Source: Bacteroidota bacterium (GTDB lineage: Bacteria > Bacteroidota > Bacteroidia > Chitinophagales > Chitinophagaceae). From it: a DNA stretch of 64,000 nucleotides. The stretch is taken from the NCBI GenBank assembly GCA_040387955.1, contig JAZKCS010000002.1, forward strand, positions 506,582 to 570,581, in the 5' to 3' direction. The position numbers and the translations under genes were made by a program. This document shows, piece by piece, positions 1 through 64,000 of the stretch (positions are counted from its first letter, which is position 1; each line of letters opens with the position of its first letter). The notes beneath the pieces were generated by a model. It saw only the letters and a list, made by a program, of their open reading frames with translations, searched no databases and was not told the DNA's origin.

Positions 1-611
1 AAGGGTTGTTTTTACATTCAAGATTATTTGTTGACATAGATTTTTATTACAATAAATACAGGGAATTTATTGCACAGGTAGAGGCGAGTATTCCTAAAAC
101 AACTAAGCCGGATTCTATTGCATTTTATTTGAATGATAATAAACTACAGGATAGGTATCGTCTTTGGACAAACTCAAAAACCACTGTATATAATTATGGA
201 GGAAGTCTTGGATTGAAATATACCCTTCCCAAAAATTACATAATAAGAGCAAATGTTTCATATGCAAAGCTAGATAGAAAATCAGGGAATGATGGATTGG
301 AGGATGGTTTCAATACTCCAAAATGGATAATAAATATTTTAGTGGCAAATGAAAATATTTATAAAGCACTTGGCGCTGGAATTACTTACAAATGGCAGAG
401 CAGTTATTATTCACAAACATTTCTTGTAACCGGAACTGTCCCTGCTTACGGAAGCCTGGATGTACAAGTTAATTATCAAATTAAGAATCCGCAGATAAAT
501 ATAAAACTGGGTGCTACAAATGTTTTAAATAGATATTACTATTCTTTCCTTGGTGGTCCATCTATTGGGGGGGGGTATTATACAACTATTACCTATTATA
601 TATTTAAGTAA
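1..611 (+). CDS. TonB-dependent receptor / outer-membrane beta-barrel, C-terminal fragment (5' end outside the window)
   Basis: The ORF is open to the window edge. It shows an alternating beta-strand pattern (NVSYAKLD, GAGITYKWQ, KLGATNVLNRYYYSF) and an aromatic-rich C-terminal strand. Confidence 0.65.
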   Translation, partial: GLFLHSRLFVDIDFYYNKYREFIAQVEASIPKTTKPDSIAFYLNDNKLQDRYRLWTNSKTTVYNYGGSLGLKYTLPKNYIIRANVSYAKLDRKSGNDGLEDGFNTPKWIINILVANENIYKALGAGITYKWQSSYYSQTFLVTGTVPAYGSLDVQVNYQIKNPQINIKLGATNVLNRYYYSFLGGPSIGGGYYTTITYYIFK

Positions 612-621
612 GAACTAAATT

Positions 622-2274
622 TTAAAATGCATTTGTAAATATTTTTCCTGCCTGTAATTTATCATGGCCGTAAATATCTTCTGCAAAATGCAAAAAGCCA
701 TTTTCATCTACCCATGCTGTATAGTAAGATATGAGTACGGGAACAGGCTCTTTTAATTTTACATATTTTTCTTCTCCAGCGTTCATTGCGGCATTGATCT
801 TTTCCGGGGTCCATTCAGGAGAATCTTTTAAAAGATATTCTGCAAGCTTTGTAGGCTCGCTTAAACGAATACATCCATGACTGTAAGCCCGTTTATCTTT
901 TTCAAATAATGATTTGGCAGGCGTATCATGAAAATAAATATCAAAACTATTAGGGAATAAGAATTTTACTTTTCCCAAAGAATTTTTTTCACCTGGCAGT
1001 TGCCTTACTGCAGGGATACCATTACCTAATGTGCCGTTTATTTCCATATTATTTTTTGCCAGATAATTAGGATCTTTATCTACGGCAGGTAAAATTTCTT
1101 TTTGAACAATACTGTAAGGCACATTCCAATAAGGTGAAAACACAATCTGGTTCAGGTTTCCCGTAAACATCATTGTATTGTGTCCTTCTTTACCTACTAC
1201 CACCGGCATGTCAAAAACTTTTTGACCTCTTTCAGTAAGATGAAAAATAAATTCAGGAATATTTACAACAATAAATTTTCCTTTAGGCTGATCAATGACC
1301 CATTGTGTACGCCCCATATTAATAAGCAATTGCTGAATTCTTATATCAACCGGAACATTCATATCCTTTAATTGTTGTTCTGTAAGTTGACCTGTAGGAG
1401 TATAGCCGTGACGTACTTGAAAATTTTTTATTGCGCTTGCCAATGTATCATTCCACATAGTGGTAGTATCTGAAATAGCAAGATCTCCGCTGAGGTAAAG
1501 TCGTTTTTTAAGTAAACTTACAAGGGGCGAAGCTGTTTTTACATTCAACTGTTTTGCTGTTGCATTTACAATAGGCCATCCTCCTCCTTTTTGCACAGCC
1601 ATATATTTTCCAAGATAATCTTTCAATGCTCCATAAGTTTTATTTACATCTTCATAATACTTATCGTCTTTATGTTTTTTTTGCAACAAAGAATCTGCTA
1701 ATTGTATAGCATCAGATTTTACATAAGGCACAAACTTCTCCATTTCTTTACGCTTGATATAACCCTTATCTATATTACTTAAATAAAACCTAATGAAATG
1801 ATCTGTCATTTTTAATTCTGTAGATAGAAGATCTTTTTCCTTACCTGTCCATGATGTATCATCACTTGCAATAAATCTATCCATCGTCTCCATCATTGCC
1901 TTATCTGCAACCACTTTATTTGGTTCAGAACTAAGATAATATTCATACATATTCCAAAATCCTCTTGCCTGTTCTGTAGGTCCTGTTCCTGTAAACCAGG
2001 CATACTGATAATTTCTATTATTGTAAAAACTGATCATTCTTCTGCTAAGAGAATCGTTTAAAGAATTGCTGGTTATATATTTAACCAGTTCAGAACTGTC
2101 AAAGAAAAATTCACTGTAAGAATTTTGTTTGTTGATGTAATAATTCCGTTTAGTTACTTTTTTATTTGATTCCTCCGTATTCCCTGAAGATTTATTTTTT
2201 CCTTTTTCGGAATTACTACTATCACATGCGTAAAAGGCTAGAGTAATAGCCACTATTAATATTTTGTATTTCAT
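622..2274 (-). CDS. L,D-transpeptidase family protein (YkuD catalytic domain plus peptidoglycan-binding domain)
   Basis: It has the catalytic motif HGCIRLSEP and a PG-binding-like segment (AIKNFQVRHGYTPTGQL). I place the start at MKYKILIVAITLAFYAC, a lipoprotein signal, rather than at the upstream ORF-track start 2349. Confidence 0.85.
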   Translation of the reverse strand: MKYKILIVAITLAFYACDSSNSEKGKNKSSGNTEESNKKVTKRNYYINKQNSYSEFFFDSSELVKYITSNSLNDSLSRRMISFYNNRNYQYAWFTGTGPTEQARGFWNMYEYYLSSEPNKVVADKAMMETMDRFIASDDTSWTGKEKDLLSTELKMTDHFIRFYLSNIDKGYIKRKEMEKFVPYVKSDAIQLADSLLQKKHKDDKYYEDVNKTYGALKDYLGKYMAVQKGGGWPIVNATAKQLNVKTASPLVSLLKKRLYLSGDLAISDTTTMWNDTLASAIKNFQVRHGYTPTGQLTEQQLKDMNVPVDIRIQQLLINMGRTQWVIDQPKGKFIVVNIPEFIFHLTERGQKVFDMPVVVGKEGHNTMMFTGNLNQIVFSPYWNVPYSIVQKEILPAVDKDPNYLAKNNMEINGTLGNGIPAVRQLPGEKNSLGKVKFLFPNSFDIYFHDTPAKSLFEKDKRAYSHGCIRLSEPTKLAEYLLKDSPEWTPEKINAAMNAGEEKYVKLKEPVPVLISYYTAWVDENGFLHFAEDIYGHDKLQAGKIFTNAF

Positions 2275-2541
2275 GTTGTTGCGAATACAAATGTTGTGCC
2301 TTGCACATTTATAAAAGCAATTAAAGGTTTTATAGACAATTTTTTTCATTGCTGAGGAGTACGCTACCCAAAATGAGGAAGTGATTTTTAAAATGGGGAG
2401 GCGGTTTTCTATAGATCAGATCCTGAGTACGTTATATTTATAGCGTTTTAAGATTTTTAAAACTACATGCATTAAAATGCAATATATTATTCGAACCATC
2501 GTTTTAAGAGTGGTTTTTCATAGGATATTGGATTTTAAAGC

Positions 2542-2576
2542 GGGGCTAGATTTCTATCTTGGCCCCTTTTATTTTT
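2542..2576. terminator. GC-stem hairpin GGGGC..GCCCC followed by TTTTATTTTT on the + strand
   Basis: Seen directly in the sequence. It lies between lipoprotein gene 2619-2921(-) and the ldt gene(-). The U-tract is on the + strand, where no gene is called, so the strand and its client gene are ambiguous. Confidence 0.4.
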
Positions 2577-2618
2577 ATTCTTAAGCCACTAAATAATTTA
2601 TTTAATGGTTGTATTATA

Positions 2619-2921
2619 TTAATGAGGCTTAAACGATTTATTTTCAAACATAGCTTTGTTATATAGGTAATATTTACCGTCATCATAGTTTTTCCAATAA
2701 CGTTTTCCTTCAAGGTCATAATACAATCTGCCATCAGGTGTTTTTTTAGCTACGGCATCATTTACAATAATGAATTTAGGTACAGGTGTTTTCTTAGTTT
2801 TGATAATTACTGCTGATTTTTCTGGCACATTTTCCACAGTTTGGGGTTGATGTTTTTTGCTGCAGCCAATTAAAAGAGTAAAAAATAAGACGGGGATTGT
2901 TAAATATTTTTGTTGTTTCAT
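2619..2921 (-). CDS. small hypothetical lipoprotein
   Basis: The signal peptide plus lipobox-like LLIGCSKK suggests a lipoprotein. I recognise no other domain. Confidence 0.55.
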   Translation of the reverse strand: MKQQKYLTIPVLFFTLLIGCSKKHQPQTVENVPEKSAVIIKTKKTPVPKFIIVNDAVAKKTPDGRLYYDLEGKRYWKNYDDGKYYLYNKAMFENKSFKPH

Positions 2922-2999
2922 CCCCCTACACCTTCAATTCTTTATCCAAAATCTGTTAAAGAAATAATTAAGTGTATTCTATCCACAACTTACTGTTTG

Positions 3000-3014
3000 T
3001 GGCACCATCATTGT
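3000..3014 (+). promoter_or_regulatory. sigma54-like -24/-12 type element TGGCACcatcaTTGT
   Basis: The GG lies 60 nt upstream of the ATG of the REC gene. It shares the extended TTGTATTTTATT with the site at 18379. Confidence 0.5.
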
Positions 3015-3060
3015 ATTTTATTGATAAAGTAATTATTTGTAATTTTTAAGAATAGAGGAG

Positions 3061-3432
3061 ATGAAAAAGAGAATAGTAGTTTTAGACGATGACGATTCAA
3101 TACAAGACCTTTTGAGGATGATATTCGAAAGAGCCGGTTATGAAGTTATTTCTGAATCTGACCCTGAAGATGTTTTGAAAGGATATAAAGACTTACCTGA
3201 TATATATTTGTTAGATCGTCAATTAGCAGGAGCAGATGGTCTCGTTTTATGCGATCAATTAAAACATTCCCCCACTACTCAACATATTCCAGTTATTATG
3301 GTTTCGGCTTCGCCGGATATTGGTGTTCTTTCAAAATTAGCAGGCGCAAATGATTATATTGAAAAACCTTTTAGGGTAAATCATTTATTAAATGTTGTTG
3401 AGCATCAAATTGAAAAGAGCCATTATCACTAA
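3061..3432 (+). CDS. single-domain response regulator (receiver domain only)
   Basis: CheY-like features are present: DDDD acidic pocket, phospho-acceptor in YLLDRQL, MVSAS, and EKPF. It has no output domain. Confidence 0.9.
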   Translation: MKKRIVVLDDDDSIQDLLRMIFERAGYEVISESDPEDVLKGYKDLPDIYLLDRQLAGADGLVLCDQLKHSPTTQHIPVIMVSASPDIGVLSKLAGANDYIEKPFRVNHLLNVVEHQIEKSHYH

Positions 3433-3485
3433 TTTTTTGAAAAAAAATCCCTCAATTTTTTACAAGATTTTAATTCCATTTATTA

Positions 3486-3500
3486 AGGCACGCCAATTGA
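3486..3500 (+). promoter_or_regulatory. sigma54-like element aGGCACgccaaTTGA
   Basis: The GG lies 43 nt upstream of the ATG at 3530 (small ORF plus ligD operon). Confidence 0.5.
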
Positions 3501-3529
3501 TATATTTTTTTTAATTAAAATTATTATTT

Positions 3530-3715
3530 ATGACAAAAAAAATGCTCTTGGCATCTGCCATCCTATCTACAGGATTGGGATACCTACTCTATTCAAAATG
3601 GAGAAAAAGTAATAGCAACCAACAAAGTGAAGGCGAAGGAGATATGAAAATGGAACGTGCAAAAAAGAACAGGCACGTTGGTAACTTTCCAAAACCTGCA
3701 ACATTAGCTGGTTAA
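3530..3715 (+). CDS. small hypothetical membrane protein (one predicted TM helix)
   Basis: This 61-aa ORF has a hydrophobic N-terminal helix (LLASAILSTGLGYLLY). Its stop abuts the ligD start, and the promoter-like element is correctly placed upstream. Confidence 0.45.
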   Translation: MTKKMLLASAILSTGLGYLLYSKWRKSNSNQQSEGEGDMKMERAKKNRHVGNFPKPATLAG

Positions 3716-6409
3716 TTGATTATGGGATTAGCTAAATATAAAAGCAAAAGAAATTTCAACGAATCCCCCGAGCCAATGGGAGGCAAAGCAGATAGTGATA
3801 AACTTAGGTTTGTCATTCAAAAGCATGATGCCTCCCATTTGCATTATGATTTTAGGCTGGAAATGGAAGGTGTTTTAAAAAGTTGGGCTGTGCCTAAAGG
3901 GCCATCAACTGATCCCACCGTTAAGCGTCTTGCAATGATGGTGGAAGATCATCCATTTGATTACAGAAATTTTGAAGGAGTTATACCAAGCGGTTATGGT
4001 GCTGGTACTGTCATCGTTTGGGACGAAGGTTTTTATGAACCTGCAGAAAAAACATCAGACGATAAAAAGATGCAGGATAAAGATCTAAGAAGACAATTAC
4101 ATTCGGGTAAATTAAAGATCGTATTAAAAGGAAAAAAACTAAAAGGAGAATATGCGTTGGTGAAAGCTCACGGACGAGGAGAAAATGGATGGCTGTTATT
4201 TAAAGTGAATGATAAATATGCATCTTCAGATGATATTACAAAAAAAGAAAAATCGGTGATCTCTAAAAAGACATTGGCACAAATAGAAAAAAATCCCAGC
4301 AATATTTACGGATCAAAAAAAATAAAAGCAGATAGCTCTTCCAAAAAAAAAGAACCAGTAAAAAAAGAACCAGTAAAGAAAAAATCAGTTGAGGTTAAAA
4401 AAAAAATTACTGATTCTGAAGATCTATTGAAGTCTGCACCTACCTCAAAATTTATTACAAACCTTCAGCCTATGCTGGCTACTTTAGTTGATAAACCTTT
4501 TTCCGAAGAAGGCTGGCTGTATGAAGTAAAATGGGATGGTTATAGGGCTGTAGGATTTATCAATAAAGGAAAGATTGAATTAAAATCACGTAATGATAAA
4601 TCATTCAATGAAAAATTTTATCCTGTAACAAAGGCGTTGAAAGATTGGGGTATCAATGCAATTGTTGATGGAGAGGTAGTTGTGTTAAATGAGAATGGTG
4701 TATCGGATTTTGGTGCGTTACAAAACTGGAGAAGCGAAGCAGATGGGGAATTGTTTTATTATGTATTTGATATTATGTGGCTCGATGGTAAAGACCTTAC
4801 ACAGGTTCCTTTAAAAGATCGGAGAAAAATTCTGGAAGAACAAATTCCTGGTAACGGCATTATTAAACTTAGTCAAACATTTGAAACATCAGGCATTGAT
4901 TTTTTTGAAGCTGCAAAAAAAAATGGCTTGGAGGGAATTATTGCTAAAAATGCCAATAGTCAATATATAATAGGTAACCGTTCAAAAGAATGGCTTAAAA
5001 TAAAAGCGAATAAGAGACAGGAAATGGTGATTGGCGGTTATACAAAAAATGATGACACCAGTAAACTTTTCAGTGCTTTACTTGCCGGGGTATATGATGA
5101 TGGTAAATTAATTTATACAGGAAAAATTGGGACAGGGTTTAATGATAAAATGCAAAAAGAGATGATGGCAAAGTTCAAAAAACTTGTTATTAAACATCCC
5201 CCATTTACTGAGTTACCTGATATTAATAAACCATCACGGTTCAGGCCTAATCCCCCTCGTGCCACTGCTACATGGCTTAAACCTGTATTGGTATGCGAAG
5301 TAAGTTTCACAGAAATGACCACAGATGGTATTATGCGTCATCCTTCATTTGAAGGAATGCGAATAGATAAAAATGCAAAAGATGTTATCATGGAAAAAGT
5401 TAAGCCGGTAAAAAAAACAGTTAAGGAAGCCGATATGCTTAGTAAAAAAAAGGCGATCACCCCTACAGCAAAAAGTGAAAGAAAAACATTTTTAAATCCT
5501 ACTGATGAAACGCAGGTAAGAAAAATAAATGGACACGAATTAAAGTTTACCAATCTTAGTAAAATATATTGGCCTAAAGAAAAAATTACGAAAAGAGATC
5601 TGTTGAATTATTATTACCAGGCAGCTCCTTACATTTTACCATATCTTAAAGAGCGGCCACAATCTATGTTGCGTCATCCTAACGGTATTAATGGCGAAAG
5701 TTTTTTCTTTAAAGATATTACCGGCAAGGCGCCTGGTTGGTTAGACACATTTCTTTATCATAGCGAAGCGGACGACAGAGATAGAAATTACCTGGTAGCT
5801 AAAGACGACGCAAGTTTATTATATATGGCAAATCTTGGATGCATAGAAATGAATCCATGGCATAGCAAGGTTAAAACAGAAGACTTTCCCGATTGGTGCA
5901 TTATAGATCTTGATCCGGCAAAAAATACTTTTGACCAGGTAATTGAAGCGGCACAAGTAACGCATGAGATATTAAAAAGCATGGGCATTGATTGTTATCC
6001 AAAAACAAGCGGCTCTACAGGTATGCATGTATATATTCCTTTGGGGGCAAAATATACTTATGAGCAATCAAAAGAGTTTGCAAGAGTAATAGCAAGATTA
6101 GTACATGAAGCCTTACCAAAATTTACAAGTATTGAACGGACTGTAAAAGATCGCAAAGGAAAAATGTATATTGATTTTTTGCAGAATAGGGCACAAGCAA
6201 CTGTTTCGGCGCCATATTCTGTAAGACCCAAACCCGGCGCAACTGTATCAATGCCCCTTGATTGGAGCGAAGTAAAAAAAGGTTTAAAAATGTCCGACTT
6301 TACAATTCATAATGCTATTGAAAGAATAAAGTCTGAAGGAGATATTTTTAAACCTGTACTTGGAAAAGGGGTTAATCTAAAAAAGATCATTGCTGATATG
6401 GAAAAATAA
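3716..6409 (+). CDS. ligD: ATP-dependent DNA ligase LigD, three-domain form (3'-phosphoesterase - ligase - primase/polymerase)
   Basis: It has a PE domain (RFVIQKHDASHLHYDFRLE..WAVPKGPS), the ligase adenylation motif EVKWDGYR, and a C-terminal LigD polymerase domain (FFFKD.., YIDFLQN). The ORF-track start is TTG at 3716, and an ATG at 3722 is an alternative. Confidence 0.95.
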   Translation: MIMGLAKYKSKRNFNESPEPMGGKADSDKLRFVIQKHDASHLHYDFRLEMEGVLKSWAVPKGPSTDPTVKRLAMMVEDHPFDYRNFEGVIPSGYGAGTVIVWDEGFYEPAEKTSDDKKMQDKDLRRQLHSGKLKIVLKGKKLKGEYALVKAHGRGENGWLLFKVNDKYASSDDITKKEKSVISKKTLAQIEKNPSNIYGSKKIKADSSSKKKEPVKKEPVKKKSVEVKKKITDSEDLLKSAPTSKFITNLQPMLATLVDKPFSEEGWLYEVKWDGYRAVGFINKGKIELKSRNDKSFNEKFYPVTKALKDWGINAIVDGEVVVLNENGVSDFGALQNWRSEADGELFYYVFDIMWLDGKDLTQVPLKDRRKILEEQIPGNGIIKLSQTFETSGIDFFEAAKKNGLEGIIAKNANSQYIIGNRSKEWLKIKANKRQEMVIGGYTKNDDTSKLFSALLAGVYDDGKLIYTGKIGTGFNDKMQKEMMAKFKKLVIKHPPFTELPDINKPSRFRPNPPRATATWLKPVLVCEVSFTEMTTDGIMRHPSFEGMRIDKNAKDVIMEKVKPVKKTVKEADMLSKKKAITPTAKSERKTFLNPTDETQVRKINGHELKFTNLSKIYWPKEKITKRDLLNYYYQAAPYILPYLKERPQSMLRHPNGINGESFFFKDITGKAPGWLDTFLYHSEADDRDRNYLVAKDDASLLYMANLGCIEMNPWHSKVKTEDFPDWCIIDLDPAKNTFDQVIEAAQVTHEILKSMGIDCYPKTSGSTGMHVYIPLGAKYTYEQSKEFARVIARLVHEALPKFTSIERTVKDRKGKMYIDFLQNRAQATVSAPYSVRPKPGATVSMPLDWSEVKKGLKMSDFTIHNAIERIKSEGDIFKPVLGKGVNLKKIIADMEK

Positions 6410-6410
6410 C

Positions 6411-6590
6411 TTACTCTTTGTTCAGATAAGCGCTTACATCATCCACCGAAGTTCCTGCCACAACCACAGCATCAATTAACTTTTCTTTGCTTACATTAAA
6501 ATGAGTACACCAATAATCTAATTCCCAATCTTCATGAATATTAACCCTTTTTGCATCCTGTGGTTTGATTTCTTTTAAATTGTCGCTCAT
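6411..6590 (-). CDS. DUF3606 domain-containing protein (59 aa, below the ORF-track cutoff)
   Basis: My own translation of the minus strand gives MSDNLKEIKPQDAKRVNIHEDWELDYWCTHFNVSKEKLIDAVVVAGTSVDDVSAYLNKE. This matches the DUF3606 pattern (I..E.E..YW...F.VS...L..AV...G.S...V..YL). Confidence 0.75.
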   Translation of the reverse strand: MSDNLKEIKPQDAKRVNIHEDWELDYWCTHFNVSKEKLIDAVVVAGTSVDDVSAYLNKE

Positions 6591-6615
6591 AACATTATAT
6601 TTTATGAGTAGTAAA

Positions 6616-6630
6616 ACAATTAATGCGCCA
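6616..6630 (-). promoter_or_regulatory. sigma54-like element TGGCGCattaaTTGT
   Basis: The GG lies 39 nt upstream of the DUF3606 ATG (6590). Confidence 0.45.
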
Positions 6631-6638
6631 AACCATTT

Positions 6639-6836
6639 CTATTGTATTTTTTTAAAAGGAAAATTATTTTTAATGAACTTGTTTAGGAATTCGCCTTTTG
6701 AAAAAGCCGACTGCATTTCTTTATAAATATTTTCAGGAACATTTAAGTAGTCATATATAGCTCCCGAAAGAAAAATGATCCTCAATATTTTTTTATCTAT
6801 ATTATAGATCATTTTTGATATTACTGTAGAGGGCAT
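6639..6836 (-). CDS. KTSC domain-containing protein
   Basis: The segment LRIIFLSGAIYDYLNVPENIYKEMQSAFSKGEFLNKFIKNNFPF matches the KTSC fold signature. I place the start at MPSTV (6836) because the promoter-like element occupies 6863-6877. Confidence 0.75.
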   Translation of the reverse strand: MPSTVISKMIYNIDKKILRIIFLSGAIYDYLNVPENIYKEMQSAFSKGEFLNKFIKNNFPFKKIQ

Positions 6837-6862
6837 TAGAAATTTAGATTTATAGAAAAAAA

Positions 6863-6877
6863 TCAATAATTATGCCT
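6863..6877 (-). promoter_or_regulatory. sigma54-like element aGGCATaattaTTGA
   Basis: The GG lies 40 nt upstream of ATG 6836 (KTSC gene). Confidence 0.5.
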
Positions 6878-6913
6878 TTTCGTTTTTCAAGAAATAATAG
6901 CATCTTTACCCTT

Positions 6914-7147
6914 ATGGAAGAACAAAAAAATAACCCGTTACATAATATTACTCTTGAACAGATCATGAACTATCTGGTTGAAAATTATGGATGGGATTAT
7001 TTGGGAGAGCAGATCAATATAAATTGTTTTAAAAAAAGTCCTTCTATAAAATCAAGTCTCACCTTTTTGAGAAAGACACCTTGGGCAAGAGCGAAAGTAG
7101 AGAGTTTGTATTTGTTTGTGAAAAGAAAAGAGAAAAAATTAAAATAA
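6914..7147 (+). CDS. DUF2132 (VF530-like) domain-containing protein
   Basis: The segment [60 protein letters not shown] is the DUF2132 signature. I place the start at MEEQK. Confidence 0.75.
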
Positions 7148-7230
7148 TTTTAACCAGTCTACTGTAGATTTTATTCCACACTCTTATACGTTTGTATTTC
7201 ACAGAATTACGCTGGTTCTATCTTTTGGGT

Positions 7231-7245
7231 TGGCATATTTGTTGT
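7231..7245 (+). promoter_or_regulatory. sigma54-like element TGGCATatttgTTGT
   Basis: It lies 156 nt upstream of the TonB-receptor ATG. This is the longest leader of the set, so I am less certain of it. Confidence 0.35.
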
Positions 7246-7387
7246 GCGTTTATAAAACTTCTGCAAATAAATACTTCTCTCTGTTAAACCCAGGCTATCA
7301 GTACCCATTTTTGCAAAGCAGAATTTTGTATTTTCAATAATAATAGAATATTTTTAGTAGATAAAATTTTATTTTAAACCAAAGCTT

Positions 7388-9499
7388 ATGCGAAGGATAT
7401 TTTTTTCCTTAACTCTTTTGCTTTCATCGTTTTCAGTAATCGCTCAAACAGATACTGTTCCTGGCGTTAATAATCTTTTACAATTGTCTCTGGAGGAATT
7501 GATGAATATACAAGTAGTAACAGCCTCAGGATATTTACAAACAACTGCAGAAGCCCCATCTACCATTACTCTTATTACTGAACAAAAAATTGCAGAACGA
7601 GGCTATGAACAATTAGAAGATGCCTTAAGAGATGTGCCGGGTATTGACATGATACATATTAACGGTTATGCTCCTACATTGGTTTATTTCAGAGGGATGT
7701 ATGGTGCTGAAAATCAACGGGCATTATTAATGATCGATGGAATTGGCGAAAACAATATCATTGGAAGTAATGATATGGCTGGTCCTGCATATAGCTTGCA
7801 TAATGTTGAGCGTATTGAAATTATTTGGGGCCCGGCATCTGCTTTATATGGCGCTAATGCTTTTGGTGGCGTGATCAATATCATTACCAAAAAAGGTGCA
7901 GATATTAATGGAGTACAGGTTAAACGAGGATTTGGGAGCTTCAATACTTCCTTCGGTAATTTATTACTTGGAGTAAAAAAATCAAACTTCGAGTTTACTG
8001 CAGGAGCTTCTTTATATAGTACTGATGGTCCAAAATTCACTAATAGAGACCCGCAATATTCGGCATCTTATTTTGATAAAGCATATTCTTTGAATACTTC
8101 ATTGAGTTATTATGGAAAGAGAGCAAAAACAACATTAGGTTTCCGTACATACAAAACCCCTTCTGGTTGGGGAACTTATGCAAATAGCCCCACAGCTTAT
8201 CTAGGCCTTCCTCCACAGGGCAATGGCAATGTAGGTCTTGTTGGTGTTTTACAAAGAGATATTCGTGGGGAAAGGTCGGGGTTGATAGATTCTTATTTAC
8301 GCACAGTATTTCTTCAAAATGAATTTGCGGTAAATAAAAAATTGAACATCTTCAGCCGCATTGTTTATCGTCAAACTGGTACAGGAGATGATTCTTACGT
8401 ATATATTACGCTTGATTCAACAAAATTATACAGGGCTATCGTAGCTTCTTTTTCAAATCGTATATCAGGAGAAGTTTCTGCAAACTATACAATAAACGAA
8501 GATCAACGATTGACCGCAGGAATGCAGTTCTATCAAGATAATGTAGAACAAGGATCTCGTATGGCTACTTTTGATCCTACAGTTCATCTGCTCGATGGCA
8601 AAGATACATTGCTTAATTTGGGTGCAACTTTTCTAACAAGAAAATATGATATCAGAAATAATTTTGGCAGCTATTTACAATATATCTTAAATACAAAATT
8701 GTTGACGAAAACAAGTTTTACTGCAGGTATCCGCTATGATTACAACAGTTATTTTAAAAGTGCGGTTAGTCCAAGAATAGTAATTGTAAACAATCCAAAT
8801 GATAAACTAACATTAAAGCTGCAATTTGGTATGGCGTTCAGAGCCCCTACTAACCTCGAGATACATCAAACAGGATTAAATTTTAAGCTTACTACGGAAA
8901 AAATAAAGACATATGAGGTGAATGCCATCTATGCTTTTTCAAAAGCTGTTCGCCTTCAGCTAAATGGTTTTAGAAATATATTGACAGATGTTATCATTCT
9001 TGGTAATCTTTCAGGATTTAATCCCGATAAAAACCCGGGCATCTTTAAAATTACTGGAGTGGAGACTAATTTGGACATGGAAATTAAGAAAAACCTGACC
9101 GGCTTTTTTAATTTTACTTATCAGTATCCATGGGGAAAAAATCTTGTTAGCGGAAATAGTGGCCAACTACCCGGTGTTGCAAGAATAAAAGCAAATGCAG
9201 GTATTTCTGTTCAAGTTGCTGATCTGTTTACGTTCAGCATCTTAGAAAATCATATTGGGAAAAGAGGATCTCCAAGAACAAACCCTTACGGACCAGTGAA
9301 AGGATATTATCTTACGAACTGTACATTGAGCACAGCTGAATTATTTAACAAAGGAGTTACAGTAAGTTTAAGCGTACGTAATTTGTTTGATACAAAATGG
9401 CTTGACCCTGGCTTCAGAACAGCAGATGGGCTTTTATATTCAACCGTATTAGAACAACCAGGTATAAATGGATTATTTAAAATAGGCATTAAGCTTTAG
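7388..9499 (+). CDS. TonB-dependent receptor (plug plus beta-barrel)
   Basis: It has a signal peptide, plug-domain motifs (IERIEIIWGPASALYGANAFGGVINIITKK), and a long beta-barrel ending in an aromatic-rich strand. Confidence 0.9.
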   Translation: MRRIFFSLTLLLSSFSVIAQTDTVPGVNNLLQLSLEELMNIQVVTASGYLQTTAEAPSTITLITEQKIAERGYEQLEDALRDVPGIDMIHINGYAPTLVYFRGMYGAENQRALLMIDGIGENNIIGSNDMAGPAYSLHNVERIEIIWGPASALYGANAFGGVINIITKKGADINGVQVKRGFGSFNTSFGNLLLGVKKSNFEFTAGASLYSTDGPKFTNRDPQYSASYFDKAYSLNTSLSYYGKRAKTTLGFRTYKTPSGWGTYANSPTAYLGLPPQGNGNVGLVGVLQRDIRGERSGLIDSYLRTVFLQNEFAVNKKLNIFSRIVYRQTGTGDDSYVYITLDSTKLYRAIVASFSNRISGEVSANYTINEDQRLTAGMQFYQDNVEQGSRMATFDPTVHLLDGKDTLLNLGATFLTRKYDIRNNFGSYLQYILNTKLLTKTSFTAGIRYDYNSYFKSAVSPRIVIVNNPNDKLTLKLQFGMAFRAPTNLEIHQTGLNFKLTTEKIKTYEVNAIYAFSKAVRLQLNGFRNILTDVIILGNLSGFNPDKNPGIFKITGVETNLDMEIKKNLTGFFNFTYQYPWGKNLVSGNSGQLPGVARIKANAGISVQVADLFTFSILENHIGKRGSPRTNPYGPVKGYYLTNCTLSTAELFNKGVTVSLSVRNLFDTKWLDPGFRTADGLLYSTVLEQPGINGLFKIGIKL

Positions 9500-9531
9500 T
9501 CTTACCCTTGGCCAATGCTAAACCTTATAAT

Positions 9532-10041
9532 ATGTTGTTAAAAAGATTTTTATTTTTTGTAATGATAGCGTTTCTTAGCGGAACCGCATCGGCACAAAAT
9601 ATTGAGGCAGAGGCCAATCTTAAAGCAGTGTTCATTTACAATTTTACCAAATACGTAGAATGGGATACAAACAATGGCGATTTCGTTATTGGAGTTATTG
9701 GCCAGTCTTCTGTTACTTCCGCACTAAATATAATTGCAAGAAACAATACTGTTAAAAATAAAAAAATTGTCATAAAGGTCTTTAACAAACCTGAGGATAT
9801 TGAGTATTGCAATATTCTTTTTATTCCAAAGAACAGTTTCTCTTTATCATCAATTTTAGAAAAAACAGGCAAGGGTACCCTTACAGTAAGTGAAGAAAAC
9901 GGGTATGCAAAAAAAGGAACCGCATTCAATTTTGTAATTGTAAATAACAAATTAAAATTTGAAGCAAACTTAAAAGCTTTATATCTGGCAGACCTGAAAG
10001 CGGGCTCACAATTACTTAAACTCGGAATCATTGTTGATTAA
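9532..10041 (+). CDS. YfiR-family (DUF4154) periplasmic protein
   Basis: It has a signal peptide and then LKAVFIYNFTKYVEWD, the hallmark of DUF4154/YfiR. I take the ATG at 9532. Confidence 0.8.
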   Translation: MLLKRFLFFVMIAFLSGTASAQNIEAEANLKAVFIYNFTKYVEWDTNNGDFVIGVIGQSSVTSALNIIARNNTVKNKKIVIKVFNKPEDIEYCNILFIPKNSFSLSSILEKTGKGTLTVSEENGYAKKGTAFNFVIVNNKLKFEANLKALYLADLKAGSQLLKLGIIVD

Positions 10042-10056
10042 CAGCGCTAAATTAAT

Positions 10057-11457
10057 ATGTTGGTTAAATTAAGTGACATATCGATAAGGAATAAACTTGT
10101 GCTAATGCAAATGTTTACCAGCGTTTTGGTATTAAGCATTGTGTTTGCGGTTTTTGTTATTACGGATATCAACTCTTATAAAGAACGTAAAGTAAAAAGC
10201 GTTAAAAGTATTGCACAGGTTGTGGGTACTAATAGCATCTCTACTTTACAATTTCAGGATGAAGATGCAGCAAAAGAAATCTTATCTGAGCTTCATAATG
10301 TTGCTCCTGAAATTATTAATGCTGCAATATTAGATAAAAATGGAAATTTATTTGCAAGCTATAACAGGCCGGGGTCAGACACTTTTATAATCCCTTCAAA
10401 TAAAAATGTAGGAAGTTCCACATTCCATGATCATAGTTTATTAGTAAATAATCCCATTGTAAATGAGAATGAAATCATTGGAAATGTATTTTTAAATGTA
10501 GAGTTAAATGAATTACAGCAGATAAAAAAATCGAAGTATGAAATTACTGCTGTCTTATTGATAGTGGCGCTGGGTTTTTCATTTTTAATAGGAGCAGCTG
10601 TTCAACCTTATATTTCAAAACGTTTATTACGACTTTTGAAAACAATGAATGAAGTAACGGAAAGTGGCGACTATAGTAAAAAAATTTCCGATGATGGTAA
10701 GGATGAGATAAGCGTTCTAATAAAAGTATATAATAACCTGATGTTACAGGTAAGGAAAAATCAACAGAAAAAAGACGAATTCATTGGTATTGCAAGCCAT
10801 GAATTTAAGACGCCATTAACAAGTATTAAAGGATATTTGGATCTGCTTGACCTGATGGAAAATGATGAGGGAAAAAAACAATTAGTAGGCAAGGCGCAAC
10901 GGAATGTGAACAAACTGGAAGTATTGATAAAAGATCTGCTAGATGTTTCAAAAATTCAGAGTGGACAACTGGAGTTGAACATGCAAAGGTTTAATATTGA
11001 TGAATTGATCAAAGAGACTATTGCAGCATTTCAAATGTTATCACCAACCCATCATCTTATTTTAAAAAATACAAGCGGAGAAGCATTTGTATACGCTGAT
11101 AAACAAAGGATTGAACAGGTGTTGATCAATCTATTATCAAATGCTATAAAATATTCTCCGGGAGAAAAAGAGGTGATCATCAGCTACGAAAAAAATGATA
11201 CGGACATGATCATTAAAATAACAGATTTTGGCATAGGAATAGCGGAAGAAGAGCGATTGAATATTTTTGAAAGATTTTATCGTACAAAAGATATATCTGT
11301 TCACATTTCAGGATTTGGGTTGGGGTTATATATTTGCAGAGATATAATTAAAAGGCATAATGGGAAAATATGGGTTGAAACACAAGGAAAAGGGTCTTCT
11401 TTTTATTTTACTTTACCTCTAAAAACAAAGGAGCCTGTGTTACAACAAAAAGTATAA
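10057..11457 (+). CDS. sensor histidine kinase with CHASE8-like periplasmic domain, HAMP, HisKA and HATPase_c
   Basis: Two TM segments flank a roughly 130-aa sensor (IAQVVGTNSISTLQFQDEDAAKEILSEL..). It has the H-box ASHEFKTPLTSI, N-box LLSNAIKYS, G1 DFGIGI and G2 GFGLGL. Confidence 0.9.
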   Translation: MLVKLSDISIRNKLVLMQMFTSVLVLSIVFAVFVITDINSYKERKVKSVKSIAQVVGTNSISTLQFQDEDAAKEILSELHNVAPEIINAAILDKNGNLFASYNRPGSDTFIIPSNKNVGSSTFHDHSLLVNNPIVNENEIIGNVFLNVELNELQQIKKSKYEITAVLLIVALGFSFLIGAAVQPYISKRLLRLLKTMNEVTESGDYSKKISDDGKDEISVLIKVYNNLMLQVRKNQQKKDEFIGIASHEFKTPLTSIKGYLDLLDLMENDEGKKQLVGKAQRNVNKLEVLIKDLLDVSKIQSGQLELNMQRFNIDELIKETIAAFQMLSPTHHLILKNTSGEAFVYADKQRIEQVLINLLSNAIKYSPGEKEVIISYEKNDTDMIIKITDFGIGIAEEERLNIFERFYRTKDISVHISGFGLGLYICRDIIKRHNGKIWVETQGKGSSFYFTLPLKTKEPVLQQKV

Positions 11458-11489
11458 AAAAACGTTTAAAATTTATATTCTAAGAATTA

Positions 11490-11855
11490 ATGAAAAAGAT
11501 TTTAGTTGTTGATGATGACCTGGATATTTTAACGCTTGTAAAATTGGCGCTTACAATGAATGGGTTTACTGTGGAAGCGATCTCAAGATGGGAAGAGGTA
11601 AATAATAGTTTGATCAACTTTGGGCCTGATCTTGTTTTACTGGATGTTTCCCTTAATGGAGCCGATGGTCGTGATATTTGCAGAAAAATAAAAGAGACTG
11701 ACAATACAAAACATATACCGGTGATCCTTTTTTCTGCTAACGCCAATATGAGTTCGTTTGTTCATGATTGTCATGCAGAAAGCTTTATTGCTAAGCCTTT
11801 CGAATTATCTCATTTACTGGGCACTATAAATACTTATACCTATAAGCAGAATTGA
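11490..11855 (+). CDS. single-domain response regulator (receiver only), paralog of 3061-3432
   Basis: Receiver motifs are VVDDD, LLDVSL..GADG, HIPVILFSA and AKPF. It has no output domain. Confidence 0.9.
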   Translation: MKKILVVDDDLDILTLVKLALTMNGFTVEAISRWEEVNNSLINFGPDLVLLDVSLNGADGRDICRKIKETDNTKHIPVILFSANANMSSFVHDCHAESFIAKPFELSHLLGTINTYTYKQN

Positions 11856-11909
11856 TCAAAATTCTACTCCTCCAAATATTTTCAACGTTAAGCATCAAAT
11901 TTTATACAA

Positions 11910-12095
11910 ATGGAACAAGCCTATATAATTCAAAGATTAAAGGAGATAACGATGCCCGAGTTTTTGGATGCAATAGCAGAAGCGCATGCTGGAAAATCCA
12001 TTGATATTTATGAAGCACTTTCCCCTGAGTTAATTGATAAGACAACAGACACTTTGTATGAATTTATAGATGCAGTTAAACTTGCAGTTAAATAA
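11910..12095 (+). CDS. hypothetical small acidic protein
   Basis: This is a 61-aa ORF only. I recognise no domain. Confidence 0.35.
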   Translation: MEQAYIIQRLKEITMPEFLDAIAEAHAGKSIDIYEALSPELIDKTTDTLYEFIDAVKLAVK

Positions 12096-12097
12096 TT

Positions 12098-12571
12098 TTA
12101 CTCCAGAATTTCAAATTCTTTCAACATATCATATTGCAGATCTTCATGTAAGGATGAAATAGCAGCTTTGATCTTTTTTAATTGTTGTGCATACAAATTT
12201 TGTAAAGCAGTGCTTTTTTTCAATTGAATGCCCGATGCTTTTACCAACTTACAAAAATGAATAAGTAGCGAGGCTTCAAATTGTTTATCAGCAACGTACT
12301 TTATATGCTTATTTAAATACCTTAATATTCTCCTCAGATTTTTTTTAGCAAAATAGAGATTGGTTTTATTCACTTCTTTAAACTCTTCTTCTACAACATT
12401 TTTAATATTTTCGGTATAACTCTGCAGATCGTGTGACTTAAATAATAAATAGTTCAATAATTCTTTGTTCTCTTTTTTAAATTTCGCAAGGCGTAAGCAT
12501 AAGACTGCTATTTCCTTAGCGGATAAATGTTGCATCTCCTGTTTGATCTCACTGATTCCTGCTGTTTTCAT
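12098..12571 (-). CDS. hypothetical helical protein
   Basis: This is a 157-aa ORF with coding-like composition. I cannot name a family with confidence. Confidence 0.55.
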   Translation of the reverse strand: MKTAGISEIKQEMQHLSAKEIAVLCLRLAKFKKENKELLNYLLFKSHDLQSYTENIKNVVEEEFKEVNKTNLYFAKKNLRRILRYLNKHIKYVADKQFEASLLIHFCKLVKASGIQLKKSTALQNLYAQQLKKIKAAISSLHEDLQYDMLKEFEILE

Positions 12572-12709
12572 GCATCAATAATATTTAAAGATTTTTATTT
12601 AGCATAATTCTCTACGTCTTATTCCTTAATTATTAAATAGTTGTGGAATTTTTTTCACTTTTTCTACACAAAAATAGCCTTATAATACAATTTTCAGGCT
12701 TATTACAGA

Positions 12710-12724
12710 TGGTACTGTTTTTGA
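12710..12724 (+). promoter_or_regulatory. sigma54-like element, variant TGGTACtgtttTTGA
   Basis: The GG lies 56 nt upstream of ATG 12767. The -24 half deviates from the other copies (T for C). Confidence 0.35.
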
Positions 12725-12766
12725 AAATTATATAATAGAGAGTGATTTATACTAAAACGTAAGACT

Positions 12767-13339
12767 ATGAAATTGTATATTAAGAATATGGGTTGCGAAT
12801 GTTGCACTGTATTGGTAAAAGAAGAAATAGAAAAATTAGGATTAAAGGCCGGTAAGATAGGTTTTGGAGAAGCAGAGATCAAAGGCGAAGTATCAGAAGG
12901 GCAACATGAAAAATTGAAAAGGGCTATTCAAAAGGCTGGCCTTGAAATTATAGAAAGTAAGAGAGCAATACTATTAGAAAAAATAAAAGTGATAATCTCA
13001 CAATATGTAAATGATTTTAAAGAAAAGCCTCAAATAAATTTTTCTGATTACCTGGTAAAAGAACTCCCTTATGATTACGCATATTTAACAAGTTTCTTTT
13101 CTGAATTCCAGGCTACAACTATTGAGCAATACCTGATAAAACTAAAAATAGAAAAAGTAAAAGATTATATATTACAAGGAGATCTCACGCTTACAGAAAT
13201 TGCCGATAAGTTGCATTATAGTAGTGTTGCACATTTATCTGCTCAATTTAAAAAAGTAACAGGCATAACTCCTACCCATTTCAAAAAACTGAGGGATGAA
13301 GACGAAGAAGATACTGAAGAAAAAAAAATTAGGGTATAA
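12767..13339 (+). CDS. AraC-family transcriptional regulator with N-terminal HMA-like (metal-binding-fold) domain
   Basis: The N-terminus reads KNMGCECCTVLVKEEIEKLGL (compare the HMA motif GMxCxxC). The C-terminus has an AraC HTH (LTLTEIADKLHYSSVAHLSAQFKKVTGITPTHF). Confidence 0.8.
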   Translation: MKLYIKNMGCECCTVLVKEEIEKLGLKAGKIGFGEAEIKGEVSEGQHEKLKRAIQKAGLEIIESKRAILLEKIKVIISQYVNDFKEKPQINFSDYLVKELPYDYAYLTSFFSEFQATTIEQYLIKLKIEKVKDYILQGDLTLTEIADKLHYSSVAHLSAQFKKVTGITPTHFKKLRDEDEEDTEEKKIRV

Positions 13340-13660
13340 TTAAGATCGTAAAGTAGGGAAAACGGAAATTATTAGCTCATTAGAATTGGATTGTATTTTT
13401 AGATACTGCTTTTGAATATAAGCAAAGTTTGAACTTTTTAAACTGAACGTGTCCGGAAGTTTTTCAGAGGCTATTGATGTATTCATAAAATATACAGTTG
13501 CTGCATTCTCTTCTCTTATTATTTCAACATCACTGGTTTGTGAATTAGTTTTACTTCCTTCCTTGAAGTACACTTTTGCATTAAATAAAACGGAACCGTT
13601 AGGTAATTTTAAATTAAAGTCTTTAATAAATTGATTTAAATGGAGTAGAGATTCATTCAT
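13340..13660 (-). CDS. hypothetical protein
   Basis: This is a 106-aa ORF. I recognise no domain. Confidence 0.45.
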   Translation of the reverse strand: MNESLLHLNQFIKDFNLKLPNGSVLFNAKVYFKEGSKTNSQTSDVEIIREENAATVYFMNTSIASEKLPDTFSLKSSNFAYIQKQYLKIQSNSNELIISVFPTLRS

Positions 13661-13690
13661 AATATTTGCAAGACCAGAGATTAATTAAAT

Positions 13691-13724
13691 ACAAAAGGGG
13701 CTGAACTTTTACAAATCAGCCCCC
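13691..13724 (-). terminator. intrinsic terminator of the SET-domain gene
   Basis: The stem is GGGGCTGA / TCAGCCCC, with a TTTTGT run on the minus strand. Confidence 0.6.
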
Positions 13725-13821
13725 TTCGCCTATCCCAAAAACCATTACAAATTTGATATAAATTAAACAGTTAATTGTTACACGATTTTGATTAAAAATT
13801 ATATAATTATTATCCAAAAGC

Positions 13822-14232
13822 TTATAATTCTCCGTTTTGTTTAATGGTCTTCCAGTACTCTTTTCCATAGCTAACAAATATTTCCTGTCCCGGTAATATA
13901 TCTTTTGTTGCTTCAATGTAGATCCTTCCATTATCATCAATAAAATCAGCATTATTGGTAATCCCCTTAATTTTTTTTAATCCTTCAGCATCGTTCGTAT
14001 ATCTGGCAAAGCTTTTTTTATAACCCAATGCATCAATCACTTTATTTCGGTTTACATAAAAAATGTAGCGATTGTCACAATGCAAAAAATTGACCTCTTT
14101 CCAGGTTCTTATCTTTCCTTTATATTCTGCTATGAATGCTCCTTTGGGAATAAATTTCTTAGTATATAAACCGAGACCAGCCTTTGGCAAAGAAGATCTT
14201 TTTATAAATAACCATTTTTCGAGTAAAGCCAT
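13822..14232 (-). CDS. SET domain-containing protein (putative protein-lysine methyltransferase)
   Basis: SET signatures are present: GLGLYTKKFIPKGAFIAEYKG, ARYTNDA (NH-like motif), and EIFVSYGKEYW. Confidence 0.85.
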   Translation of the reverse strand: MALLEKWLFIKRSSLPKAGLGLYTKKFIPKGAFIAEYKGKIRTWKEVNFLHCDNRYIFYVNRNKVIDALGYKKSFARYTNDAEGLKKIKGITNNADFIDDNGRIYIEATKDILPGQEIFVSYGKEYWKTIKQNGEL

Positions 14233-14443
14233 GTAGATTATTTTAGGGGTGCTATATAAAGTTGGTTTAAACAGAAATACTTAAATGTCAAATTCTTATG
14301 AAGATCGTTCTTACAAAATTATTGGGTAATTGCTTACACAGTGTGGGGTGATTGTAAACCAAATCTTTAAAAAATAAGGATTTTAAAAAGCTATATAACT
14401 ATCTAAATATTAATAAATAAGCCTTATCAGCTATAAGAATTAT

Positions 14444-14458
14444 TGGCATAATATTTTT
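14444..14458 (+). promoter_or_regulatory. sigma54-like element TGGCATaatatTTTT
   Basis: The GG lies 39 nt upstream of ATG 14484. It overlaps the ORF-track TTG start at 14460, which argues for the shorter CDS. Confidence 0.45.
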
Positions 14459-14483
14459 ATTGATTATTAATAAAACAAATTTT

Positions 14484-15029
14484 ATGCGAAATCCTATCTA
14501 CAACAAAAAACATGTAACTGAATATATCATATATGGACTATTAAGTTCATTCGCATATATAATAGTGGTTGATTATTTTTTATACAATAACAAGTATGAA
14601 AATTTTTATTACGTATATCTTGGTAACCTCCTATTTATGTTCGGTATTCTTCTTTATGTGGTGCGTTTATTAAATCGTCCATATGATGGCAAAAGTGCTG
14701 GTACAATGATGATAGCGGGAATTATGGCCACATTAACAGGTATTGTATTATCCTGTATACTTATCCTTATAAGTATGTTGTTTTTCTTTCCAGATCTATT
14801 TAGTGCAGTTGCTCAAAATAAAGTAATTGAAAATGCTCCGGAAACAATTCAGGCAAAAAGACCTGGTGAACTCTTACTGATGCTGTTATTAAATGCTATT
14901 ATTGCCAACTTTGGTGTAGGAGCATTTATTTCTGTAGTTGTTGCATATGCCGGTAAAAAAGATCAACGAAAAGATAGAACAGAAAGCCTTGACCTGAATG
15001 TTCCAAACAGAAAAGTAAAAGCTCAATAA
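14484..15029 (+). CDS. hypothetical integral membrane protein (about 4 TM segments)
   Basis: It contains several long hydrophobic stretches. I choose the start at MRNPIYNKK. Confidence 0.6.
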   Translation: MRNPIYNKKHVTEYIIYGLLSSFAYIIVVDYFLYNNKYENFYYVYLGNLLFMFGILLYVVRLLNRPYDGKSAGTMMIAGIMATLTGIVLSCILILISMLFFFPDLFSAVAQNKVIENAPETIQAKRPGELLLMLLLNAIIANFGVGAFISVVVAYAGKKDQRKDRTESLDLNVPNRKVKAQ

Positions 15030-15602
15030 TTATCTTTTAACATTCAATTTACCCATAATACTTTTTACACTCGCCTGTATTTCACCTTCCGTCAGGCGTG
15101 TGTAATTCAATTCATTGGTTGTCCATCCCTGCCACACATTTTTGTCAGTGGACGCATCGATCATTGTAATGGTTATTGTTCCTTCTTTGATGGCTACATC
15201 ATAATTATCATAGCCTAAAAATTGTGAAGGATAATAAATTGTATTCCATGAACCTGTACGCCTACTGTAATACATTCTTGTAAAAGGTTGAGAATAAACA
15301 GGATCAGAACGTTGGATCCTTTGGCGTTCTACAAGTACATCATAACTTATCAGCAGATCAGGATTGTCCTTAACTTCTCTAAACCCAGCTTTCGACAATT
15401 CTTCATTCGCTGCATTTCTTACCGGAATATCTGCATACATGGCAGGCCGTTGAAGACTGTCATTTTCACTTGACTTTGTATCTATCCACATATAAGTATG
15501 GTAATTAGAAAGATTTACAGAATTGTCTTTTTGTACATGTACTGAACTGGCGCAGGCTGTTAAAAGCAAAGCTACAATTACACTATAGATTATATTTTTC
15601 AT
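15030..15602 (-). CDS. DUF4136-like lipoprotein
   Basis: The lipobox LLTACASS and overall pattern are typical of DUF4136. Confidence 0.65.
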   Translation of the reverse strand: MKNIIYSVIVALLLTACASSVHVQKDNSVNLSNYHTYMWIDTKSSENDSLQRPAMYADIPVRNAANEELSKAGFREVKDNPDLLISYDVLVERQRIQRSDPVYSQPFTRMYYSRRTGSWNTIYYPSQFLGYDNYDVAIKEGTITITMIDASTDKNVWQGWTTNELNYTRLTEGEIQASVKSIMGKLNVKR

Positions 15603-15622
15603 TATTTCGTTTTTTTAAATAA

Positions 15623-15638
15623 TGCAAATAATATTCCA
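15623..15638 (-). promoter_or_regulatory. weak sigma54-like candidate TGGAATattatTTGCA
   Basis: It has canonical GG-N10-GC spacing and a TTGCA -12 half. The -24 half is degenerate. The GG lies 35 nt from ATG 15602. Confidence 0.25.
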
Positions 15639-15663
15639 TCAATGACTAATGAAGTTCTAATTT

Positions 15664-15873
15664 TTATGATGCTTTCCCTTCATTATAAGCTACACTTTCT
15701 ACCCAACCCCTTATATGTTCTACATCACGGTTCATTTTTTTAGCCAATCTCTCCAGTAATTCATCTTCTTGGCCGGGAATGTATTGAAGGTCTTCGTCAG
15801 AAAGATCAGGATTAGCTTCTTTAAGCTTTTCTTTTACTTCTTCCCAAGGAGCATCAAATTTTAATGTTGTCAT
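15664..15873 (-). CDS. CsbD-like general stress protein
   Basis: The pattern W.EVKEKLKE....LSDEDL.....EDELLERL resembles the CsbD family. It is the last gene of the ku operon. Confidence 0.6.
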   Translation of the reverse strand: MTTLKFDAPWEEVKEKLKEANPDLSDEDLQYIPGQEDELLERLAKKMNRDVEHIRGWVESVAYNEGKAS

Positions 15874-15890
15874 AATAATTGGTTTAAGAT

Positions 15891-16757
15891 TTATCCATTT
15901 ACAATTTCTCCTCCGTTTGGATGCAATACTTGCCCCGTCATGTAAGAAGAATCATCAGACGCTAAAAACAAATAAGATGGGGCAACTTCTGCTGGTTCTC
16001 CTGCTCTTTTCATAGGTGAATCACTTCCGTGTTGTGCAACTTTTGAAGCTTTAAAACTGGATGCTATCAACGGTGTCCAGATAGGTCCCGGAGCTACTGC
16101 ATTTACCCTTATCCCCTTATCAATTAAATTAGATGAAAGGCTTCTTGTAAAAGAAATGATGGCTCCTTTTGTTGATGCATAATCTATGAGCCCTGCGCTA
16201 CCACGATATGCGGTAACCGAACTGGTATTAATAATACATGATCCTTTTTCCATATAAACCAATGCTGCTTTTGTTAACCAGAACATTGAAAAAATATTGA
16301 CAGCAAAAGTTGTCGTTAATTGTTTTGTATCTATTGATTGGAGTCCGTCACTTTGATAATGCACTGCAGCATTATTAATCAAAATATCAATTCGTTTAAA
16401 TTTATTAATTGTTTTTGCAACAGCTTTTTTGCAAAATGATTCTTTTGATAGATCACCTGGTATGATAATACATTGTCTTTTATAAGTATCCTCAATTATT
16501 TGCTGTGTCGCCTTGGCATCTGAATGTTCATTTAAATAAACAATTACTATATCTGCACCTTCTTTTGCAAATAATATAGCAACGGCTTTGCCGATACCAC
16601 TGTCTCCTCCCGTGATCATTGCAATTTTTCCTGTGAGTTTTCCCGCTGTTGCTTGCTGCACCTCAGTTACAGGTACGGGAGACATTTTATACTCCAGCCC
16701 CGGTCTTGATTGATGCTGTGGCTTGCGTATAATTTTTTTAGGATTTGCTTTTTGCAT
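15891..16757 (-). CDS. SDR-family oxidoreductase, YdaD/YhxC-type (general stress protein 39-like)
   Basis: It has the N-terminal QSRPGLEYKMSPVP extension, TGGDSGIG, NNAA, and a YxxxK region. Confidence 0.9.
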   Translation of the reverse strand: MQKANPKKIIRKPQHQSRPGLEYKMSPVPVTEVQQATAGKLTGKIAMITGGDSGIGKAVAILFAKEGADIVIVYLNEHSDAKATQQIIEDTYKRQCIIIPGDLSKESFCKKAVAKTINKFKRIDILINNAAVHYQSDGLQSIDTKQLTTTFAVNIFSMFWLTKAALVYMEKGSCIINTSSVTAYRGSAGLIDYASTKGAIISFTRSLSSNLIDKGIRVNAVAPGPIWTPLIASSFKASKVAQHGSDSPMKRAGEPAEVAPSYLFLASDDSSYMTGQVLHPNGGEIVNG

Positions 16758-16758
16758 A

Positions 16759-17535
16759 TTAAGATGCTTTTTTATTTTTTGTACTCAAACTTGCTTTTAA
16801 TTGTGCCATCAGATCAGTTCCTTTGCTATGCACTACTCTTAAATGTGTAGCAACAGGTTTTGCCCCTTTCGCTTTTGACTTAATGATCTTTAAAAGCTGA
16901 TCAGTATATGTGTCTTTGTATTGATTGATATTAAATTTTCCAGCAAGTTGATTGATCAATGAGACGGCCATTTTTAATTCGGCAGGCTTTATAGCTGTTT
17001 TACCAGGTAAATCAAGATCTTTTGTATCTCTGATCTCTTGTGCAAAACGTATCCTGTTTAAAATAATAACATCTTTTGTAGCTCTTAAAATTGCAAGTAT
17101 TTCTTTGTTACGCATTACAAACGTGGCAATACCCACCTTACCTGTTTTTAACAAAGATTCCCTTAACAATGCATATGCTCTTGAGCCGGATTTGTCAGGG
17201 GCTAAATAATAAGGGGCTTCAAAAAAAACGCTATCAATATCACTTTCATTTACAAATTCGGTAATATCAATTTGCTTGGTTTTGATAGCGTTTGCGGCTT
17301 CAAAATCTTTATCTTCCAGTATAACATATTTATCCTTAAGGCGATACCCTTTAACAATATTTTCCCAGGCTACTTCTTTTCCTGTTTTTTCATTTACCCT
17401 CATAAAACGAATATGTGAATGATCTTTTTTATCCAACATATCAAGGTCAAGGTTGCTCTCTTCTGTAGCGCTAAAAAGTTTTACCGGGATATTCACCAAA
17501 CCAAAAGCGATTGAACCGGTCCATATTGCTCTCAT
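16759..17535 (-). CDS. ku: non-homologous end-joining protein Ku
   Basis: It starts with [23 protein letters not shown], the canonical bacterial Ku N-terminus, and has a basic C-terminal tail. Confidence 0.95.
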
Positions 17536-17568
17536 AATAAATAAGTTTGTTGTTCAGTTATTATATAT

Positions 17569-17583
17569 GAAAGTATTATGCCG
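17569..17583 (-). promoter_or_regulatory. sigma54-like element cGGCATaatacTTTC
   Basis: The GG lies 47 nt upstream of the ku ATG (17535). Confidence 0.4.
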
Positions 17584-17690
17584 ACTTTTTTATACTGATA
17601 ATATCATTAAAGGAGAAAATGCTTCTACATTGTACAAAATATTACACAAGCATTTTTTCATAAACAATACGTTTTAAACCGAGTACGTTT

Positions 17691-17705
17691 TGGCATAGTA
17701 TTCTT
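17691..17705 (+). promoter_or_regulatory. sigma54-like element TGGCATagtatTCTT
   Basis: The GG lies 57 nt upstream of ATG 17749. It is divergent from the ku promoter candidate. Confidence 0.4.
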
Positions 17706-17748
17706 AGTAGAATAGGAAATTCTTAATTAAATAGAAAAAAATTATTTT

Positions 17749-18225
17749 ATGAATACTACCGTAACAGAAGAATTGATTGAGGTTTTAAATGACCTTATCA
17801 AGATCAATAATGATCGTATTGAAGGATATGAAAAAGCAAGAGATGAGATCAGGGACAGAGATGTAGATCTGCAAGGCATATTTGGAAAAATGGCTGATGA
17901 TAGCAGACGCTACGTTGGCGAATTAACACAACACATTCAATCTCATGGAGGCGAAACTGCAAAGGGCACAACCGGCCTTGGTAAAATTTACAGGGCATGG
18001 ATGGATGTTAAAACAACCTTTACAGGTAAAGACAGAACTGGTGTATTGGAGTTATGTGAATATGGAGAAGATGCTGCTCAAAAAGCTTACAACGATGCAC
18101 TTTCATCTGATGCGGAAATGGATGCAGAAACCCGTCAATTGATCACTTCTCAAAAAACATTTTTAAAAGAATCACATGATATGATCAAAAGATATAGAGA
18201 TATCAGTAGATCAACATCATCTTAA
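17749..18225 (+). CDS. PA2169-family four-helix-bundle (DUF2383, ferritin-like) protein
   Basis: The segment LNDLIKINNDRIEGYEKA plus CEYGEDAAQKAY are typical of the PA2169 family. Confidence 0.85.
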   Translation: MNTTVTEELIEVLNDLIKINNDRIEGYEKARDEIRDRDVDLQGIFGKMADDSRRYVGELTQHIQSHGGETAKGTTGLGKIYRAWMDVKTTFTGKDRTGVLELCEYGEDAAQKAYNDALSSDAEMDAETRQLITSQKTFLKESHDMIKRYRDISRSTSS

Positions 18226-18248
18226 AGAAGTTTTTCCAGCAATTTAAA

Positions 18249-18278
18249 GGGAGGATCAATAATTGGTTCTCCCTTTTT
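18249..18278 (+). terminator. intrinsic terminator of the PA2169-family gene
   Basis: The stem is GGGAGGA..TTCTCCC, followed by TTTTT. Confidence 0.65.
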
Positions 18279-18378
18279 GATGAATATAATACCCATTGAA
18301 CTGTTGTGATGCTAAAACATTGAGAAAAAAAATCCCATCATTTTTAATTCTGAGTTAAATTATCAATTAATTATGCGA

Positions 18379-18393
18379 TGGCACATATTTTGT
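18379..18393 (+). promoter_or_regulatory. sigma54-like element TGGCACatattTTGT (orphan, no ORF downstream)
   Basis: This is among the best matches of the set. Its extended identity TTGTATTTTATT is shared with site 3000. Confidence 0.5.
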
Positions 18394-18404
18394 ATTTTAT
18401 TTAA

Positions 18405-18588
18405 TTCAAATTCTCGATAAAGAAAGTTCAGCGAAACAGCTTCGAGGAAATATTTAACTTTAGTTAGATAAGTAATCATAGCATATTCAAAGAACGATCT
18501 GTGTTTCCGATCTGAATAACTTCAAAGAGGAAAACACAATAGAGAATACAAAGGGGTTTTGGCATTACGCTAAAACCCTTATTTTTTC
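18405..18588 (+). ncRNA. candidate small RNA (about 180 nt) bounded by the promoter-like element and an intrinsic terminator
   Basis: There is no ATG on the + strand between 18394 and 18588, and GTG/TTG frames are 5 codons or fewer. The 5' end is inferred from -12 geometry, and the 3' end is the terminator at 18553-18588. Confidence 0.4.
18553..18588 (+). terminator. intrinsic terminator with no protein gene upstream
   Basis: The stem is GGGGTTTT-loop-AAAACCC, followed by TTATTTTTT. Confidence 0.65.
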
Positions 18589-18722
18589 AAACTCTTTTCC
18601 TTGTGTCAATTTTTCAGAATAAAATTATTTTTCCATTCTTTATTACTGAATACAGAACAACCGATAAAAATTTTCATATAAAATATTTCTATTGATAGTA
18701 AGCAAAAACAACTCCGTATTTA

Positions 18723-18737
18723 ATGGCTTAGAGTTTG
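18723..18737 (+). promoter_or_regulatory. sigma54-like element, variant TGGCTTagagtTTGT
   Basis: The GG lies 37 nt upstream of ATG 18761 (Fpg/Nei). Confidence 0.4.
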
Positions 18738-18760
18738 TTTTAAATTAGAAAAATTTAATA

Positions 18761-19498
18761 ATGCCTGAAGGTCCCTCCATTGTTATTGCAAAGGAATTGC
18801 TACAAAAGTTTAAAAGAAAAAAAATTATAAGTGCCACTGGGAATGCCAAAATAAATATGGATATCCTGGCCAATCAAAAGATCATCTCAATCAGATCCTG
18901 GGGAAAACACCTATTGATCTGCCTTCCTGCCTTAACTATTAGGATTCATTTTTTAATGTTTGGTTCATATAGCATTGATGAAAACACAAAGCAGCAAAGA
19001 AGCATTCGCTTGTGCTTAAATTTTGCAAAACACAAGATATATTTTTATACCTGTTCTGTTAAGTTGATAGAAGGAAATATCAACGATACATATGATTGGT
19101 CATCAGATATAATGAATGACGATTGGGATGCAAAAAAAGCATTGAAAAAAATAAAAGAATTAGACAACGAATACATTTGCGATGTGTTACTTAACCAGGA
19201 AATATTTGCAGGCGTTGGAAATATTATTAAAAACGAGGTATTGTACAGAGTAAAGATCCACCCTGAAAGCATTGCTTCGAAAATTCCAACTCGTCAATTA
19301 AATCTTATTATTAAGGAAGCTCGTAATTATAGCTTTGACTTTTTAAAATGGAAAAAAGAATTCGTTTTGAAAAAGCATTGGTTGGCACACACAAAAAAGA
19401 CATGTCTTCGATGTGATCTCCCATTAATAAAAAAGTATTGTGGAACTACTAAGCGAAGAACTTTTTTTTGCAATAAGTGCCAACTATTATACAAATAA
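18761..19498 (+). CDS. Fpg/Nei-family DNA glycosylase / AP lyase
   Basis: It has the N-terminal MPEGPSI (catalytic Pro2/Glu3), an H2TH region (GVGNIIKNEVLYRVKIHP), and a C-terminal CxxC...CxxC zinc finger. Confidence 0.85.
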   Translation: MPEGPSIVIAKELLQKFKRKKIISATGNAKINMDILANQKIISIRSWGKHLLICLPALTIRIHFLMFGSYSIDENTKQQRSIRLCLNFAKHKIYFYTCSVKLIEGNINDTYDWSSDIMNDDWDAKKALKKIKELDNEYICDVLLNQEIFAGVGNIIKNEVLYRVKIHPESIASKIPTRQLNLIIKEARNYSFDFLKWKKEFVLKKHWLAHTKKTCLRCDLPLIKKYCGTTKRRTFFCNKCQLLYK

Positions 19499-19738
19499 TT
19501 ATTTATAAGCTTTCTTAGCTGTTTTTTTAGCCGGAGTTTTTTTTGCTGATACTTTCTTTGCTGCAGGTTTCTTTTTAGGAACTTTAGCTCCTTCTTTTCT
19601 TGCTTCTGATAATGCTATTGCAATTGCTTGCTTTCTGCTGGTAACTTTTTTACCACTGCCACTTTTTAATGTACCTGCTTTTTTTTCATGCATTACTTTT
19701 TCAACTTTGTCCTGCGCTTTTTTTGAATACTTTGCCAT
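19499..19738 (-). CDS. DUF6496-like small basic protein
   Basis: The segment KVEKVMHEKKAGTLKSGSGKKVTSRKQAIAIALSEARKEGAKVPKK matches that family's pattern. It has a Lys/Ala-rich tail. Confidence 0.65.
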   Translation of the reverse strand: MAKYSKKAQDKVEKVMHEKKAGTLKSGSGKKVTSRKQAIAIALSEARKEGAKVPKKKPAAKKVSAKKTPAKKTAKKAYK

Positions 19739-19777
19739 GATGATTTTAAATAGATTAGTTATAATAGAATCAAAAAT

Positions 19778-21313
19778 TTATTCTTTCATTTTCTCCTCTA
19801 GATCTATTTTTTCAAGATCTTTTCTTGCAGGTGCTGTCAACACTCTGCCATCAATTGAAAATCTGGAACCATGGCAAGGACAATCCCACGATCTTTCGGT
19901 GGCATTCCAGCTAACTGTGCAATTGATATGTGTACAGGCGGAATTCAATGCATGTAATACATGGTTCTCATCTTTGTACAAAGCCAATGTATGCCCTTCA
20001 AACTTTACAACCTTTGCTTCTCCTGCGGCTAAATCTGTAAGTTGTTTAATTTTTGCAGAAGAAAATTTTCCTCCGATTAAATTGGCTACTACATCTGCAG
20101 CTTCTTTTACAAAATTGCTAAATCCTGCTATAGGTTTTAACCTGCTTGGATCAAAAAGATTTTGATATACACTTTCTCCATTTACAAGAATGTTACTGAA
20201 AATAATAGCAGACAAAGTTCCGTATATCATTCCATTACCACCAAAGCCTGTTGCAACATAAATGTTATCACTGGTACCGGGAAGTTTTCCGATGTATGGC
20301 AATCCATCAGCAGGTTCAAAATATTGAGATGACCATTTGTATGCAACTTCTTTTACATTGAAATAACTTTTTGCATGACTTTCTAATCTTCTAAAACATG
20401 CATCGGTATTTTCTTCATGACCTGTTTTGTGATCTTCGCCACCTACTATCAAATAATATTCATCATCTACTTTTTGAGTTCTGTAATAATGATAAGGATC
20501 AAACATGTCATACGCTAAAGCTTGAGGATATTTATCATCTTTTAATTTAACAGCCATTGCATAACTTCTATAAGGGGCACACCTGAAATGCAATAGGTTA
20601 ACTCCCGGGGGAATATGTGTGGCATATATTACATTGTTAGCACGAAAAACACCTCTGGAAGTTTCAATGCGTAAAGCATCTTTTTCATTTGTAATGTTTG
20701 TTACTTTATGTTGCTGGCAAATACATCCTCCCAGATCTTCAAAAGCTTTGGCTAACGCAAAAATGTATTTAATAGGATTGAATTGTGCCTGGTGGGCAAA
20801 CGTAGCACATTTTAAGTATGGAATATCTACAGGTAAATTGTTGCAATACTCCACATCAACACGTAATGTTTTGGCAGCGTCCACTATTTCATCTAACTCT
20901 TTATCTTGTTTTTCATTGGTTGAAAAAAGATATCCTTCGAGTTCGGAAAATTCACAATCAATATCATATTGATGTATATTTTGTTTGATAAGTGCAATAG
21001 CAGCAGCCGCTCCTTTAGATAAAAGTTTTGCTTTTTCAAGCCCAAAATCTTTTATTACTTTATTATAAGGAGTATCAAAAAAAGTATTCAAATGAGCAGT
21101 AGTGCCACCTGTTGTACCAAATCCTATACTATGTGATTCTGCAAGTAAACATTTTTTTCCTGCATGTTGAAGCAATAAAGCTGTTGTTAGCCCGGTTATT
21201 CCCCCACCAACAATGATCACATCATAAATAAAATTATGATCCACATTTCCTATTGAAACATAGTTGTCAACGTTTTTTTGCCAGAGGCTTTTATTAGCAC
21301 CATCTCTTTCCAT
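19778..21313 (-). CDS. FAD-dependent oxidoreductase fused to a C-terminal Rieske [2Fe-2S] domain
   Basis: It has the dinucleotide fold DVIIVGGGITGLTTA and Rieske ligands CTHINC...CPCHGSRF. Confidence 0.85.
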   Translation of the reverse strand: MERDGANKSLWQKNVDNYVSIGNVDHNFIYDVIIVGGGITGLTTALLLQHAGKKCLLAESHSIGFGTTGGTTAHLNTFFDTPYNKVIKDFGLEKAKLLSKGAAAAIALIKQNIHQYDIDCEFSELEGYLFSTNEKQDKELDEIVDAAKTLRVDVEYCNNLPVDIPYLKCATFAHQAQFNPIKYIFALAKAFEDLGGCICQQHKVTNITNEKDALRIETSRGVFRANNVIYATHIPPGVNLLHFRCAPYRSYAMAVKLKDDKYPQALAYDMFDPYHYYRTQKVDDEYYLIVGGEDHKTGHEENTDACFRRLESHAKSYFNVKEVAYKWSSQYFEPADGLPYIGKLPGTSDNIYVATGFGGNGMIYGTLSAIIFSNILVNGESVYQNLFDPSRLKPIAGFSNFVKEAADVVANLIGGKFSSAKIKQLTDLAAGEAKVVKFEGHTLALYKDENHVLHALNSACTHINCTVSWNATERSWDCPCHGSRFSIDGRVLTAPARKDLEKIDLEEKMKE

Positions 21314-21339
21314 AATCTGAATATTATAATTCTCTTGTT

Positions 21340-21354
21340 AAAAAAATTGTGCCA
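21340..21354 (-). promoter_or_regulatory. sigma54-like element TGGCACaatttTTTT
   Basis: The GG lies 40 nt upstream of ATG 21313. Confidence 0.45.
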
Positions 21355-21448
21355 CAGTAAAAATGATAAAGACTTCATTTTTTATAGCTACATTGGATCG
21401 TAACAGAATTAATAAGTTCAGTAATGATGATATAATGTGGATTTTTAT

Positions 21449-21982
21449 CTACAAAAAATAACTTTGATCTTTTACACTCTTTAAAAAATTTTCTTCTTTA
21501 AAATTTTTGAGCATTTTGGCAAGATCTTCTAATACGGCATTTGTATAAAAAAGCTGAACATCCAATGCTTTATTTTCAGGAGCTGTAATTGTTACGTTCT
21601 TTATTTTTTGTTTCCTAAAAGCTATAGAATAACAAGCGTATAGTCCGGTGGATTTGTGATTAGGCAGGAGAGTGGCATAGCCTGTTATGCCAATACCCCA
21701 CACTGATGAAAAAAGTGTGCAAACGTTCTTAGCCATTTCTTCAGCAATACCTTCAGAAACACAATTGCATCCAATTGCCTTTGTAGGATTTATATGCAGG
21801 TGAGTATATTTCTGGAATATATTATAAGTAGTAATTCCTCCCTGGAAAAAAGCTGAAGCTTCATCTGCCAGCGAGAAAGCGACTTGTAGGTGGCCACTGG
21901 TAACACTTTCTGCAACAGCAATGGTTTGCTTATGTGCTATCATGAAATTTTTTATCGACTCAATATTATCAATGCTATACAT
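21449..21982 (-). CDS. CinA-family (PncC-like NMN amidohydrolase domain) protein
   Basis: The segment IAVAESVTSGHLQ corresponds to the ESCTGG motif region. Its size and the remaining motifs are consistent with this family. Confidence 0.7.
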   Translation of the reverse strand: MYSIDNIESIKNFMIAHKQTIAVAESVTSGHLQVAFSLADEASAFFQGGITTYNIFQKYTHLHINPTKAIGCNCVSEGIAEEMAKNVCTLFSSVWGIGITGYATLLPNHKSTGLYACYSIAFRKQKIKNVTITAPENKALDVQLFYTNAVLEDLAKMLKNFKEENFLKSVKDQSYFL

Positions 21983-22023
21983 ACCTGGATCTTCCCTTAT
22001 TAATATTGATGAGGATCTTTAGT

Positions 22024-22059
22024 AAAAGAAAAACGCTATACATTTATTTATATAGCGCC
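22024..22059 (-). terminator. intrinsic terminator of the acidic-protein gene
   Basis: The stem is CGCTATA / TATAGCG, followed by TTTTTCTTTT on the minus strand. Confidence 0.6.
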
Positions 22060-22075
22060 TTTTCTTTTTTAATTT

Positions 22076-22426
22076 TTACATTTTTGGAGTTTCACGAATT
22101 GTTTTTTCGGAATCATCATCTTCTCCGGGCAATACATCTTCAGCTTCGTCCATGTCATCATCATCATCTTCATCATCTTCGTCATCATCAGTATCTTCAT
22201 CATCGTCAGTTCCTGAATCATCTCTATTGCCTTCGTCAAATCCTTTTTCTTTTCCTTCATCAGTATCTTTATCATATTCTTCAGCATCACCTGGATTAAC
22301 TATATCAGTTTGTTCTTCTTCATTAACAATGTTTTCATCAACTCCGTTAACTGCTGTGTGTGGATGATTCGGATTTTCCTGATTCCAATCAGCATTTGAT
22401 TGGGTCAAATTATTTACTTGTGTCAT
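22076..22426 (-). CDS. hyper-acidic hypothetical protein (low complexity, likely disordered)
   Basis: By my count 47 of 116 residues are D/E and only 7 are K/R. It has its own promoter-like element and terminator. The other two frames give His-rich and Ser-rich artefact ORFs. Confidence 0.6.
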   Translation of the reverse strand: MTQVNNLTQSNADWNQENPNHPHTAVNGVDENIVNEEEQTDIVNPGDAEEYDKDTDEGKEKGFDEGNRDDSGTDDDEDTDDDEDDEDDDDDMDEAEDVLPGEDDDSEKTIRETPKM

Positions 22427-22464
22427 AAAATCAAATATTTTTAATTATAAATAAATAGAATAAA

Positions 22465-22479
22465 ACAATAGTCATGCCT
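22465..22479 (-). promoter_or_regulatory. sigma54-like element aGGCATgactaTTGT
   Basis: The GG lies 52 nt upstream of ATG 22426. Confidence 0.45.
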
Positions 22480-22569
22480 AATGAAAAAACTATATTGTAT
22501 TGATAAAGAACAAGTGCAGATCAAACGTTTTGGGAAAAAATTGCCCGAACTGATAAATTTGATACCCTA

Positions 22570-23073
22570 CTATTTACGACATAACTGGATGATGGTATTT
22601 TTATGTTGGGGATACAAAAGAGAGAGCGTTGTGGCATGCGCCAATTCAAAATCTTTAAAATCAAATCCAGGAGAAACGGTGCATCCTACAAAACTAAATT
22701 TTGTGTCGGCTGCTGGCCTGCTTGCAAACCAGCAATTAGCCGGAACAACAAATTGAAATACATCTCCGTTATCAAGATCGTTTCCTAAATTGACAGTTTC
22801 AAGTTCACCACTTTGTTGAATTATTAATATCTGTAGTGTTTGCCCGGCATAAAAATGCCAGGATTCATCACTTTTAATTTTATGGAATGCTGAAAAATTC
22901 CCTTGCTCAAGTAAAAAATAAATAGCTGTAGCAAAAGCCCTGTCTCCACTAAATCTTCCCGGCAATGCTTTTTGCAATGTCATTTCTTTACTTCTATAAG
23001 TTTCTTTGTACCAGCCTCCTTCTGGATGAGGAAGCAATTCATACTTTTGTATTAATTCTTCTGCAGTCATCAT
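22570..23073 (-). CDS. cupin, DUF985 family
   Basis: The segment LLPHPEGGWYKETYRS is the DUF985 N-terminal signature. Confidence 0.85.
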   Translation of the reverse strand: MMTAEELIQKYELLPHPEGGWYKETYRSKEMTLQKALPGRFSGDRAFATAIYFLLEQGNFSAFHKIKSDESWHFYAGQTLQILIIQQSGELETVNLGNDLDNGDVFQFVVPANCWFASRPAADTKFSFVGCTVSPGFDFKDFELAHATTLSLLYPQHKNTIIQLCRK

Positions 23074-23303
23074 CTTTTATTTTTTAAAGGGATCAATAAT
23101 TCTTCCAATCCATTTATTTTTATTTCGTACATCGTTTGTAATAACATGCCAAGTTTACCGGCTGGAAAACCTTTTCTTTGAAACCACTCTAAATAAGTTA
23201 CCGGCAGATCGCAAAGAAGTCTCTCCTTATATTTTCCAAAAGGCATACGCATTTTTACAAGCTGTAATAACAGTTCGCTATCGGGCTTAAGTTCATCTGT
23301 CAT
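23070..23303 (-). CDS. DUF3820 family protein
   Basis: It contains the signature MPFGKYKERLLCDLPVTYLEWFQRKGFPAGKLG. It overlaps the cupin gene by 4 nt. Confidence 0.75.
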   Translation of the reverse strand: MTDELKPDSELLLQLVKMRMPFGKYKERLLCDLPVTYLEWFQRKGFPAGKLGMLLQTMYEIKINGLEELLIPLKNKR

Positions 23304-23349
23304 TTATTGAAATTAAAGGATATCAAGTAAATAAGAAATTTTTATGTCG

Positions 23350-25467
23350 TTATCTTATAATAACCAACACTCCTTTTTTTAATTTTTGACCACTGGCTCC
23401 AAATATGTAAGACGCAAACCATGTGAAGGAAGCGTTTGCAGTTAGTTTTCCGTTCAGGTTTCCATTCCATCTTTTTCTTGGGTCATTGGTAGTGAACATC
23501 AACTCTCCCCAACGATTATAAATAGATAAAGTATAATTACTTACGGCATTCAAATTTCCGACAGGGCCATATTGTTCATTTAACCCATCACCGTTTGGGG
23601 AAAAAACAGAAGGGAAATAAATATCAACACAATTTTGTACAACGTTTACTAAAATTGTATCCGAAGAAATACATGCGTCATTGTTTGTGAGTTGAACCCA
23701 ATATTTTCCTGTTCGATCTGCACTAAATGTAGCTGCAGTAGAATTATCCTGCCACACATAATTCCCTTGTACTGCGGGAGATAAAATAACTTTTTCTCCT
23801 GTGCAAATAGTAGTATCCTTTCCTAAAAATATTTTAGTTGGAGTACCGGTGTTAACGATCCTGATCTCAGGAATAGCGGTTATACAGCCTGCATTATCTT
23901 TTAGTTCTATTGCATATCTGCCTGCTTTTATATTTGAGGCTATTGCATTTGTGCTAACAGATGGCGACCATGTATATTGATAGGTAGATGTGCTGCCGGA
24001 AGGAAATAAATTAATACTACCATTTGGTAAATTACAGGTTGTATTATTAGAGGAATAGGTAACAGTTGTTTTAGGAGGTTCATTAATAGTAACCGCTGCT
24101 ATACTTGTACAACCATTGCCATCTTTTACTGTAAAAATATAATTTCCTGCTTTTAAATTGATGGCGTTTATTGTTGTTTGAACAGGGTTTGTATTCCAAC
24201 TATAAGTGATTGGATCTACACCGCCTGTTACAGCAGCTGTTGCAGTGCCATTTTGCTCTCCATTACATATCACATCGGTTTTACTTTCAATCATTACATT
24301 GGGAGGAATTACATTAATAATTTCAACAAAAAAAATATCTGTACATAATGAGTTATCCGTTACCGTTATATTATAAGTTCCTGCAGTTAATCCGGTAGCT
24401 GACGAAGTGTTGCTTACATTCGGCGACCAGCTAAATGTATATGGACCAGTGCCCCCCGTTTCTGTAATGTTGATAGAACCTGTTGTAGCTACACAACCGG
24501 GATTAATAGATGTTACAGTATGTGCTAAAGCTGCAGGGGCTGAAAGAGTTACAGACAATTTTTCTGTACATACATTTGGCGCAGACACAGTTACTGTGTA
24601 TGTTCCTGCAGAAAGGTTTGTTGCAGTAGCATCTGTCTGTACAGGATTGGTATTCCAACTATATGAAAAAGGTCCTGCAGCGCCTGTTGCATTTACAGTT
24701 ACTTCGCCGTTATTATTTCCATTGCATTTGATAGGTGTTATTATTGTTGATGTAAGTGACATTGCTGCCGGCGCTTCACTTACTCCAAAATCATCTATGG
24801 CGACACCCTCATAATTATTTTGTTGGGAACCTGATGCAAAAACAAAACGGAAAATGACATTAGTTTTCCCGACAAGAGCAGGTATTGCTTTTTTTGCCGT
24901 TACCCATCCTCCACTACTGCCGGTCCACCCATTTGCTGATTGCATTAATCCTTGTAAAAATCTGACCGATGAAGTATTGAACCAATTTTCATTTAAGCAA
25001 TCTTTGGGATCAACTATTGAACCTACATCTTTCCACGAACTCCCGTTATCCAAAGAATATTGAAAACCTGTACCATCCCAACCTGATTCGGACTCCCAGA
25101 TTATATTAAATGTTATGAGAGGCTTTTGTAAAGAGGAAAGATCATAACATGGGCTTTGTATCCAAGAAGCTTCATTGCCATTGTAAGATCCACCCGTTAA
25201 TCCGCCAACCACCCAAGCGTTATTACCCGAATATGCTGAATTAATTATTGACTTTTCTGGTCTGCCCCATTCCCAATCACTATTGTTGCCACGTATGATC
25301 CAGCCTCCGTTCGTTGCTTCAAAATCTTCTGTAAAGGGAAAAGTTGATATAGTGCTACTACATTGTGCATTAGCACAAATATGAAGAACCACAGCGGTAC
25401 AAATCAGGAAGAAACATTTAATAAACTTTTTCAACAACACTTTATTAGGTCTGTAAAAATATACCAA
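23350..25467 (-). CDS. T9SS type B (gliding-motility CHU_C-type) C-terminal sorting domain protein with N-terminal MAM-like domain and SprB/HYR-like Ig repeats
   Basis: The C-terminus reads FPSVFSPNGDGLNEQY...YNRWGELMF. The body contains repeated C..NG....V.VSGG..PYTYSW modules. The start is uncertain: TTG at 25467, or GTG/TTG at 25440/25437/25434, which give a cleaner signal peptide. Confidence 0.85.
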   Translation of the reverse strand: MVYFYRPNKVLLKKFIKCFFLICTAVVLHICANAQCSSTISTFPFTEDFEATNGGWIIRGNNSDWEWGRPEKSIINSAYSGNNAWVVGGLTGGSYNGNEASWIQSPCYDLSSLQKPLITFNIIWESESGWDGTGFQYSLDNGSSWKDVGSIVDPKDCLNENWFNTSSVRFLQGLMQSANGWTGSSGGWVTAKKAIPALVGKTNVIFRFVFASGSQQNNYEGVAIDDFGVSEAPAAMSLTSTIITPIKCNGNNNGEVTVNATGAAGPFSYSWNTNPVQTDATATNLSAGTYTVTVSAPNVCTEKLSVTLSAPAALAHTVTSINPGCVATTGSINITETGGTGPYTFSWSPNVSNTSSATGLTAGTYNITVTDNSLCTDIFFVEIINVIPPNVMIESKTDVICNGEQNGTATAAVTGGVDPITYSWNTNPVQTTINAINLKAGNYIFTVKDGNGCTSIAAVTINEPPKTTVTYSSNNTTCNLPNGSINLFPSGSTSTYQYTWSPSVSTNAIASNIKAGRYAIELKDNAGCITAIPEIRIVNTGTPTKIFLGKDTTICTGEKVILSPAVQGNYVWQDNSTAATFSADRTGKYWVQLTNNDACISSDTILVNVVQNCVDIYFPSVFSPNGDGLNEQYGPVGNLNAVSNYTLSIYNRWGELMFTTNDPRKRWNGNLNGKLTANASFTWFASYIFGASGQKLKKGVLVIIR

Positions 25468-25513
25468 TTATACTTTCTAAGAGTTACCGAGGGTAAATTA
25501 AGCAGCCTTAATA

Positions 25514-25546
25514 AATAAAAAACCGATGCAGAAGTTCTACATCGGT
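25514..25546 (-). terminator. intrinsic terminator of asnS
   Basis: The stem is ACCGATG / CATCGGT, with a T-run on the minus strand. Confidence 0.65.
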
Positions 25547-25566
25547 CTTATAATCAATTAGTATCA

Positions 25567-27009
25567 TTAAAATTCGGCACTCTTAGGGTATCTCGGAAAA
25601 GGAATTACATCTCTTATATTACCCATACCTGTTACAAATTGTACAAGTCTTTCAAAGCCAAGCCCAAAACCAGCATGCGGACAAGCTCCAAAACGACGGG
25701 TATCTAAATAAAAACTCATTTCCTCTGTTGGAATATGCATTTCATTCATACGTTCCATAAGCTTATCCAATCGTTCTTCTCTCTGAGAGCCCCCAACAAT
25801 TTCGCCTATACCGGGTGCAAGAATGTCCATTGCAGCTACAGTTTTTCCATCTTCATTCTGGCGCATGTAAAATGCTTTGATGTCCTTTGGATAATTTGTA
25901 AGTATCACTGGTTTTTGAAAATGTTTTTCAACAAGATATCTTTCATGTTCACTCTGAAGATCAATACCCCAATCATCAATTAAATATTGAAATTTCTTTT
26001 TCTTATTATGATTGCTGTTTTTTAAAATTTCAAATGCTTCTGTGTAGGTTAATCTTTCAAAATTATTATTAACAACAAAATTTAGTTTATCTATCAATCC
26101 CATTTCACTTCTATCAGCCTGTGGTTTGGATTTTTCTTCTTCTTCTAAACGTTGTGCTAAAAACTCAAGATCTTCTTTATTGTTTTTCATTGCATAGCTG
26201 ATAACATACTTAATAAAATCTTCAGCAAGATTCATGTTATCTTCAAGATCATTAAAAGCAACTTCCGGTTCTATCATCCAGAATTCTGCCAAATGCCTTG
26301 TAGTATTACTATTTTCCGCTCTGAAGGTTGGGCCGAATGTATAAATTTCACTGAAAGCCATTGCCGCTAGTTCACCTTCTAATTGCCCACTAACAGTAAG
26401 GTTGGTGCTTTTTCCAAAAAAATCTTCTTTGAAATTTATTGAACCATCTTCATTTTTTGGAGCAGTACCATCTATAGGTAAAGTAGTTACCCTGAACATT
26501 TCTCCTGCTCCTTCAGCATCACTTGCAGTAATGATCGGCGTATGTAAATAAACGAATCCTCTATCATTAAAAAATTGATGTACTGCAAATGCTAACGCAT
26601 GGCGTACACGAAAAACCGCACTGAAAGTATTTGTCCTGAAACGTAAGTGAGCAATCTCTCTTAAAAATTCAAGGCTATGTTTTTTAGGTTGCAATGGAAA
26701 TTTTTCTGCGTCGCTATCTCCTAAAATTTCAATAGAGCTGGCTTTCAATTCTACTTTTTGTCCTTTACCCAAAGAAGGAACTACTTCACCCACAGCTTTG
26801 ATACATGCTCCGGTAGTGATGCGTTTCAAAATTGAATCATCAAAACTGCCAAGTGCAGCCACAACCTGGATATTATTATTGGTACTGCCATCATTCAATG
26901 CAATGAACTGATTGTTACGAAAAGTTCGTACCCATCCCATTACTGTTGCTTCGTAATTGGCATTATCGCTAGCCAATAATTCTTTGATCTTGATCCTTTT
27001 GTTAAACAT
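25567..27009 (-). CDS. asnS: asparagine--tRNA ligase
   Basis: It has class IIb motifs ([38 protein letters not shown]). I take the start at [11 protein letters not shown]. Confidence 0.95.
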
Positions 27010-27028
27010 AAACCATTGTTTGAGGCTG

Positions 27029-27036
27029 CAAATATA
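27029..27036 (-). promoter_or_regulatory. Bacteroidota sigmaA-type -7 box TATATTTG (TAnnTTTG)
   Basis: It lies about 20 nt upstream of the asnS ATG. Confidence 0.5.
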
Positions 27037-27059
27037 CAATATTGTCTTTAGCTGCTTTT

Positions 27060-28847
27060 TTACTGCTCTTCATAAATATCTCCCTGGGCAGCAAGGATTT
27101 CCCTGTATTTGGCAAAAAGTTTTGTCTTAGAAATAAATCCTACAAATTTTTTGTCATTATTTAATACCGGTAAATACCAGCTTTGTGAAGTGTCAAATTT
27201 TTCCATGACAGAGTGCATATTTTCATCTTCACGTAAAATAGCTGATGGCTTTTTCATTAGTGATCTAACAGATAGCTTACTAAATTTTTCAGGATGAAAA
27301 ATTTTCTGTTTGATATCATTCAATTCCACAATGCCGATAAATTTGCCTTTTGCATCTTCTATTGCAAAAATATTTTTCTCACTACGTTTTATTATTTCGA
27401 TAAGATCTTTCAATTGTTTATCAAAAGAAATACTTTCATAAGTGTCCTGCAATAAACTATCAAGCTGAATGGATGTAAGAATGTTTTTTTCCTTTTTATG
27501 AGTAAAGATCTGTCCATCTAAAGCCAATTGTTTTATTTCCATAGAATATGGATTATAGGTTTTGGCAATAAAAAAAGAAATAGAAGAAACGATCATCAAC
27601 GGAATAAATAATTCATAGCCATTGGTAATCTCAGCAATTAAAAAGATGGCTGTTAATGGGCAATACATTACGCCACTTAATACACCAGCCATACCCACTA
27701 GACTAAAATTACTGGTGGGGATCTTTATCCATGGCATAGCATTGATGAGTTTTGCAAATAAGAATCCAAGGTATGAGCCGGTAAATAATGAAGGAGCAAA
27801 GTTTCCACTGTTACCGCCGCTACCAATTGTTATCGCTGCAGCAATGGGTTTAAATAAAATGATCATTGCAGTGAATGCAAGTATACTATAGTTGTCTCCA
27901 AGTTTTGAAAACAATGTAGTATTATCATCGAAAGAAGTAAAAGTTTCATTGGCAATAGATTTAACACTATCATACCCTTCACCAAAAAGCGGAGGGAAAA
28001 CAAAAAACAGGCATAACAGCAAAAGCCCGCCGATAAAAGCTTTCAAATAAGCATTTATTTTCCAACCATGTATACGGTGTTCTGTTTTTTTAAAGGCTCT
28101 TGCATAATAAAGGGAAACAAATCCGGCCAATATTCCAAGTAAGATGTAAAATGGGACGTTCGTATAATCGAAACTTTGTTTCAAAACAAAATTGAAAAGA
28201 ACAGATTCGTGTAAGATTATTTTAGAGCACAATGCACCAACAACAGATGAAATGATCAATGGAATAAAATAGCTCACAATCGTTTCCGTTAGTAATATTT
28301 CAATAGCAAAAATGACACCAGCGATAGGGGCATTAAACACAGCTGAAATACCAGTTGCTGCACCGCATGCAATTAGTAAAGTTCTTTCCTGGTAATTAAG
28401 ATCACTGATCCTTGCAAGATTAGATCCGACAGCAGAACCTGTTGCAACGATTGGGGCCTCTAATCCACCAGAGCCGCCAAGACCAACAGTAAAAGAACTT
28501 GTAATAACATGAGCATAGGTATGCTTTAACGGAATAAAGGATGATTTGCCTGCGATAGATTTTAATACCATTCCAATTCCTTTCTCAAGCGTTTGTCCGT
28601 AAAATCGTTTAATGATAAAGACAGTAATGATCAAACCGATAGTCGGGAAAAGTAAATACGCAAAATTATTAAGCGGCATTGCTTCGATCCAATTCTTGAG
28701 ATTATGTACCAGGGTTTTTAAAAGTACTGCCACAAGCCCTGAAACAAAGCCGGTCAATGTTGCAATAAGCATTATGTATTGCACCCGGCTTAATTTTATC
28801 CTTATAAAGTGAATTATATTTTGATAAAGTAATTTTATTGGTCTCAA
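27060..28847 (-). CDS. ClC-family voltage-gated chloride channel / H+-Cl- antiporter with C-terminal CBS pair
   Basis: It has the motifs GSGGLEAP (GSGIP-like), [16 protein letters not shown] and [10 protein letters not shown], plus C-terminal CBS-like repeats. Confidence 0.9.
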
Positions 28848-28945
28848 TAGAAAAAGTATTGCTGAAGGTCTGCAAAAATAAGCTTCTTTATTATTGAACC
28901 ATTAATGACTTGCTTGGACTGTCACTTTAAAATCTATCTTTAACT

Positions 28946-29929
28946 ATGAAAATTGCTTTTTTTTCTGCTAAATCCTACGACAAAGAATTTTTTAACTTGT
29001 TTAATACAACACAGGAAATTATTTACTTTGAAGCACCACTAAATGAACAGACTGTAAATCTTTCGAAAGGATGTAATGCTGTTTGCGTATTTGTGAATGA
29101 CAAATTAAATAAAGCAGTAATTGACGCATTAAAAAAGGAAGGTGTACAATTAATTGCGTTGAGATGTGCAGGCTTTAATAATGTGGATCTTAATGCTGCT
29201 AAGGCGAATGGTATAGTTGTAGCAAGGGTTCCAGCCTATTCTCCTCATGCAGTGGCAGAGCATGCAGCAGCCCTTATTCTAACGCTAAATCGAAAAACAC
29301 ATAAAGCATATAACCGGGTAAGAGAAGGTAATTTTTCTTTAGATAGGTTAACAGGATTTGATTTGTTTGGAAAGACGATCGGAGTGATAGGAACCGGTAA
29401 GATCGGCACTGTTTTTTGCCAGATCATGTTAGGCTTTGGCTGTAAAGTATTAGCATTCGATCTGATCGCTAACCGGCAATTAGAAGAAAAAGGGGTTACC
29501 TATTTACCATTATTAGATATTCTACCCCAAGCTGATATTATTTCACTTCATTGCCCACTTACAGAACAAACCAAACACATCATTAATAAGCAAACCATTG
29601 AAATGATGAAGGATGGTGTAATGTTGATCAATACCAGCCGCGGCGCATTGATAGAAGCGATTGATACTATCGGGGCTTTGAAAACAGGTAAGATCGGGTA
29701 TTTGGGATTAGATGTTTATGAGCAGGAAGAAACCTTATTTTTTAATGACCTTTCTGAGAATGTGATACAGGATGACCTGATCATGCGTTTACTTAGTTTT
29801 CCTAATGTACTGATCACTTCTCACCAAGGATTTTTTACAGAAGAAGCGCTAACACAGATAGCACAGACTACATTGAACAATATAAATGTTTTTGAAACAA
29901 AAGAACCCCTTACAAATACCGTTGTATAG
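28946..29929 (+). CDS. ldhA: D-isomer-specific 2-hydroxyacid dehydrogenase (D-lactate dehydrogenase-like)
   Basis: It has the NAD fold GVIGTGKIG and a catalytic R/E/H region (NTSRGALI, SHQGFFT). The substrate is not certain. Confidence 0.8.
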   Translation: MKIAFFSAKSYDKEFFNLFNTTQEIIYFEAPLNEQTVNLSKGCNAVCVFVNDKLNKAVIDALKKEGVQLIALRCAGFNNVDLNAAKANGIVVARVPAYSPHAVAEHAAALILTLNRKTHKAYNRVREGNFSLDRLTGFDLFGKTIGVIGTGKIGTVFCQIMLGFGCKVLAFDLIANRQLEEKGVTYLPLLDILPQADIISLHCPLTEQTKHIINKQTIEMMKDGVMLINTSRGALIEAIDTIGALKTGKIGYLGLDVYEQEETLFFNDLSENVIQDDLIMRLLSFPNVLITSHQGFFTEEALTQIAQTTLNNINVFETKEPLTNTVV

Positions 29930-30135
29930 CCGTGTTAATTAGCATTGCCATAAAAAATAAAAAAATTTGCATTTATCTCAAAACATCGTAATATTGTAGT
30001 GGAATAAGGCTGATAACTAGTATCCAATTCATTTTACTGCCATCAGATAGTCACATTCCATCAACATATAATTCTCAATACACAATTTTCAGATTTTTAA
30101 GAGCGGATTTTTGAAGACATTATTTTCAACTTTTT

Positions 30136-31749
30136 ATGTACGATATTTTACAACTGAATGACATGGTTGTTCCTGAATTGCTGGACATTGCCGAGCAATT
30201 AAACATTCCAAATTTTAAAAAATTAGATAAACAAGATCTTGTATACAAGATACTTGATAAACAAGCTATTATGAACGCAGCTATTAAAAACGACGAAGGC
30301 GATAAGCCAAAACGTAAACGCATTATTAAAACAACAACTGCCAACAGTTCTGAAGAGGCAGAAGTAATGCAGGAAAAGGCTAAGCCTGAGCCTAAACCGG
30401 TTAAAAAAGAACATGCAAAGAAGCCCGTTAAAAAGGACGAAGAAGAAGAATTGGACGAAGAAGATCTTCAGCCAATAACAAGTGAGCAAAGTATTGTACC
30501 GGCAGCCATAGCTTCTCTTTTACAGGAAGAAGATATTCAGCAACCTGAAGCAATTCCTACTGATGATAATGGCCGTCAATATACACCTAAGCCGAACCAG
30601 CTAAGAAGAGACCCACAGGTTTTCAATATAGAATTTGATGGTATTATTTTAGGAGAAGGTGTGTTAGAAATGATGCCTGACGGGTATGGCTTTTTAAGAA
30701 GTAGTGATTACAATTATTTATCTTCTCCCGATGATATTTATGTATCTCCATCTCAAATAAAATTATTCGGTTTAAAGACAGGTGATACTGTTTACGGAAG
30801 TGTTCGTCCACCGAAAGAAGGTGAAAAATATTTTGCTTTACTAAAAGTAGAAACGATCAATGGTAAAAGTCCGGATGAAGTTAGAGACAGAGTTCCTTTC
30901 GATTACCTGACACCGTTATTCCCTTTCGAAAAATTAAATTTATCTACCACTTCAAGCAATTACAGCACAAGGATAATGGATCTGTTTACCCCAATTGGTA
31001 AAGGGCAGCGTGGATTGATAGTAGCACAACCGAAGACGGGTAAGACAATGTTGTTGAAAGAGTTAGCGAATGCGATCGCAGAAAATCATCCTGAATGTTA
31101 TTTGATGATCGTGTTAGTAGACGAAAGACCGGAAGAGGTTACAGATATGGAACGTAGTGTAAAAGCAGAAGTTATTGCAAGTACGTTTGATGAACCTGCA
31201 GAAAAACATGTAAAAGTTTCTACCATTGCTCTACAAAAAGCAAAACGGTTGGTAGAATGCGGACATGATGTGGTTATTTTATTAGATAGTATAACTCGTT
31301 TGGCAAGAGCACATAATACTGTTGCGCCTTCAAGTGGTAAAGTATTATCTGGTGGTGTAGAAGCAAATGCAATGCAAAAACCAAAACAATTCTTTGGCGC
31401 TGCTCGTAAAATAGAAAACGGCGGATCGCTTACGATCATTGCTACAGCGTTGGTAGATACAGGTAGTAAAATGGATGAGGTGATCTTTGAAGAATTTAAA
31501 GGTACCGGTAACATGGAATTACAATTAGATAGAAAATTATCTAACCGTCGTATCTATCCTGCAATTGATATTGTTGCATCGTCTACACGTAGAGATGACC
31601 TGTTATTAGATAAGGATACCTTCCAGCGTATGTGGGTATTGCGTAAGCACATGGCCGATATGAATACAGAAGAGGCTATCAATACATTATTGAAAAATAT
31701 GAAGGGAACTAAGGATAATATTGAATTCCTTACTTCTATGAATGGATAA
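30136..31749 (+). CDS. rho: transcription termination factor Rho with a large N-terminal insertion
   Basis: It has the Rho N-terminal helix bundle, an RNA-binding OB fold ([15 protein letters not shown]), Walker A (AQPKTGKT), and Q- and R-loops. It is 537 aa, compared with 419 aa in E. coli. Confidence 0.95.
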
Positions 31750-31770
31750 TATTTGATCTTTAAAAACGTT

Positions 31771-31799
31771 AAGCTGCTGAGGTTTCAGCAGCTTTTTTT
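31771..31799 (+). terminator. intrinsic terminator of rho
   Basis: The stem is AAGCTGCTGA-ggt-TCAGCAGCTT, followed by TTTTTT. Confidence 0.75.
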
Positions 31800-31886
31800 A
31801 TTTTAACAATACCACAAGATTAAACATTGCAGTAATTTTTAACATCACCAAAAATCTAGGTAAATTTGCGCCAGTTAACCATTGAT

Positions 31887-33059
31887 ATGAAAAAATACTT
31901 AATAATTGTCTTCCTCTTTTTATTGGCTCCATTCCATAAAATGCTTGCACAGGATGTAAAAGATATCGCAGGAGTATGGAAAGGAACTATCTATAATGAT
32001 ACTACTCAAAAGCATTATCCTTACCAGATCGTAATAAGCGAAGATGGAGGTAAGCTTTCCGGATATTCTTATACAGTATATGATATTGATGGTAAACCTG
32101 AAGTAGGGGTAAGAAAAATAAAAATTAAGAGAAAGGCGAACCAACTTACAATTGAGGATGATGCGCTTATTTATAATGATTACACCGAAGCTCCACCAAA
32201 AGGTGTTCGTAAAATAAGTATTGTAAATATCAATGTGCAGGATACATTAATGACTATAGCCGGCGAATGGCATTCTAACCGGACAAAAAAATATTTACCA
32301 CTTTCGGGCACATTACAAGTGCAAAAAAAATACGATTACAAGCCAACAGAATTATTTAAAAAACTGGAAGAGCTAAAACTTGATAACGCTCTTTCGTTTA
32401 CACCAAAACCTGAAAAAGCTACACCGAAAGAAGATGTGGTAGTGATATCGAAAACTGTTTCTGAGAAAAAAGTAAGAGAAACTGTTGCAAAGGAAAAAAT
32501 AAAAGATACACCGGTAGTTGCGGCTGTAAAACCTAAAAAAGAAAAAAAGGAAAAGGAAATTGTTGTAAAAGAAAAGAAGAGAGACACACCTGTAGTTGCA
32601 ACTATAAAACCTAAACCAGAGAAGAAAGCAAAAGAAGTTGCTGTAAAAGAAAAAAAAGTAGAAGTGCCTGTTAAGCCTGTTGTGATACCTCCGGCAAATG
32701 AAATTGCTAAAAGAAAAATTGTTACTATGCAGGAAGTGTTCTACAAATCCGATAGTCTCACGCTGACCTTATATGACAACGGAGATGTGGATGGAGATGT
32801 GGTAACACTTTTGGCAAACGGTGAAATTATTTTTGCAAAAGCACCACTAACTACACAGCCTACACGAAAAACGATCTATATCAATAAGTCTACACCAGAC
32901 TCTTTATTATTATTGATGTTTGCTGAGAACCTTGGTAGCATTCCTCCTAATACTGGGTTACTCGTAGTGAATGATGGTAATGATGTTTACGAAGTAAGGT
33001 TCAGCGCCGATCTGCAAACCAATGCCGGTATCATATTGAGAAGAAGGAAGAATAATTGA
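31887..33059 (+). CDS. hypothetical secreted protein with Lys-rich tandem repeats
   Basis: It has a signal peptide (MKKYLIIVFLFLLAPF), central KEK/PVV repeats, and a conserved-looking C-terminal domain that I cannot name. Confidence 0.6.
   Translation: MKKYLIIVFLFLLAPFHKMLAQDVKDIAGVWKGTIYNDTTQKHYPYQIVISEDGGKLSGYSYTVYDIDGKPEVGVRKIKIKRKANQLTIEDDALIYNDYTEAPPKGVRKISIVNINVQDTLMTIAGEWHSNRTKKYLPLSGTLQVQKKYDYKPTELFKKLEELKLDNALSFTPKPEKATPKEDVVVISKTVSEKKVRETVAKEKIKDTPVVAAVKPKKEKKEKEIVVKEKKRDTPVVATIKPKPEKKAKEVAVKEKKVEVPVKPVVIPPANEIAKRKIVTMQEVFYKSDSLTLTLYDNGDVDGDVVTLLANGEIIFAKAPLTTQPTRKTIYINKSTPDSLLLLMFAENLGSIPPNTGLLVVNDGNDVYEVRFSADLQTNAGIILRRRKNN
32484..32685 (+). repeat. imperfect tandem repeat inside the CDS (units of 78 and 75 nt plus a partial third)
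   Basis: The units read VAKEKIKDTPVVAAVKPKKEKKEKEI, VVKEKKRDTPVVATIKPKPEKKAKE and VAVKEKKVEVPVKPVV. The repeat is visible at both DNA and protein level. Confidence 0.7.
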
Positions 33060-33065
33060 TCTGAC

Positions 33066-33296
33066 TTATAAAAGCTTATCGATAGCTTTTGCAAGTGCAT
33101 GATCTTTTTCTGTTACAATATCTCCGGCATCATGCGTACTTAGCCATATCTCAACTTTATTATACACGTTCGTCCATAACGGATGATGATTAGCTTTTTC
33201 CGCTTCAATGGCCACCCTTGTCATAAAAGCAAATGCTTCAGAAAAATTTTTGAATTCGATCTTTCTGTAAAGCGTATTATTTTCTTCGGTCCACAT
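33066..33296 (-). CDS. phhB: 4a-hydroxytetrahydrobiopterin (pterin-4-alpha-carbinolamine) dehydratase
   Basis: The signature reads [36 protein letters not shown]. Confidence 0.85.
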
Positions 33297-33298
33297 CG

Positions 33299-33730
33299 TT
33301 ATAAAATTAAATGTTGTTTATGTTTGATCTGCTCGTTGGTCATCTCTACAACGAGTTGTACTCCAGGCAATGACTTAATAGATTGCAACAAAGGTGCCAA
33401 CTCTCCATGATCAAAATCTCCCTTAATCAGCCACAAAAAATCCAGGTGTTTGAATTCGGGCAGGAGGTATTCACCGTCAAACTGGTTATTATATAAATAG
33501 TGTGTAAGGGCTACAGAAGTAAGATTGTATTCATAAACTGAAAAAAAATAGGTCCGTTTTTTTTTAGTAAGCTGAATTTCCAGTTCATTATTTATCCTGA
33601 AATTAAACCCCAGCATATTGTTCAGGTGCCAGCAAAGCAAATAATCCTTTACAGGCGCTACAATACCTAATAATACAGATTCTTCAAAGAATTCCTCTGC
33701 CAGTGCGTCGTTGTCTATTTTTAATTTCAT
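33299..33730 (-). CDS. IPExxxVDY-family protein (Bacteroidota-specific, unknown function)
   Basis: [25 protein letters not shown] and [13 protein letters not shown] correspond to the family's named motif. I take the start at MKLKIDN. Confidence 0.55.
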
Positions 33731-33823
33731 TAAATAAATTGCTGCTCTGTAAAGGTAATACGATTCATTCTTAAAATATATAACCATGTTTCCTAAATCG
33801 TAATTGCAAACAGTTAATTAGGG

Positions 33824-33831
33824 CTAAATTT
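33824..33831 (+). promoter_or_regulatory. sigmaA-type -7 box TAAATTTG
   Basis: It lies 14 nt upstream of the feoB TTG start. Confidence 0.5.
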
Positions 33832-33844
33832 GCAGCCATAAATT

Positions 33845-35962
33845 TTGGTAAAGAATATAAACATAGCATTAGTAGGCAACCCTAACAGCGGCAAGAGCTC
33901 TTTATTTAATGTCTTAACCGGCTTAAATCAAAAGGTGGGCAATTTTCCGGGTGTGACAGTTGATAAAAAAACGGGCAAATTCTCGATCAATGAGAATTTA
34001 TCGGCTACGTTAATTGATCTACCGGGGACCTATAGCCTTTACCCAAAGCGTGCAGATGAATGGGTGTCGTATAAAGTTTTGTTGAACCAGGATAGTGATA
34101 TAAAACCTGATATGGTTTTATTGGTAGCAGATGCAAGTAATCTGAAAAGGAATTTATTATTTTGTTCTCAGATAATTGATCTTAAGATACCTGTTGTTGT
34201 TGCATTATCTATGATGGATCTTGCTCATAGCAAGGGTACACAGATCGATATCAATGGTTTGGAAAGAGAGTTAGGCGTACCCGTTGTAACGATCAATCCA
34301 AGAAAAAACAAAGGCGTTCCTCAATTAAAAAAAGCATTGGAGCAGGCTGCTTTGTTTCATCCGAATACTACAAAAGATTTTATTGGGAATAAAGCATTAG
34401 CTGAAACTGCCGTTACAGAAGTAAAAAATCTACTTCCTGAAATAAGTGATTATGCAGCTCTGCATTACCTCATCAATCATGAACATTTTGCATTAAGCAA
34501 TACGCATCAGAATAATATAGAAGCGATTGAAGAGAGCAATAAATTTAATCACACTAAGACACAGGCAGAAGAGATCATGGAACGTTACGGCCGCATAAAA
34601 CATATTATGCAGCAAACGGTGGTAGAAGCTGACCCTCTTAAGAAAGCATTGCGATCTGAAAGATTGGATGATATATTCCTACATAGGCGTTGGGGTTATA
34701 TTATTTTAATAGGCGTACTCTTCCTCATGTTTCAAAGTGTTTTCTGGATAGCGCAATACCCAATGGATGGAATAGAATGGACATTTGGAAAATTAAGCGG
34801 CTGGTTGACAACAGTACTTCCTGAAATATGGTGGAGTGATCTGCTGATCAATGGAGTTGTTGCCGGCTTAAGTGGTATCCTTGTTTTTATTCCGCAGATA
34901 ATGATACTCTTTGGTATCATTACTTTATTGGAAGATACCGGATACATGGCTCGTATCAGTTTTTTAACTGATAAGCTCATGCGTAAAGTGGGATTGAATG
35001 GCAAGAGTGTAATGCCGATGATCAGTGGGTTTGCATGTGCTGTTCCTGCTATCATGAGCGCAAGAAATATTGAGAACAGAAAAGAACGTCTACTAACGAT
35101 AATGGTTACCCCATTAATGAGCTGCAGTGCAAGGCTACCGGTTTACACCATTTTAATCGCATTGGTAATTCCATCAAAATTATATTTTGGTTTCCTAAGC
35201 CTTCAAGGACTTGTAATGATGGGATTGTATTTATTGGGTACAGTATTGGCATTGATCGTTTCTTATATAATGAAGTGGTTCATTAATATCAAGGAAAAAA
35301 GCTTTTTCATTTTAGAATTACCTGTCTATAGAGCACCGAGATGGAAAAATGCTTTAACTACAATGATCGAAAAAGCAAAGATCTTTGTTTTTGATGCCGG
35401 TAAAATAATTATGGTGATCAGTTTATTGTTATGGACCTTAAGTACATACGGGCCTCGAAAAAAAATGGATGCTGTTATCGCTAAGTATGTGTTGTTGCAA
35501 AAAAACAACCCTGATAAAATTGATGAACTGAATAAACAAAAACAAACTGAATTATTACAAAATTCTTACGCCGGCATTTTAGGAAGATCAATTGAGCCTG
35601 TGATCAAACCTTTAGGGTATGATTGGAAAATAGGAATTGCATTAGTTACTTCTTTTGCTGCAAGAGAAGTTTTTGTTGGAACAATGGCTACATTATATAG
35701 TGTAGGTGATAATGCTGAAGATAACAGCAGCACGTTGCGACAAAAAATGAAAGCAGCTGTAAAACCTGATGGAACTAAAGTATATACACTTGCCACCGGT
35801 TTATCACTTTTAGTATTTTATGCTTTGGCAATGCAGTGCATGAGTACTTTAGCAATTGTAAAAAGAGAAACTAAAAGCTGGAAATGGCCTGTGATCCAAT
35901 TGTTTTATATGACCGGTTTAGCTTATTTATTAAGTTGGGTGGTGTATGAGATATTTAAATAA
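33845..35962 (+). CDS. feoB: ferrous iron transporter FeoB
   Basis: It has an N-terminal G domain (GNPNSGKSSLFN, DLPGTYS), a polytopic membrane domain, and a TTG start. There is no FeoA domain fused or adjacent. Confidence 0.95.
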   Translation: MVKNINIALVGNPNSGKSSLFNVLTGLNQKVGNFPGVTVDKKTGKFSINENLSATLIDLPGTYSLYPKRADEWVSYKVLLNQDSDIKPDMVLLVADASNLKRNLLFCSQIIDLKIPVVVALSMMDLAHSKGTQIDINGLERELGVPVVTINPRKNKGVPQLKKALEQAALFHPNTTKDFIGNKALAETAVTEVKNLLPEISDYAALHYLINHEHFALSNTHQNNIEAIEESNKFNHTKTQAEEIMERYGRIKHIMQQTVVEADPLKKALRSERLDDIFLHRRWGYIILIGVLFLMFQSVFWIAQYPMDGIEWTFGKLSGWLTTVLPEIWWSDLLINGVVAGLSGILVFIPQIMILFGIITLLEDTGYMARISFLTDKLMRKVGLNGKSVMPMISGFACAVPAIMSARNIENRKERLLTIMVTPLMSCSARLPVYTILIALVIPSKLYFGFLSLQGLVMMGLYLLGTVLALIVSYIMKWFINIKEKSFFILELPVYRAPRWKNALTTMIEKAKIFVFDAGKIIMVISLLLWTLSTYGPRKKMDAVIAKYVLLQKNNPDKIDELNKQKQTELLQNSYAGILGRSIEPVIKPLGYDWKIGIALVTSFAAREVFVGTMATLYSVGDNAEDNSSTLRQKMKAAVKPDGTKVYTLATGLSLLVFYALAMQCMSTLAIVKRETKSWKWPVIQLFYMTGLAYLLSWVVYEIFK

Positions 35963-35966
35963 TGGG

Positions 35967-36068
35967 ATTACACTAATTTTTACCCATTACACGAATTGCT
36001 TCTTCCTAAATAGAATATTCATTTAAAAATTGTTTTTAATTCGTGTAATTAGTAAAAATCCGTGTAAT
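35967..36068. repeat. 31-nt imperfect inverted repeat (27/31) with a 40-nt spacer; each arm carries two ATTACAC half-sites
   Basis: The left arm is ATTACACTAATTTTTACCCATTACACGAATT (35967-35997). The reverse complement of 36038-36068 is ATTACACGGATTTTTACTAATTACACGAATT. Confidence 0.7.
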
Positions 36069-36079
36069 AAAAAAGCAAT

Positions 36080-36559
36080 CTAATATCCTACCAACTCTAC
36101 ATTTAATTTCTTTGCTAATCCTTTGGCTCCCCATTTCATCACAACATCATGGTTCCATTTAAACAAGGGCCTTAGTAATGGGGCAAAAATATTCATCCAT
36201 TTCTTGGTGGTTTTTACATCCCAGTTATATTGGACAGTCGTGATCCCATCTTCTTCTTTAAAATGCCAGAGCCCCTTTCCCTGTAATTCACCACTATATG
36301 CAACGCCTTCCATAAAAAAGGGTTCTTCTATATTACTAGATATTATATCAAATACCAGGTTATAAGGCAAAATGCTTCTCCAGGTGAGCCGCATTCTTTT
36401 TCCAATATCATTTTCATCGCCTTCTTCCAGCACCTCAACCTTCAAAACCCCTTTCCACCATTCTGGCCACTTTTCCTGTTCATATATAATATGCCATACC
36501 TCTTGAAGTGAGGACCTCAATTTCCATATTGTTACAAAGGAATAAGAGCGGTTTTGCAT
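36080..36559 (-). CDS. SRPBCC (START/polyketide-cyclase-like) family protein
   Basis: Its size and pattern (W.....EKWPEWW.G) are typical of SRPBCC proteins. Confidence 0.6.
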   Translation of the reverse strand: MQNRSYSFVTIWKLRSSLQEVWHIIYEQEKWPEWWKGVLKVEVLEEGDENDIGKRMRLTWRSILPYNLVFDIISSNIEEPFFMEGVAYSGELQGKGLWHFKEEDGITTVQYNWDVKTTKKWMNIFAPLLRPLFKWNHDVVMKWGAKGLAKKLNVELVGY

Positions 36560-36844
36560 ATTTAAATATACATTTTTTACTTGTGATGTATTTTATGACA
36601 ATTTTAAACAGCCATTTGGCTCTTCAAATTTGCCATTCATCAAATCTCAGAAAAATATTTTAAAAATAAAAATTTGCCTAAATCCTTTACTGTAGTGTGT
36701 TTAATACAATTTTGGATATATTTTACTGCCCACTACTAAAAAATAATTGGTACTTTGTGTTGCATAGTACTGAAAAGTTTATATCTTTGTGTAACAAATG
36801 GCAGGAAATGTATCATCTGCTAAAAATTTAAAAAACAAAACGTC

Positions 36845-37210
36845 ATGAATATTGATAACACAGCAAGCCAGATGAGGAAGGGAGTTCTGGAGTTTTGTAT
36901 CCTTTCAGTGATCAAACAAGGCGAAGCCTACCCTTCAGATATTATAGATAAAATGAAAGCGGCTAACCTGAATATTTTTGAAGGAACATTATATCCGTTA
37001 CTTACCCGTTTGAAAAACGCAGAATTTCTTACCTACCGTTGGGTGGAAAGTAATAGCGGTCCGCCACGAAAATATTTTTCGCTTACAGAAAAAGGTGCTG
37101 CATTTTATAAAGAACTCGAAGCCACCTGGAACGAATTGGCAAATGCAGTACAAGCTCTTTCGCAAGCGGAACAAGATCATACAAATGACAACTTCAACGA
37201 TCCACAATAA
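36845..37210 (+). CDS. PadR-family transcriptional regulator
   Basis: It has a winged HTH (LEFCILSVIKQGEAYPSDIIDKM......GTLYPLLTRLKNAEFL...W......PPRKYFSLTEKG). Confidence 0.9.
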   Translation: MNIDNTASQMRKGVLEFCILSVIKQGEAYPSDIIDKMKAANLNIFEGTLYPLLTRLKNAEFLTYRWVESNSGPPRKYFSLTEKGAAFYKELEATWNELANAVQALSQAEQDHTNDNFNDPQ

Positions 37211-37256
37211 AAAAAAGGCAAGTGGGGCCAACTAAAGAAACAATAAATTTTTAATC

Positions 37257-39416
37257 ATGAAACAAGTAATAAATATAAACTTTCACGGGCAGGTTGTTCC
37301 GATAGAAGTATCAGCATTTGACATGCTTAAGAGATATACGGATAGCCTGAGCAGATATTTTGCTAATGAAGAAGGAAAGGATGAGATCATCAATGATATA
37401 GAAAGCCGTATTGGCGAATTGTTCCAGGAAAGACTAAAAAAAGGAGCAACCTGTATTACTGATGAAGATGTAAATGCGATCATCAATAGCATGGGCCGTC
37501 CTGAAGATTTTGAAGATGTAGAAGATGCAACATTGGCCAGCCAATTGACAGGTTCATATGAATCTTCTCAAAACGCTAGTGCTGATACAACGGTAAAGCA
37601 TAAACGCTTATATAGGAATGAGAATAGCAAAGTGATTGGTGGGGTTGCTTCAGGAATAGCGAATTATTTTGGAATAGACTCTATTATTGTACGTGTCATA
37701 TTTGTTATATTAGCATTTGCTGGTGGCACAGGTATTGTTGCTTATTTTATTCTTTGGTTAGCAGTACCAAGCTCAGCGTCAAATGAGATCGGTGGTGTTC
37801 GAAAAAAATTATACAGGGATACTGATGATAAATTTATTGCCGGTGTTTGTAGCGGTATAGGTAATTATTTCGGCATCAGTGCCTGGGTACCAAGAGTATT
37901 TTTCTTATTACCATTCTTATCTTTTGCTTTTAGATTAGGCCATTGGGGCTTTATGGATTTTCCGCAATTTTTAAGCTTAAGCTTTAGCCCGGGTGCATTG
38001 ATCGTTTATATTATTTTATGGTTAGTTATTCCTGAAGCAAATACTACTGCTGAAAAATTAGAAATGAAAGGGGAGAAAGTAGATATGAATAGTATTAAAA
38101 ATTCTGTTGTAGGAGAAATGAAAGATCTTCAAAACCGTGCAGAAGAAAAAGGTAGAGCGATAGGTGCAGAAATGAGTGCAGTTGCTAAAAAAAGAGGTCG
38201 TTCATTTGGGGATGTAATTGTTTTTCTTGTAAAAGCTTTCGCATATTTTGTGATCGGATGTGTGGCATTTGCGCTTATTATCGGATTATTTGCTTTAGCA
38301 ATTTTCGCAATCGGAATATTTCCTTTCAAAGATTATTTACTTAGAGATGGCTGGCAAAATGCTTTTGCATGGGGCACACTATTATTTTTTATTGCAGTGC
38401 CGGTGATTGGAGTAATTACATTTATCATTCGCAGATTAGCAAAAGTAAAAGGGAGTAGCAAAATTATAAGATTTGCGTTTGTAAGTCTTTGGATAATTGG
38501 CTGGGCATCTTTAATTGGTTTAGGAGTTTCTGTAGCAAGAGATTTTAGAAAAACAAATAATGATACGACTGGTCAAGAAATCATTCTATCTAATCCTGCT
38601 GTAAGTGCCATAGAGTTTACTGCGCCGGACGATATTGTATTACGTAACAATAAAAATCGTTTTTTTAGGTTCAATGCATTCAGCGATGTTACAGACGAGG
38701 ATACTTTATATATAAACAATGTACATTTTAGAATTCTTAAATCTCCAAACGATAGTTTTCATGTATCAATTAGTAAACAGGCTGATGGAAGAACGATCAA
38801 AGAAGCAGAAAGCACAGCAGGATCTTTTGATTATATGATTACTCAAACTGATAGTATTGTAAGAATGCCACTAGGAATTCCGATTAACAGGAAAAATAAA
38901 TTAAGGAACCAAAGAGTAACAATACATGTATATGTTCCAGTAAATAAAAAAATAAAGATCAACGAAGCTATTTGGGATAAAACAGAAAATGCAATGATCA
39001 GTTTAGAAGGCAATCGTCATAGCGATTGGGCAGATTACTGGGGAAATGAAGAAAGAGGATGGACAACTAATGTGGAATACATCATGAAGGCAGATGGCCT
39101 TTATACAATGGAAGGAGAAAAAGCGACTGAAGCAAAAAGGATCACAATAGGTAAGGGACGAATAGATATCAATGAAAATGGTAAAAGGATCATAATAAAT
39201 GGTGACGAGATCATTATCAATGAAAAAAATATCGAAGAAAATAAACAAAGAAGAATAGATTCTATTGAAAACAAAATGGAAAGAGAAAAAGATTCATTGA
39301 ACAAAATAATTGAAGAAAAAAAGAACAAAGAAAAAGAAAAGGTATTAAAGCAAGGAAGTGAACCAAGCGCTTATTCAACTCCTATTGGTTTGCAAATAAT
39401 TAATTCGCTGATGTAA
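37257..39416 (+). CDS. PspC domain-containing membrane protein (two PspC domains plus a large C-terminal region)
   Basis: It contains two copies of LYR...NKVIGGV.SGIANYFGID / LYRDTDDKFIAGVCSGIGNYFGIS, each followed by TM helices. Confidence 0.85.
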   Translation: MKQVININFHGQVVPIEVSAFDMLKRYTDSLSRYFANEEGKDEIINDIESRIGELFQERLKKGATCITDEDVNAIINSMGRPEDFEDVEDATLASQLTGSYESSQNASADTTVKHKRLYRNENSKVIGGVASGIANYFGIDSIIVRVIFVILAFAGGTGIVAYFILWLAVPSSASNEIGGVRKKLYRDTDDKFIAGVCSGIGNYFGISAWVPRVFFLLPFLSFAFRLGHWGFMDFPQFLSLSFSPGALIVYIILWLVIPEANTTAEKLEMKGEKVDMNSIKNSVVGEMKDLQNRAEEKGRAIGAEMSAVAKKRGRSFGDVIVFLVKAFAYFVIGCVAFALIIGLFALAIFAIGIFPFKDYLLRDGWQNAFAWGTLLFFIAVPVIGVITFIIRRLAKVKGSSKIIRFAFVSLWIIGWASLIGLGVSVARDFRKTNNDTTGQEIILSNPAVSAIEFTAPDDIVLRNNKNRFFRFNAFSDVTDEDTLYINNVHFRILKSPNDSFHVSISKQADGRTIKEAESTAGSFDYMITQTDSIVRMPLGIPINRKNKLRNQRVTIHVYVPVNKKIKINEAIWDKTENAMISLEGNRHSDWADYWGNEERGWTTNVEYIMKADGLYTMEGEKATEAKRITIGKGRIDINENGKRIIINGDEIIINEKNIEENKQRRIDSIENKMEREKDSLNKIIEEKKNKEKEKVLKQGSEPSAYSTPIGLQIINSLM

Positions 39417-39450
39417 AAAGTTTCAATAGTTGAGTTGAAGTTGAAGCAAA

Positions 39451-39484
39451 AAAAGATCCTGTCGCTTGCGATGGGATCTTTTTG
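39451..39484 (+). terminator. intrinsic terminator of the PadR-PspC operon
   Basis: The sequence AAAAGATCC-loop-GGGATCTTTTTG forms the hairpin and U-tract. Confidence 0.65.
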
Positions 39485-39544
39485 CACATAGTATTAAATA
39501 ATTAATATGAATATCTTTATTCATATATTCAGAACTTATTATCA

Positions 39545-39552
39545 TAATTTTG
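39545..39552 (+). promoter_or_regulatory. sigmaA-type -7 box TAATTTTG
   Basis: It lies 16 nt upstream of ATG 39568. This supports the shorter start of the T9SS cargo gene. Confidence 0.45.
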
Positions 39553-39567
39553 CAGAAATTTTATCTA

Positions 39568-42387
39568 ATGAGTTGTTCTATACGACATTTTTTTATAATC
39601 ATTCTTATCGCTCTTTCTCAAACCGTTTTTTCGCAATGCCCGGCACCCATTCATATAAGTATTGATACAGTTATAACTACTGAAAGCCGTTGTAATACTT
39701 CGGGTACCGCTACCGTTAGTGCAGTGGATGGAGCTGCTCCATTTACCTATAGTATTATATCAGGTCCTGTATTAGCATCGCCGCAGGCAGGTAATTTATT
39801 CCAGGCACTTAGCCCGGGATCTTATACAGTATTGGTAACAGACAATTGTAATCAATCAACAACAAAAAATTTTACGATCATCGGGTCGTATCAAGAACCA
39901 GAAGTTAATATCATTTTAGAATCGCCGGAATGTCCAGGAGGAGCAAATGGAAAAGTAACTGTAGAAGTAACAAAAGGACGCTTGCCTATTAGCTATTCAT
40001 TAATAAGTCCATCACCAATCCTTGCAGGTCCGCAGGTTTCAAATGTTTTTACAGGGTTGGTTGCAGGAAGTTATACTTGTCAAATAACAGATTCATGTAA
40101 TAATTTTCAAACAAGAACTTTTACAATTATCGATGCACAAACACAAAATATTTATTTGAGCAATCAAATATTCAAATGGCAAGCTTGCGATTCGTTTGCC
40201 TTAGGGTATACCGTTGCTAATTTTAATTTTACTGAATTACGTTTCCCTATTACGGCTACATTTACGGTAGGTACTAATGTACCTGTTACCCATATTTTAA
40301 ATAAAGGAATCGATAATATACTCAGATTAGATACTTTCTTTTTTAGGTATGCACATGTTACAAATGCTTATGATCCTTTTTCAATAAAAATAACAGATGT
40401 CTGCGGAAATACTTTTACGCATAATGATCAGCTTCATTCTTACCTGGATATGTATGAAAGCCCCTACAACATTTCCGGATGTAGCAGACAAATAGCATAT
40501 AAATTAGATGACCTGAAAGATAACAGCAATCCACAATCTTCATTAGTGCCACATTGTGCTACTATCACTTACACGCTGATAAGTCCGGCTGGCGTCACTT
40601 TACTTACGCAAACAAACAACTCGTTTTTTACAGGTTATCCTGCCGGGATTGGTTATAAAGTTATCAGGGAAGACTGCTGCAGAAAGGATACGCTTGTTTT
40701 CGATTGGAAAGAAACACCACAATTAAGTATCCTATATGATCTATCCCCTCAATATACCTGCAAAGAAAATACTACGGGATTAAGGTTATTTGCTAATATA
40801 AATACATTCATTGCACCACTTACTGTTGTATTGGTATCCGGTCCCCCTTCAATTACTTTTTCAGACGGATCTGTTAAAAATTACGTCTATCCAGATACGT
40901 TAGCTACGAAAGATCCGACAGGAGGTTTAATAATTGATTATCTGACTACAGGAAGTTACAGCTTCGTAATAACTGATACCTGCGGCCAAGTATTTCCCTT
41001 GAATGTTACCGTTCAGCCATCAGATCTGCGTCATTCATCTATATCAACAAAAATTGAAAGAGGCTGTCTTGATAACAATAAAATTGTTTTGCAAACAACA
41101 TCCAATACAGGAGCTTTTTTTGGAAATGACCCTACTCCGGCATATGTTGACATCACTGAATTACCTGGCTATATAAAATTAATTAATCAGGATGCTTACA
41201 CTGATTCTGCAGTAAATCTTGCTCCCGGGATTTATCATTTGAATTATCATTATGATAATCCATGGCGTCGGGCTTCATTGCCGATCCTTATTGCAAAAGG
41301 AATGGAAGATATCATCTGCGATTCTATCATATATACTACAGTAGTTCCTGAATATACACAGCCGCTTTTTACAACTCCGTTAGCAATAGCGGTTTGTGGA
41401 GAAACAGGAAATGTTGCATTGTTGCCCGATAGTAGCCGAGGTGTTTTCCCTTACACTTACCAGATCATTGAAGGACCAATAACCACTTCAGAACAATCAA
41501 GTCCGATATTCAATAATTTGACTAAAGGTGTATATACTTTCAGAGTATCAGATTTTTGTGGCAATAGTTACTCAAGTAGTATCGCTATTGATACTTTAAT
41601 ATTTCCTGATATAGTTACCATCGGTAGTACATGTAAAGGCGACTCTGCAATTTTTCAGGCACCGGTAAATCCTTATTATAGTTATGTGTGGTTAAAGCCC
41701 AATAACACGATATCACAAAAAGATTCTATTGCTTTATTTCCTGTTACAGATAGTGATACTGGTGTTTATAAACTTATTGTCTACAGTGCTATTAATGGTT
41801 GCGTAGATACAAAAACTAAATATTTACGTTTTGATTTTTGTTCACCTGTTCCCATTCATCTTGTAAGCTTTTCAGGTATAATTAATGATGTAGGCGTATT
41901 AATATCCTGGAATACTTTAAGCGAAATAAATGTATCACATTATTATATTGAAAGCAGCGATGACGGCATTCATTTTTATCAATTACAAAAGATCAGCGCA
42001 AAAAATAAAAACAATAATTTTTATAATTATATCGATAAGGAATTGCTATCAGGTAAACGGTATTACAGGCTGGTTCAATATTCTGCTGATGGTAAAATAT
42101 TGCATTCAGATATTATTCATGTAACCCGATCAACAAATGATCTTATTACTATAAATAACAATCCGGTTAAAGATCATTTAGGGATTCAATGGGAAACAAG
42201 AAAAAACACTACAGGTGCTGTTACTATTACAGATATGAGTGGGCGGACCATAACTGTTAAAAAATTATTACTTACAAAAGGGAATAATTATATTGCAATG
42301 CCTCTTCAATCAATTTCAAAAGGCATATATGTTGCCACGTTTAAAAGTGAAGAAAATATAAAAAGTTTTAAATTCATTAAAGAGTAA
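39568..42387 (+). CDS. T9SS type A C-terminal sorting domain protein with SprB/HYR-like repeats
   Basis: It has a signal peptide. The N-terminal modules repeat (C...G.A.V....G..P..YS). The C-terminal Por-secretion tail reads (GIYVATFKSEENIKSFKFIKE). Confidence 0.8.
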   Translation: MSCSIRHFFIIILIALSQTVFSQCPAPIHISIDTVITTESRCNTSGTATVSAVDGAAPFTYSIISGPVLASPQAGNLFQALSPGSYTVLVTDNCNQSTTKNFTIIGSYQEPEVNIILESPECPGGANGKVTVEVTKGRLPISYSLISPSPILAGPQVSNVFTGLVAGSYTCQITDSCNNFQTRTFTIIDAQTQNIYLSNQIFKWQACDSFALGYTVANFNFTELRFPITATFTVGTNVPVTHILNKGIDNILRLDTFFFRYAHVTNAYDPFSIKITDVCGNTFTHNDQLHSYLDMYESPYNISGCSRQIAYKLDDLKDNSNPQSSLVPHCATITYTLISPAGVTLLTQTNNSFFTGYPAGIGYKVIREDCCRKDTLVFDWKETPQLSILYDLSPQYTCKENTTGLRLFANINTFIAPLTVVLVSGPPSITFSDGSVKNYVYPDTLATKDPTGGLIIDYLTTGSYSFVITDTCGQVFPLNVTVQPSDLRHSSISTKIERGCLDNNKIVLQTTSNTGAFFGNDPTPAYVDITELPGYIKLINQDAYTDSAVNLAPGIYHLNYHYDNPWRRASLPILIAKGMEDIICDSIIYTTVVPEYTQPLFTTPLAIAVCGETGNVALLPDSSRGVFPYTYQIIEGPITTSEQSSPIFNNLTKGVYTFRVSDFCGNSYSSSIAIDTLIFPDIVTIGSTCKGDSAIFQAPVNPYYSYVWLKPNNTISQKDSIALFPVTDSDTGVYKLIVYSAINGCVDTKTKYLRFDFCSPVPIHLVSFSGIINDVGVLISWNTLSEINVSHYYIESSDDGIHFYQLQKISAKNKNNNFYNYIDKELLSGKRYYRLVQYSADGKILHSDIIHVTRSTNDLITINNNPVKDHLGIQWETRKNTTGAVTITDMSGRTITVKKLLLTKGNNYIAMPLQSISKGIYVATFKSEENIKSFKFIKE

Positions 42388-42392
42388 ATGTC

Positions 42393-43076
42393 ATGGAAAA
42401 TACTTCAGGGTTAAAACTTATTTTAACCGGCGCAACAGGAATGGTAGGCGAAGGAGTATTACACGAATGCTTATTACGTGATGATGTAGTGGCGGTGCTG
42501 ATAATTAATAGAAAACCTTCTGGGATAACTCATCCTAAATTAAAAGAAATAATCCATGCAGATTTTTTTGATCTTTCTCCAATTGAAAACGAATTGACAA
42601 ATTACGATGGTTGTCTTTTTTGTTTAGGTGTATCATCAGTAGGAATGAAAGAACCTGAGTATTTTAAAATGACCTATACTTTAACCATGAATGTTGCTCA
42701 AACACTTTCGAGGTTGAATGACGGCATGACCTTTTGTTATATCTCAGGAGCTTCTACAGATAGTTCTGAGAAAGGAAAATTGATGTGGGCACGGGTAAAG
42801 GGAAAAACAGAGAACGACCTGATAAAGCTGCCTTTTAAAAAAGTATATAATTTTCGTCCGGGTATAATTGAACCAACAAAAGGGTTAAAAAATACATTGG
42901 GATTCTATAAATACTTCGGATGGTTATTGTCAATAATAAAATTATTCTGGTCAAATGGCTTTTGCACTTTGAAACAGTTAGGCGATGCAATGATCAATGC
43001 TGTTAAAATAGGATATGAGAAACAAGTGCTCGAAATAAAGGATATAAAATTATTATCACAAGGAACCAAGAAATAA
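42393..43076 (+). CDS. NAD(P)-binding (atypical SDR / epimerase-like) protein
   Basis: It has an N-terminal Rossmann motif (LTGATGMVGEGVL). Confidence 0.6.
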   Translation: MENTSGLKLILTGATGMVGEGVLHECLLRDDVVAVLIINRKPSGITHPKLKEIIHADFFDLSPIENELTNYDGCLFCLGVSSVGMKEPEYFKMTYTLTMNVAQTLSRLNDGMTFCYISGASTDSSEKGKLMWARVKGKTENDLIKLPFKKVYNFRPGIIEPTKGLKNTLGFYKYFGWLLSIIKLFWSNGFCTLKQLGDAMINAVKIGYEKQVLEIKDIKLLSQGTKK

Positions 43077-43126
43077 TATTTTATAAGCATCTGCATTGCT
43101 CTCATCAAAACCTCAGATTTTAAATT

Positions 43127-43134
43127 TACTTTTG
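43127..43134 (+). promoter_or_regulatory. sigmaA-type -7 box TACTTTTG
   Basis: It lies 19 nt upstream of the gcvT ATG. Confidence 0.5.
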
Positions 43135-43152
43135 CCCAATATTATAAAGTAA

Positions 43153-44238
43153 ATGAAAAATACTCCCTTTACAAATAAACACATTGCCCTTGGGGCAAAA
43201 ATGGCTGAATTTGCCGGGTATAACATGCCTATTAGTTATAGCGGCATTAACGATGAACATGCAGCTGTGCGTAACAATGCCGGCGTGTTTGATGTAAGCC
43301 ATATGGGTGAGTTTATTTTAAAAGGAGAGCATGCGCTGGACCTTATTCAGCGTGTAACAAGCAATGATGCTGCAAAACTAACTGCAGGAAAAATTCAGTA
43401 CAGCTGTTTGCCTAATGACACCGGTGGTATTGTAGATGATCTCCTGGTATACTGCCTGGAAGAAAACAAAGCATACATGCTGGTAGTGAATGCAAGCAAT
43501 ATTGATAAGGACTGGAACTGGATAAGCAAACACAATGATCAGAAAGTTGAAATGCACAATATTAGTGATAAAACTTGTTTATTGGCAGTGCAAGGTCCAA
43601 ATGCTTGTAAGATATTACAACAACTAACGGATAAGGATATACTTAATTTAACTTATTATACTTTTATAAAAGGAACTTTTGCCGGTGTTGAAAATGTGTT
43701 GATCAGTGCAACTGGTTATACAGGCGCAGGCGGCGTTGAAATTTATTTTGAAGATAAAGATGGAGCAGCTGAAAAAATATGGGACGCTATTTTTGCTGCT
43801 GGCGCAACTGATGGTATTAAACCAATTGGCCTGGGTGCAAGAGATACTTTACGTTTGGAAAAAGGATTCTGCTTATATGGCAATGATATTGATGATACAA
43901 CCTCCCCTTTAGAAGCAGGTTTGGGCTGGATCACAAAATTCAATAAAGAGTTTACCAATAAAGCTTTTCTTGAAAATCAAAAAGAAAAAGGTGTAACAAA
44001 AAAACTAGTGGGTTTTGAAATGCAGGAAAAAGGAATAGCAAGGCATGGTTATGATATTAAGGATTTTGACGGAGAGATAATTGGTAAAGTAACTTCAGGA
44101 ACACAATCTCCATCACTGGGGAAAGCAATAGGGATGGGATATGTAGAAAAACAATATGCAGAAATTGATAAAGAGATATTTATCAGCGTACGCAATACTT
44201 TATTAACAGCAAAAGTGGTAAAAACTCCTTTCTTATAA
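43153..44238 (+). CDS. gcvT: glycine cleavage system aminomethyltransferase GcvT
   Basis: It has the motifs [21 protein letters not shown], and [20 protein letters not shown]. Confidence 0.95.
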
Positions 44239-44258
44239 AATTTGTGTGCTGAAATATC

Positions 44259-44741
44259 ATGTCAAGTATTCATCTAACAACATTTATTGCTGCTCCTGTA
44301 GAAAGAGTGTTTGATCTCAGCAGAAGTATTAACCTGCATAAAATTTCTACGGCTGATACAAATGAAGAAGCTGTTGCAGGAAAATTGTCCGGATTAATAT
44401 GCGAAGGAGAAAAAGTTACCTGGAAAGCAAAACATCTTTTCAAGATCAGGTTCTTTACATCTAAGATCACAAAAATGGATTTGAACAGTTTCTTTTGTGA
44501 TGAAATGACGAAAGGAGATTTTAAATCATTCAGGCATGAGCATCATTTTAAGCAAGTAGACAATGGTACGATAATGATCGATGTGCTTGAATTTGAAAGC
44601 CCTTACGGATTGATCGGAAAATTATTTAACCAGTTCTATTTAAAAAATTACCTTGAAGCTTTCCTGCTGAAAAGAAATAAGATCATTAAAGATTATGCGG
44701 AAACCCAGAAATGGCAAGCACTTTTAAATTATTATAATTAA
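44259..44741 (+). CDS. SRPBCC-family protein
   Basis: It has the size and secondary-structure pattern of the START-like fold. It lies downstream of gcvT. Confidence 0.55.
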   Translation: MSSIHLTTFIAAPVERVFDLSRSINLHKISTADTNEEAVAGKLSGLICEGEKVTWKAKHLFKIRFFTSKITKMDLNSFFCDEMTKGDFKSFRHEHHFKQVDNGTIMIDVLEFESPYGLIGKLFNQFYLKNYLEAFLLKRNKIIKDYAETQKWQALLNYYN

Positions 44742-44757
44742 TACTTTTACAAAATAC

Positions 44758-45483
44758 ATGTTGCAGAAACCTACACTACATACCTGTCTTTCACCAGCGT
44801 TATTGGATCAATACCAGTTATCACATAGCATTGTGGTGATCATCGATGTTTTTAGAGCCACTTCTACTATAGCATCAGTTTTAAAGAATGGTGCCAAGTG
44901 TATTATACCTGTGGATGAAGTTGCTAAAGCTATTGATATCAGTAAAAAAATAGGCGGTATTGCTGCTGGAGAAAGAGATGGACAAATTGCAGAAGGCTTA
45001 CAACATGGAAATTCTCCTTTGGAATATTCTCCTGAATTTATTGGCGGTAAAACGTTGGTACTAACTACTACCAACGGAACAAAATTATTACACATGGCAT
45101 TGGATAGAAATGCTGATACAATCATAACGGGTTCATTTCCAAATTTATCATCGGTGTGCAGTTATTTATTAGAACAAAACAAAAATGTTGTACTTGGTTG
45201 TGCCGGTTGGAAAGATCGTTTTAATATAGAAGATACCTTGTTTGCAGGCGCAGTAATAAGCCGCATCAAAGAAAATTTTACCATTCATTGCGACAGCTCT
45301 TTGATGGCGCAGATTTTATATGAGCAAAATAAAAACCACCTCATGGGTTTTGCACCAAAACTTACTCATTATCATAGATTAGTAGATAGGTTCGGCTTGA
45401 TCGACGATATTGAATTTTGTTTAACACCGGATTCTGCAGATGTGCTTGTTTTGTATGAAGATGGCAAGCTTATTACCAGGTAA
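44758..45483 (+). CDS. comB: 2-phosphosulfolactate phosphatase (ComB-family)
   Basis: The pattern VVIIDVFRATSTI...GERDG....G...GNSP is typical of ComB. Confidence 0.8.
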   Translation: MLQKPTLHTCLSPALLDQYQLSHSIVVIIDVFRATSTIASVLKNGAKCIIPVDEVAKAIDISKKIGGIAAGERDGQIAEGLQHGNSPLEYSPEFIGGKTLVLTTTNGTKLLHMALDRNADTIITGSFPNLSSVCSYLLEQNKNVVLGCAGWKDRFNIEDTLFAGAVISRIKENFTIHCDSSLMAQILYEQNKNHLMGFAPKLTHYHRLVDRFGLIDDIEFCLTPDSADVLVLYEDGKLITR

Positions 45484-45658
45484 TTTCTCCGAATGTATTA
45501 AAAGCCTATTTTAACCTTTCTTTTTCCACAAAGTTTCCTTTTATTGCTCAACCCTCAGTTATTTTCCTTTACTTTTGCAAATTGCCTTTTTCAGAATGGA
45601 ACCTTTAAAATGGCAAGGGCAAAATTTCGTAGATCGTCACTCTTAAAACGTACACAGC

Positions 45659-48600
45659 TTGGCTTTATCGCACCTTATTAAATACGTATATAACACCGGC
45701 TCTGATGAAGTGATCCGCAGGGGCAAAAAAATCTTAGGCTCTGGTTATGTGGAAATGGCAGATCATGATGAACTGTTGAATTCAGTGGCTTTCAGGGTAA
45801 AGGATGATACTTACAATACTTATTACAAAGTAAATATTCAAAAGTACCACGACGCAAAATCTTTGTCACTAAGATGCACCTGTCCATACAATTTAGGAGA
45901 TATATGTCGTCATGAAGTTGCTGCATTATTACAATTGCAGGAACTGATCGATAAAAATATGCTCAATGGTAATCGCATTGAATACAATCAACGCCATACC
46001 GTTGCCAAAATGAAATTCATTGATGTTAAGATAATGCGTTTATTGGCTTCCATTGCTGTATTCAACGACGCTGAAAAATTATTAGAAACAGAAAAGGCAA
46101 CAATTTTATCTGCGGAGAATGAACGTGTGGAAGCAGAATTAAAAATAGATGGCGAAGTATTTCCCTTAGTGATCCAAAAGAACGACGAAAGGAATTTTGA
46201 CACCTCATGTAAATGTAATGAAACAGAGCATCCTCTTTGTATTCATAAAACAGCTTTGTTTTTACAGCTATTAAATTTGTCTGGTCCTTATTATTTTGAT
46301 AATATCCGTAATTGGGATAAAGAGAAAAATAAATTACTCCAGATCTATGGTTATAGTTTAGAGGATGACCTTGCTGGAAAGTTTGAATTTATTTATAAAG
46401 AAGGTAAACCCTTTTTGAAAGTATTAGATAGTTCTATCAAAAGAGTGGCAGTGGCTCCGCCGGCCCCACCTAAACCGGCTTATATGCAAAGTCCTGTGGC
46501 TGTTACTACAACTGTAGCTCCTGAAGTTGCTGTTGCTTCAAAAAAGCTGGGATTGGTATTTAACTTCAACTCTACAGTTTATCCCTATTTTACAATTGAT
46601 GCCATACAAGGCGTATCAAATGATGCTAATAACAATTATGTTGGAAAGATCGAGAAATTGGATCTCACTAAATATGTTGACACTGAGCAGTACAGTGAGG
46701 ATGATAAAATGCTTTTACAGCAAGTAAGAAAATTGCAACCTTCAGAAGTCAATAAATACCTCAACAGGAATTCTCCATTTAGCGGAATATGGGAAAACAT
46801 AATTCATACTGAAGGAGATGAATTACCGGAAGAAACAAAATCATTGATCGCTGAATATCTTCATCCAAAATTAAAAAAGATATTTACCGAGCATTGCAGA
46901 AACCCGTTTGTTTTCTATTTGCCGGAAAAGAAAAACTTTACAACTGATAATATTGTTGAAACTTCTATCAGTGAAGATTTTATAGAACCTCATTTTAAAA
47001 TCGCCGCTAAGAATGGGCATTTTGAATTATTAGGTCGTTTCAATATTAACGGAGCTTCACAGCCTATTACAGATAATGAATGTAATAACAGCCTATTGTT
47101 TTTATACAACCATACATTTTATTTATGGCAAAGGGTTGAAGATGTTTTGCAGGCAGAAAAGTTTTTGAAGAACGGAGCTATCAAGCTTAGTAAAGAAAAC
47201 TGGACCAACCAGATGCAGAATATCATCATGCCGCTGACGAAAGATTATAAAGTTGAATTTGATAAATCACTTGTAAAAGAAATTAAGAGCGGTGAGCCTG
47301 AAATAAAATTGATGTTGCAAGAAAAGGGTGACTATCTTGTGTTTCAGCCAATATTTACTTACAAAGGATTTGAAACAAAAGCATCAGATAAAGAAACGAT
47401 CACAATACCGGATGGCGATAAAATATTAATTGTACATCGTAACAAACCTGCTGAACAACACTTTCTTGAAAAATTAGCTGGCTTACATTCTCAGTTTAGT
47501 TCTTCTCCTGAAGGAAACGGATTGATATTGAAAGGTGCAGATATTCTTCGAAATAACTGGTTCTTCCTTTTTGTGGATGCAATGAAGGAAATGAAAATAC
47601 CGGTATTTGGATTTGATGCATTGAAGAATTTTAAATTCAATACAGCAAGACCTTCTACTCATATTCACGTTAGCAGTGGATTGGATTGGTTTGATGCAAA
47701 AGTGGAAATTGATTTTGAAGGACAACGTGTAGGTATTGCCGATATTAAAAAAGCAATCACTGCCAAACAATCTTTTGTTCAGTTAGGTGATGGTACATTA
47801 GGGATCTTACCTGATGAATGGTTACAACGTTATTCATTACTATTCAAAGTTGGTGACGGCAAAAGTGATAAATTGCGTTTATCAAAATATCACATGAGTG
47901 TGATAGATGAGTTGTATGAGAACAGGAATGCCAATGAACTGAGTTTTGCTTTAGATGAAAAGTTTGAACGCTTAAGAGAATTCAAGCAAATCCCTGAAAT
48001 AGACGCCCCTGTTAATTTACAACCGATCTTAAGGCCATATCAAACTTCAGGTTTTCAATGGTTGAATTATTTGAATGATGTTGGTTGGGGTGGTATTTTG
48101 GCAGATGACATGGGGCTTGGTAAAACGATACAGGCATTAAGCATGCTTCAGCATTATAAACATGTTGAAGGGGAATTAAAAGCCATCGTCGTTTGTCCTA
48201 CCACACTTATTTACAACTGGGAAAATGAGATCAAGAAATTTGCACCAATGCTTACGTACAGGATCCATCATGGAAGCATGCGTACAAGGGATGTTGAGGA
48301 ACTGCAAAAAGTAAATATTGTGATCACAACATATGGTACATTACGTAGCGACATTCATGTTTTACTTAAGATATTATATGATTATGTAGTACTTGATGAA
48401 AGCCAGGCAATTAAAAACCCGGCATCAAAGGTTACTAAAGCGGCTTGTTTGCTTACTGCTAAAAATCGTTTATGCATGAGCGGTACTCCGTTACAAAATA
48501 ATACGTTTGATATTTTTGCTCAAATGAATTTCCTTAACCCTGGATTATTGGGAAGCATGGAATTTTTCAGAAATGAATTTGCAACACCGATCGATAAGTT

Positions 48601-49417
48601 TGGCGAGCAGGAACAAAAAGAACATTTACGTAAATTATTATTTCCTTTCATTTTAAGAAGAACCAAAGAACAGGTGGCTAAAGATCTTCCGGAAAAAACA
48701 GAAACTATCCTGTTTTGTGAAATGGAAAAAGAACAGCGCAAGATATATGATGCATATAGAAATAGTTACAGGGATAAAATTCTTGGAACTATTGATGAAC
48801 AAGGTATTGATAAATCACAGCTTACTATTTTGCAAGGTTTGATGAAGCTTCGTCAGATATGTGATAGCCCTGCGATCTTGAATGAAGAAGATAAATATCC
48901 TAATCATTCGATCAAGCTTGATGAATTAGCAAGAGAAATTTCGGAAAATATAGGTGAACACAAGGCTTTGATCTTCTCTCAGTTTTTAGGAATGCTTTCC
49001 TTGATAAGAGAAAAATTAAAAGAACAAAATATTCCATTTGAATATTTTGATGGAAGTACCAGCAGTACAGATCGTCAAAAAGCTATTGAGAATTTCCAGA
49101 ACAATGATGAGTGTCGTGTATTCCTGATCTCATTGAAAGCGGGTGGTGTAGGGCTTAACCTTACCGCGGCAGATTATGTTTACATTGTTGATCCATGGTG
49201 GAATCCTGCTGTAGAACAACAAGCGATAGATCGTACCCACCGTATCGGGCAAACAAAAAATATTTTTGCTTATCGCATGATATGTATCGACACGATCGAA
49301 GATAAAATTTTACAATTGCAGGAACGCAAACGAAAACTTGCCAGTGAGCTGATATCTGATGATACAAGTTTTGTAAAAGCTTTGAGCAAAGCAGATGTGG
49401 AATATCTATTCAGTTAA
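45659..49417 (+). CDS. SNF2-family DEAD/DEAH-box helicase with two N-terminal SWIM zinc fingers
   Basis: It has the SWIM motifs CTCPYNLGDICRH and CKCNETEHPLCIH. The helicase motifs are LADDMGLGKT, DESQAIKN and QAIDRTHRIGQ. The start is TTG. Confidence 0.9.
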   Translation: MALSHLIKYVYNTGSDEVIRRGKKILGSGYVEMADHDELLNSVAFRVKDDTYNTYYKVNIQKYHDAKSLSLRCTCPYNLGDICRHEVAALLQLQELIDKNMLNGNRIEYNQRHTVAKMKFIDVKIMRLLASIAVFNDAEKLLETEKATILSAENERVEAELKIDGEVFPLVIQKNDERNFDTSCKCNETEHPLCIHKTALFLQLLNLSGPYYFDNIRNWDKEKNKLLQIYGYSLEDDLAGKFEFIYKEGKPFLKVLDSSIKRVAVAPPAPPKPAYMQSPVAVTTTVAPEVAVASKKLGLVFNFNSTVYPYFTIDAIQGVSNDANNNYVGKIEKLDLTKYVDTEQYSEDDKMLLQQVRKLQPSEVNKYLNRNSPFSGIWENIIHTEGDELPEETKSLIAEYLHPKLKKIFTEHCRNPFVFYLPEKKNFTTDNIVETSISEDFIEPHFKIAAKNGHFELLGRFNINGASQPITDNECNNSLLFLYNHTFYLWQRVEDVLQAEKFLKNGAIKLSKENWTNQMQNIIMPLTKDYKVEFDKSLVKEIKSGEPEIKLMLQEKGDYLVFQPIFTYKGFETKASDKETITIPDGDKILIVHRNKPAEQHFLEKLAGLHSQFSSSPEGNGLILKGADILRNNWFFLFVDAMKEMKIPVFGFDALKNFKFNTARPSTHIHVSSGLDWFDAKVEIDFEGQRVGIADIKKAITAKQSFVQLGDGTLGILPDEWLQRYSLLFKVGDGKSDKLRLSKYHMSVIDELYENRNANELSFALDEKFERLREFKQIPEIDAPVNLQPILRPYQTSGFQWLNYLNDVGWGGILADDMGLGKTIQALSMLQHYKHVEGELKAIVVCPTTLIYNWENEIKKFAPMLTYRIHHGSMRTRDVEELQKVNIVITTYGTLRSDIHVLLKILYDYVVLDESQAIKNPASKVTKAACLLTAKNRLCMSGTPLQNNTFDIFAQMNFLNPGLLGSMEFFRNEFATPIDKFGEQEQKEHLRKLLFPFILRRTKEQVAKDLPEKTETILFCEMEKEQRKIYDAYRNSYRDKILGTIDEQGIDKSQLTILQGLMKLRQICDSPAILNEEDKYPNHSIKLDELAREISENIGEHKALIFSQFLGMLSLIREKLKEQNIPFEYFDGSTSSTDRQKAIENFQNNDECRVFLISLKAGGVGLNLTAADYVYIVDPWWNPAVEQQAIDRTHRIGQTKNIFAYRMICIDTIEDKILQLQERKRKLASELISDDTSFVKALSKADVEYLFS

Positions 49418-49491
49418 TATTTATCAATAGAAAATTTATCTCTCTTTTTCATATTTTACGCTTAACTTAAAGCTTCATTTTAGCTGAATAA

Positions 49492-50586
49492 ATGATGCCG
49501 ACAAAAAATTATTTTTCATACCTGTTAAATCCGTTTGAGTTACTGCGTACAAAAAAAGTATTGCAGGTAAACCCTACGATCCCCCCTGTAAGGAAAGAGC
49601 CGGAGGCCATCAAGATCTTCGTATATGATTATGATGCAGAAAGTTTGGATGTTAAAGAACTTGATAATGTTGCAGATTGTTACTCGTTCATAGATTCCCC
49701 AAAAGCTACATGGATAAATGTTGATGGTCTTCGCAAAAAAGATGTGGAAGCGATCAGTAATCATTACGGCATTCATTATCTTATAATGGAAGATATCCTG
49801 AGTATTGGCCAACGTCCTAAGATGGATGATATGGAAGGAATGGTTTTTTGCGTATTGAATATGCTGTATTTTAATGAAAAAGATTCTTCTGTTGAGAGTG
49901 AACAGATCAGTATTGTATTAGGTAAAAATTTTGTGATCAGTTTCCAGGAAGATGCTCACCGAGATGTTTTTAATCCCTTAAGAGAAAGATTGAAAGTGTA
50001 TGGCAGTAAGGTCCGTACCAATAAGGTTGATTTTCTTTTTTACATGTTGATTGATCTTATTGTAGATAATTATTTTGTAGTAATGGAAAAGTTTGGCGAA
50101 AAAATAGAATTATTAGAAGAAGATATTTTACGGAATGCTAATACCAGGAGCCTTGCTAAAATAAATATGTTAAGAAAAGAAATGATCATTCTTAAACGAA
50201 GTGTAGCTCCGGTTAGGGAATTGGTAGGTGGGGTATTGCGAAGTGAAAATGAATTGATAGAAGATAAAACAGAAAAATATTTTAAAGATGTTTATGATCA
50301 TATTGTTCAGGCAAATGACCTTTCTGAAAACTACCGTGATATGATGATGAACTTACATGATCTTTATCTGAACAATGTAAATCTTAAAATGAATGAAGTG
50401 ATGAAGGTTATGGCGGTGGTGACTTGTTTACTTGCTCCTGCTACTGTTATAGGAGGAATTTTTGGGATGAATTTTGATAAGATACCGCTGTTACATAATA
50501 AATGGGGCTTTTTTATTTCAGTAGCATTAATGTTATTTGTTCCTTTAATAATGATAAGAGAATTTCGGAGAAGAGGGTGGTTTTGA
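49492..50586 (+). CDS. corA: magnesium/cobalt transporter CorA
   Basis: It has the GMNF motif before the last TM segment and two C-terminal TM helices. Confidence 0.9.
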   Translation: MMPTKNYFSYLLNPFELLRTKKVLQVNPTIPPVRKEPEAIKIFVYDYDAESLDVKELDNVADCYSFIDSPKATWINVDGLRKKDVEAISNHYGIHYLIMEDILSIGQRPKMDDMEGMVFCVLNMLYFNEKDSSVESEQISIVLGKNFVISFQEDAHRDVFNPLRERLKVYGSKVRTNKVDFLFYMLIDLIVDNYFVVMEKFGEKIELLEEDILRNANTRSLAKINMLRKEMIILKRSVAPVRELVGGVLRSENELIEDKTEKYFKDVYDHIVQANDLSENYRDMMMNLHDLYLNNVNLKMNEVMKVMAVVTCLLAPATVIGGIFGMNFDKIPLLHNKWGFFISVALMLFVPLIMIREFRRRGWF

Positions 50587-50623
50587 TCATTGAACACTGA
50601 TAATAAAGAAAATCCTTCTATCA

Positions 50624-51178
50624 TTATATCATCTTATTCACCGCATCAATAGCTTTTTCTAATCTTTCTTCATAAGTGCCTGAAATATCTACCCACCGCA
50701 CATTTTGATTGATCATAATATCCTTGTAATGATGATATAATTTCAATCTATTTTCAAGATCAGGATATTCTCTTAATTCGTCTTTTACCCAGGGAAGGTC
50801 AACATTACAAAGCAGATAAAGATCATATTTTCTTTCAATGATCCGGTTCAATATCCAATGATGACATTTTTCAAAAACAAATTCACACCAAACTTTCATT
50901 ACATACATATCTGTATCAATAAAAACAGGCTGGTCATCTTGCGTAGAAGCCTCATGTATTATTGTTTGCTGCCAATTACTGATCGTAAATTCTTCACCTG
51001 TTATCTGCCCTTTGGCAACATCCAATAAATTTTCAAACGTATAATCAGTGCCGTTAGCCAATAAATATTCCCTTGCATATTCCTTTACCCATACTGTACC
51101 ATAATGATCAGCAAGCTGTTCACATAGTGTACTTTTCCCTGTACTTTCCGGGCCGATTATGACTATTTTTTTTACCAT
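50624..51178 (-). CDS. NadR-type ribosylnicotinamide kinase-like AAA ATPase (kinase domain only)
   Basis: It has a P-loop (IIGPESTGKSTLCEQLA) followed by EYAREYL, as in the NadR C-terminal domain. Confidence 0.8.
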   Translation of the reverse strand: MVKKIVIIGPESTGKSTLCEQLADHYGTVWVKEYAREYLLANGTDYTFENLLDVAKGQITGEEFTISNWQQTIIHEASTQDDQPVFIDTDMYVMKVWCEFVFEKCHHWILNRIIERKYDLYLLCNVDLPWVKDELREYPDLENRLKLYHHYKDIMINQNVRWVDISGTYEERLEKAIDAVNKMI

Positions 51179-51727
51179 TTATTTTTTATTCCAAAGCGGT
51201 TTTGCTTTGATCACTTTTTTATAAACACTGCAATTTTCGCTATGTGCTCCGGGAAGATAACCTGCACTCATTAAAAATTCATTTACAATTTCTCCTCCGG
51301 TAAATTTAAAAGTTTTTTTAAAAAGAGCGGTCCACTCTTGTTTTGTTTTAGGATGTTGCTCTGCCAACCAATTTTTGAATGACCCGGATTCTTTCTGTAT
51401 TCTCAGGATAGTTTTAGCATTTTCTATCGCAGCATTCACTTTTAATTTATTACGGATGATGCCGGCATCATTCAACAAACGTTCAATGTCTTTTTCTTTA
51501 TACCCCGCCACTTTTTTAATATCAAAATTGTGATATGCTTTCCTAAAACCTTCCTGTTTTTTTAAAATAGTTGTCCAGCTTAATCCTGCCTGGTTAATTT
51601 CAAGGATCAACCTGCAGAATAATTCATTATCATCTTCTATAGGAAAACCATATTGTGTATCATGGTATATTTTGTGAACGGCCAGATCTTCCGGCTTCAT
51701 AAAATTCATTGCATTGCAGTAACTCAT
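51179..51727 (-). CDS. tag: DNA-3-methyladenine glycosylase I
   Basis: It has the Tag motifs YHD.QYG.P..DD..LF..L.LE..QAGLSW.TIL and a C-terminal H..C. Confidence 0.9.
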   Translation of the reverse strand: MSYCNAMNFMKPEDLAVHKIYHDTQYGFPIEDDNELFCRLILEINQAGLSWTTILKKQEGFRKAYHNFDIKKVAGYKEKDIERLLNDAGIIRNKLKVNAAIENAKTILRIQKESGSFKNWLAEQHPKTKQEWTALFKKTFKFTGGEIVNEFLMSAGYLPGAHSENCSVYKKVIKAKPLWNKK

Positions 51728-52362
51728 AAATTGATTGATTGAGCGTTGCTCATTTTAATTTTATTTCTCCACGTAATATAACCCATTACAGCAAGTATCA
51801 AAAAAACAAGGTATTGAAAACTAGTAAATACTGCTTGCTTATAAAAGTACAATGGTATGGATGCTACGTTTGTAATGATCCACCATGTCCAGTTCTCTAA
51901 TTTTTTTTTTGCCATTAGCCACATAGCAGTATAAGCTGATGCTGATGCAAATGAATCAGCTACAGGTACATTACTGGTTGTGTAATTTTTAAGAATAAAA
52001 AGCAGTACTATCCAACACACAGAAAAAAACAATATGGCAATTACCCATTCTCTTTTAGTAGAAGCAGTAATATGAATTTTTTTTTCAGTTGAATTGTTTT
52101 TGTGTCTGCTCCACATCCACCAACCGTAGATGCTCATAATGGTGTAATATAAATTGAGACTTGCTTCACCTTTTAAATTCCACCAGGCATAACACATGTA
52201 TGTATATAATATAGTATTGATAAGCCCCGTAGGGTATACCCAAATATTTTCCATTCTTGAAAATACAACACTGACTATACCAAACACCACTGCAACAAAT
52301 TCCAGTAATGCGGTATTTTTTATTCCCTCACTAAATAGATTGTATATTTCCGTAATGGTCAT
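51724..52362 (-). CDS. pnuC: nicotinamide riboside transporter PnuC
   Basis: It has multiple TM segments with the W-rich PnuC motifs (NIWVYPTG, WWMW, WWIITN). Confidence 0.9.
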   Translation of the reverse strand: MTITEIYNLFSEGIKNTALLEFVAVVFGIVSVVFSRMENIWVYPTGLINTILYTYMCYAWWNLKGEASLNLYYTIMSIYGWWMWSRHKNNSTEKKIHITASTKREWVIAILFFSVCWIVLLFILKNYTTSNVPVADSFASASAYTAMWLMAKKKLENWTWWIITNVASIPLYFYKQAVFTSFQYLVFLILAVMGYITWRNKIKMSNAQSINL

Positions 52363-52399
52363 TTAAAATTTTGAAGTGTATACCATTGACTAAATTAAA

Positions 52400-52426
52400 T
52401 AAAAAAAGCATCTCAATTGAAATGCT
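52400..52426 (-). terminator. intrinsic terminator of the NifU-like gene
   Basis: The stem is AGCAT.TCAA / TTGA.ATGCT, with a T7 run on the minus strand. Confidence 0.6.
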
Positions 52427-52454
52427 TTAAAGTTTTGATATTTTATAAAATTAA

Positions 52455-53054
52455 TTATTCTGCTTCAGCTACAACTTCCGTCACTTCAGGTATCATTCTT
52501 TTCATCATACCTTCAATACCTGCTTTTAATGTTATCATTGAAGAAGGACAACCGCTGCAACTTCCTTGTAACATCAGATTCACTTTTCCATCTTCATAGC
52601 TTTTGAATTGTATTGCACCACCATCCATTTCAACTGCAGGCTTTACGTAATTCTCTAACAACTCTTTGATACGTTTTACCACATCATCATCATCTGCAGT
52701 TACTTCATTGCTGCTTTCGCTTTTCATGGCTGCAACAGCTTCTTCATTTACCACAGGTTTACCATCTTCCAAATATTCTTTCAAAAATTGTTTGATGGTA
52801 GGAATAACATCATCCCAATTATCTGATTCACTAGTTTTAGTAAGCGTAATAAAATTACTTGCTATAAAAACAGATCTGATGAAAGGGAAAGTAAACAACT
52901 CCTGAGCTAAAGGCGAAGGTCCTGAACTTGCTTCATCAGCAAAGTCAATGCTTTTTCCAGGGTACAATAATTTGTTAGCCACAAATTTCATTGTTTCCGG
53001 ATTAGGGGTCATTTCAGTATAAATGCTGATAATGGTATTTCCTGTTTTTATCAT
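52455..53054 (-). CDS. NifU/Nfu-family Fe-S cluster scaffold protein (Nfu_N plus NifU C-terminal domain)
   Basis: It has a C-terminal CxxC (GSCSGCPSS) and an N-terminal Nfu_N-like domain (PNPETMKF). Confidence 0.85.
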   Translation of the reverse strand: MIKTGNTIISIYTEMTPNPETMKFVANKLLYPGKSIDFADEASSGPSPLAQELFTFPFIRSVFIASNFITLTKTSESDNWDDVIPTIKQFLKEYLEDGKPVVNEEAVAAMKSESSNEVTADDDDVVKRIKELLENYVKPAVEMDGGAIQFKSYEDGKVNLMLQGSCSGCPSSMITLKAGIEGMMKRMIPEVTEVVAEAE

Positions 53055-53072
53055 ATCTCACGTTTTATATCC

Positions 53073-53080
53073 CAAAATTA
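53073..53080 (-). promoter_or_regulatory. sigmaA-type -7 box TAATTTTG
   Basis: It lies 19 nt upstream of the nifU-like ATG. Confidence 0.5.
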
Positions 53081-53236
53081 GCAATAATAGCACCAAATAC
53101 GTTTACGAAAAACGAAAAGACAATCTGGCAGGATTTTAAATCAACGACGTTAACAATTGATTTACTGATTTTTATATGAAAAAAAGTTGCCATAGGTTGT
53201 ATAATTTGTATTTTAGAAGTCTTAAAAAATATCATC

Positions 53237-54028
53237 ATGAAATACGTATTAAGTATAGTAACCCTGGCTTTCTTCTTTTTTAGTGCAGACGCACAGCGTG
53301 TTAAACGCAAAGGTGTTACTCCAATAATGAAAAATGCCAAACAGGCTCAACAGCAAGCCAATTTTACTATTGATCAATTCCAGGGAAAATGGCAGGAAAC
53401 TGGCAGGAAGACAAGGAAAGGAAAAGCACTTGCTTTTACCGACACTATCTATTTAAATTTTTACGAGAATGATAAAGTAGACACAAGACAGGGAAATAAT
53501 CCAAATGTAAATGGAGCTGCAGAAATTGACGTTGATAATTCTTTGTTGGCTGCTGCAGATGTTTATACCATCAAATCGGTAAATGCATCCACAATTGTAT
53601 TAGATGACAATGACAAATTCGTCCATACATTTAAAAAAACTGATAGCTTCTGGCTAGAAAAAGTAGGAAGAACAGTTGTTCCTATTGATACATTTAAAAC
53701 AGTGGTAAAGGTTGATATTAATAATTTAATGGGGGATTGGCTGGTGTATAAAAGACAAGCTAAACCCGGCGAAGTAAAGACCCCGGCCATGCTTATCAAA
53801 TATCTTAAAATAAAAAATAAGACTGGAGAAAATACTGCTACCGGTTTTGTAACTATTTATCAGAAAGATAAAGCAGAAGAACTGGCGTGTACAATTACAG
53901 TTCATAAAACAGGGATGCAACTTACTGCCGGCACTTACAGTTGGTACCTGCCTATTTATAAAGCAGACGGAAAGGAATTGGTGTTTGGTAATGTTGAATT
54001 GATGTTGAATTTCTGTAAACCTTTGTAA
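53237..54028 (+). CDS. hypothetical secreted protein (two lipocalin-like halves)
   Basis: It has a signal peptide and an internal duplication hinted at by QFQGKWQETGRK and LMGDWLVYKRQAK. Confidence 0.55.
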   Translation: MKYVLSIVTLAFFFFSADAQRVKRKGVTPIMKNAKQAQQQANFTIDQFQGKWQETGRKTRKGKALAFTDTIYLNFYENDKVDTRQGNNPNVNGAAEIDVDNSLLAAADVYTIKSVNASTIVLDDNDKFVHTFKKTDSFWLEKVGRTVVPIDTFKTVVKVDINNLMGDWLVYKRQAKPGEVKTPAMLIKYLKIKNKTGENTATGFVTIYQKDKAEELACTITVHKTGMQLTAGTYSWYLPIYKADGKELVFGNVELMLNFCKPL

Positions 54029-54046
54029 AGAGGATTAATATTATTT

Positions 54047-54077
54047 AAAAAGGATTGGCCAAGCCAATCCTTTTTTT
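54047..54077. terminator. bidirectional intrinsic terminator between convergent genes
   Basis: The sequence AAAA-AGGATTGGC-caa-GCCAATCCT-TTTTTT gives a perfect 9-bp stem with A- and T-runs on either side. Confidence 0.75.
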
Positions 54078-54098
54078 ATTTCACAAAGGGAAAATAAT

Positions 54099-56420
54099 TT
54101 ATTCCACTATCCTCAACTTAGCATAATTCAGCATGATCTTTTTTTCTCCGTTCAGTTCAAACTGAACAGTAGCTATTGGATTATGAGCAGCACCTTCCAT
54201 TTTCATTACTTCGCCAAATCCAAATTTCTGGTGTTCTACTTTTTGCCCTGCTTGCAAATTACTTGTATCACTTGGGGCAAAATCTACGGAAGGAGTATGT
54301 TCTTTAGTAGTAGGTTTAGGAGGAACTAAATAAGCTGGCCTGCTGCTTTCTGTTTTTTGAGCAGGCTTTTGTGTTGCCCAGAAATTGTTAGCTGCATTGT
54401 TTCCCCATTGCCTTGCACCATTTGTTGATTGATTGCGAATGCCGCCACCAGCAAAGCTTTTGTCTATATACTGTTCAGGCATTTCTTCAATAAAACGACT
54501 TGGCTCATTTTGTTGCAGCTGCCCAAAACGATAACGGGCATTTGCATAAGTAAGCCATAATTTTTTCTTTGCCCTGGTAATAGCCACGTAAAATAAACGG
54601 CGTTCTTCTTCTAACTCTTCCCTTGTGTTAATGCTCATGGAATTAGGAAATAATGTTTCTTCTAATCCACCGACAAAAACACAACTGAACTCTAATCCTT
54701 TTGCCGCATGTATGGTCATCAGCTTAACACTGTCTGCTTCATCTTTATCGTTATCAGAATCCGTTAGTAAAGTGATTTGTTGTAAATATGCACCCAGCCC
54801 TTTATCTCCTACTTCTCCATCTTCTTCATTCATAGGTGTTTCAGTGAACTCTTTAATTGAGTTCAACAACTCCTGTGTATTCTCATATCTTGCTAAACCT
54901 TCTGTAGTTTTATCATTGAATAATTCTTTTACAATTCCCGAATTTTTACCGACGATAAAAGCAAGATCATATGCATTCTTTTTTGTCAGTTCACTTTGAA
55001 ACATTTTTACCATTGTTACAAAATCATTGATCGCCTCAAGCGTACCAGCCTTGAAACCATGCATGGCAGCACTTTCAAGCACCTGCCAAAGTGTGTAATT
55101 ATTATCGTTTGCAATAAGGATCGCTTTTTCAATAGTTGTTTTACCAATACCACGAGTTGGATAATTGATAATACGCTTTAATGCTTCTTCATCATTGGGA
55201 TTAACAACGATACGTAAATAAGCTATCAGGTCCTTTACCTCTTTTCTTTGATAGAAAGATAAGCCGCCATAAATGCGATAAGGAATATTCATCCGTCTTA
55301 GGCTTTCTTCATAAGCCCGGCTTTGAGCATTGGTACGGTATAAAATAGCAAACTCATTATTGAAATAATGATTGCGTAATTTTTCTTCTTGAATAGAATC
55401 AGCAACATATTTTCCTTCTTCATTATCGGTAGCGGTACGTACAAGTTTTATCTTATCACCTTCACCTTTATCTGTCCATAATGTTTTAGGCAATTGATTT
55501 TTATTGTTGCCGATGATCTCATTGGCTACACTCAAAATACTTTTTGTGCTCCGGTAATTCTGTTCAAGCTTCACCACTTTTACATCTTCATAATCCTTTT
55601 CAAACTGTAAAATATTTTCTATGGTAGCTCCACGAAAACTATAAATACTTTGAGCATCGTCACCTACCACACAAATGTTTTCATGCATGGCTCCGAGTAA
55701 CTTCATGATCTCATACTGAGAAGTATTGGTATCCTGGTACTCATCGACCATGATGTATTTGAATTTTTTCTGATACTTAGATAAAGCTTCAGGAAATTTT
55801 TTAAGAAGTATGTACATGTTGAATAATAGATCATCAAAATCCATTGCACCATTCTTAAAACAACGTTTTGCGTAAGCATCAAAAATACGTGCAGTAGCAG
55901 GACGATTGGCCCTTGCATCTTCCTGTTGTATTGCCCAATCGTTGGCATATTCTGCCGGTCCCACTAAACTATTCTTTGCAGCTGATATTCTGTTGTAAAC
56001 TGTGTTGGGCTTGTATTGCTTATCATCAAGTTCCAGTTCATTTATAACAGTTTTAATAACACTTTTTGCATCATCCGTATCATAAATGGTGAAATTACTT
56101 GGATATCCCAGCTTTGTAGCTTCAGCCCTTAGTATTCTTGCAAATACGCTATGAAAAGTTCCGATATATAAATTTCTGGCTTCAGAATTTCCCAATACTT
56201 TTTCCACTCTTTCCTTCATTTCTTTAGCCGCTTTATTTGTAAACGTAAGCGCAAGAATATTAAATGCATCTATGCCATGATGCCCCATTAAATGAGCAAT
56301 ACGGGTAGTCAATACTTTTGTTTTGCCACTTCCGGCGCCGGCAATGATGATGATAGGGCCATCCTTGTGCATTACCGCTTCTCTTTGCGGCTCATTCAAT
56401 TCCTCTAAATAGTTCAGCAT
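54099..56420 (-). CDS. uvrD: UvrD/PcrA/Rep-family ATP-dependent DNA helicase
   Basis: It has the motifs AGAGSGKT and VDEYQDTN, the helicase motif VI region, and a C-terminal Tudor-like tail. Confidence 0.9.
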   Translation of the reverse strand: MLNYLEELNEPQREAVMHKDGPIIIIAGAGSGKTKVLTTRIAHLMGHHGIDAFNILALTFTNKAAKEMKERVEKVLGNSEARNLYIGTFHSVFARILRAEATKLGYPSNFTIYDTDDAKSVIKTVINELELDDKQYKPNTVYNRISAAKNSLVGPAEYANDWAIQQEDARANRPATARIFDAYAKRCFKNGAMDFDDLLFNMYILLKKFPEALSKYQKKFKYIMVDEYQDTNTSQYEIMKLLGAMHENICVVGDDAQSIYSFRGATIENILQFEKDYEDVKVVKLEQNYRSTKSILSVANEIIGNNKNQLPKTLWTDKGEGDKIKLVRTATDNEEGKYVADSIQEEKLRNHYFNNEFAILYRTNAQSRAYEESLRRMNIPYRIYGGLSFYQRKEVKDLIAYLRIVVNPNDEEALKRIINYPTRGIGKTTIEKAILIANDNNYTLWQVLESAAMHGFKAGTLEAINDFVTMVKMFQSELTKKNAYDLAFIVGKNSGIVKELFNDKTTEGLARYENTQELLNSIKEFTETPMNEEDGEVGDKGLGAYLQQITLLTDSDNDKDEADSVKLMTIHAAKGLEFSCVFVGGLEETLFPNSMSINTREELEEERRLFYVAITRAKKKLWLTYANARYRFGQLQQNEPSRFIEEMPEQYIDKSFAGGGIRNQSTNGARQWGNNAANNFWATQKPAQKTESSRPAYLVPPKPTTKEHTPSVDFAPSDTSNLQAGQKVEHQKFGFGEVMKMEGAAHNPIATVQFELNGEKKIMLNYAKLRIVE

Positions 56421-56585
56421 TTTGCGAAGTTACGAATAGCTGAATTGAGGTTGAAGACTGTGAAGAAATATTTTATGTTACTATACCCGATACGGTCAAT
56501 GTTCAAACGTTAAATCTTACATGCCAATGACAAAAAAACGCACTCTTTTTTTTAAATTGTATCATCAAATTTAAAAACCGCTATT

Positions 56586-56963
56586 ATGAAAAATAAATTT
56601 TTATCAATACTGTTTTTATTTGCTGTATTGATCACTATAAACGTTTCCTGTTCAAAAGATGATTCAAGCCCAACACCCAGCGGCGGAGGCACACCCCCTC
56701 CAGGAGGCTCAGGCGGAAAAACTGTTAATATCACTGATTTTGCTTTTTCTGCATCGTTAACTGTTGCTGCAGGAACAACTGTAACCTGGACAAATAAAGG
56801 AGCTACTACACATACTGTAACATCGGATGATGGAACAAGTTTTGACTCAGGAAATATTCCTCCGAGCGGAACTTATTCTCATAAGTTTGATGCTGCAGGG
56901 TCATTTCCTTATCATTGTGAACTCCATGGATCAATGCAATCATCAGTGACTGTAACTCCGTAA
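56586..56963 (+). CDS. cupredoxin (plastocyanin/azurin-family blue copper) lipoprotein
   Basis: It has the lipobox VSCSKD and a Gly/Pro linker. The type-1 Cu ligands are H(TVTS) and YHCELHGSM. Confidence 0.8.
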   Translation: MKNKFLSILFLFAVLITINVSCSKDDSSPTPSGGGTPPPGGSGGKTVNITDFAFSASLTVAAGTTVTWTNKGATTHTVTSDDGTSFDSGNIPPSGTYSHKFDAAGSFPYHCELHGSMQSSVTVTP

Positions 56964-57004
56964 GCCGACAAAACTATTTTGTCTTCATTGTCGTAAATTA
57001 TTGT

Positions 57005-57727
57005 ATGATAAGATTACTGTCATTACTATTGATAAATGCGTTGTTTTCATGTGATAAAGAAAATGTTTCACCAACTCCTGTGATTACAGATAGTACAACA
57101 ATGTCTCCTAAAAAAGATACTACCTATTACTGGCTTGCCTTGGGAGATTCGTACACTATTGGTCAATCGGTGGCAACAACAGATAGATACCCGGTACAAA
57201 CCGCAGCAATATTGGAGAAAGACACTATACATTTTGCGGCACCGGAAATAATTGCACAAACAGGCTGGACAACAGCAAATCTTATCAATAGAATAAACAG
57301 TACACCACCAACAAAAAATAAGTATGATATCGTATCATTATTGATAGGTGTTAATAATCAATATCAAGGTTTAAGTCAAGATCAATATAGAACAGAATTT
57401 ACTTTGTTGTTGAATAAGGCAATAGCTTTTGCAAATAATAAAATTGATCGTGTAATTGTTTTATCTATTCCTGATTATAGTGTTACGCCTTTTGCTACCA
57501 GCTCAGACACTGCAAGTATAAGGGCAGAAATAGATGCGTTCAATCTTATCAATAAACAAATATCGATGACTGCCGGTGTTCATTATATTGATATAACCTC
57601 CTCTACAAGAATGGCACTTACTGATGCAAGCCTCATTGCATTTGACGGGCTACATCCTTCCGGTAAGGAATATGCAAAATGGGCCGAATGGCTTGCCCCT
57701 ATAATTAAGAACGCATTAAAAAATTAA
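57005..57727 (+). CDS. SGNH/GDSL-family hydrolase
   Basis: It has LALGDSYT (block I), GVNN (block III), and DGLHPS (block V). Confidence 0.8.
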   Translation: MIRLLSLLLINALFSCDKENVSPTPVITDSTTMSPKKDTTYYWLALGDSYTIGQSVATTDRYPVQTAAILEKDTIHFAAPEIIAQTGWTTANLINRINSTPPTKNKYDIVSLLIGVNNQYQGLSQDQYRTEFTLLLNKAIAFANNKIDRVIVLSIPDYSVTPFATSSDTASIRAEIDAFNLINKQISMTAGVHYIDITSSTRMALTDASLIAFDGLHPSGKEYAKWAEWLAPIIKNALKN

Positions 57728-57824
57728 TATCGGTTTTAGTTTCATCAAATAAATAGTTAACTTTAAAAGACCAGAATAGACCTTAGACAATAGCAATCAA
57801 TTGAAAATAAAATGGATCAATAAG

Positions 57825-59168
57825 ATGAAATCTATTCTACTTGTGTTGTTCTTTTTTGCAGCAACAAACTTAATAGCTCAGCCTACACTTTCACTTACAC
57901 AGGTTATTAAAAATTTAAGCAGCCCCATGCAATTGGTAAATACCGGGGATGGTTCCGGAAGAATATTCATTGTACAAAAAGGTGGAAGGATACAGGTATA
58001 TAGTAAAAACTATGATTCCATAGGGATATTTTTAAATGTAACAGGAATTACAAGCAATGGAGAAAGAGGGTTATTGAGCATGGCCTTTCATCCTGAATAC
58101 AAGACCAACGGTTTTTTTTATGTTTATTATACCAATGGAAATGGGGATCTTGAATTGGCAAGGTACCGGGTAAGCACAAACGCAAATGTTGCCAACGCTG
58201 CATCAAAGGTTATACTTAAAACCATTCCACATCCCGGCCAATCCAATCACAATGGTGGAGAACTTCATTTTGGGAAAGACAGTTGTTTGTATTTATCAAC
58301 AGGAGATGGTGGGGGAGGTGGAGACCAGTCAAATAATGCACAAAACACAACAGTGCTTTTAGGGAAAATATTACGTTTTAAAGTCGACACATCGAATGTT
58401 GCTCCGTATTATGATCTTAGCGTAAATGCACAAAATCCTTTTAATAATGAAGTATATTCTTTAGGGTTAAGAAACCCTTTCAGATGGAGTTTTGATGCAT
58501 TGACCGGAGATATGTGGATAGGTGATGTAGGACAGAACTCTTATGAAGAAATAAATTTTCGTCGGGCAGATTCTTTAAGAGGAACAAATTATGGATGGCG
58601 TTGTTATGAAGGGAATAACTCATTTAATCTTGCAGGATGTGCAGGTAAATCAAATTATATTTTTCCGGTGTATACTTATCCTACACTAAGTCCTAGGGCT
58701 ATAACAGGGGGAACTGTATATAGGGGGCAAACTTATTTAGACATGTATGGTTATTATATAGGTGCAGATTTTTATTCAGATACTTTTTATATAATAAAAC
58801 ATTCCACAGGCACAGACACTGTATTAAAAAAACAAAAATTATCTCCTTCAAACATGTCAGATTTTGGTGAAACAGAAGATGGGGAATTGTATGCAGTTTC
58901 ATTAACTGCAAATGCAGTTTATCGTATTAAAGCAAATGGTGCCATACACTATATCTTTAATGGAAATGGTAATTGGGAAGATGCAAATAACTGGAGCAAT
59001 AAAACCATTCCTCCGCCGACATTACCTGCTGGATATGTTATCACAATTGATCCTATTGACACAGGTGAGTGTGTTTTAAATGAAACGCAAACCATCTCGG
59101 CAGGGGCTACTATTAATATCTTACCGGATGCTAAATTCCGGATAATCAAAGACCTCATTATCCAGTAA
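57825..59168 (+). CDS. PQQ-dependent sugar dehydrogenase (sorbosone/soluble glucose dehydrogenase-like beta-propeller) with an unassigned C-terminal extension of about 70 aa
   Basis: It has the motifs GERGLLSMAFHP, NHNGGELHFG, GLRNPFRWSFD and GDVGQNSYEEIN. I take the start at ATG 57825. Confidence 0.8.
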   Translation: MKSILLVLFFFAATNLIAQPTLSLTQVIKNLSSPMQLVNTGDGSGRIFIVQKGGRIQVYSKNYDSIGIFLNVTGITSNGERGLLSMAFHPEYKTNGFFYVYYTNGNGDLELARYRVSTNANVANAASKVILKTIPHPGQSNHNGGELHFGKDSCLYLSTGDGGGGGDQSNNAQNTTVLLGKILRFKVDTSNVAPYYDLSVNAQNPFNNEVYSLGLRNPFRWSFDALTGDMWIGDVGQNSYEEINFRRADSLRGTNYGWRCYEGNNSFNLAGCAGKSNYIFPVYTYPTLSPRAITGGTVYRGQTYLDMYGYYIGADFYSDTFYIIKHSTGTDTVLKKQKLSPSNMSDFGETEDGELYAVSLTANAVYRIKANGAIHYIFNGNGNWEDANNWSNKTIPPPTLPAGYVITIDPIDTGECVLNETQTISAGATINILPDAKFRIIKDLIIQ

Positions 59169-59232
59169 AATGATTTTTGTATGACATTGGATGTTTAAAC
59201 ATTTATTATCTTGTTTAGATAAAACCTTGTTT

Positions 59233-59592
59233 ATGAAACATTCATTTCTTTCCCTGATATTTTTACTTACAACAATTAGCGTATTAAATTTTTCATGTAG
59301 TAAAGATGATAGTGGAGGTAACACTCCCCCTAACACTGTAAATATTTTAGATGATTCTTTTTCTCCTTCATCACTAACCGTTGCAAAAGGCACAGCTGTT
59401 ACCTGGAAAAATTTAGGAGCATCTGAGCATACTGTAACTTCCGATACAGGCTCAGAATTAGATAGTGGAACAATGGAGTCAGGAGATACTTTTACGCATA
59501 CATTCAATACTGCAGGCACATATCCGTATTATTGCATATTCCATGGGTCGCCAGGGTCGGGAATGATAGGTACTGTAATTGTTACGCCATAA
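59233..59592 (+). CDS. cupredoxin (plastocyanin/azurin-family), paralog of 56586-56963
   Basis: It has the lipobox FSCSKD and the ligands H(TVTS) and YYCIFHGSPGSGM. It aligns along its full length with the first copy. Confidence 0.8.
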   Translation: MKHSFLSLIFLLTTISVLNFSCSKDDSGGNTPPNTVNILDDSFSPSSLTVAKGTAVTWKNLGASEHTVTSDTGSELDSGTMESGDTFTHTFNTAGTYPYYCIFHGSPGSGMIGTVIVTP

Positions 59593-59595
59593 GAA

Positions 59596-60081
59596 TTATG
59601 CAAACTCAATAGCAGTTTCTTTTACTACAGGTAAAAATAAATACCAGCATAATCCTAAAAGAAGAAAGCTATTATCAATATCATTTGTATTGTGAAATAG
59701 AGCTACATTATCATCTGTATTCAATCCGCAGCTGACCAATGGTTCAGAAAGCTCATTATTAAAAATGATCATTTCTGAGAAAGGATTTTTTTGCAAACGG
59801 TAATTATATTTTTTATCCTCAATGATCACATTGCCTTGATTATTCAGCCATTTATCATGTACCAACGATCCTATCTCTGAACCGTACTCATTTTTAAAAA
59901 CGGTTTTTTGTTTCAGTGATCCTATTGTTTCAACATATACAAGTTTGTGATATTTACCGCAGGTGATACGGGCAGAATGATGCAGCGGATTGTATTTTAA
60001 GATCACTTTGCGTTCTCCATTTTCGGTTAAATGGTATTCCTGCAAGGCCGAAGCCGGATTACTAACTAAAAGCCATTTCAT
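59596..60081 (-). CDS. hypothetical protein
   Basis: This is an ORF only. I choose the start at MKWLLVS. Confidence 0.45.
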   Translation of the reverse strand: MKWLLVSNPASALQEYHLTENGERKVILKYNPLHHSARITCGKYHKLVYVETIGSLKQKTVFKNEYGSEIGSLVHDKWLNNQGNVIIEDKKYNYRLQKNPFSEMIIFNNELSEPLVSCGLNTDDNVALFHNTNDIDNSFLLLGLCWYLFLPVVKETAIEFA

Positions 60082-60303
60082 AAATAAGCAGTTGAGGTAT
60101 CTAAAGTAAAATACATTTTTACATAAATGCAAGCATTTTGCATTGGTAATAATTAGATAACAACGATTGTGCATAAATCGATTTTATTAAGATGAGTTCA
60201 TTAGGGCTATAAATACAAAATTGCCTACAGATAAGGGTTTTGTAAAAACTAAAGATTTTACTAAAAAAATACTAAAAAAATTAGTGTATATAAAAAAAAC
60301 CAT

Positions 60304-60311
60304 TATCTTTG
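60304..60311 (+). promoter_or_regulatory. sigmaA-type -7 box TATCTTTG
   Basis: It lies 59 nt upstream of the recA ATG. Confidence 0.45.
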
Positions 60312-60369
60312 GTACTCATTATTACTTTTACAACGCAAAACCAGATACATCACTTTAAAAACAAAACAC

Positions 60370-61389
60370 ATGGCAAACACAGAAAATTTAGAGAAATCAG
60401 AAAAATTTAAGGCGCTGAAATTAACCATCGATAAGATCGATAAGGATTTCGGAAAAGGATCGGTAATGATGATGGGGGATAAACCTCATTTAGAGCAGGA
60501 AGTTATTTCAACAGGTTCTTTAGGATTAGACGTGGCATTGGGAATTGGCGGTTTGCCAAAAGGAAGAGTAGTAGAAATATATGGCCCGGAAAGTAGTGGA
60601 AAAACAACCATTGCTACACATGTGATCGCAGAAGCACAGAAAAAAGGCGGCATGTGTGCGTTTATAGATGCAGAACATGCTTTTGATAGTTCATATGCAA
60701 AAAAATTAGGTGTCGATATAGATAATTTGTTGATCTCTCAACCGGATTATGGCGAACAGGCTTTGGAAATTGCAGACAGGCTGATCTTATCAGGTGCATT
60801 GGATGTAGTTGTGATAGATTCAGTAGCAGCATTGGTTCCTAAAAGCGAATTAGAAGGAGAAATGGGAGATAGCAAAATGGGCTTACAAGCAAGATTGATG
60901 AGCCAGGCATTGCGTAAGTTGACTGCTACCATTGCTAAAACAAATTGTTGTTGCATTTTCATCAACCAGTTAAGAGAAAAGATCGGTGTAATGTTCGGTA
61001 ATCCCGAAACAACTACCGGCGGTAATGCATTAAAATTCTATGCTTCTGTACGTTTGGATATCCGTCGTATGGCGCAGATAAAAGATGGCGATGAAGCAAT
61101 AGGTAACAGAGTGAAAGTGAAAGTGGTGAAAAATAAAGTTGCTCCTCCTTTCCGTAATGCCGAATTCGATATCATTTTTGGAGAAGGTATTTCTAAAACA
61201 GGTGAGATCATTGATATGGGAGTAGAATTAGGCATTGTACAAAAAAGCGGAAGCTGGTTTAGTTATGATGCTAATAAACTTGGACAAGGAAGAGATTCGG
61301 TAAAACAATTATTGTTAGATAACCCAGAAATGGCAAAAGAAATAGAAGCTAAGATCAGAGCTAAGATCGCAGAGATCGCTGCCGCATAA
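60370..61389 (+). CDS. recA: recombinase RecA
   Basis: It has the motifs GPESSGKTT, the L1/L2 loops, and [14 protein letters not shown]. Confidence 0.97.
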
Positions 61390-61425
61390 GATAAAAGTAT
61401 AGTTGGGTTAGTAACTACTATATAG

Positions 61426-61452
61426 AGCCACTTCGAAAGGAGTGGCTTTTTT
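61426..61452 (+). terminator. intrinsic terminator of recA
   Basis: The stem is AGCCACT-loop-AGTGGCT, followed by TTTTTT. Confidence 0.75.
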
Positions 61453-61455
61453 ATA

Positions 61456-62334
61456 TCAATTATTTTTTTTTAAGATCCTATTAAATAAGGTACCAATAGT
61501 TAAAGGAATAGACCTAAGCCAGATAGCCAATTGAATGAAAGTAGTAAAGACTTTGTGTTCGCTTGCCCCATAATGTTTCTTCACGAAAATACCCATAGCA
61601 CCATAGAAATTTTTCACATAATTCAGGTCGCCTTTTTTTGTACTCTCGCCTTTGAAATGAATGATAGATGTCCCTGCAAAATAATAATTATTAAATCCGG
61701 CTTGTTGTATTCTGTAGCTTAGATCAATATCCTCACCATACATAAAAAATTGTTCATCAAAGGAACCGACAGTATCAATAACATCTTTTCTTACAAGCAT
61801 GTATGCCCCAGAAAGAACATCTACTTCATTGTTTTCATTTTCATCAAGATGGCCGAGGTAGTATCCTGCAAACGTTTTTGACCTTGGAAAGATAGAAGTC
61901 AATCCACTCATTTTACAAAAGGTATTCCACAATGTTGGCTTACCTCTTTTGCTTTCTTTTAAATAATTACCGTTTCCATCAAACATCTTAACACCCAATG
62001 CTCCTGTTATTATTTGGTCTTCAATATGTGATAGACATTTTTCAAAACAATCTTCAGAAACAATTGTATCAGGATTTAAAAATAAAATGTATTTACCGGC
62101 AGCTTTTGTTACGGCGATATTGTTTGCCTTTGCAAAACCAACATTTTCTTTATTCCAGACAAATTGTACTTCACGAAATTTGCCGGAGAAAAAATCCTTA
62201 CTACCATCAGTTGAATTGTTATCTACAACAAATATTTCTGTCTGAATATTTTTAGAGGCCTGCAATACAGAAATAAGGCATTTTTCTAAAAACTCCTTTA
62301 CGTTATAATTTACTATGATGACGGACAGTTGCAA
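61456..62334 (-). CDS. family 2 glycosyltransferase
   Basis: It has VIIVNYN, VVDNNSTDGS, and a DxD-like region (YGEDIDL). Confidence 0.85.
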   Translation of the reverse strand: MQLSVIIVNYNVKEFLEKCLISVLQASKNIQTEIFVVDNNSTDGSKDFFSGKFREVQFVWNKENVGFAKANNIAVTKAAGKYILFLNPDTIVSEDCFEKCLSHIEDQIITGALGVKMFDGNGNYLKESKRGKPTLWNTFCKMSGLTSIFPRSKTFAGYYLGHLDENENNEVDVLSGAYMLVRKDVIDTVGSFDEQFFMYGEDIDLSYRIQQAGFNNYYFAGTSIIHFKGESTKKGDLNYVKNFYGAMGIFVKKHYGASEHKVFTTFIQLAIWLRSIPLTIGTLFNRILKKNN

Positions 62335-62423
62335 AAATTAATTGTTTGCCACGAATTACGGCTTTTTTATCGAAATCTTAAAACTAAGCTTTATAAGTAC
62401 CTATCGGTCAAAACCAAGTTTGT

Positions 62424-62431
62424 TATATTTG
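62424..62431 (+). promoter_or_regulatory. sigmaA-type -7 box TATATTTG
   Basis: It ends 4 nt before ATG 62436, which implies a leaderless or near-leaderless mRNA. Confidence 0.45.
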
Positions 62432-62435
62432 CGCC

Positions 62436-63212
62436 ATGATTAAATCCACATTAATAAAAGCTACAGAAGAAGGCGCAAAAGAATTAAAAAGGTTTTTTAA
62501 CGGCGAATTTAAAATTTCCAATAAAGAAGGCATTAATAATTTGGTAACTGAGGCTGATCATGCTGCTGAAAAAGCAATTATAGATATTATAAAGAATGAT
62601 TATCCTGATCATTTTATATTAAGTGAAGAAGCCGGAGAAATAGTAACAGATAGTGAATACAAATGGATCATTGATCCTATAGATGGCACTGTAAATTTTT
62701 CAAACGGAATACCTATTTGTTGTGTAAGCATCGGTCTGGAACACAATGGAAAGATGGTGATGGGTGCGGTATACAATCCATTGATGAATGAATTTTACTT
62801 TGCACAAAAAGGTTTTGGCGCTACGCTGAATGATAAAAAAATATCAGTAAGTAATAAAACAGAACTGATCAAATGCTGTATGGTGACCGGTTTCCCATAT
62901 TCTTACCTAGATATGCCAAACGGTCCGTTAGAAACGTTTGAAAAATTTATCCGTAAAGGCGTGCCTGTAAGAAGGTTGGGAAGTGCAGCAATAGATCTTT
63001 GTTGGGTAGCCGCAGGTAGATTTGATGCATTTTTCGAACACAGTCTGAGCCCATGGGATAGCGCAGCAGGATATTTAATGGTGGAAGAAGCTGGCGGTAA
63101 AGTCACTGATATGGAAGGCAATCCTTATTCTCCCTACCAGAAAAAGATCATTGCTTCAAACGGGAAAGTTCATGACGAATTAGTAAGAGTTGTAAATGGA
63201 GGGAGCTTTTAA
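62436..63212 (+). CDS. inositol monophosphatase family protein
   Basis: It has the motifs LSEE, WIIDPIDGTVNF, and WDSAAG. Confidence 0.9.
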   Translation: MIKSTLIKATEEGAKELKRFFNGEFKISNKEGINNLVTEADHAAEKAIIDIIKNDYPDHFILSEEAGEIVTDSEYKWIIDPIDGTVNFSNGIPICCVSIGLEHNGKMVMGAVYNPLMNEFYFAQKGFGATLNDKKISVSNKTELIKCCMVTGFPYSYLDMPNGPLETFEKFIRKGVPVRRLGSAAIDLCWVAAGRFDAFFEHSLSPWDSAAGYLMVEEAGGKVTDMEGNPYSPYQKKIIASNGKVHDELVRVVNGGSF

Positions 63213-63227
63213 ATATTTACGACTTAC

Positions 63228-63246
63228 GATGTAAGAAGTACGATGT
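63228..63246 (+). repeat. left arm of the inverted repeat bracketing the four-helix-bundle gene (GATGTAAGAAGTACGATGT)
   Basis: It matches the reverse complement of 63650-63668 at 17 of 19 positions. TACGA pentamers are reiterated in both flanks. Confidence 0.65.
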
Positions 63247-63277
63247 TAGCAACCTAAATAAAGATTTAACCGTCTTT

Positions 63278-63643
63278 ATGGTAAAAGTAAATATGGGTCC
63301 CATCGAAATGCTAAGCCGTACAAAACAATTTGCAATTGATTGTGCTTACTTGACAATTTCTTTACCTTTATCGGATATAAATAAAGCTTATAGAAATCAA
63401 TTGATAAGATCAAGTAGTGGAGCGGCAGCAAATTACAGAGCTACCCGGAGGGCTAAATCCACAGCAGACTTTATTAATAAATTAAAAATTACGGAAGAAG
63501 AATTAGATGAATCGCTTTTCTTTTTAGAAATGATAGCAGAATTTAATAAAAATAAAAGAGAGATTATTGTTCCAATATATAGATCAGGCGAAGAATTGTT
63601 GAAAATTGTTGTAGCATCTATAAAAACATCCCGAACTAAATAA
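63278..63643 (+). CDS. four-helix-bundle protein (23S rRNA intervening-sequence protein / Avd-like family)
   Basis: The segment QLIRSSSGAAANYRATRRAKSTADFINKLKITEEELDESLFFLEMI matches the family signature. Confidence 0.75.
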   Translation: MVKVNMGPIEMLSRTKQFAIDCAYLTISLPLSDINKAYRNQLIRSSSGAAANYRATRRAKSTADFINKLKITEEELDESLFFLEMIAEFNKNKREIIVPIYRSGEELLKIVVASIKTSRTK

Positions 63644-63649
63644 TATCGT

Positions 63650-63668
63650 AAATCGTACTTCGTACATC
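63650..63668 (-). repeat. right arm of the inverted repeat bracketing the four-helix-bundle gene
   Basis: The forward sequence is AAATCGTACTTCGTACATC, whose reverse complement is GATGTACGAAGTACGATTT. Confidence 0.65.
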
Positions 63669-63680
63669 AGACATATAAAA

Positions 63681-64000
63681 ATGGAAAGAACAGAAATAGC
63701 ATCACTTGGTGAATTTGGGTTGATAGATCATTTAACTCAGAATAATGAAACAAAAAACGCATCTACGATTTTAAGTATTGGCGATGATGCCGCTATCATT
63801 GATAATTTTGGAAAACAAACTGTAGTAAGTACAGATATGTTAATTGAAGGGATTCATTTCGATCTCATGTATACACCGCTAAAGCATCTTGGTTATAAAA
63901 GTGTGGTAGTGAACCTGAGTGATATTTACGCAATGAATGCAATACCTACACATATAACACTTAGTATAGCTTTCAGCAATCGCTTTAGTGTAGAGGCGCT
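63681..64000 (+). CDS. thiL: thiamine-monophosphate kinase, N-terminal fragment (3' end outside the window)
   Basis: It has LGEFGLIDHL ... IGDDAAII ... STDMLIEGIHF. This ORF is not in the supplied track because it runs off the window. Confidence 0.75.
   Translation, partial: MERTEIASLGEFGLIDHLTQNNETKNASTILSIGDDAAIIDNFGKQTVVSTDMLIEGIHFDLMYTPLKHLGYKSVVVNLSDIYAMNAIPTHITLSIAFSNRFSVEA

Follow-up and report, generated by a model that had tools for sequence, protein, structure and literature searches.

Which sequence directs transcription of the DNA-repair and stress genes that are clustered between 3 and 22.5 kb of this 64-kb stretch of Chitinophagaceae DNA (the window)? The sequence-only reading had listed 13 copies of a bipartite GGCAY-N5-TTG element in front of the transcription units and proposed that they are sigma-54-like promoters of a co-regulated regulon. 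To answer the question, we compared the window with 80 related Chitinophagaceae loci and scored the copies with a matrix trained on those loci only, with the window left out.

Copies of the element in the window and in related clusters

All 13 strings were found on the strand given for them, and the observation was confirmed. Twelve lie at the coordinates listed (the 5' end, in the case of minus-strand copies), while the copy before the Fpg/Nei gene starts at 18724 and not at 18723, an error of 1 nt. The GG claimed to be invariant is present in all 13 copies, and Pfam agrees with the labels given to the downstream genes. The distances to the start codon also held, as the first G (G1) is 36-60 nt from the start codon in 11 of the 12 coding cases and 39-43 nt in five. 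Among the 128,000 window positions scored with the independent matrix, these sites took ranks 1-5, 8, 10 and 11, four further sites ranked 22-44, and one (6630) was weak.

The highest score belonged to TGGCATaatatTTTT (14444..14458, plus strand; 17.4 bits, rank 1), 39 nt before a membrane-protein gene (14484-15029), followed by aGGCATaattaTTGA (6863..6877, minus strand; 17.0 bits, rank 2), which precedes the KTSC gene (6639-6836) by 40 nt. Site 6877 overlaps the first codons of a divergent VF530 gene. The predicted promoter of the ku operon, cGGCATaatacTTTC (17569..17583, minus strand; 15.2 bits, rank 3), lies 47 nt before ku (16759-17535), which is followed by an SDR gene and downstream genes. 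The orphan copy TGGCACatattTTGT (18379..18393, plus strand; 14.5 bits, rank 4) has no ORF downstream, its G1-to-start distance being 381 nt. Next came TGGCACaatttTTTT (21340..21354, minus strand; 14.0 bits, rank 5), 40 nt before a FAD/Rieske oxidoreductase gene (19778-21313), and aGGCATgactaTTGT (22465..22479, minus strand; 13.0 bits, rank 8), 52 nt before an acidic-protein gene (22076-22426). Rank 7 (13.2 bits) fell to an additional copy absent from the reading's list, TGGAATattatTTGC (15624..15638, minus strand), 35 nt before a DUF4136 gene (15030-15602); it has the canonical TTGC at -12, but GGAA replaces GGCA. The copies TGGCATagtatTCTT (17691..17705, plus strand; 12.5 bits) and TGGCTTagagtTTGT (18724..18738, plus strand; 12.2 bits) stand 57 nt before the DUF2383/PA2169-family gene (17749-18225) and 36 nt before the Fpg/Nei gene (18761-19498), respectively.

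Lower scores were obtained for aGGCACgccaaTTGA (3486..3500, plus strand; 11.3 bits, rank 22), 43 nt before a small ORF (3530-3715) that is followed by ligD (3722-6409) and with a half-palindrome, AAAAAAATCCCTCA (3441-3463), upstream, and for TGGTACtgtttTTGA (12710..12724, plus strand; 10.9 bits), 56 nt before the AraC/HMA gene (12767-13339), whose orthologue in one related locus (L025) is preceded, at about 59 nt, by a copy of 15.8 bits. A further weak member, TGGCATatttgTTGT (7231..7245, plus strand; 10.1 bits), lies 156 nt before an operon (7388-11855) of TonB-receptor, YfiR-like, CHASE8 histidine kinase and REC genes and, like TGGCACcatcaTTGT (3000..3014, plus strand; 10.0 bits, rank 44), is backed by an upstream palindrome. 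The latter copy, 60 nt before a REC gene (3061-3432), is moderately supported. The weakest copy, TGGCGCattaaTTGT (6616..6630, minus strand; 7.9 bits, rank 105), carries TGGCGC and owes its place to position and orientation, 39 nt before the DUF3606 gene (6411-6590). For site 6630 a chance match is possible; for sites 3000 and 3486 it is less likely.

Could the whole set have arisen by chance, as hits of a loose pattern in AT-rich intergenic sequence? The loosest pattern of the reading matched 123 times in the window, and the strict core GGCAY-N5-TTG was modestly enriched (10 against 4.1 expected, with one of 100 shuffles reaching 10), so that weak single copies cannot be justified by the pattern alone. 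A one-mismatch consensus search of the whole window gave 20 matches against 18.5 expected, which is no enrichment. Three consensus-like sites, at 33399, 37724 and 42321, lie within coding regions. Taken with its genomic context, the set of copies is nevertheless highly non-random. Among the 12 intergenic GGCAY in the window, 10 fall within 3-22.5 kb and eight have TT at +11/+12. Hits of at least 10 bits were found 25-100 nt upstream of 10 of 17 operon-leading genes within 3-22.5 kb against none of 27 outside (Fisher p = 8e-6, with the matrix from related loci only). In the 1.34 Mb formed by the 80 related loci and the window, intergenic GGCAY-N5-TT[T/G] pointed toward the next gene in 110 cases and away from it in 9, with a sharp peak at 40-49 nt from the ATG; when the spacing was changed to N6, the oriented count fell from 110 to 23. 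In 815 upstream regions, no 5-mers showed a stronger strand bias than GCATA, GGCAT, CATAA, TGGCA and GGCAC. With the top matrix ranks and the conservation by gene family in other species added to this orientation bias and distance peak, chance is refuted for the set as a whole, and we give it practically no probability. A dispersed repeat or MITE was rejected, as no repeat family carries the sites.

Conservation in related clusters, which had been suggested as a check, was found family by family. The element is kept in front of the same families in some 80 other species, related soil bacteria whose Ku proteins are only 66-74% identical to that of the window. It precedes Ku genes in 35 of 51 cases, YtxH in 16 of 17, DUF892 in 12 of 19, DUF2383 in 9 of 11, TamB in 9 of 10 and Fpg in 5 of 5, while MMPL genes (0/14) and internal LigD genes (0/40) are without it. 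Before 35 of the 51 leading ku genes of relatives it takes the form GGCAYAAnAnTTTC, as in the window, 38-49 nt from the start. The DUF3606, KTSC, small-ORF, acidic and membrane proteins had no usable homologues in the 80 loci.

Promoter-like geometry and the -12 element

The consensus of the element is a-n-[T/A]-GGCA-T-A-a-n-n-n-TT-[T/G]-[C/A]. In the loci matrix, G1 is conserved at 96%, G2 at 100%, C3 at 80%, A4 at 88%, Y5 at 78% and T0 at 57-61%, and the second element has T11 at 90% and T12 at 82%. When the sequences were anchored on GGCA only, information peaked solely at positions 11-12 (T at 72% and 63%), and T11 T12 [T/G]13 [C/A]14 was the sole other informative block. No -35/-10-type or other conserved block was seen from -29 to +30 around the element, and a bipartite -35/-10 promoter was rejected for want of a second block within 30 nt on either side. 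The consensus agrees with TGGCAY-N5-TTGC everywhere but at G13 and C14: the GG at -24/-25 within TGGCAY is near-invariant, and the second element follows one helical turn downstream with GG-N10-GC spacing. The fixed spacing, the GG and the single second block support the claim of a sigma-54-like -24/-12 geometry.

The -12 GC is a defining feature of sigma-54 promoters, and here the element departs from it. In the matrix, G13 reaches 37% and C14 36%; among 202 promoters, both are present in 9%, one in 55% and neither in 36%, and among the 13 window copies G13 is present in nine, C14 alone in one and both in none. The preferred -12 forms are TTTC, TTTA and TTGA. As such, the caveat raised earlier, that the -12 C is usually T or A, stands, and the deviation is stronger than it had implied. 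Canonical TGGCAN-N5-TTGC or CTGC sites occur in the related clusters mainly before REC-only and CHASE3-kinase genes, which argues that sigma-54 is in use in these clusters. Orthology of the REC gene of the window with the REC genes that have canonical TTGC promoters found no support, the identity being only 23-40%.

The element was also said not to be of the Bacteroidota sigmaA type (-33 TTTG / -7 TAnnTTTG), and the counts agree. Both occupy the same intergenic position, tens of nt before the start codon, but they differ in sequence and geometry and are close to mutually exclusive, the TAnnTTTG box being found in 6 of 170 motif promoters (4%) against 105 of 520 motif-less leading genes (20%). 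In the window, this box is absent upstream of every motif-led gene.

On the sigma-54 model, GGCATAATACTTTC would be bound by the sigma-54 holoenzyme, and transcripts would begin some 24-26 nt after G1, with plausible leaders of 11-35 nt. Applied to the orphan copy, behind which the plus strand has no ORF of at least 40 aa, the prediction yields a candidate non-coding RNA of about 185 nt (18404..18590, plus strand), running from G1+24 to an intrinsic terminator (18552-18580, 12-bp stem) and its T-run. It folds at -47.2 kcal/mol (z = -5.5). Rfam gave no match to a known RNA family, either window-wide or downstream of the orphan copy, and the candidate is not conserved in the 80 loci.

Upstream palindrome and candidate activators

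In 82 of 200 promoters (41%) against 21 of 598 controls (3.5%), a phased palindrome, TGnGGAA-N4-TTCCnCA, was found 50-110 nt ahead of G1. Genome-wide, the regions 40-160 nt upstream of promoters make up 1.7% of the sequence and contain 74 of 136 palindrome hits (p about 6e-93). The palindromes occur singly, one to a promoter, and the distances cluster at 50-52, 59-61, 69-72, 80-81, 92-93 and 100-111 nt, a period of about 10.5-11 bp. Such a spacing, about 70-150 bp from the start, is that of an upstream activator sequence of sigma-54 promoters, and the palindrome may be bound by an activator.

A convincing palindrome accompanies only about 4-5 of the 13 window copies. Three candidate activator sites are centred 60 nt upstream of their promoters, namely TGTAGATTTTATTCCACA (7163..7180; 11.8 bits) at site 7231, TGTGGAATTTTTTTCACT (12642..12659; 11.6 bits) at site 12710 and TTGGGAAAAAATTGCCCG (22530..22547; 11.6 bits) at site 22479, and a fourth, TCTGGCACATTTTCCACA (2821..2838; 10.8 bits), lies 171 nt upstream of site 3000. 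Weaker candidates are TGGGTAATTGCTTACACA (14323..14340; 7.3 bits), 113 nt upstream of site 14444, and TGTGGATTTTTATCTACA (21436..21453; 4.9 bits), 91 nt upstream of site 21354. A diverged palindrome with three mismatches and only 2.5 bits, TGTACAAAATATTACACA (17631..17648), stands between the divergent ku and DUF2383 promoters, 57 and 52 nt away, and a palindrome shared by divergent promoters in this layout is also seen in relatives. The palindrome was found with 2 of 19 GC-bearing copies against 41 of 59 TTTC copies; the canonical and degenerate sets may therefore have different activators or recognition factors.

The sequence-only reading had cautioned that no enhancer-binding protein is encoded in the window. 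This is true of the 64-kb window, in which we found no activator gene, but the caveat may be largely answered by the palindrome and by NtrC-type genes in related clusters. Within the same clusters, 13 of the 80 related loci encode 15 sigma-54-interaction AAA+ domains. The cluster activators combine REC, PF00158 (E-values around 1e-65) and HTH_8 and have a GAFTGA or GSFTGA loop. Four of the genes close a YtxH operon led by the motif, and others lie 100-160 nt behind a copy. NCBIfam offered no name for the activators beyond generic AtoC/NtrC/ZraR-like matches, all of them scoring below the cut-offs, and no covariation was seen between the two activator groups and the palindrome sequence. We infer that a cluster-encoded activator binds the palindrome. 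No rpoN gene or RpoN-box protein was found in the window or in the related loci; the intact GAFTGA activators suggest that rpoN is present.

The palindrome also resembles Crp/Fnr-type sites, and its phasing would suit a sigma-70-type promoter under class-I activation just as well. Could the element then be an extended -10-like box (TGgCATAAT) read by an alternative sigma factor of the sigma-70 family, with the palindrome as a Crp/Fnr-type class-I site? The string TGGCATAAT resembles TGnTATAAT, and TGTGGA-N6-TCCACA resembles the CRP site, TGTGA-N6-TCACA. A start 12-15 nt after G1 would place the palindromes (50, 60, 71, 81 and 92 nt) near class-I positions, and the missing -12 GC would pose no problem. 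However, the -7 T is normally the best-conserved base of a -10 hexamer, and here the corresponding position 8 is T in only 50-56% (against A4 at 88%) and varies freely among ku promoters. It is for this poor conservation that we reject the extended -10 reading, which moreover leaves the invariant GG, T11 and T12 unexplained, lacks a -35 element and would have to do with cluster regulators that are NtrC-type activators; we regard it as unlikely.

A short motif conserved in front of co-regulated genes is often a site for a transcription factor, and the ku-type copies have a spacer (AAnAn) conserved beyond what sigma-54 promoters usually show, so the element might be an ordinary operator beside sigmaA promoters and not itself a promoter. 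Against this, the element is asymmetric, strictly co-oriented with the gene (the 110 to 9 bias above) and confined to a narrow range of 36-60 nt, the sigmaA -7 box is depleted, no other promoter-like block is conserved nearby, and the role of a regulator site is already filled by the separate palindrome; we regard this explanation as quite improbable. Fixed orientation and fixed start-codon distance would equally suit a 5'-leader motif that acts in the RNA, for a protein or a small RNA, with the start further upstream. Yet no promoter is visible upstream, where the intergenic space is sometimes only about 10-50 nt (e.g. 6590-6639), no structure or covariation is evident, and orphan copy 18379 has no ORF to regulate although a terminator follows it; we give the leader motif very little credence.

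A proposed sigma-54 stress regulon and its relation to known systems

We consider it likely, on computational evidence, that the copies are activator-dependent sigma-54 promoters in which the -12 element is degenerate and that they control a regulon for NHEJ and general stress, in support of the co-regulation proposed at the outset. Its clustered genes would repair double-strand breaks, carry out base-excision repair and provide general stress protection; they would be, in the window, ku, ligD, Fpg/Nei, KTSC, DUF2383, a regulator, a sensory operon and, with its weak copy, probably DUF3606, and in relatives also topoisomerase IB, YtxH, DUF892/YciF, TamB and JmjC-like genes. In the proposed mechanism, sigma-54 RNA polymerase would bind the copies and form a closed complex at the GG (-24) and the T-rich -12 element. 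A signal, presumably stress, would pass through histidine kinases to a response-regulator ATPase of the NtrC family, which would bind the single palindrome about 75-135 bp upstream of the start on a fixed helix face and remodel the polymerase to initiate at the predicted start. Feedback would arise where activator and receiver genes themselves follow a promoter of this type, as some do. More tentatively, and with somewhat less than even confidence, we propose that sigma-54 and one dedicated NtrC-type activator run a general stress/dormancy response of the Chitinophagaceae, perhaps of environmental Bacteroidota more widely, through a distinct promoter flavour largely without the -12 GC, and that this response includes NHEJ, base-excision repair, topoisomerase IB and at least one small RNA. 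A sigma-70-family factor, the rule in the sigmaS, sigmaB and EcfG systems, would then not be in charge; in a sharper form of this proposal, a second, specialised RpoN paralogue would read the degenerate -12 class.

Compared with the classical sigma-54 systems glnAp2/NtrC and pspA/PspF, the clusters share the invariant GG, the TGGCAY half, a T-rich second element one helical turn on, a single dyad site 75-135 bp upstream of the predicted start and REC-AAA+(GAFTGA)-HTH_8 activator genes with possible autoregulation. Unlike those systems, the -12 GC is kept in only 9% of promoters and C5 of the first half is usually T; there is also one upstream site per promoter in contrast with the tandem sites typical of NtrC. 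The NifA-type upstream activator sequence is TGT-N10-ACA. The dyad here is similar in its TGT...ACA ends, in its position upstream of a predicted sigma-54 promoter and in its putative HTH_8-type activator, but TGnGGAA-N4-TTCCnCA corresponds to TGT-N12-ACA.

EcfG is an ECF sigma factor with promoters of the GGAAC-N16-17-CGTT type that is controlled by PhyR/NepR partner switching. The general stress regulon that EcfG controls in S. meliloti includes ku and ligD, and EcfG (RpoE2) of Alphaproteobacteria likewise joins NHEJ and small general-stress proteins under an alternative sigma factor with two-component input (PMC6379672). EcfG differs entirely in sigma family and promoter architecture from the system proposed here, a -24/-12 layout with an ATPase activator. 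Sigma-54-type promoters have been predicted computationally at heat-shock genes of Bacteroidota, which is the same idea in the same phylum, in a study that worked with consensus matrices (TGGCAC-N5-7-TTGCT), acknowledges that off-consensus promoters are missed and makes no mention of Chitinophagia, Ku or LigD (PMC12316311). In the literature searched, we found no report of an NHEJ and general-stress regulon under sigma-54, nor any published work on the control of general stress protection or NHEJ in Bacteroidota.

If confirmed, the finding would show that sigma-54 can fill the role that sigmaS, sigmaB or EcfG has elsewhere and that functional sets of sigma-54 promoters can drift far from the -12 GC, so that consensus-based genome scans would systematically miss them, a limit acknowledged in PMC12316311. 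The promoter matrix, the activator site and the candidate activators would together form a testable regulatory code, which could define the stress regulon of a large, ecologically important and mostly uncultured soil and freshwater group, and which suggests how these little-studied bacteria turn on their stress defences. The motif also marks uncharacterised small proteins and the candidate small RNA as putative stress effectors.

Copies of the element in the window and around ku in relatives

All 13 strings listed in the sequence-only reading were found in the window on the strands assigned to them, with the coordinate of each minus-strand copy marking its 5' end. The positions were also as listed except for that of the Fpg copy, which starts at 18724 and not at 18723. 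Of the 12 coding cases, 11 have the first G of the element (G1) 36-60 nt from the start codon, five of them at 39-43 nt, much as had been claimed. The gene labels were borne out by Pfam, which identified the REC gene (3061-3432), a LigD fusion of phosphoesterase, ligase and polymerase domains (3722-6409; a single 895-aa protein in a unit of its own apart from ku), the DUF3606, KTSC and VF530 genes, an operon of TonB-receptor, YfiR-like, CHASE8 histidine kinase and REC genes, the AraC/HMA, SET-domain protein, DUF4136 and SDR genes, Ku (16759-17535, minus strand), and DUF2383 (PA2169 family), Fpg/Nei, DUF6496, FAD/Rieske oxidoreductase and CinA. The acidic-protein gene has an internal run of repeats spaced 9-15 nt apart (22134-22302, minus strand), rich in GAT/GAA on the coding strand and amounting to an Asp/Glu tract of low complexity.

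The pattern on its own is weak proof of non-randomness: GGCAY-N5-TTG occurs 10 times in the window against 4.1 expected, a consensus search of the whole window with one mismatch gave no enrichment, and the loosest form has 123 matches. In intergenic DNA, 10% of the window, 12 GGCAY were counted; N5-TT follows in 8 of them, and 10 fall within 3-22.5 kb. No dispersed repeat carrying the sites was found. Since circular reasoning had to be avoided, we used 80 external loci surrounding ku in other species of the Chitinophagaceae (among them members of Ferruginibacter, Ginsengibacter, Hanamia, Puia and Segetibacter), the Ku proteins of which are 66-74% identical to that of the window. When orientation and placement were compared across these 1.34 Mb, intergenic GGCAY-N5-TT[T/G] faced the next gene in 110 cases and pointed away in 9, and coding DNA contained 276 copies in 1.18 Mb. 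The distance from G1 to ATG peaked at 40-49 nt (51 of the 110 gene-facing copies), and among the 5-mers of 815 upstream regions, strand bias was highest for GCATA, GGCAT, CATAA, TGGCA and GGCAC.

A weight matrix was refined on the loci alone by expectation-maximisation and then run over the 128,000 positions of the window. The listed sites took ranks 1, 2, 3, 4, 5, 8, 10 and 11, the matches at 3487, 12711, 7232 and 3001 (listed as 3486, 12710, 7231 and 3000) fell at ranks 22-44, and the match at 6629 (listed as 6630) at rank 105. Operon-leading genes carried a match of at least 10 bits in 10 of 17 cases within 3-22.5 kb versus 0 of 27 in the rest of the window (p = 8e-6). At least one such promoter was present in 73 of 81 sequences, and the window topped them all with 10. 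As promoter-like elements, the copies at 6877, 14444, 17583, 17691, 18379, 18724, 21354 and 22479 are strong; those at 7231, 12710 and 3000, backed by an upstream palindrome or an orthologue, are likely, that at 3486 is plausible and that at 6630 doubtful. The scan also returned a copy missing from the original list, TGGAATattatTTGC (15624-15638, minus strand; 13.2 bits), upstream of the DUF4136 gene at a distance of 35 nt; its TTGC is canonical, but GGCA is replaced by GGAA.

Anatomy of the element and its second half-site

When upstream sequences were anchored on GGCA only, 30-75 nt before genes (n = 243), residual information was retained at T11 (72%), T12 (63%), [T/G]13, [C/A]14, A6 and A7, and the columns from -29 to +30 were otherwise flat. 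The refined consensus is a-n-T-G-G-C-A-T-A-a-t-n-t-T-T-[T/G]-[A/C], and its layout is that of sigma-54, TGGCAY-N5-TTGC, save for the degenerate last GC. The -12 GC is one of the defining features of sigma-54 promoters. Here it is mostly absent, as the sequence-only reading had cautioned for the C: among 202 promoters, 19 had both G13 and C14, 60 had C14 only (mostly TTTC), 51 had G13 only (TTGA, TTGT) and 72 had neither.

Across the 80 loci, the flavour AGGCA...TTTC leads ku, topoisomerase IB, SDR and TamB units and the flavour TGGCA...TT[T/G]A leads small stress-protein genes, and a palindrome upstream is common to both. Fully canonical sites in relatives, such as TGGCAGataaaTTGCA and TGGCATgattgCTGCA, stand before REC-only and CHASE3-kinase genes. 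The palindrome was found upstream of 2 of the 19 canonical copies versus 41 of 59 TTTC copies, and the mostly palindrome-free TTGC copies may point to a second activator or to hierarchical regulation. In five loci, each from a different species (L002, L003, L025, L026 and L055), GGCAGGRTTTTAG replaces GGCATAATACTTTC, the predicted target of the sigma-54 holoenzyme, about 39-53 nt before the ku ATG. Its T-run is about 2-3 nt nearer to GG than in GGCATAATACTTTC, and this apparent spacing does not fit the fixed spacing of sigma-54. Two consensus-grade sigma-54-like strings lie in the 3' ends of ORFs elsewhere in the window: TGGCACctttgTTGC (33385-33399, minus strand), with a pterin-4a-carbinolamine dehydratase gene 102 nt downstream, and aGGCATatatgTTGC (42321-42335, plus strand), with an epimerase-like gene 71 nt downstream. 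In Pseudomonas, the phh operon depends on sigma-54 and PhhR.

Upstream palindrome, activator genes and competing readings

A dyad search found GGAA-N4-TTCC enriched 12-fold upstream of the promoters, with a longer form TGnGGAA-N4-TTCCnCA. Using a palindrome matrix, matches of at least 10 bits were detected 25-200 nt upstream of 82 of 200 promoters versus 21 of 598 control regions. Over all 1.34 Mb, 74 of 136 palindrome matches of this strength sit 40-160 nt upstream of a promoter, a zone covering 1.7% of the sequence (p ~6e-93). There is one palindrome per promoter, and its centre lies 50-52, 59-61, 69-72, 80-81, 92-93 or 100-111 nt from G1, with a period of ~10.5-11 bp (Rayleigh R = 0.39-0.40, 59 non-redundant values). 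If G1 is taken as ~-25, the palindromes are placed at ~-75 to -135, distances typical of enhancer-binding-protein sites. In the window, 7 of 14 relaxed palindromes (2821, 7163, 12642, 14323, 17631, 21436 and 22530) lie 52-171 nt upstream of seven listed sites; four window palindromes score 10.8-11.8 bits, and three of those four are exactly 60 nt from G1. Divergent promoter pairs in relatives have one palindrome between them, as has the ku/DUF2383 pair in the window. A repeat, AAAAAAATCCC(N)TCA (3441-3463 and 18326-18348), which precedes the copies at 3486 and 18379 by ~45-53 nt, looks in sequence like one half of the palindrome (TTCCnCA). We regard TGTGGAATTATTTCCTCA as the putative target of the activator.

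The clusters of relatives encode NtrC-type activators with REC, Sigma54_activat (PF00158), AAA lid and HTH_8 domains and a GAFTGA or GSFTGA loop, amounting to 15 AAA+ domains over 13 of the 80 loci in two orthologous groups. In L022, L032, L044 and L053, the activator gene is the last of a motif-led string of YtxH, a holin-like protein, two more genes and REC; in L009, a motif-led YihY gene precedes it, and L055 has two activator genes, each with a copy 100-160 nt upstream. Their neighbours encode CHASE3, PAS and hybrid histidine kinases and REC-only proteins. Within the 64-kb window, no enhancer-binding protein was found, consistent with the earlier caveat, and neither was rpoN.

Considering that, two columns aside, the conserved positions have the bases and the spacing of the sigma-54 consensus, that this promoter class excludes the sigmaA box and is accompanied by a phased dyad upstream, and that the sole dedicated regulators recurring in the clusters are sigma-54 activators, the copies are probably activator-dependent sigma-54 promoters with a weak -12 element. 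A weak -12 is expected to lower closed-complex stability and to tie output to a nearby, correctly phased activator, and such strong activator dependence agrees with the short, phased palindrome distances observed.

A sigma-70-family -10-like box served by a Crp-like activator seems improbable. The palindrome is similar to Crp/Fnr-type sites, and its phasing on its own fits an enhancer-binding protein and a class-I activator alike. Position 8, the would-be -7 T of an extended -10 box (TGgCATAAT), is T in just 50-56% of copies, which argues against the extended -10 reading. The Bacteroidota sigmaA box TAnnTTTG occurs in 4% of motif-bearing upstream regions versus 20% of motif-less ones, upholding the claim that the element is not of the sigmaA type, so that it stands in place of the housekeeping promoter and not beside a sigmaA box; that the copies are an ordinary operator appears even less probable. 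We consider an RNA leader element very unlikely, and chance matches have almost no probability.

Content of the proposed regulon and a candidate small RNA

The search of orthologous clusters that had been suggested recovered the ku promoter as aaaGGCAYAAnAnTTTCtata, 38-49 nt before ATG, in ~35 relatives. Counting operon-leading members with a match of at least 10 bits, with family names checked against Pfam, the promoter precedes Ku in 35/51, YtxH in 16/17, DUF892 (YciF-like) in 12/19, DUF2383 in 9/11, TamB in 9/10, SDR in 8/15, topoisomerase IB in 7/17, pyridoxamine-oxidase-like in 8/17, Fpg in 5/5, JmjC/cupin-8 in 5/6 and CHASE3 kinase in 5/5. MMPL (0/14), operon-internal LigD (0/40) and several housekeeping families had no such match in the set of loci. 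The order in most relatives is ku, a stand-alone gene for the LigD_N phosphoesterase and then ligD; a bacterial topoisomerase IB gene, absent from the window, often comes first. By content, the set looks like a classical general stress regulon extended by NHEJ. A parallel is found in S. meliloti, where ku and ligD are under EcfG control (PMC6379672).

The mechanism itself is of an already known kind. A full-text literature search found no description in Bacteroidota of a promoter set with degenerate -12 or of a regulon of NHEJ, base-excision repair and general stress proteins. The nearest work, a 2025 cross-phylum sigma-54 scan, predicted sigma-54 promoters at Bacteroidota heat-shock genes, does not mention Chitinophagia, Ku or LigD, and itself says that consensus-based scanning misses deviant promoters (PMC12316311). 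Among 185,579 species-representative genomes, the closest Ku reaches only 74% identity, and two window proteins had no entry in an exact-match protein collection; the window appears to derive from a Chitinophagaceae species that neither collection covers.

Downstream of the copy at 18379, which has no ORF, lies a strong intrinsic terminator with a 12-bp stem (18552-18580) and a T-run. The predicted transcript from this orphan promoter to the terminator (18404-18590, plus strand, about 185 nt) had no Rfam match and no homologue among the 80 related loci. With a predicted fold of -47.2 kcal/mol (z = -5.5) over 187 nt, it is a candidate stress-induced small RNA.

Follow-up and report, generated by a model that had tools for sequence, protein, structure and literature searches.

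The segment at positions 18379-18588 of the window, i.e. of the whole 64,000-nucleotide stretch of Bacteroidota DNA that was analysed, is best explained, with modest confidence, as an independent gene for a structured, stress-induced RNA of ~185 nt, which descends from a TPP riboswitch and is now probably ligand-blind. Sequence comparison with related bacteria supports the view that the unit is conserved and non-coding, that it is, as predicted, separately transcribed, and that it forms part of a stress regulon. The unit and its immediate surroundings contain the following features:

18246-18279, + strand: intrinsic terminator of the upstream DUF2383/PA2169 gene, a hairpin of -17.9 kcal/mol followed by TTTTT (inverted-repeat scan)
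18379-18394, + strand: promoter-like regulon motif TGGCACATATTTTGTA; its geometry is of the -24/-12 type, the GG being at 18380-81 and the G at 18392
18404-18588, + strand: predicted RNA of ~185 nt, its 5' end placed from the promoter geometry and its 3' end from the U-tail
18410-18415, + strand: 5' arm of the P1 closing helix (AUUCUC), pairing with 18542-18547 in the minimum-free-energy fold
18421-18500, + strand: left arm, a long irregular hairpin at the place of P2/P3 of the TPP aptamer, assigned from the fold; no TPP boxes remain
18501-18537, + strand: right arm, a P4/P5-like hairpin with the THI-box remnant GAUCUGAAUAACUUCAAAGAGGAA at 18509-18532
18542-18547, + strand: 3' arm of the P1 closing helix (GAGAAU), separated by 4 nt from the terminator stem downstream
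18552-18588, + strand: intrinsic terminator AGGGGUUUUGGC-AUUAC-GCUAAAACCCUU followed by a U-tail (terminator scan)
18724-18738, + strand: motif copy TGGCTTAGAGTTTGT that belongs to the Fpg/Nei gene itself, 37 nt ahead of the ATG

The unit is located in the largest ORF-free gap of the window (18226-18760, 535 bp; the next largest measures 288 bp), between the end of the DUF2383/PA2169 gene at 18225 and the start of the Fpg/Nei gene at 18761. A preliminary description of the sequence had singled out this gap, as the largest non-coding one, for an orphan stress-regulon unit without an ORF, and the elements that it named were recovered. The regulon motif TGGCACATATTTTGTATTTTATT starts at 18379 and has its 12-nt extension in common with the REC-gene promoter at 3000, which reads TGGCACCATCATTGTATTTTATT (shared part TTGTATTTTATT). 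The strong intrinsic terminator, earlier placed at 18553-18588, corresponds to the single terminator-like site of the scan, a hairpin of 12 pairs at 18552-18580 with 5 G-C pairs and a loop of 5, followed by ATTTTTTCAA. The + strand of 18379-18588 contains no ATG and only 4-codon internal GTG/TTG frames, within the limit of five codons given before. By itself a lone hairpin is not above chance (1 terminator-like hairpin found in 3 kb versus 1.7 expected), and the unit is judged to be real because it is conserved in other organisms. A repeat search within the window revealed no second copy, and a repeat or mobile element was rejected on this basis.

Conservation in relatives, a check proposed with the preliminary description, is evident from equivalent promoter-body-terminator units, none with a conserved ORF, in at least four other Chitinophagaceae-like lineages, denoted here L122, L065/L061, L085 and L088. 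L065 was obtained by a BLAST search of the gap against 80 DUF2383 loci, L122, L085 and L088 by scanning metagenomes for the hairpin pattern, and L061, a cut sequence, by nhmmer. The terminator hairpins are near-identical across the lineages, with a core GGGTTTTGG...GCTAAAACCC that is identical in L122, L065, L085 and L088, and the family pattern GGGUUUUGG-loop-GCUAAAACCC with its U-tail is present in the window unit. All units lie inside DUF2383/SDR/Ku/LigD stress/NHEJ clusters, at varying positions (after DUF2383, after SDR, or divergent from ku), and the next genes differ as well, encoding Fpg in the window, a GSDH-like protein in L122 and a 170-aa protein in L088, with a convergent DUF6970 gene in L085. 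The distribution among relatives is patchy. When the 80 DUF2383 loci were searched with the gap by BLAST and nhmmer, no alignable body came up, only the terminator lead to L065, and the DUF2383-gap-Fpg synteny is not conserved among these 80 loci. No unit is found around four Ku homologues (L161-L165), three DUF2383 homologues (L169-L172) and one Fpg homologue (L173), and the majority of the inspected Ku and DUF2383 loci are devoid of it. Over all loci, a search with a relaxed hairpin and one with a promoter/terminator/P1 descriptor yielded no new members; two leads from these searches (L054 and L055) were false.

The signals on either side of the unit are separate from its own, and support the earlier claim that it is neither the leader nor the trailer of a neighbouring gene. 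The hairpin with its T5 tract at 18246-18279, described before as a terminator at 18249-18278, is predicted to separate the DUF2383/PA2169 transcript from the unit, and in L122, too, an equivalent terminator stands between the DUF2383 gene and the unit. Downstream, the Fpg/Nei motif copy, formerly given at 18723 and found at 18724, is weaker, with GGCTT in place of GGCAC. Similarly, the downstream GSDH-like gene of L122 and the 170-aa gene of L088 have their own copy, which in the three lineages lies 37-40 nt before the ATG. An Fpg orthologue in another locus (L173) has TGGCGCAGCATTTGG without any unit. Because the flanking genes have promoter copies of their own, the unit is regarded as an independent transcription unit.

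The exact motif TGGCAC-N5-TTG occurs 4 times, compared to 0.48 expected, a number that 0 of 100 shuffles reach, and 7 of the 10 matches to GGCAY-N5-TTG are either in non-coding DNA, which makes up 12%, or immediately before a start codon. In all five lineages GGCAY-N5-T[T/G]G is present at the equivalent relative place, with a distance to the terminator stem of 173 nt in the window, 164 nt in L122, 117 nt in L065, 121 nt in L085 and 112 nt in L088. When compared to the sigma-54 consensus, which requires a GG at -24 and, precisely 10 nt away, a GC at -12 (TGGCACG-N4-TTGCW), the window promoter TGGCAC-A-TATT-TTGT-A retains the GG and the G at -13, with the C at -12 replaced by T. The promoter copy of L085, TGGCACGCTTTTGGCA, has the GC and is one base off the consensus. 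In DUF2383 orthologues the motif, TGGCAY-RN-TTTTT, is variably spaced and has a T-tract where TTGC would be expected, features that are unusual for sigma-54. Because the -12 part is thus mostly T-rich in the relatives, rather than TTGC, dependence of the unit promoter on sigma-54 is a tentative assignment from the motif. The window contains neither rpoN nor a gene for a PF00158 protein. In Bacteroidota, expression of stress genes is driven by sigma-54 (PMC9723704, PMC12316311). The positions of P1 in the five units fit a transcription start ~25 nt after the GG. Reading the motif as an ECF -35 element (GGAAC-TTTT-like variants) would put the start within P1 or beyond it, also in the case of the canonical L085 aptamer, and is rejected for the units only; it could formally still apply to the other genes of the regulon.

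The region 18404-18588 folds with a z-score of -5.0 relative to dinucleotide shuffles. In the minimum-free-energy fold it forms a three-way junction that is closed by P1 and carries two arms, with the terminator positioned 4 nt past P1, and the topology of L122 is alike. P1 can be formed in 5 out of 5 lineages by differing sequences. The helix has 6-8 contiguous pairs, or, in L065, 11 with one mismatch; it lies 24-38 nt from the T preceding the promoter GG (T0), and 2-5 nt separate it from the terminator. The recurrence of P1 has a combined Fisher P of 6e-4, and is individually significant in only two lineages. Between the window unit and L122, none of the 39 predicted pairs is broken and 3 show compensatory changes, against 0 in slid controls; two of these pairs belong to the left arm, and the right-arm stem shows a G-C to A-U change. 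The covariation statistics are weak because only five distinct sequences are available, in addition to the cut L061. A covariance model (R1) built only from L065, L085 and L088 retrieved from 753 kb the window unit (38.5 bits, E 4.7e-6, a score of which the terminator supplies much) and L122 (E 2.8e-7), and nothing else.

The probable origin of the family is indicated by L085, which is a TPP riboswitch by Rfam identity, scoring 56.0 bits against RF00059 (gathering cut-off 54.3) with all hallmark boxes present. Its aptamer is an orphan, the convergent DUF6970 gene that comes next not being a thiamine gene. L065 and L088 do not match RF00059 and are degenerate versions of L085, both lacking CUGAGA; with the terminator removed, body similarity amounts to z 7.2 for L085-L065 and z 6.3 for L065-L088. 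On the window, the Rfam covariance search that had been suggested gave nothing at gathering and no match at E <= 10 in either 581 nt or 201 nt, including no 6S, Y-RNA-like or Pedo-repair match. Within 18404-18551, the P2 sequences GGGGUG / ACCC and the CUGAGA bulge, or close variants in the required order, were not found. The right arm does align to GAUCUGGAUAAUACCAGCGAAGGGAA in the L085 aptamer. Where the pyrophosphate sensor should read ACCUGAUCUGGAUAAUGCCAGCG(U/A)AGGGA, the window has CCGAUCUGAAUAACUUCAAAGAGGAA, with 14/20 ungapped identity to L085; P5 is kept through a G-C to A-U change, and the pyrophosphate-contacting GCG is now AAG. Given the loss of these TPP-contacting nucleotides, the window RNA is probably ligand-blind.

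Like a TPP riboswitch, the window RNA is a P1-closed three-way junction with two arms and a terminator directly 3' of it, and its right arm carries a THI-box-like GAUCUGAAUAAC...GGAA. Unlike a TPP riboswitch, it scores below the Rfam cut-off, lacks GGGGUG, CUGAGA and ACCC as well as the GCG, is driven by a stress-regulon promoter, and is not located in the leader of a thiamine gene, the downstream Fpg/Nei gene having its own motif. The conversion of a riboswitch into an independent small RNA is suggested because the relative L085 is still an intact TPP riboswitch. As the metagenome scan showed that the hairpin sequence also terminates unrelated genes elsewhere, the descent of the window copy from a TPP aptamer, which is considered probable, is argued from the promoter, the context, the topology and the 14/20 THI-box remnant.

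An unlikely alternative is that the unit encodes a new stress-induced small RNA that does not descend from a riboswitch, with a conserved promoter/terminator cassette in which unrelated bodies were swapped by recombination, and with a THI-box likeness that is due to chance. The missing Rfam match and the use of the hairpin as a generic terminator agree with this, as does the lack of significant similarity between the bodies of the window and L122 on the one hand and those of L085, L065 and L088 on the other (terminator removed, unrestricted, z <= 1.3). A body-only model (R2), which is weak because RNAalifold gave only 5 consensus pairs, ranks the window unit fourth in an unrestricted search (E 0.92 in 69 kb). 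Its best local match within the unit (15.3 bits, E 0.003), however, coincides exactly with the right arm. Moreover, the unit keeps the three-way-junction topology with P1 abutting the terminator, and L065 and L088 represent graded intermediates that are undetectable by Rfam, yet clearly related to L085.

It is improbable that the unit acts in cis as a conditional terminator, i.e. as a riboswitch or attenuator with an unknown or altered ligand that gates read-through from the strong promoter at 18379 into fpg/nei, beside the weak promoter of the gene itself. Ancestry from a riboswitch with a terminator platform would fit such a role, and the antiterminator alternative is strong in L085 (-13.1 kcal/mol, 0/300 shuffles) and present in L065 (P 0.02), but neither the window (P 0.09) nor L122 shows a significant one. 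An inverted repeat (18511-18534 / 18595-18618) brackets the window terminator, but is not conserved in L122. The weakness of the Fpg motif copy and the start of the L122 gene 40 nt past the terminator are likewise compatible with gating. Against this, the downstream gene differs per lineage and is convergent in L085, downstream genes possess a motif copy of their own at the usual distance from the ATG, and Fpg orthologues exist elsewhere without the unit.

That the unit is a decaying relic, a functionless pseudo-riboswitch left behind after loss of the thiamine gene, is highly improbable. A relic would explain that 4 of the 5 lineages have lost the TPP boxes, that thiamine genes are absent from the vicinity and that the unit is patchily distributed in relatives. 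Nevertheless, the units of the window and L122 are ~75-80% identical and contain a 38-nt block, including the right arm, that is identical but for one R position, whereas the flanking intergenic DNA is barely alignable and the proteins encoded by the neighbouring genes share only 68-75% identity. Changes at paired positions are exclusively compensatory, and the promoter and terminator are kept in all lineages. Finally, a gene for a small protein that starts at a non-canonical codon, or a minus-strand gene such as the 38-codon ATG ORF at 18479-18363, is scarcely credible and was rejected on the missing + strand ATG and on a window/L122 alignment in which the indels measure 1, 2, 3 and 4 nt and the substitutions follow no codon-like pattern; a conserved small protein, which the preliminary description had named as an outcome that would speak against an RNA, was looked for, and no ORF is common to the five lineages, nor did gene callers find one in the L166-L168 gap.

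In the favoured explanation, a stress-induced RNA descended from a TPP riboswitch, transcription would start near 18404 from the -24/-12-type promoter TGGCAC-N5-TTGT that the unit has in common with the surrounding stress/NHEJ genes. The RNA would fold into the P1-closed three-way junction and transcription would end at the strong terminator just past P1. The ancestor of this small family in Chitinophagaceae-like bacteria was probably a TPP riboswitch with a terminator expression platform. L085 has kept its canonical aptamer and its antiterminator alternative, and the window copy, devoid of TPP contacts and of a convincing antiterminator, would most likely be terminated constitutively and build up, upon stress, as a stable small RNA. 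In that case the invariant loops of its right arm would be expected to work in trans, through base pairing or through protein binding. A crude duplexfold search for targets among 56 translation-initiation regions of the window gave no signal (-29.9 versus -33.0 +/- 3.3 kcal/mol for shuffles). Since the family probably descends from a TPP riboswitch and one member is a canonical aptamer, a small RNA is the likely but not the sole possible function, and a residual cis-acting or ligand-linked role may also exist. More speculatively, and possible rather than probable, the units could record the steps by which a riboswitch becomes a free-standing RNA, from the stress-driven TPP aptamer of L085 via the partly degenerate L065 and L088 to the fully ligand-blind window and L122 copies, in which the former THI-box loops would be re-used as a seed or protein site. 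L085 itself may couple the status of the thiamine cofactor to the stress/NHEJ regulon, either by ligand-controlled read-through antisense to the convergent gene or by a ligand-dependent length of a trans-acting RNA.

The unit links a conserved non-coding RNA to a stress/DNA-end-joining set (Ku, LigD, DUF2383, SDR and Fpg) with a common promoter motif that is conserved across the phylum. Small RNAs that depend on sigma-54 include Qrr1-4 of Vibrio, the enterobacterial GlmY/GlmZ and NrsZ of Pseudomonas. Like these, the unit combines a -24/-12-type promoter, a short non-coding RNA and an intrinsic terminator with predicted co-regulation in stress or signalling. Unlike these, it belongs to a different phylum, has no sequence or structural homology to them, and its relation to sigma-54 is suggested by the motif. 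Bacteroidota generally lack Hfq. To our knowledge, very few small RNAs have been described in Bacteroidota outside Bacteroides and Flavobacterium, and we know of none in Chitinophagaceae; if the more speculative view above is correct, no earlier small RNA would have been assigned to a -24/-12 stress regulon of Bacteroidota that includes Ku and LigD. Orphan-looking intergenic RNAs that are tied to alternative promoter recognition are also represented by the abundant dCas12f-sigmaE guide RNAs of Bacteroidetes, which are 85-105 nt long, carry the guide at their 3' end and are encoded directly downstream of dcas12f (PMC13472631). The window RNA, in contrast, ends in a terminator hairpin and no dcas12f is near any family member, and a guide RNA was rejected on the basis of this architecture and context.

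Within the family, an intact TPP aptamer stands beside increasingly degenerate copies with one type of promoter and terminator, a range that would offer a rare, directly testable case of the release of a cis-acting metabolite sensor from its gene and of its re-use. The family also cautions annotators that 'orphan' RNAs without an Rfam match can be descendants of riboswitches. We know of no trans-acting RNA derived from a TPP-class riboswitch, and the family, if the speculative view holds, would provide the first example of this class exapted into a small RNA. SreA and SreB of Listeria are SAM riboswitches that act in trans, still within mRNA leaders; EutX/Rli55 and AspocR are non-coding RNAs controlled by B12 riboswitches. 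In those systems, as predicted for the window transcript, an aptamer and a terminator yield a discrete small transcript that functions independently of the adjacent downstream gene. They differ in retaining ligand binding, whereas most members of the present family appear to be orphan units without a binding pocket. The HMP-PP riboswitch (thiS motif), a truncated derivative of the TPP aptamer that precedes thiS and keeps the pyrimidine-sensing part, provides a parallel as a TPP-aptamer descendant that arose by partial loss and is fused to a terminator. In the window RNA, however, the arm of the pyrimidine sensor is the part that has been replaced, and no thiamine gene is involved.

The orphan promoter-plus-terminator unit that the preliminary description proposed as a candidate stress-regulon small RNA had been observed correctly in all details. 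The gap that holds it is the largest non-coding one in the window, the motif copy carries the same 12-nt extension, TTGTATTTTATT, as the REC-gene promoter site at 3000, and an intrinsic terminator follows about 160 nt downstream; both flanking genes, the PA2169-family gene upstream and Fpg/Nei downstream, have signals of their own. The features of the gap and of the predicted fold (window positions) are:

18226-18760: largest ORF-free gap, 535 bp
18246-18279: terminator of the DUF2383/PA2169 gene, hairpin plus T5, -17.9 kcal/mol
18379 (start), + strand: the unit's motif, TGGCACATATTTTGTATTTTATT
about 160 nt between motif and terminator, + strand: ORF-free body without any ATG, its GTG/TTG frames of 4 codons only
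18410-15 / 18542-47, + strand: P1, the predicted helix closing the RNA
18421-18500, + strand: predicted left arm
18501-18537, + strand: predicted right arm
18552-18588, + strand: unit terminator, 12-pair hairpin plus U-tail, 4 nt after P1 in the predicted fold
18724: weaker motif copy of the Fpg/Nei gene, TGGCTTAGAGTTTGT, 37 nt before its start

The window is AT-rich (G+C ~34%), and by best protein identities no close relative of the Chitinophagaceae-like source bacterium was found in the collections: DUF2383 and Fpg reach 68-69% identity to proteins of Ferruginibacter/Sediminibacterium MAGs, and Ku 86%. An A-tract/T-tract element, GAGAAAAAAAATCCCATCATTTTT (18322-18345), lies ~47 nt upstream of the unit's GG and has a near-copy, GAAAAAAAATCCCTCAATTTTTT (~3455-3478), ~39 nt upstream of the LigD promoter; the homologous locus L122 has CTGAGAAAAAAATAC at a similar place. 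The element could be a bend or activator site.

The motif is a genuine promoter-like signal: in its exact form, TGGCAC-N5-TTG, it is present 4 times in the window where 0.48 would be expected, a count reached in 0 of 100 shuffles. Seven of the ten GGCAY-N5-TTG matches are either in non-coding DNA, which makes up 12% of the sequence, or immediately upstream of a start codon; what they precede is YkuD, REC, LigD, a TonB receptor, a 116-aa protein and the unit. A stress/NHEJ island occupies the first 22 kb of the window and contains LigD, Ku-SDR, DUF2383, Fpg/Nei, DUF6496, DAO-Rieske and CinA. The island (~600-22500), in which Ku-SDR is an operon and DAO-Rieske an oxidoreductase, also contains a YkuD L,D-transpeptidase, a stand-alone REC and a bacterial SET-domain protein gene (13822-14232, - strand), and the majority of its genes are preceded by a GGCAY-N5-T-rich motif; on an unrelated contig (L163), a second SET-domain gene, at 6090-6500, is found 1.3 kb away from ku. 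Among the DUF2383/PA2169 orthologues (L001-L080), ~65 of 71 have TGG[C/T/A]A[C/T]-R-N-TTTTT(A) 37-90 nt before the ATG, with a sharp minimum at 37 nt, in Chitinophagaceae, Dyadobacter, Chryseolinea and others; the promoter-like motif is thus phylum-wide and its conservation extends well outside this genome. Its information is concentrated in a single 16-nt block, as in -24/-12 promoters. The sigma-54 label is only tentative, because the -12 part is mostly a T-tract instead of TTGC and the spacing to the GG is variable. Heat-shock and envelope-stress genes of Flavobacterium are driven by sigma-54, which is also enriched on genes of this type in Bacteroidota (PMC9723704; PMC12316311). Elsewhere in the window, TGGCACCTTTGTTGCA (33386-33401, - strand) is a perfect sigma-54 consensus including the TTGCA absent from the stress motif, suggesting a separate class of canonical sigma-54 promoters in this genome besides the T-rich one. 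The site falls within the 3' end of a 162-aa ORF, and its distance to the downstream 76-aa ORF (33066-33296, - strand), which reads by eye like pterin-4a-carbinolamine dehydratase, is ~90 nt.

Equivalent units are found in other lineages. When the gap was compared with 80 DUF2383 loci by BLAST, a single lead emerged, L065 (an Agriterribacter MAG), where a unit divergent from ku consists of cGGCATATTTTTTGG, ~115 nt without ORF and the near-identical terminator AAAAGGGTTTTGGTAAACGCTAAAACCCTTTTT; a second Agriterribacter, L061, has a cut copy. A metagenome scan with the pattern GGGTTTTGG-N2-8-GCTAAAACCC returned at least 80 stretches, mostly unrelated, and three of those listed have the unit's anatomy: L122, a close and syntenic homologue (DUF2383, its terminator, then the unit) that is identical across three samples and in whose gap the gene callers called no gene; L085, immediately after an SDR gene; and L088, divergent from ku. 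All of these units are surrounded by orthologues of the stress genes found in the window. A covariance model trained on L065, L085 and L088 only finds the window unit with 38.5 bits (E 4.7e-6) and L122 with E 2.8e-7, and no other convincing match in 753 kb. The distribution is patchy: of the additional loci examined, five with Ku and four with DUF2383 have no unit. The hairpin core GGGTTTTGGC...GCTAAAACCC also ends unrelated genes on other metagenome contigs (L087, L104, L081/L103/L105/L114, L140), in L087 a tRNA-like sequence, by eye tRNA-Leu, so that membership of the family cannot be diagnosed from this sequence alone.

The + strand at 18403-18590 folds with z = -5.0 into a predicted three-way junction. 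Between the window and L122 all 39 of 39 predicted pairs are kept and three are changed on both sides, with none in slid controls; this covariation is supportive, not conclusive, because only two sequences are compared and the structure was derived from the same two. In 5 of 5 lineages, the nucleotides that directly follow the predicted start pair with a segment 2-5 nt before the terminator to form a P1-type helix, whose sequences all differ (combined P 6e-4, individually significant in two lineages only):

Window: AUUCUC/GAGAAU
L122: UUCUUCUU/AAGAGGAA
L065: AACCUUU/AAGGGUU
L085: CUCUUUUC/GAAAAGAG
L088: UUCCCUU/AAGGGAG

In L085 this helix is the P1 of a TPP riboswitch. The L085 unit matches RF00059 in Rfam (56.0 bits, cut-off 54.3; E 1e-8) and has the boxes GGGGUG, CUGAGA, ACCC and ACCUGAUCUGGAUAAUACCAGCGAAGGGAA. 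Its promoter, TGGCACGCTTTTGGCA, is of the regulon type, one base off the sigma-54 consensus and 12 nt past the SDR stop codon. Given the position of the canonical P1, transcription must start within ~31 nt downstream of the T preceding the promoter GG, so that -24/-12 geometry fits and a -35-type reading is excluded for these units. The riboswitch (224-380, - strand) is followed after its terminator by a convergent DUF6970 gene, and no thiamine gene is present in the 3.5 kb of L085 sequence; it is thus an orphan. Pairing of the P1 5' arm with the terminator 5' half is the classical riboswitch OFF-switch design, and this antiterminator alternative is strong in L085 (-13.1 kcal/mol; none of 300 shuffles equals it).

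Compared without terminators, the bodies of L065 and L088 are clearly related to that of L085 (z = 7.2 for L085-L065 and 6.3 for L065-L088); both have lost CUGAGA and are not detected by Rfam. It might be argued that the window unit is an unrelated small RNA that merely uses a common promoter/terminator cassette. In unrestricted comparison no significant similarity links the bodies of the window unit and L122 to the other three (z ≤ 1.3), and a body-only model over 69 kb gives the window unit E 0.92. Searched within the unit, that model matches best locally at the right arm (E 0.003, 15.3 bits): here the THI box is aligned to GAUCUGAAUAACUUCAAAGAGGAA, and a G-C to A-U exchange preserves the P5 stem. 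The window copy is linked to the TPP aptamer indirectly, through promoter type, terminator, gene context, three-way topology and the right-arm match. By the tests applied it is not a member of RF00059, because its score, pyrimidine-sensor boxes and gene context all fail, and all it retains is the topology and a portion of the P4/P5 arm; Rfam assigned it to no family. A 24-nt inverted repeat, 71% complementary (18511-18534 / 18595-18618), brackets the unit terminator, pairing the THI-box remnant with sequence just 3' of the U-tail, and is not kept in L122.

A second alternative is a cis-acting conditional terminator for fpg. The gene after the unit varies by lineage (Fpg, a GSDH-like gene, a 170-aa protein, convergent DUF6970 in L085), co-directional downstream genes have their own motif 37-40 nt before the ATG, and an Fpg orthologue in another genome has the motif and lacks the unit. 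Upstream, the DUF2383 gene has its own terminator in both the window and L122. The unit thus reads as an independent transcription unit, neither leader nor trailer, as had been proposed.

As an independent RNA, the unit would be transcribed together with the stress/NHEJ regulon and end at its own terminator. Since the TPP-contacting nucleotides are lost and no significant antiterminator is found in the window (P 0.09) or L122, termination is probably constitutive, and the transcript would accumulate as a stable RNA closed by the 5'-3' helix. A functionless relic would be a further explanation. A right-arm block of 38 nt is identical in the window and L122 except for one R position, and AACGAUCUGUGUUUCCGAUCUGAAU (18496-18514) contains two copies of the heptamer CGAUCUG at a spacing of 12 nt, a duplication kept in L122. 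It would be through the right-arm loops that the RNA acts, by base pairing or protein binding. For the suggested target prediction, a crude duplex search against the 56 start regions of the window yielded no signal beyond that of shuffles, a 64-kb window being too small for this purpose. A small protein gene is the weakest alternative: the window/L122 alignment has indels of 1-4 nt, and no ORF is common to the lineages, both of which argue against peptide coding and for a structured RNA.

The units are rated as a small RNA family of the stress regulon, conserved and Rfam-negative, and its few known members would span an intact orphan TPP aptamer (L085) to ligand-blind descendants. An identity with the dCas12f guide RNAs, a recent finding in Bacteroidetes, was considered and rejected. 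In its presumed working, the window copy most resembles the riboswitch-derived trans-acting RNAs SreA/SreB and EutX/Rli55 and the sigma-54-driven small RNAs Qrr, GlmY/Z and NrsZ, a likeness by analogy and not by homology.
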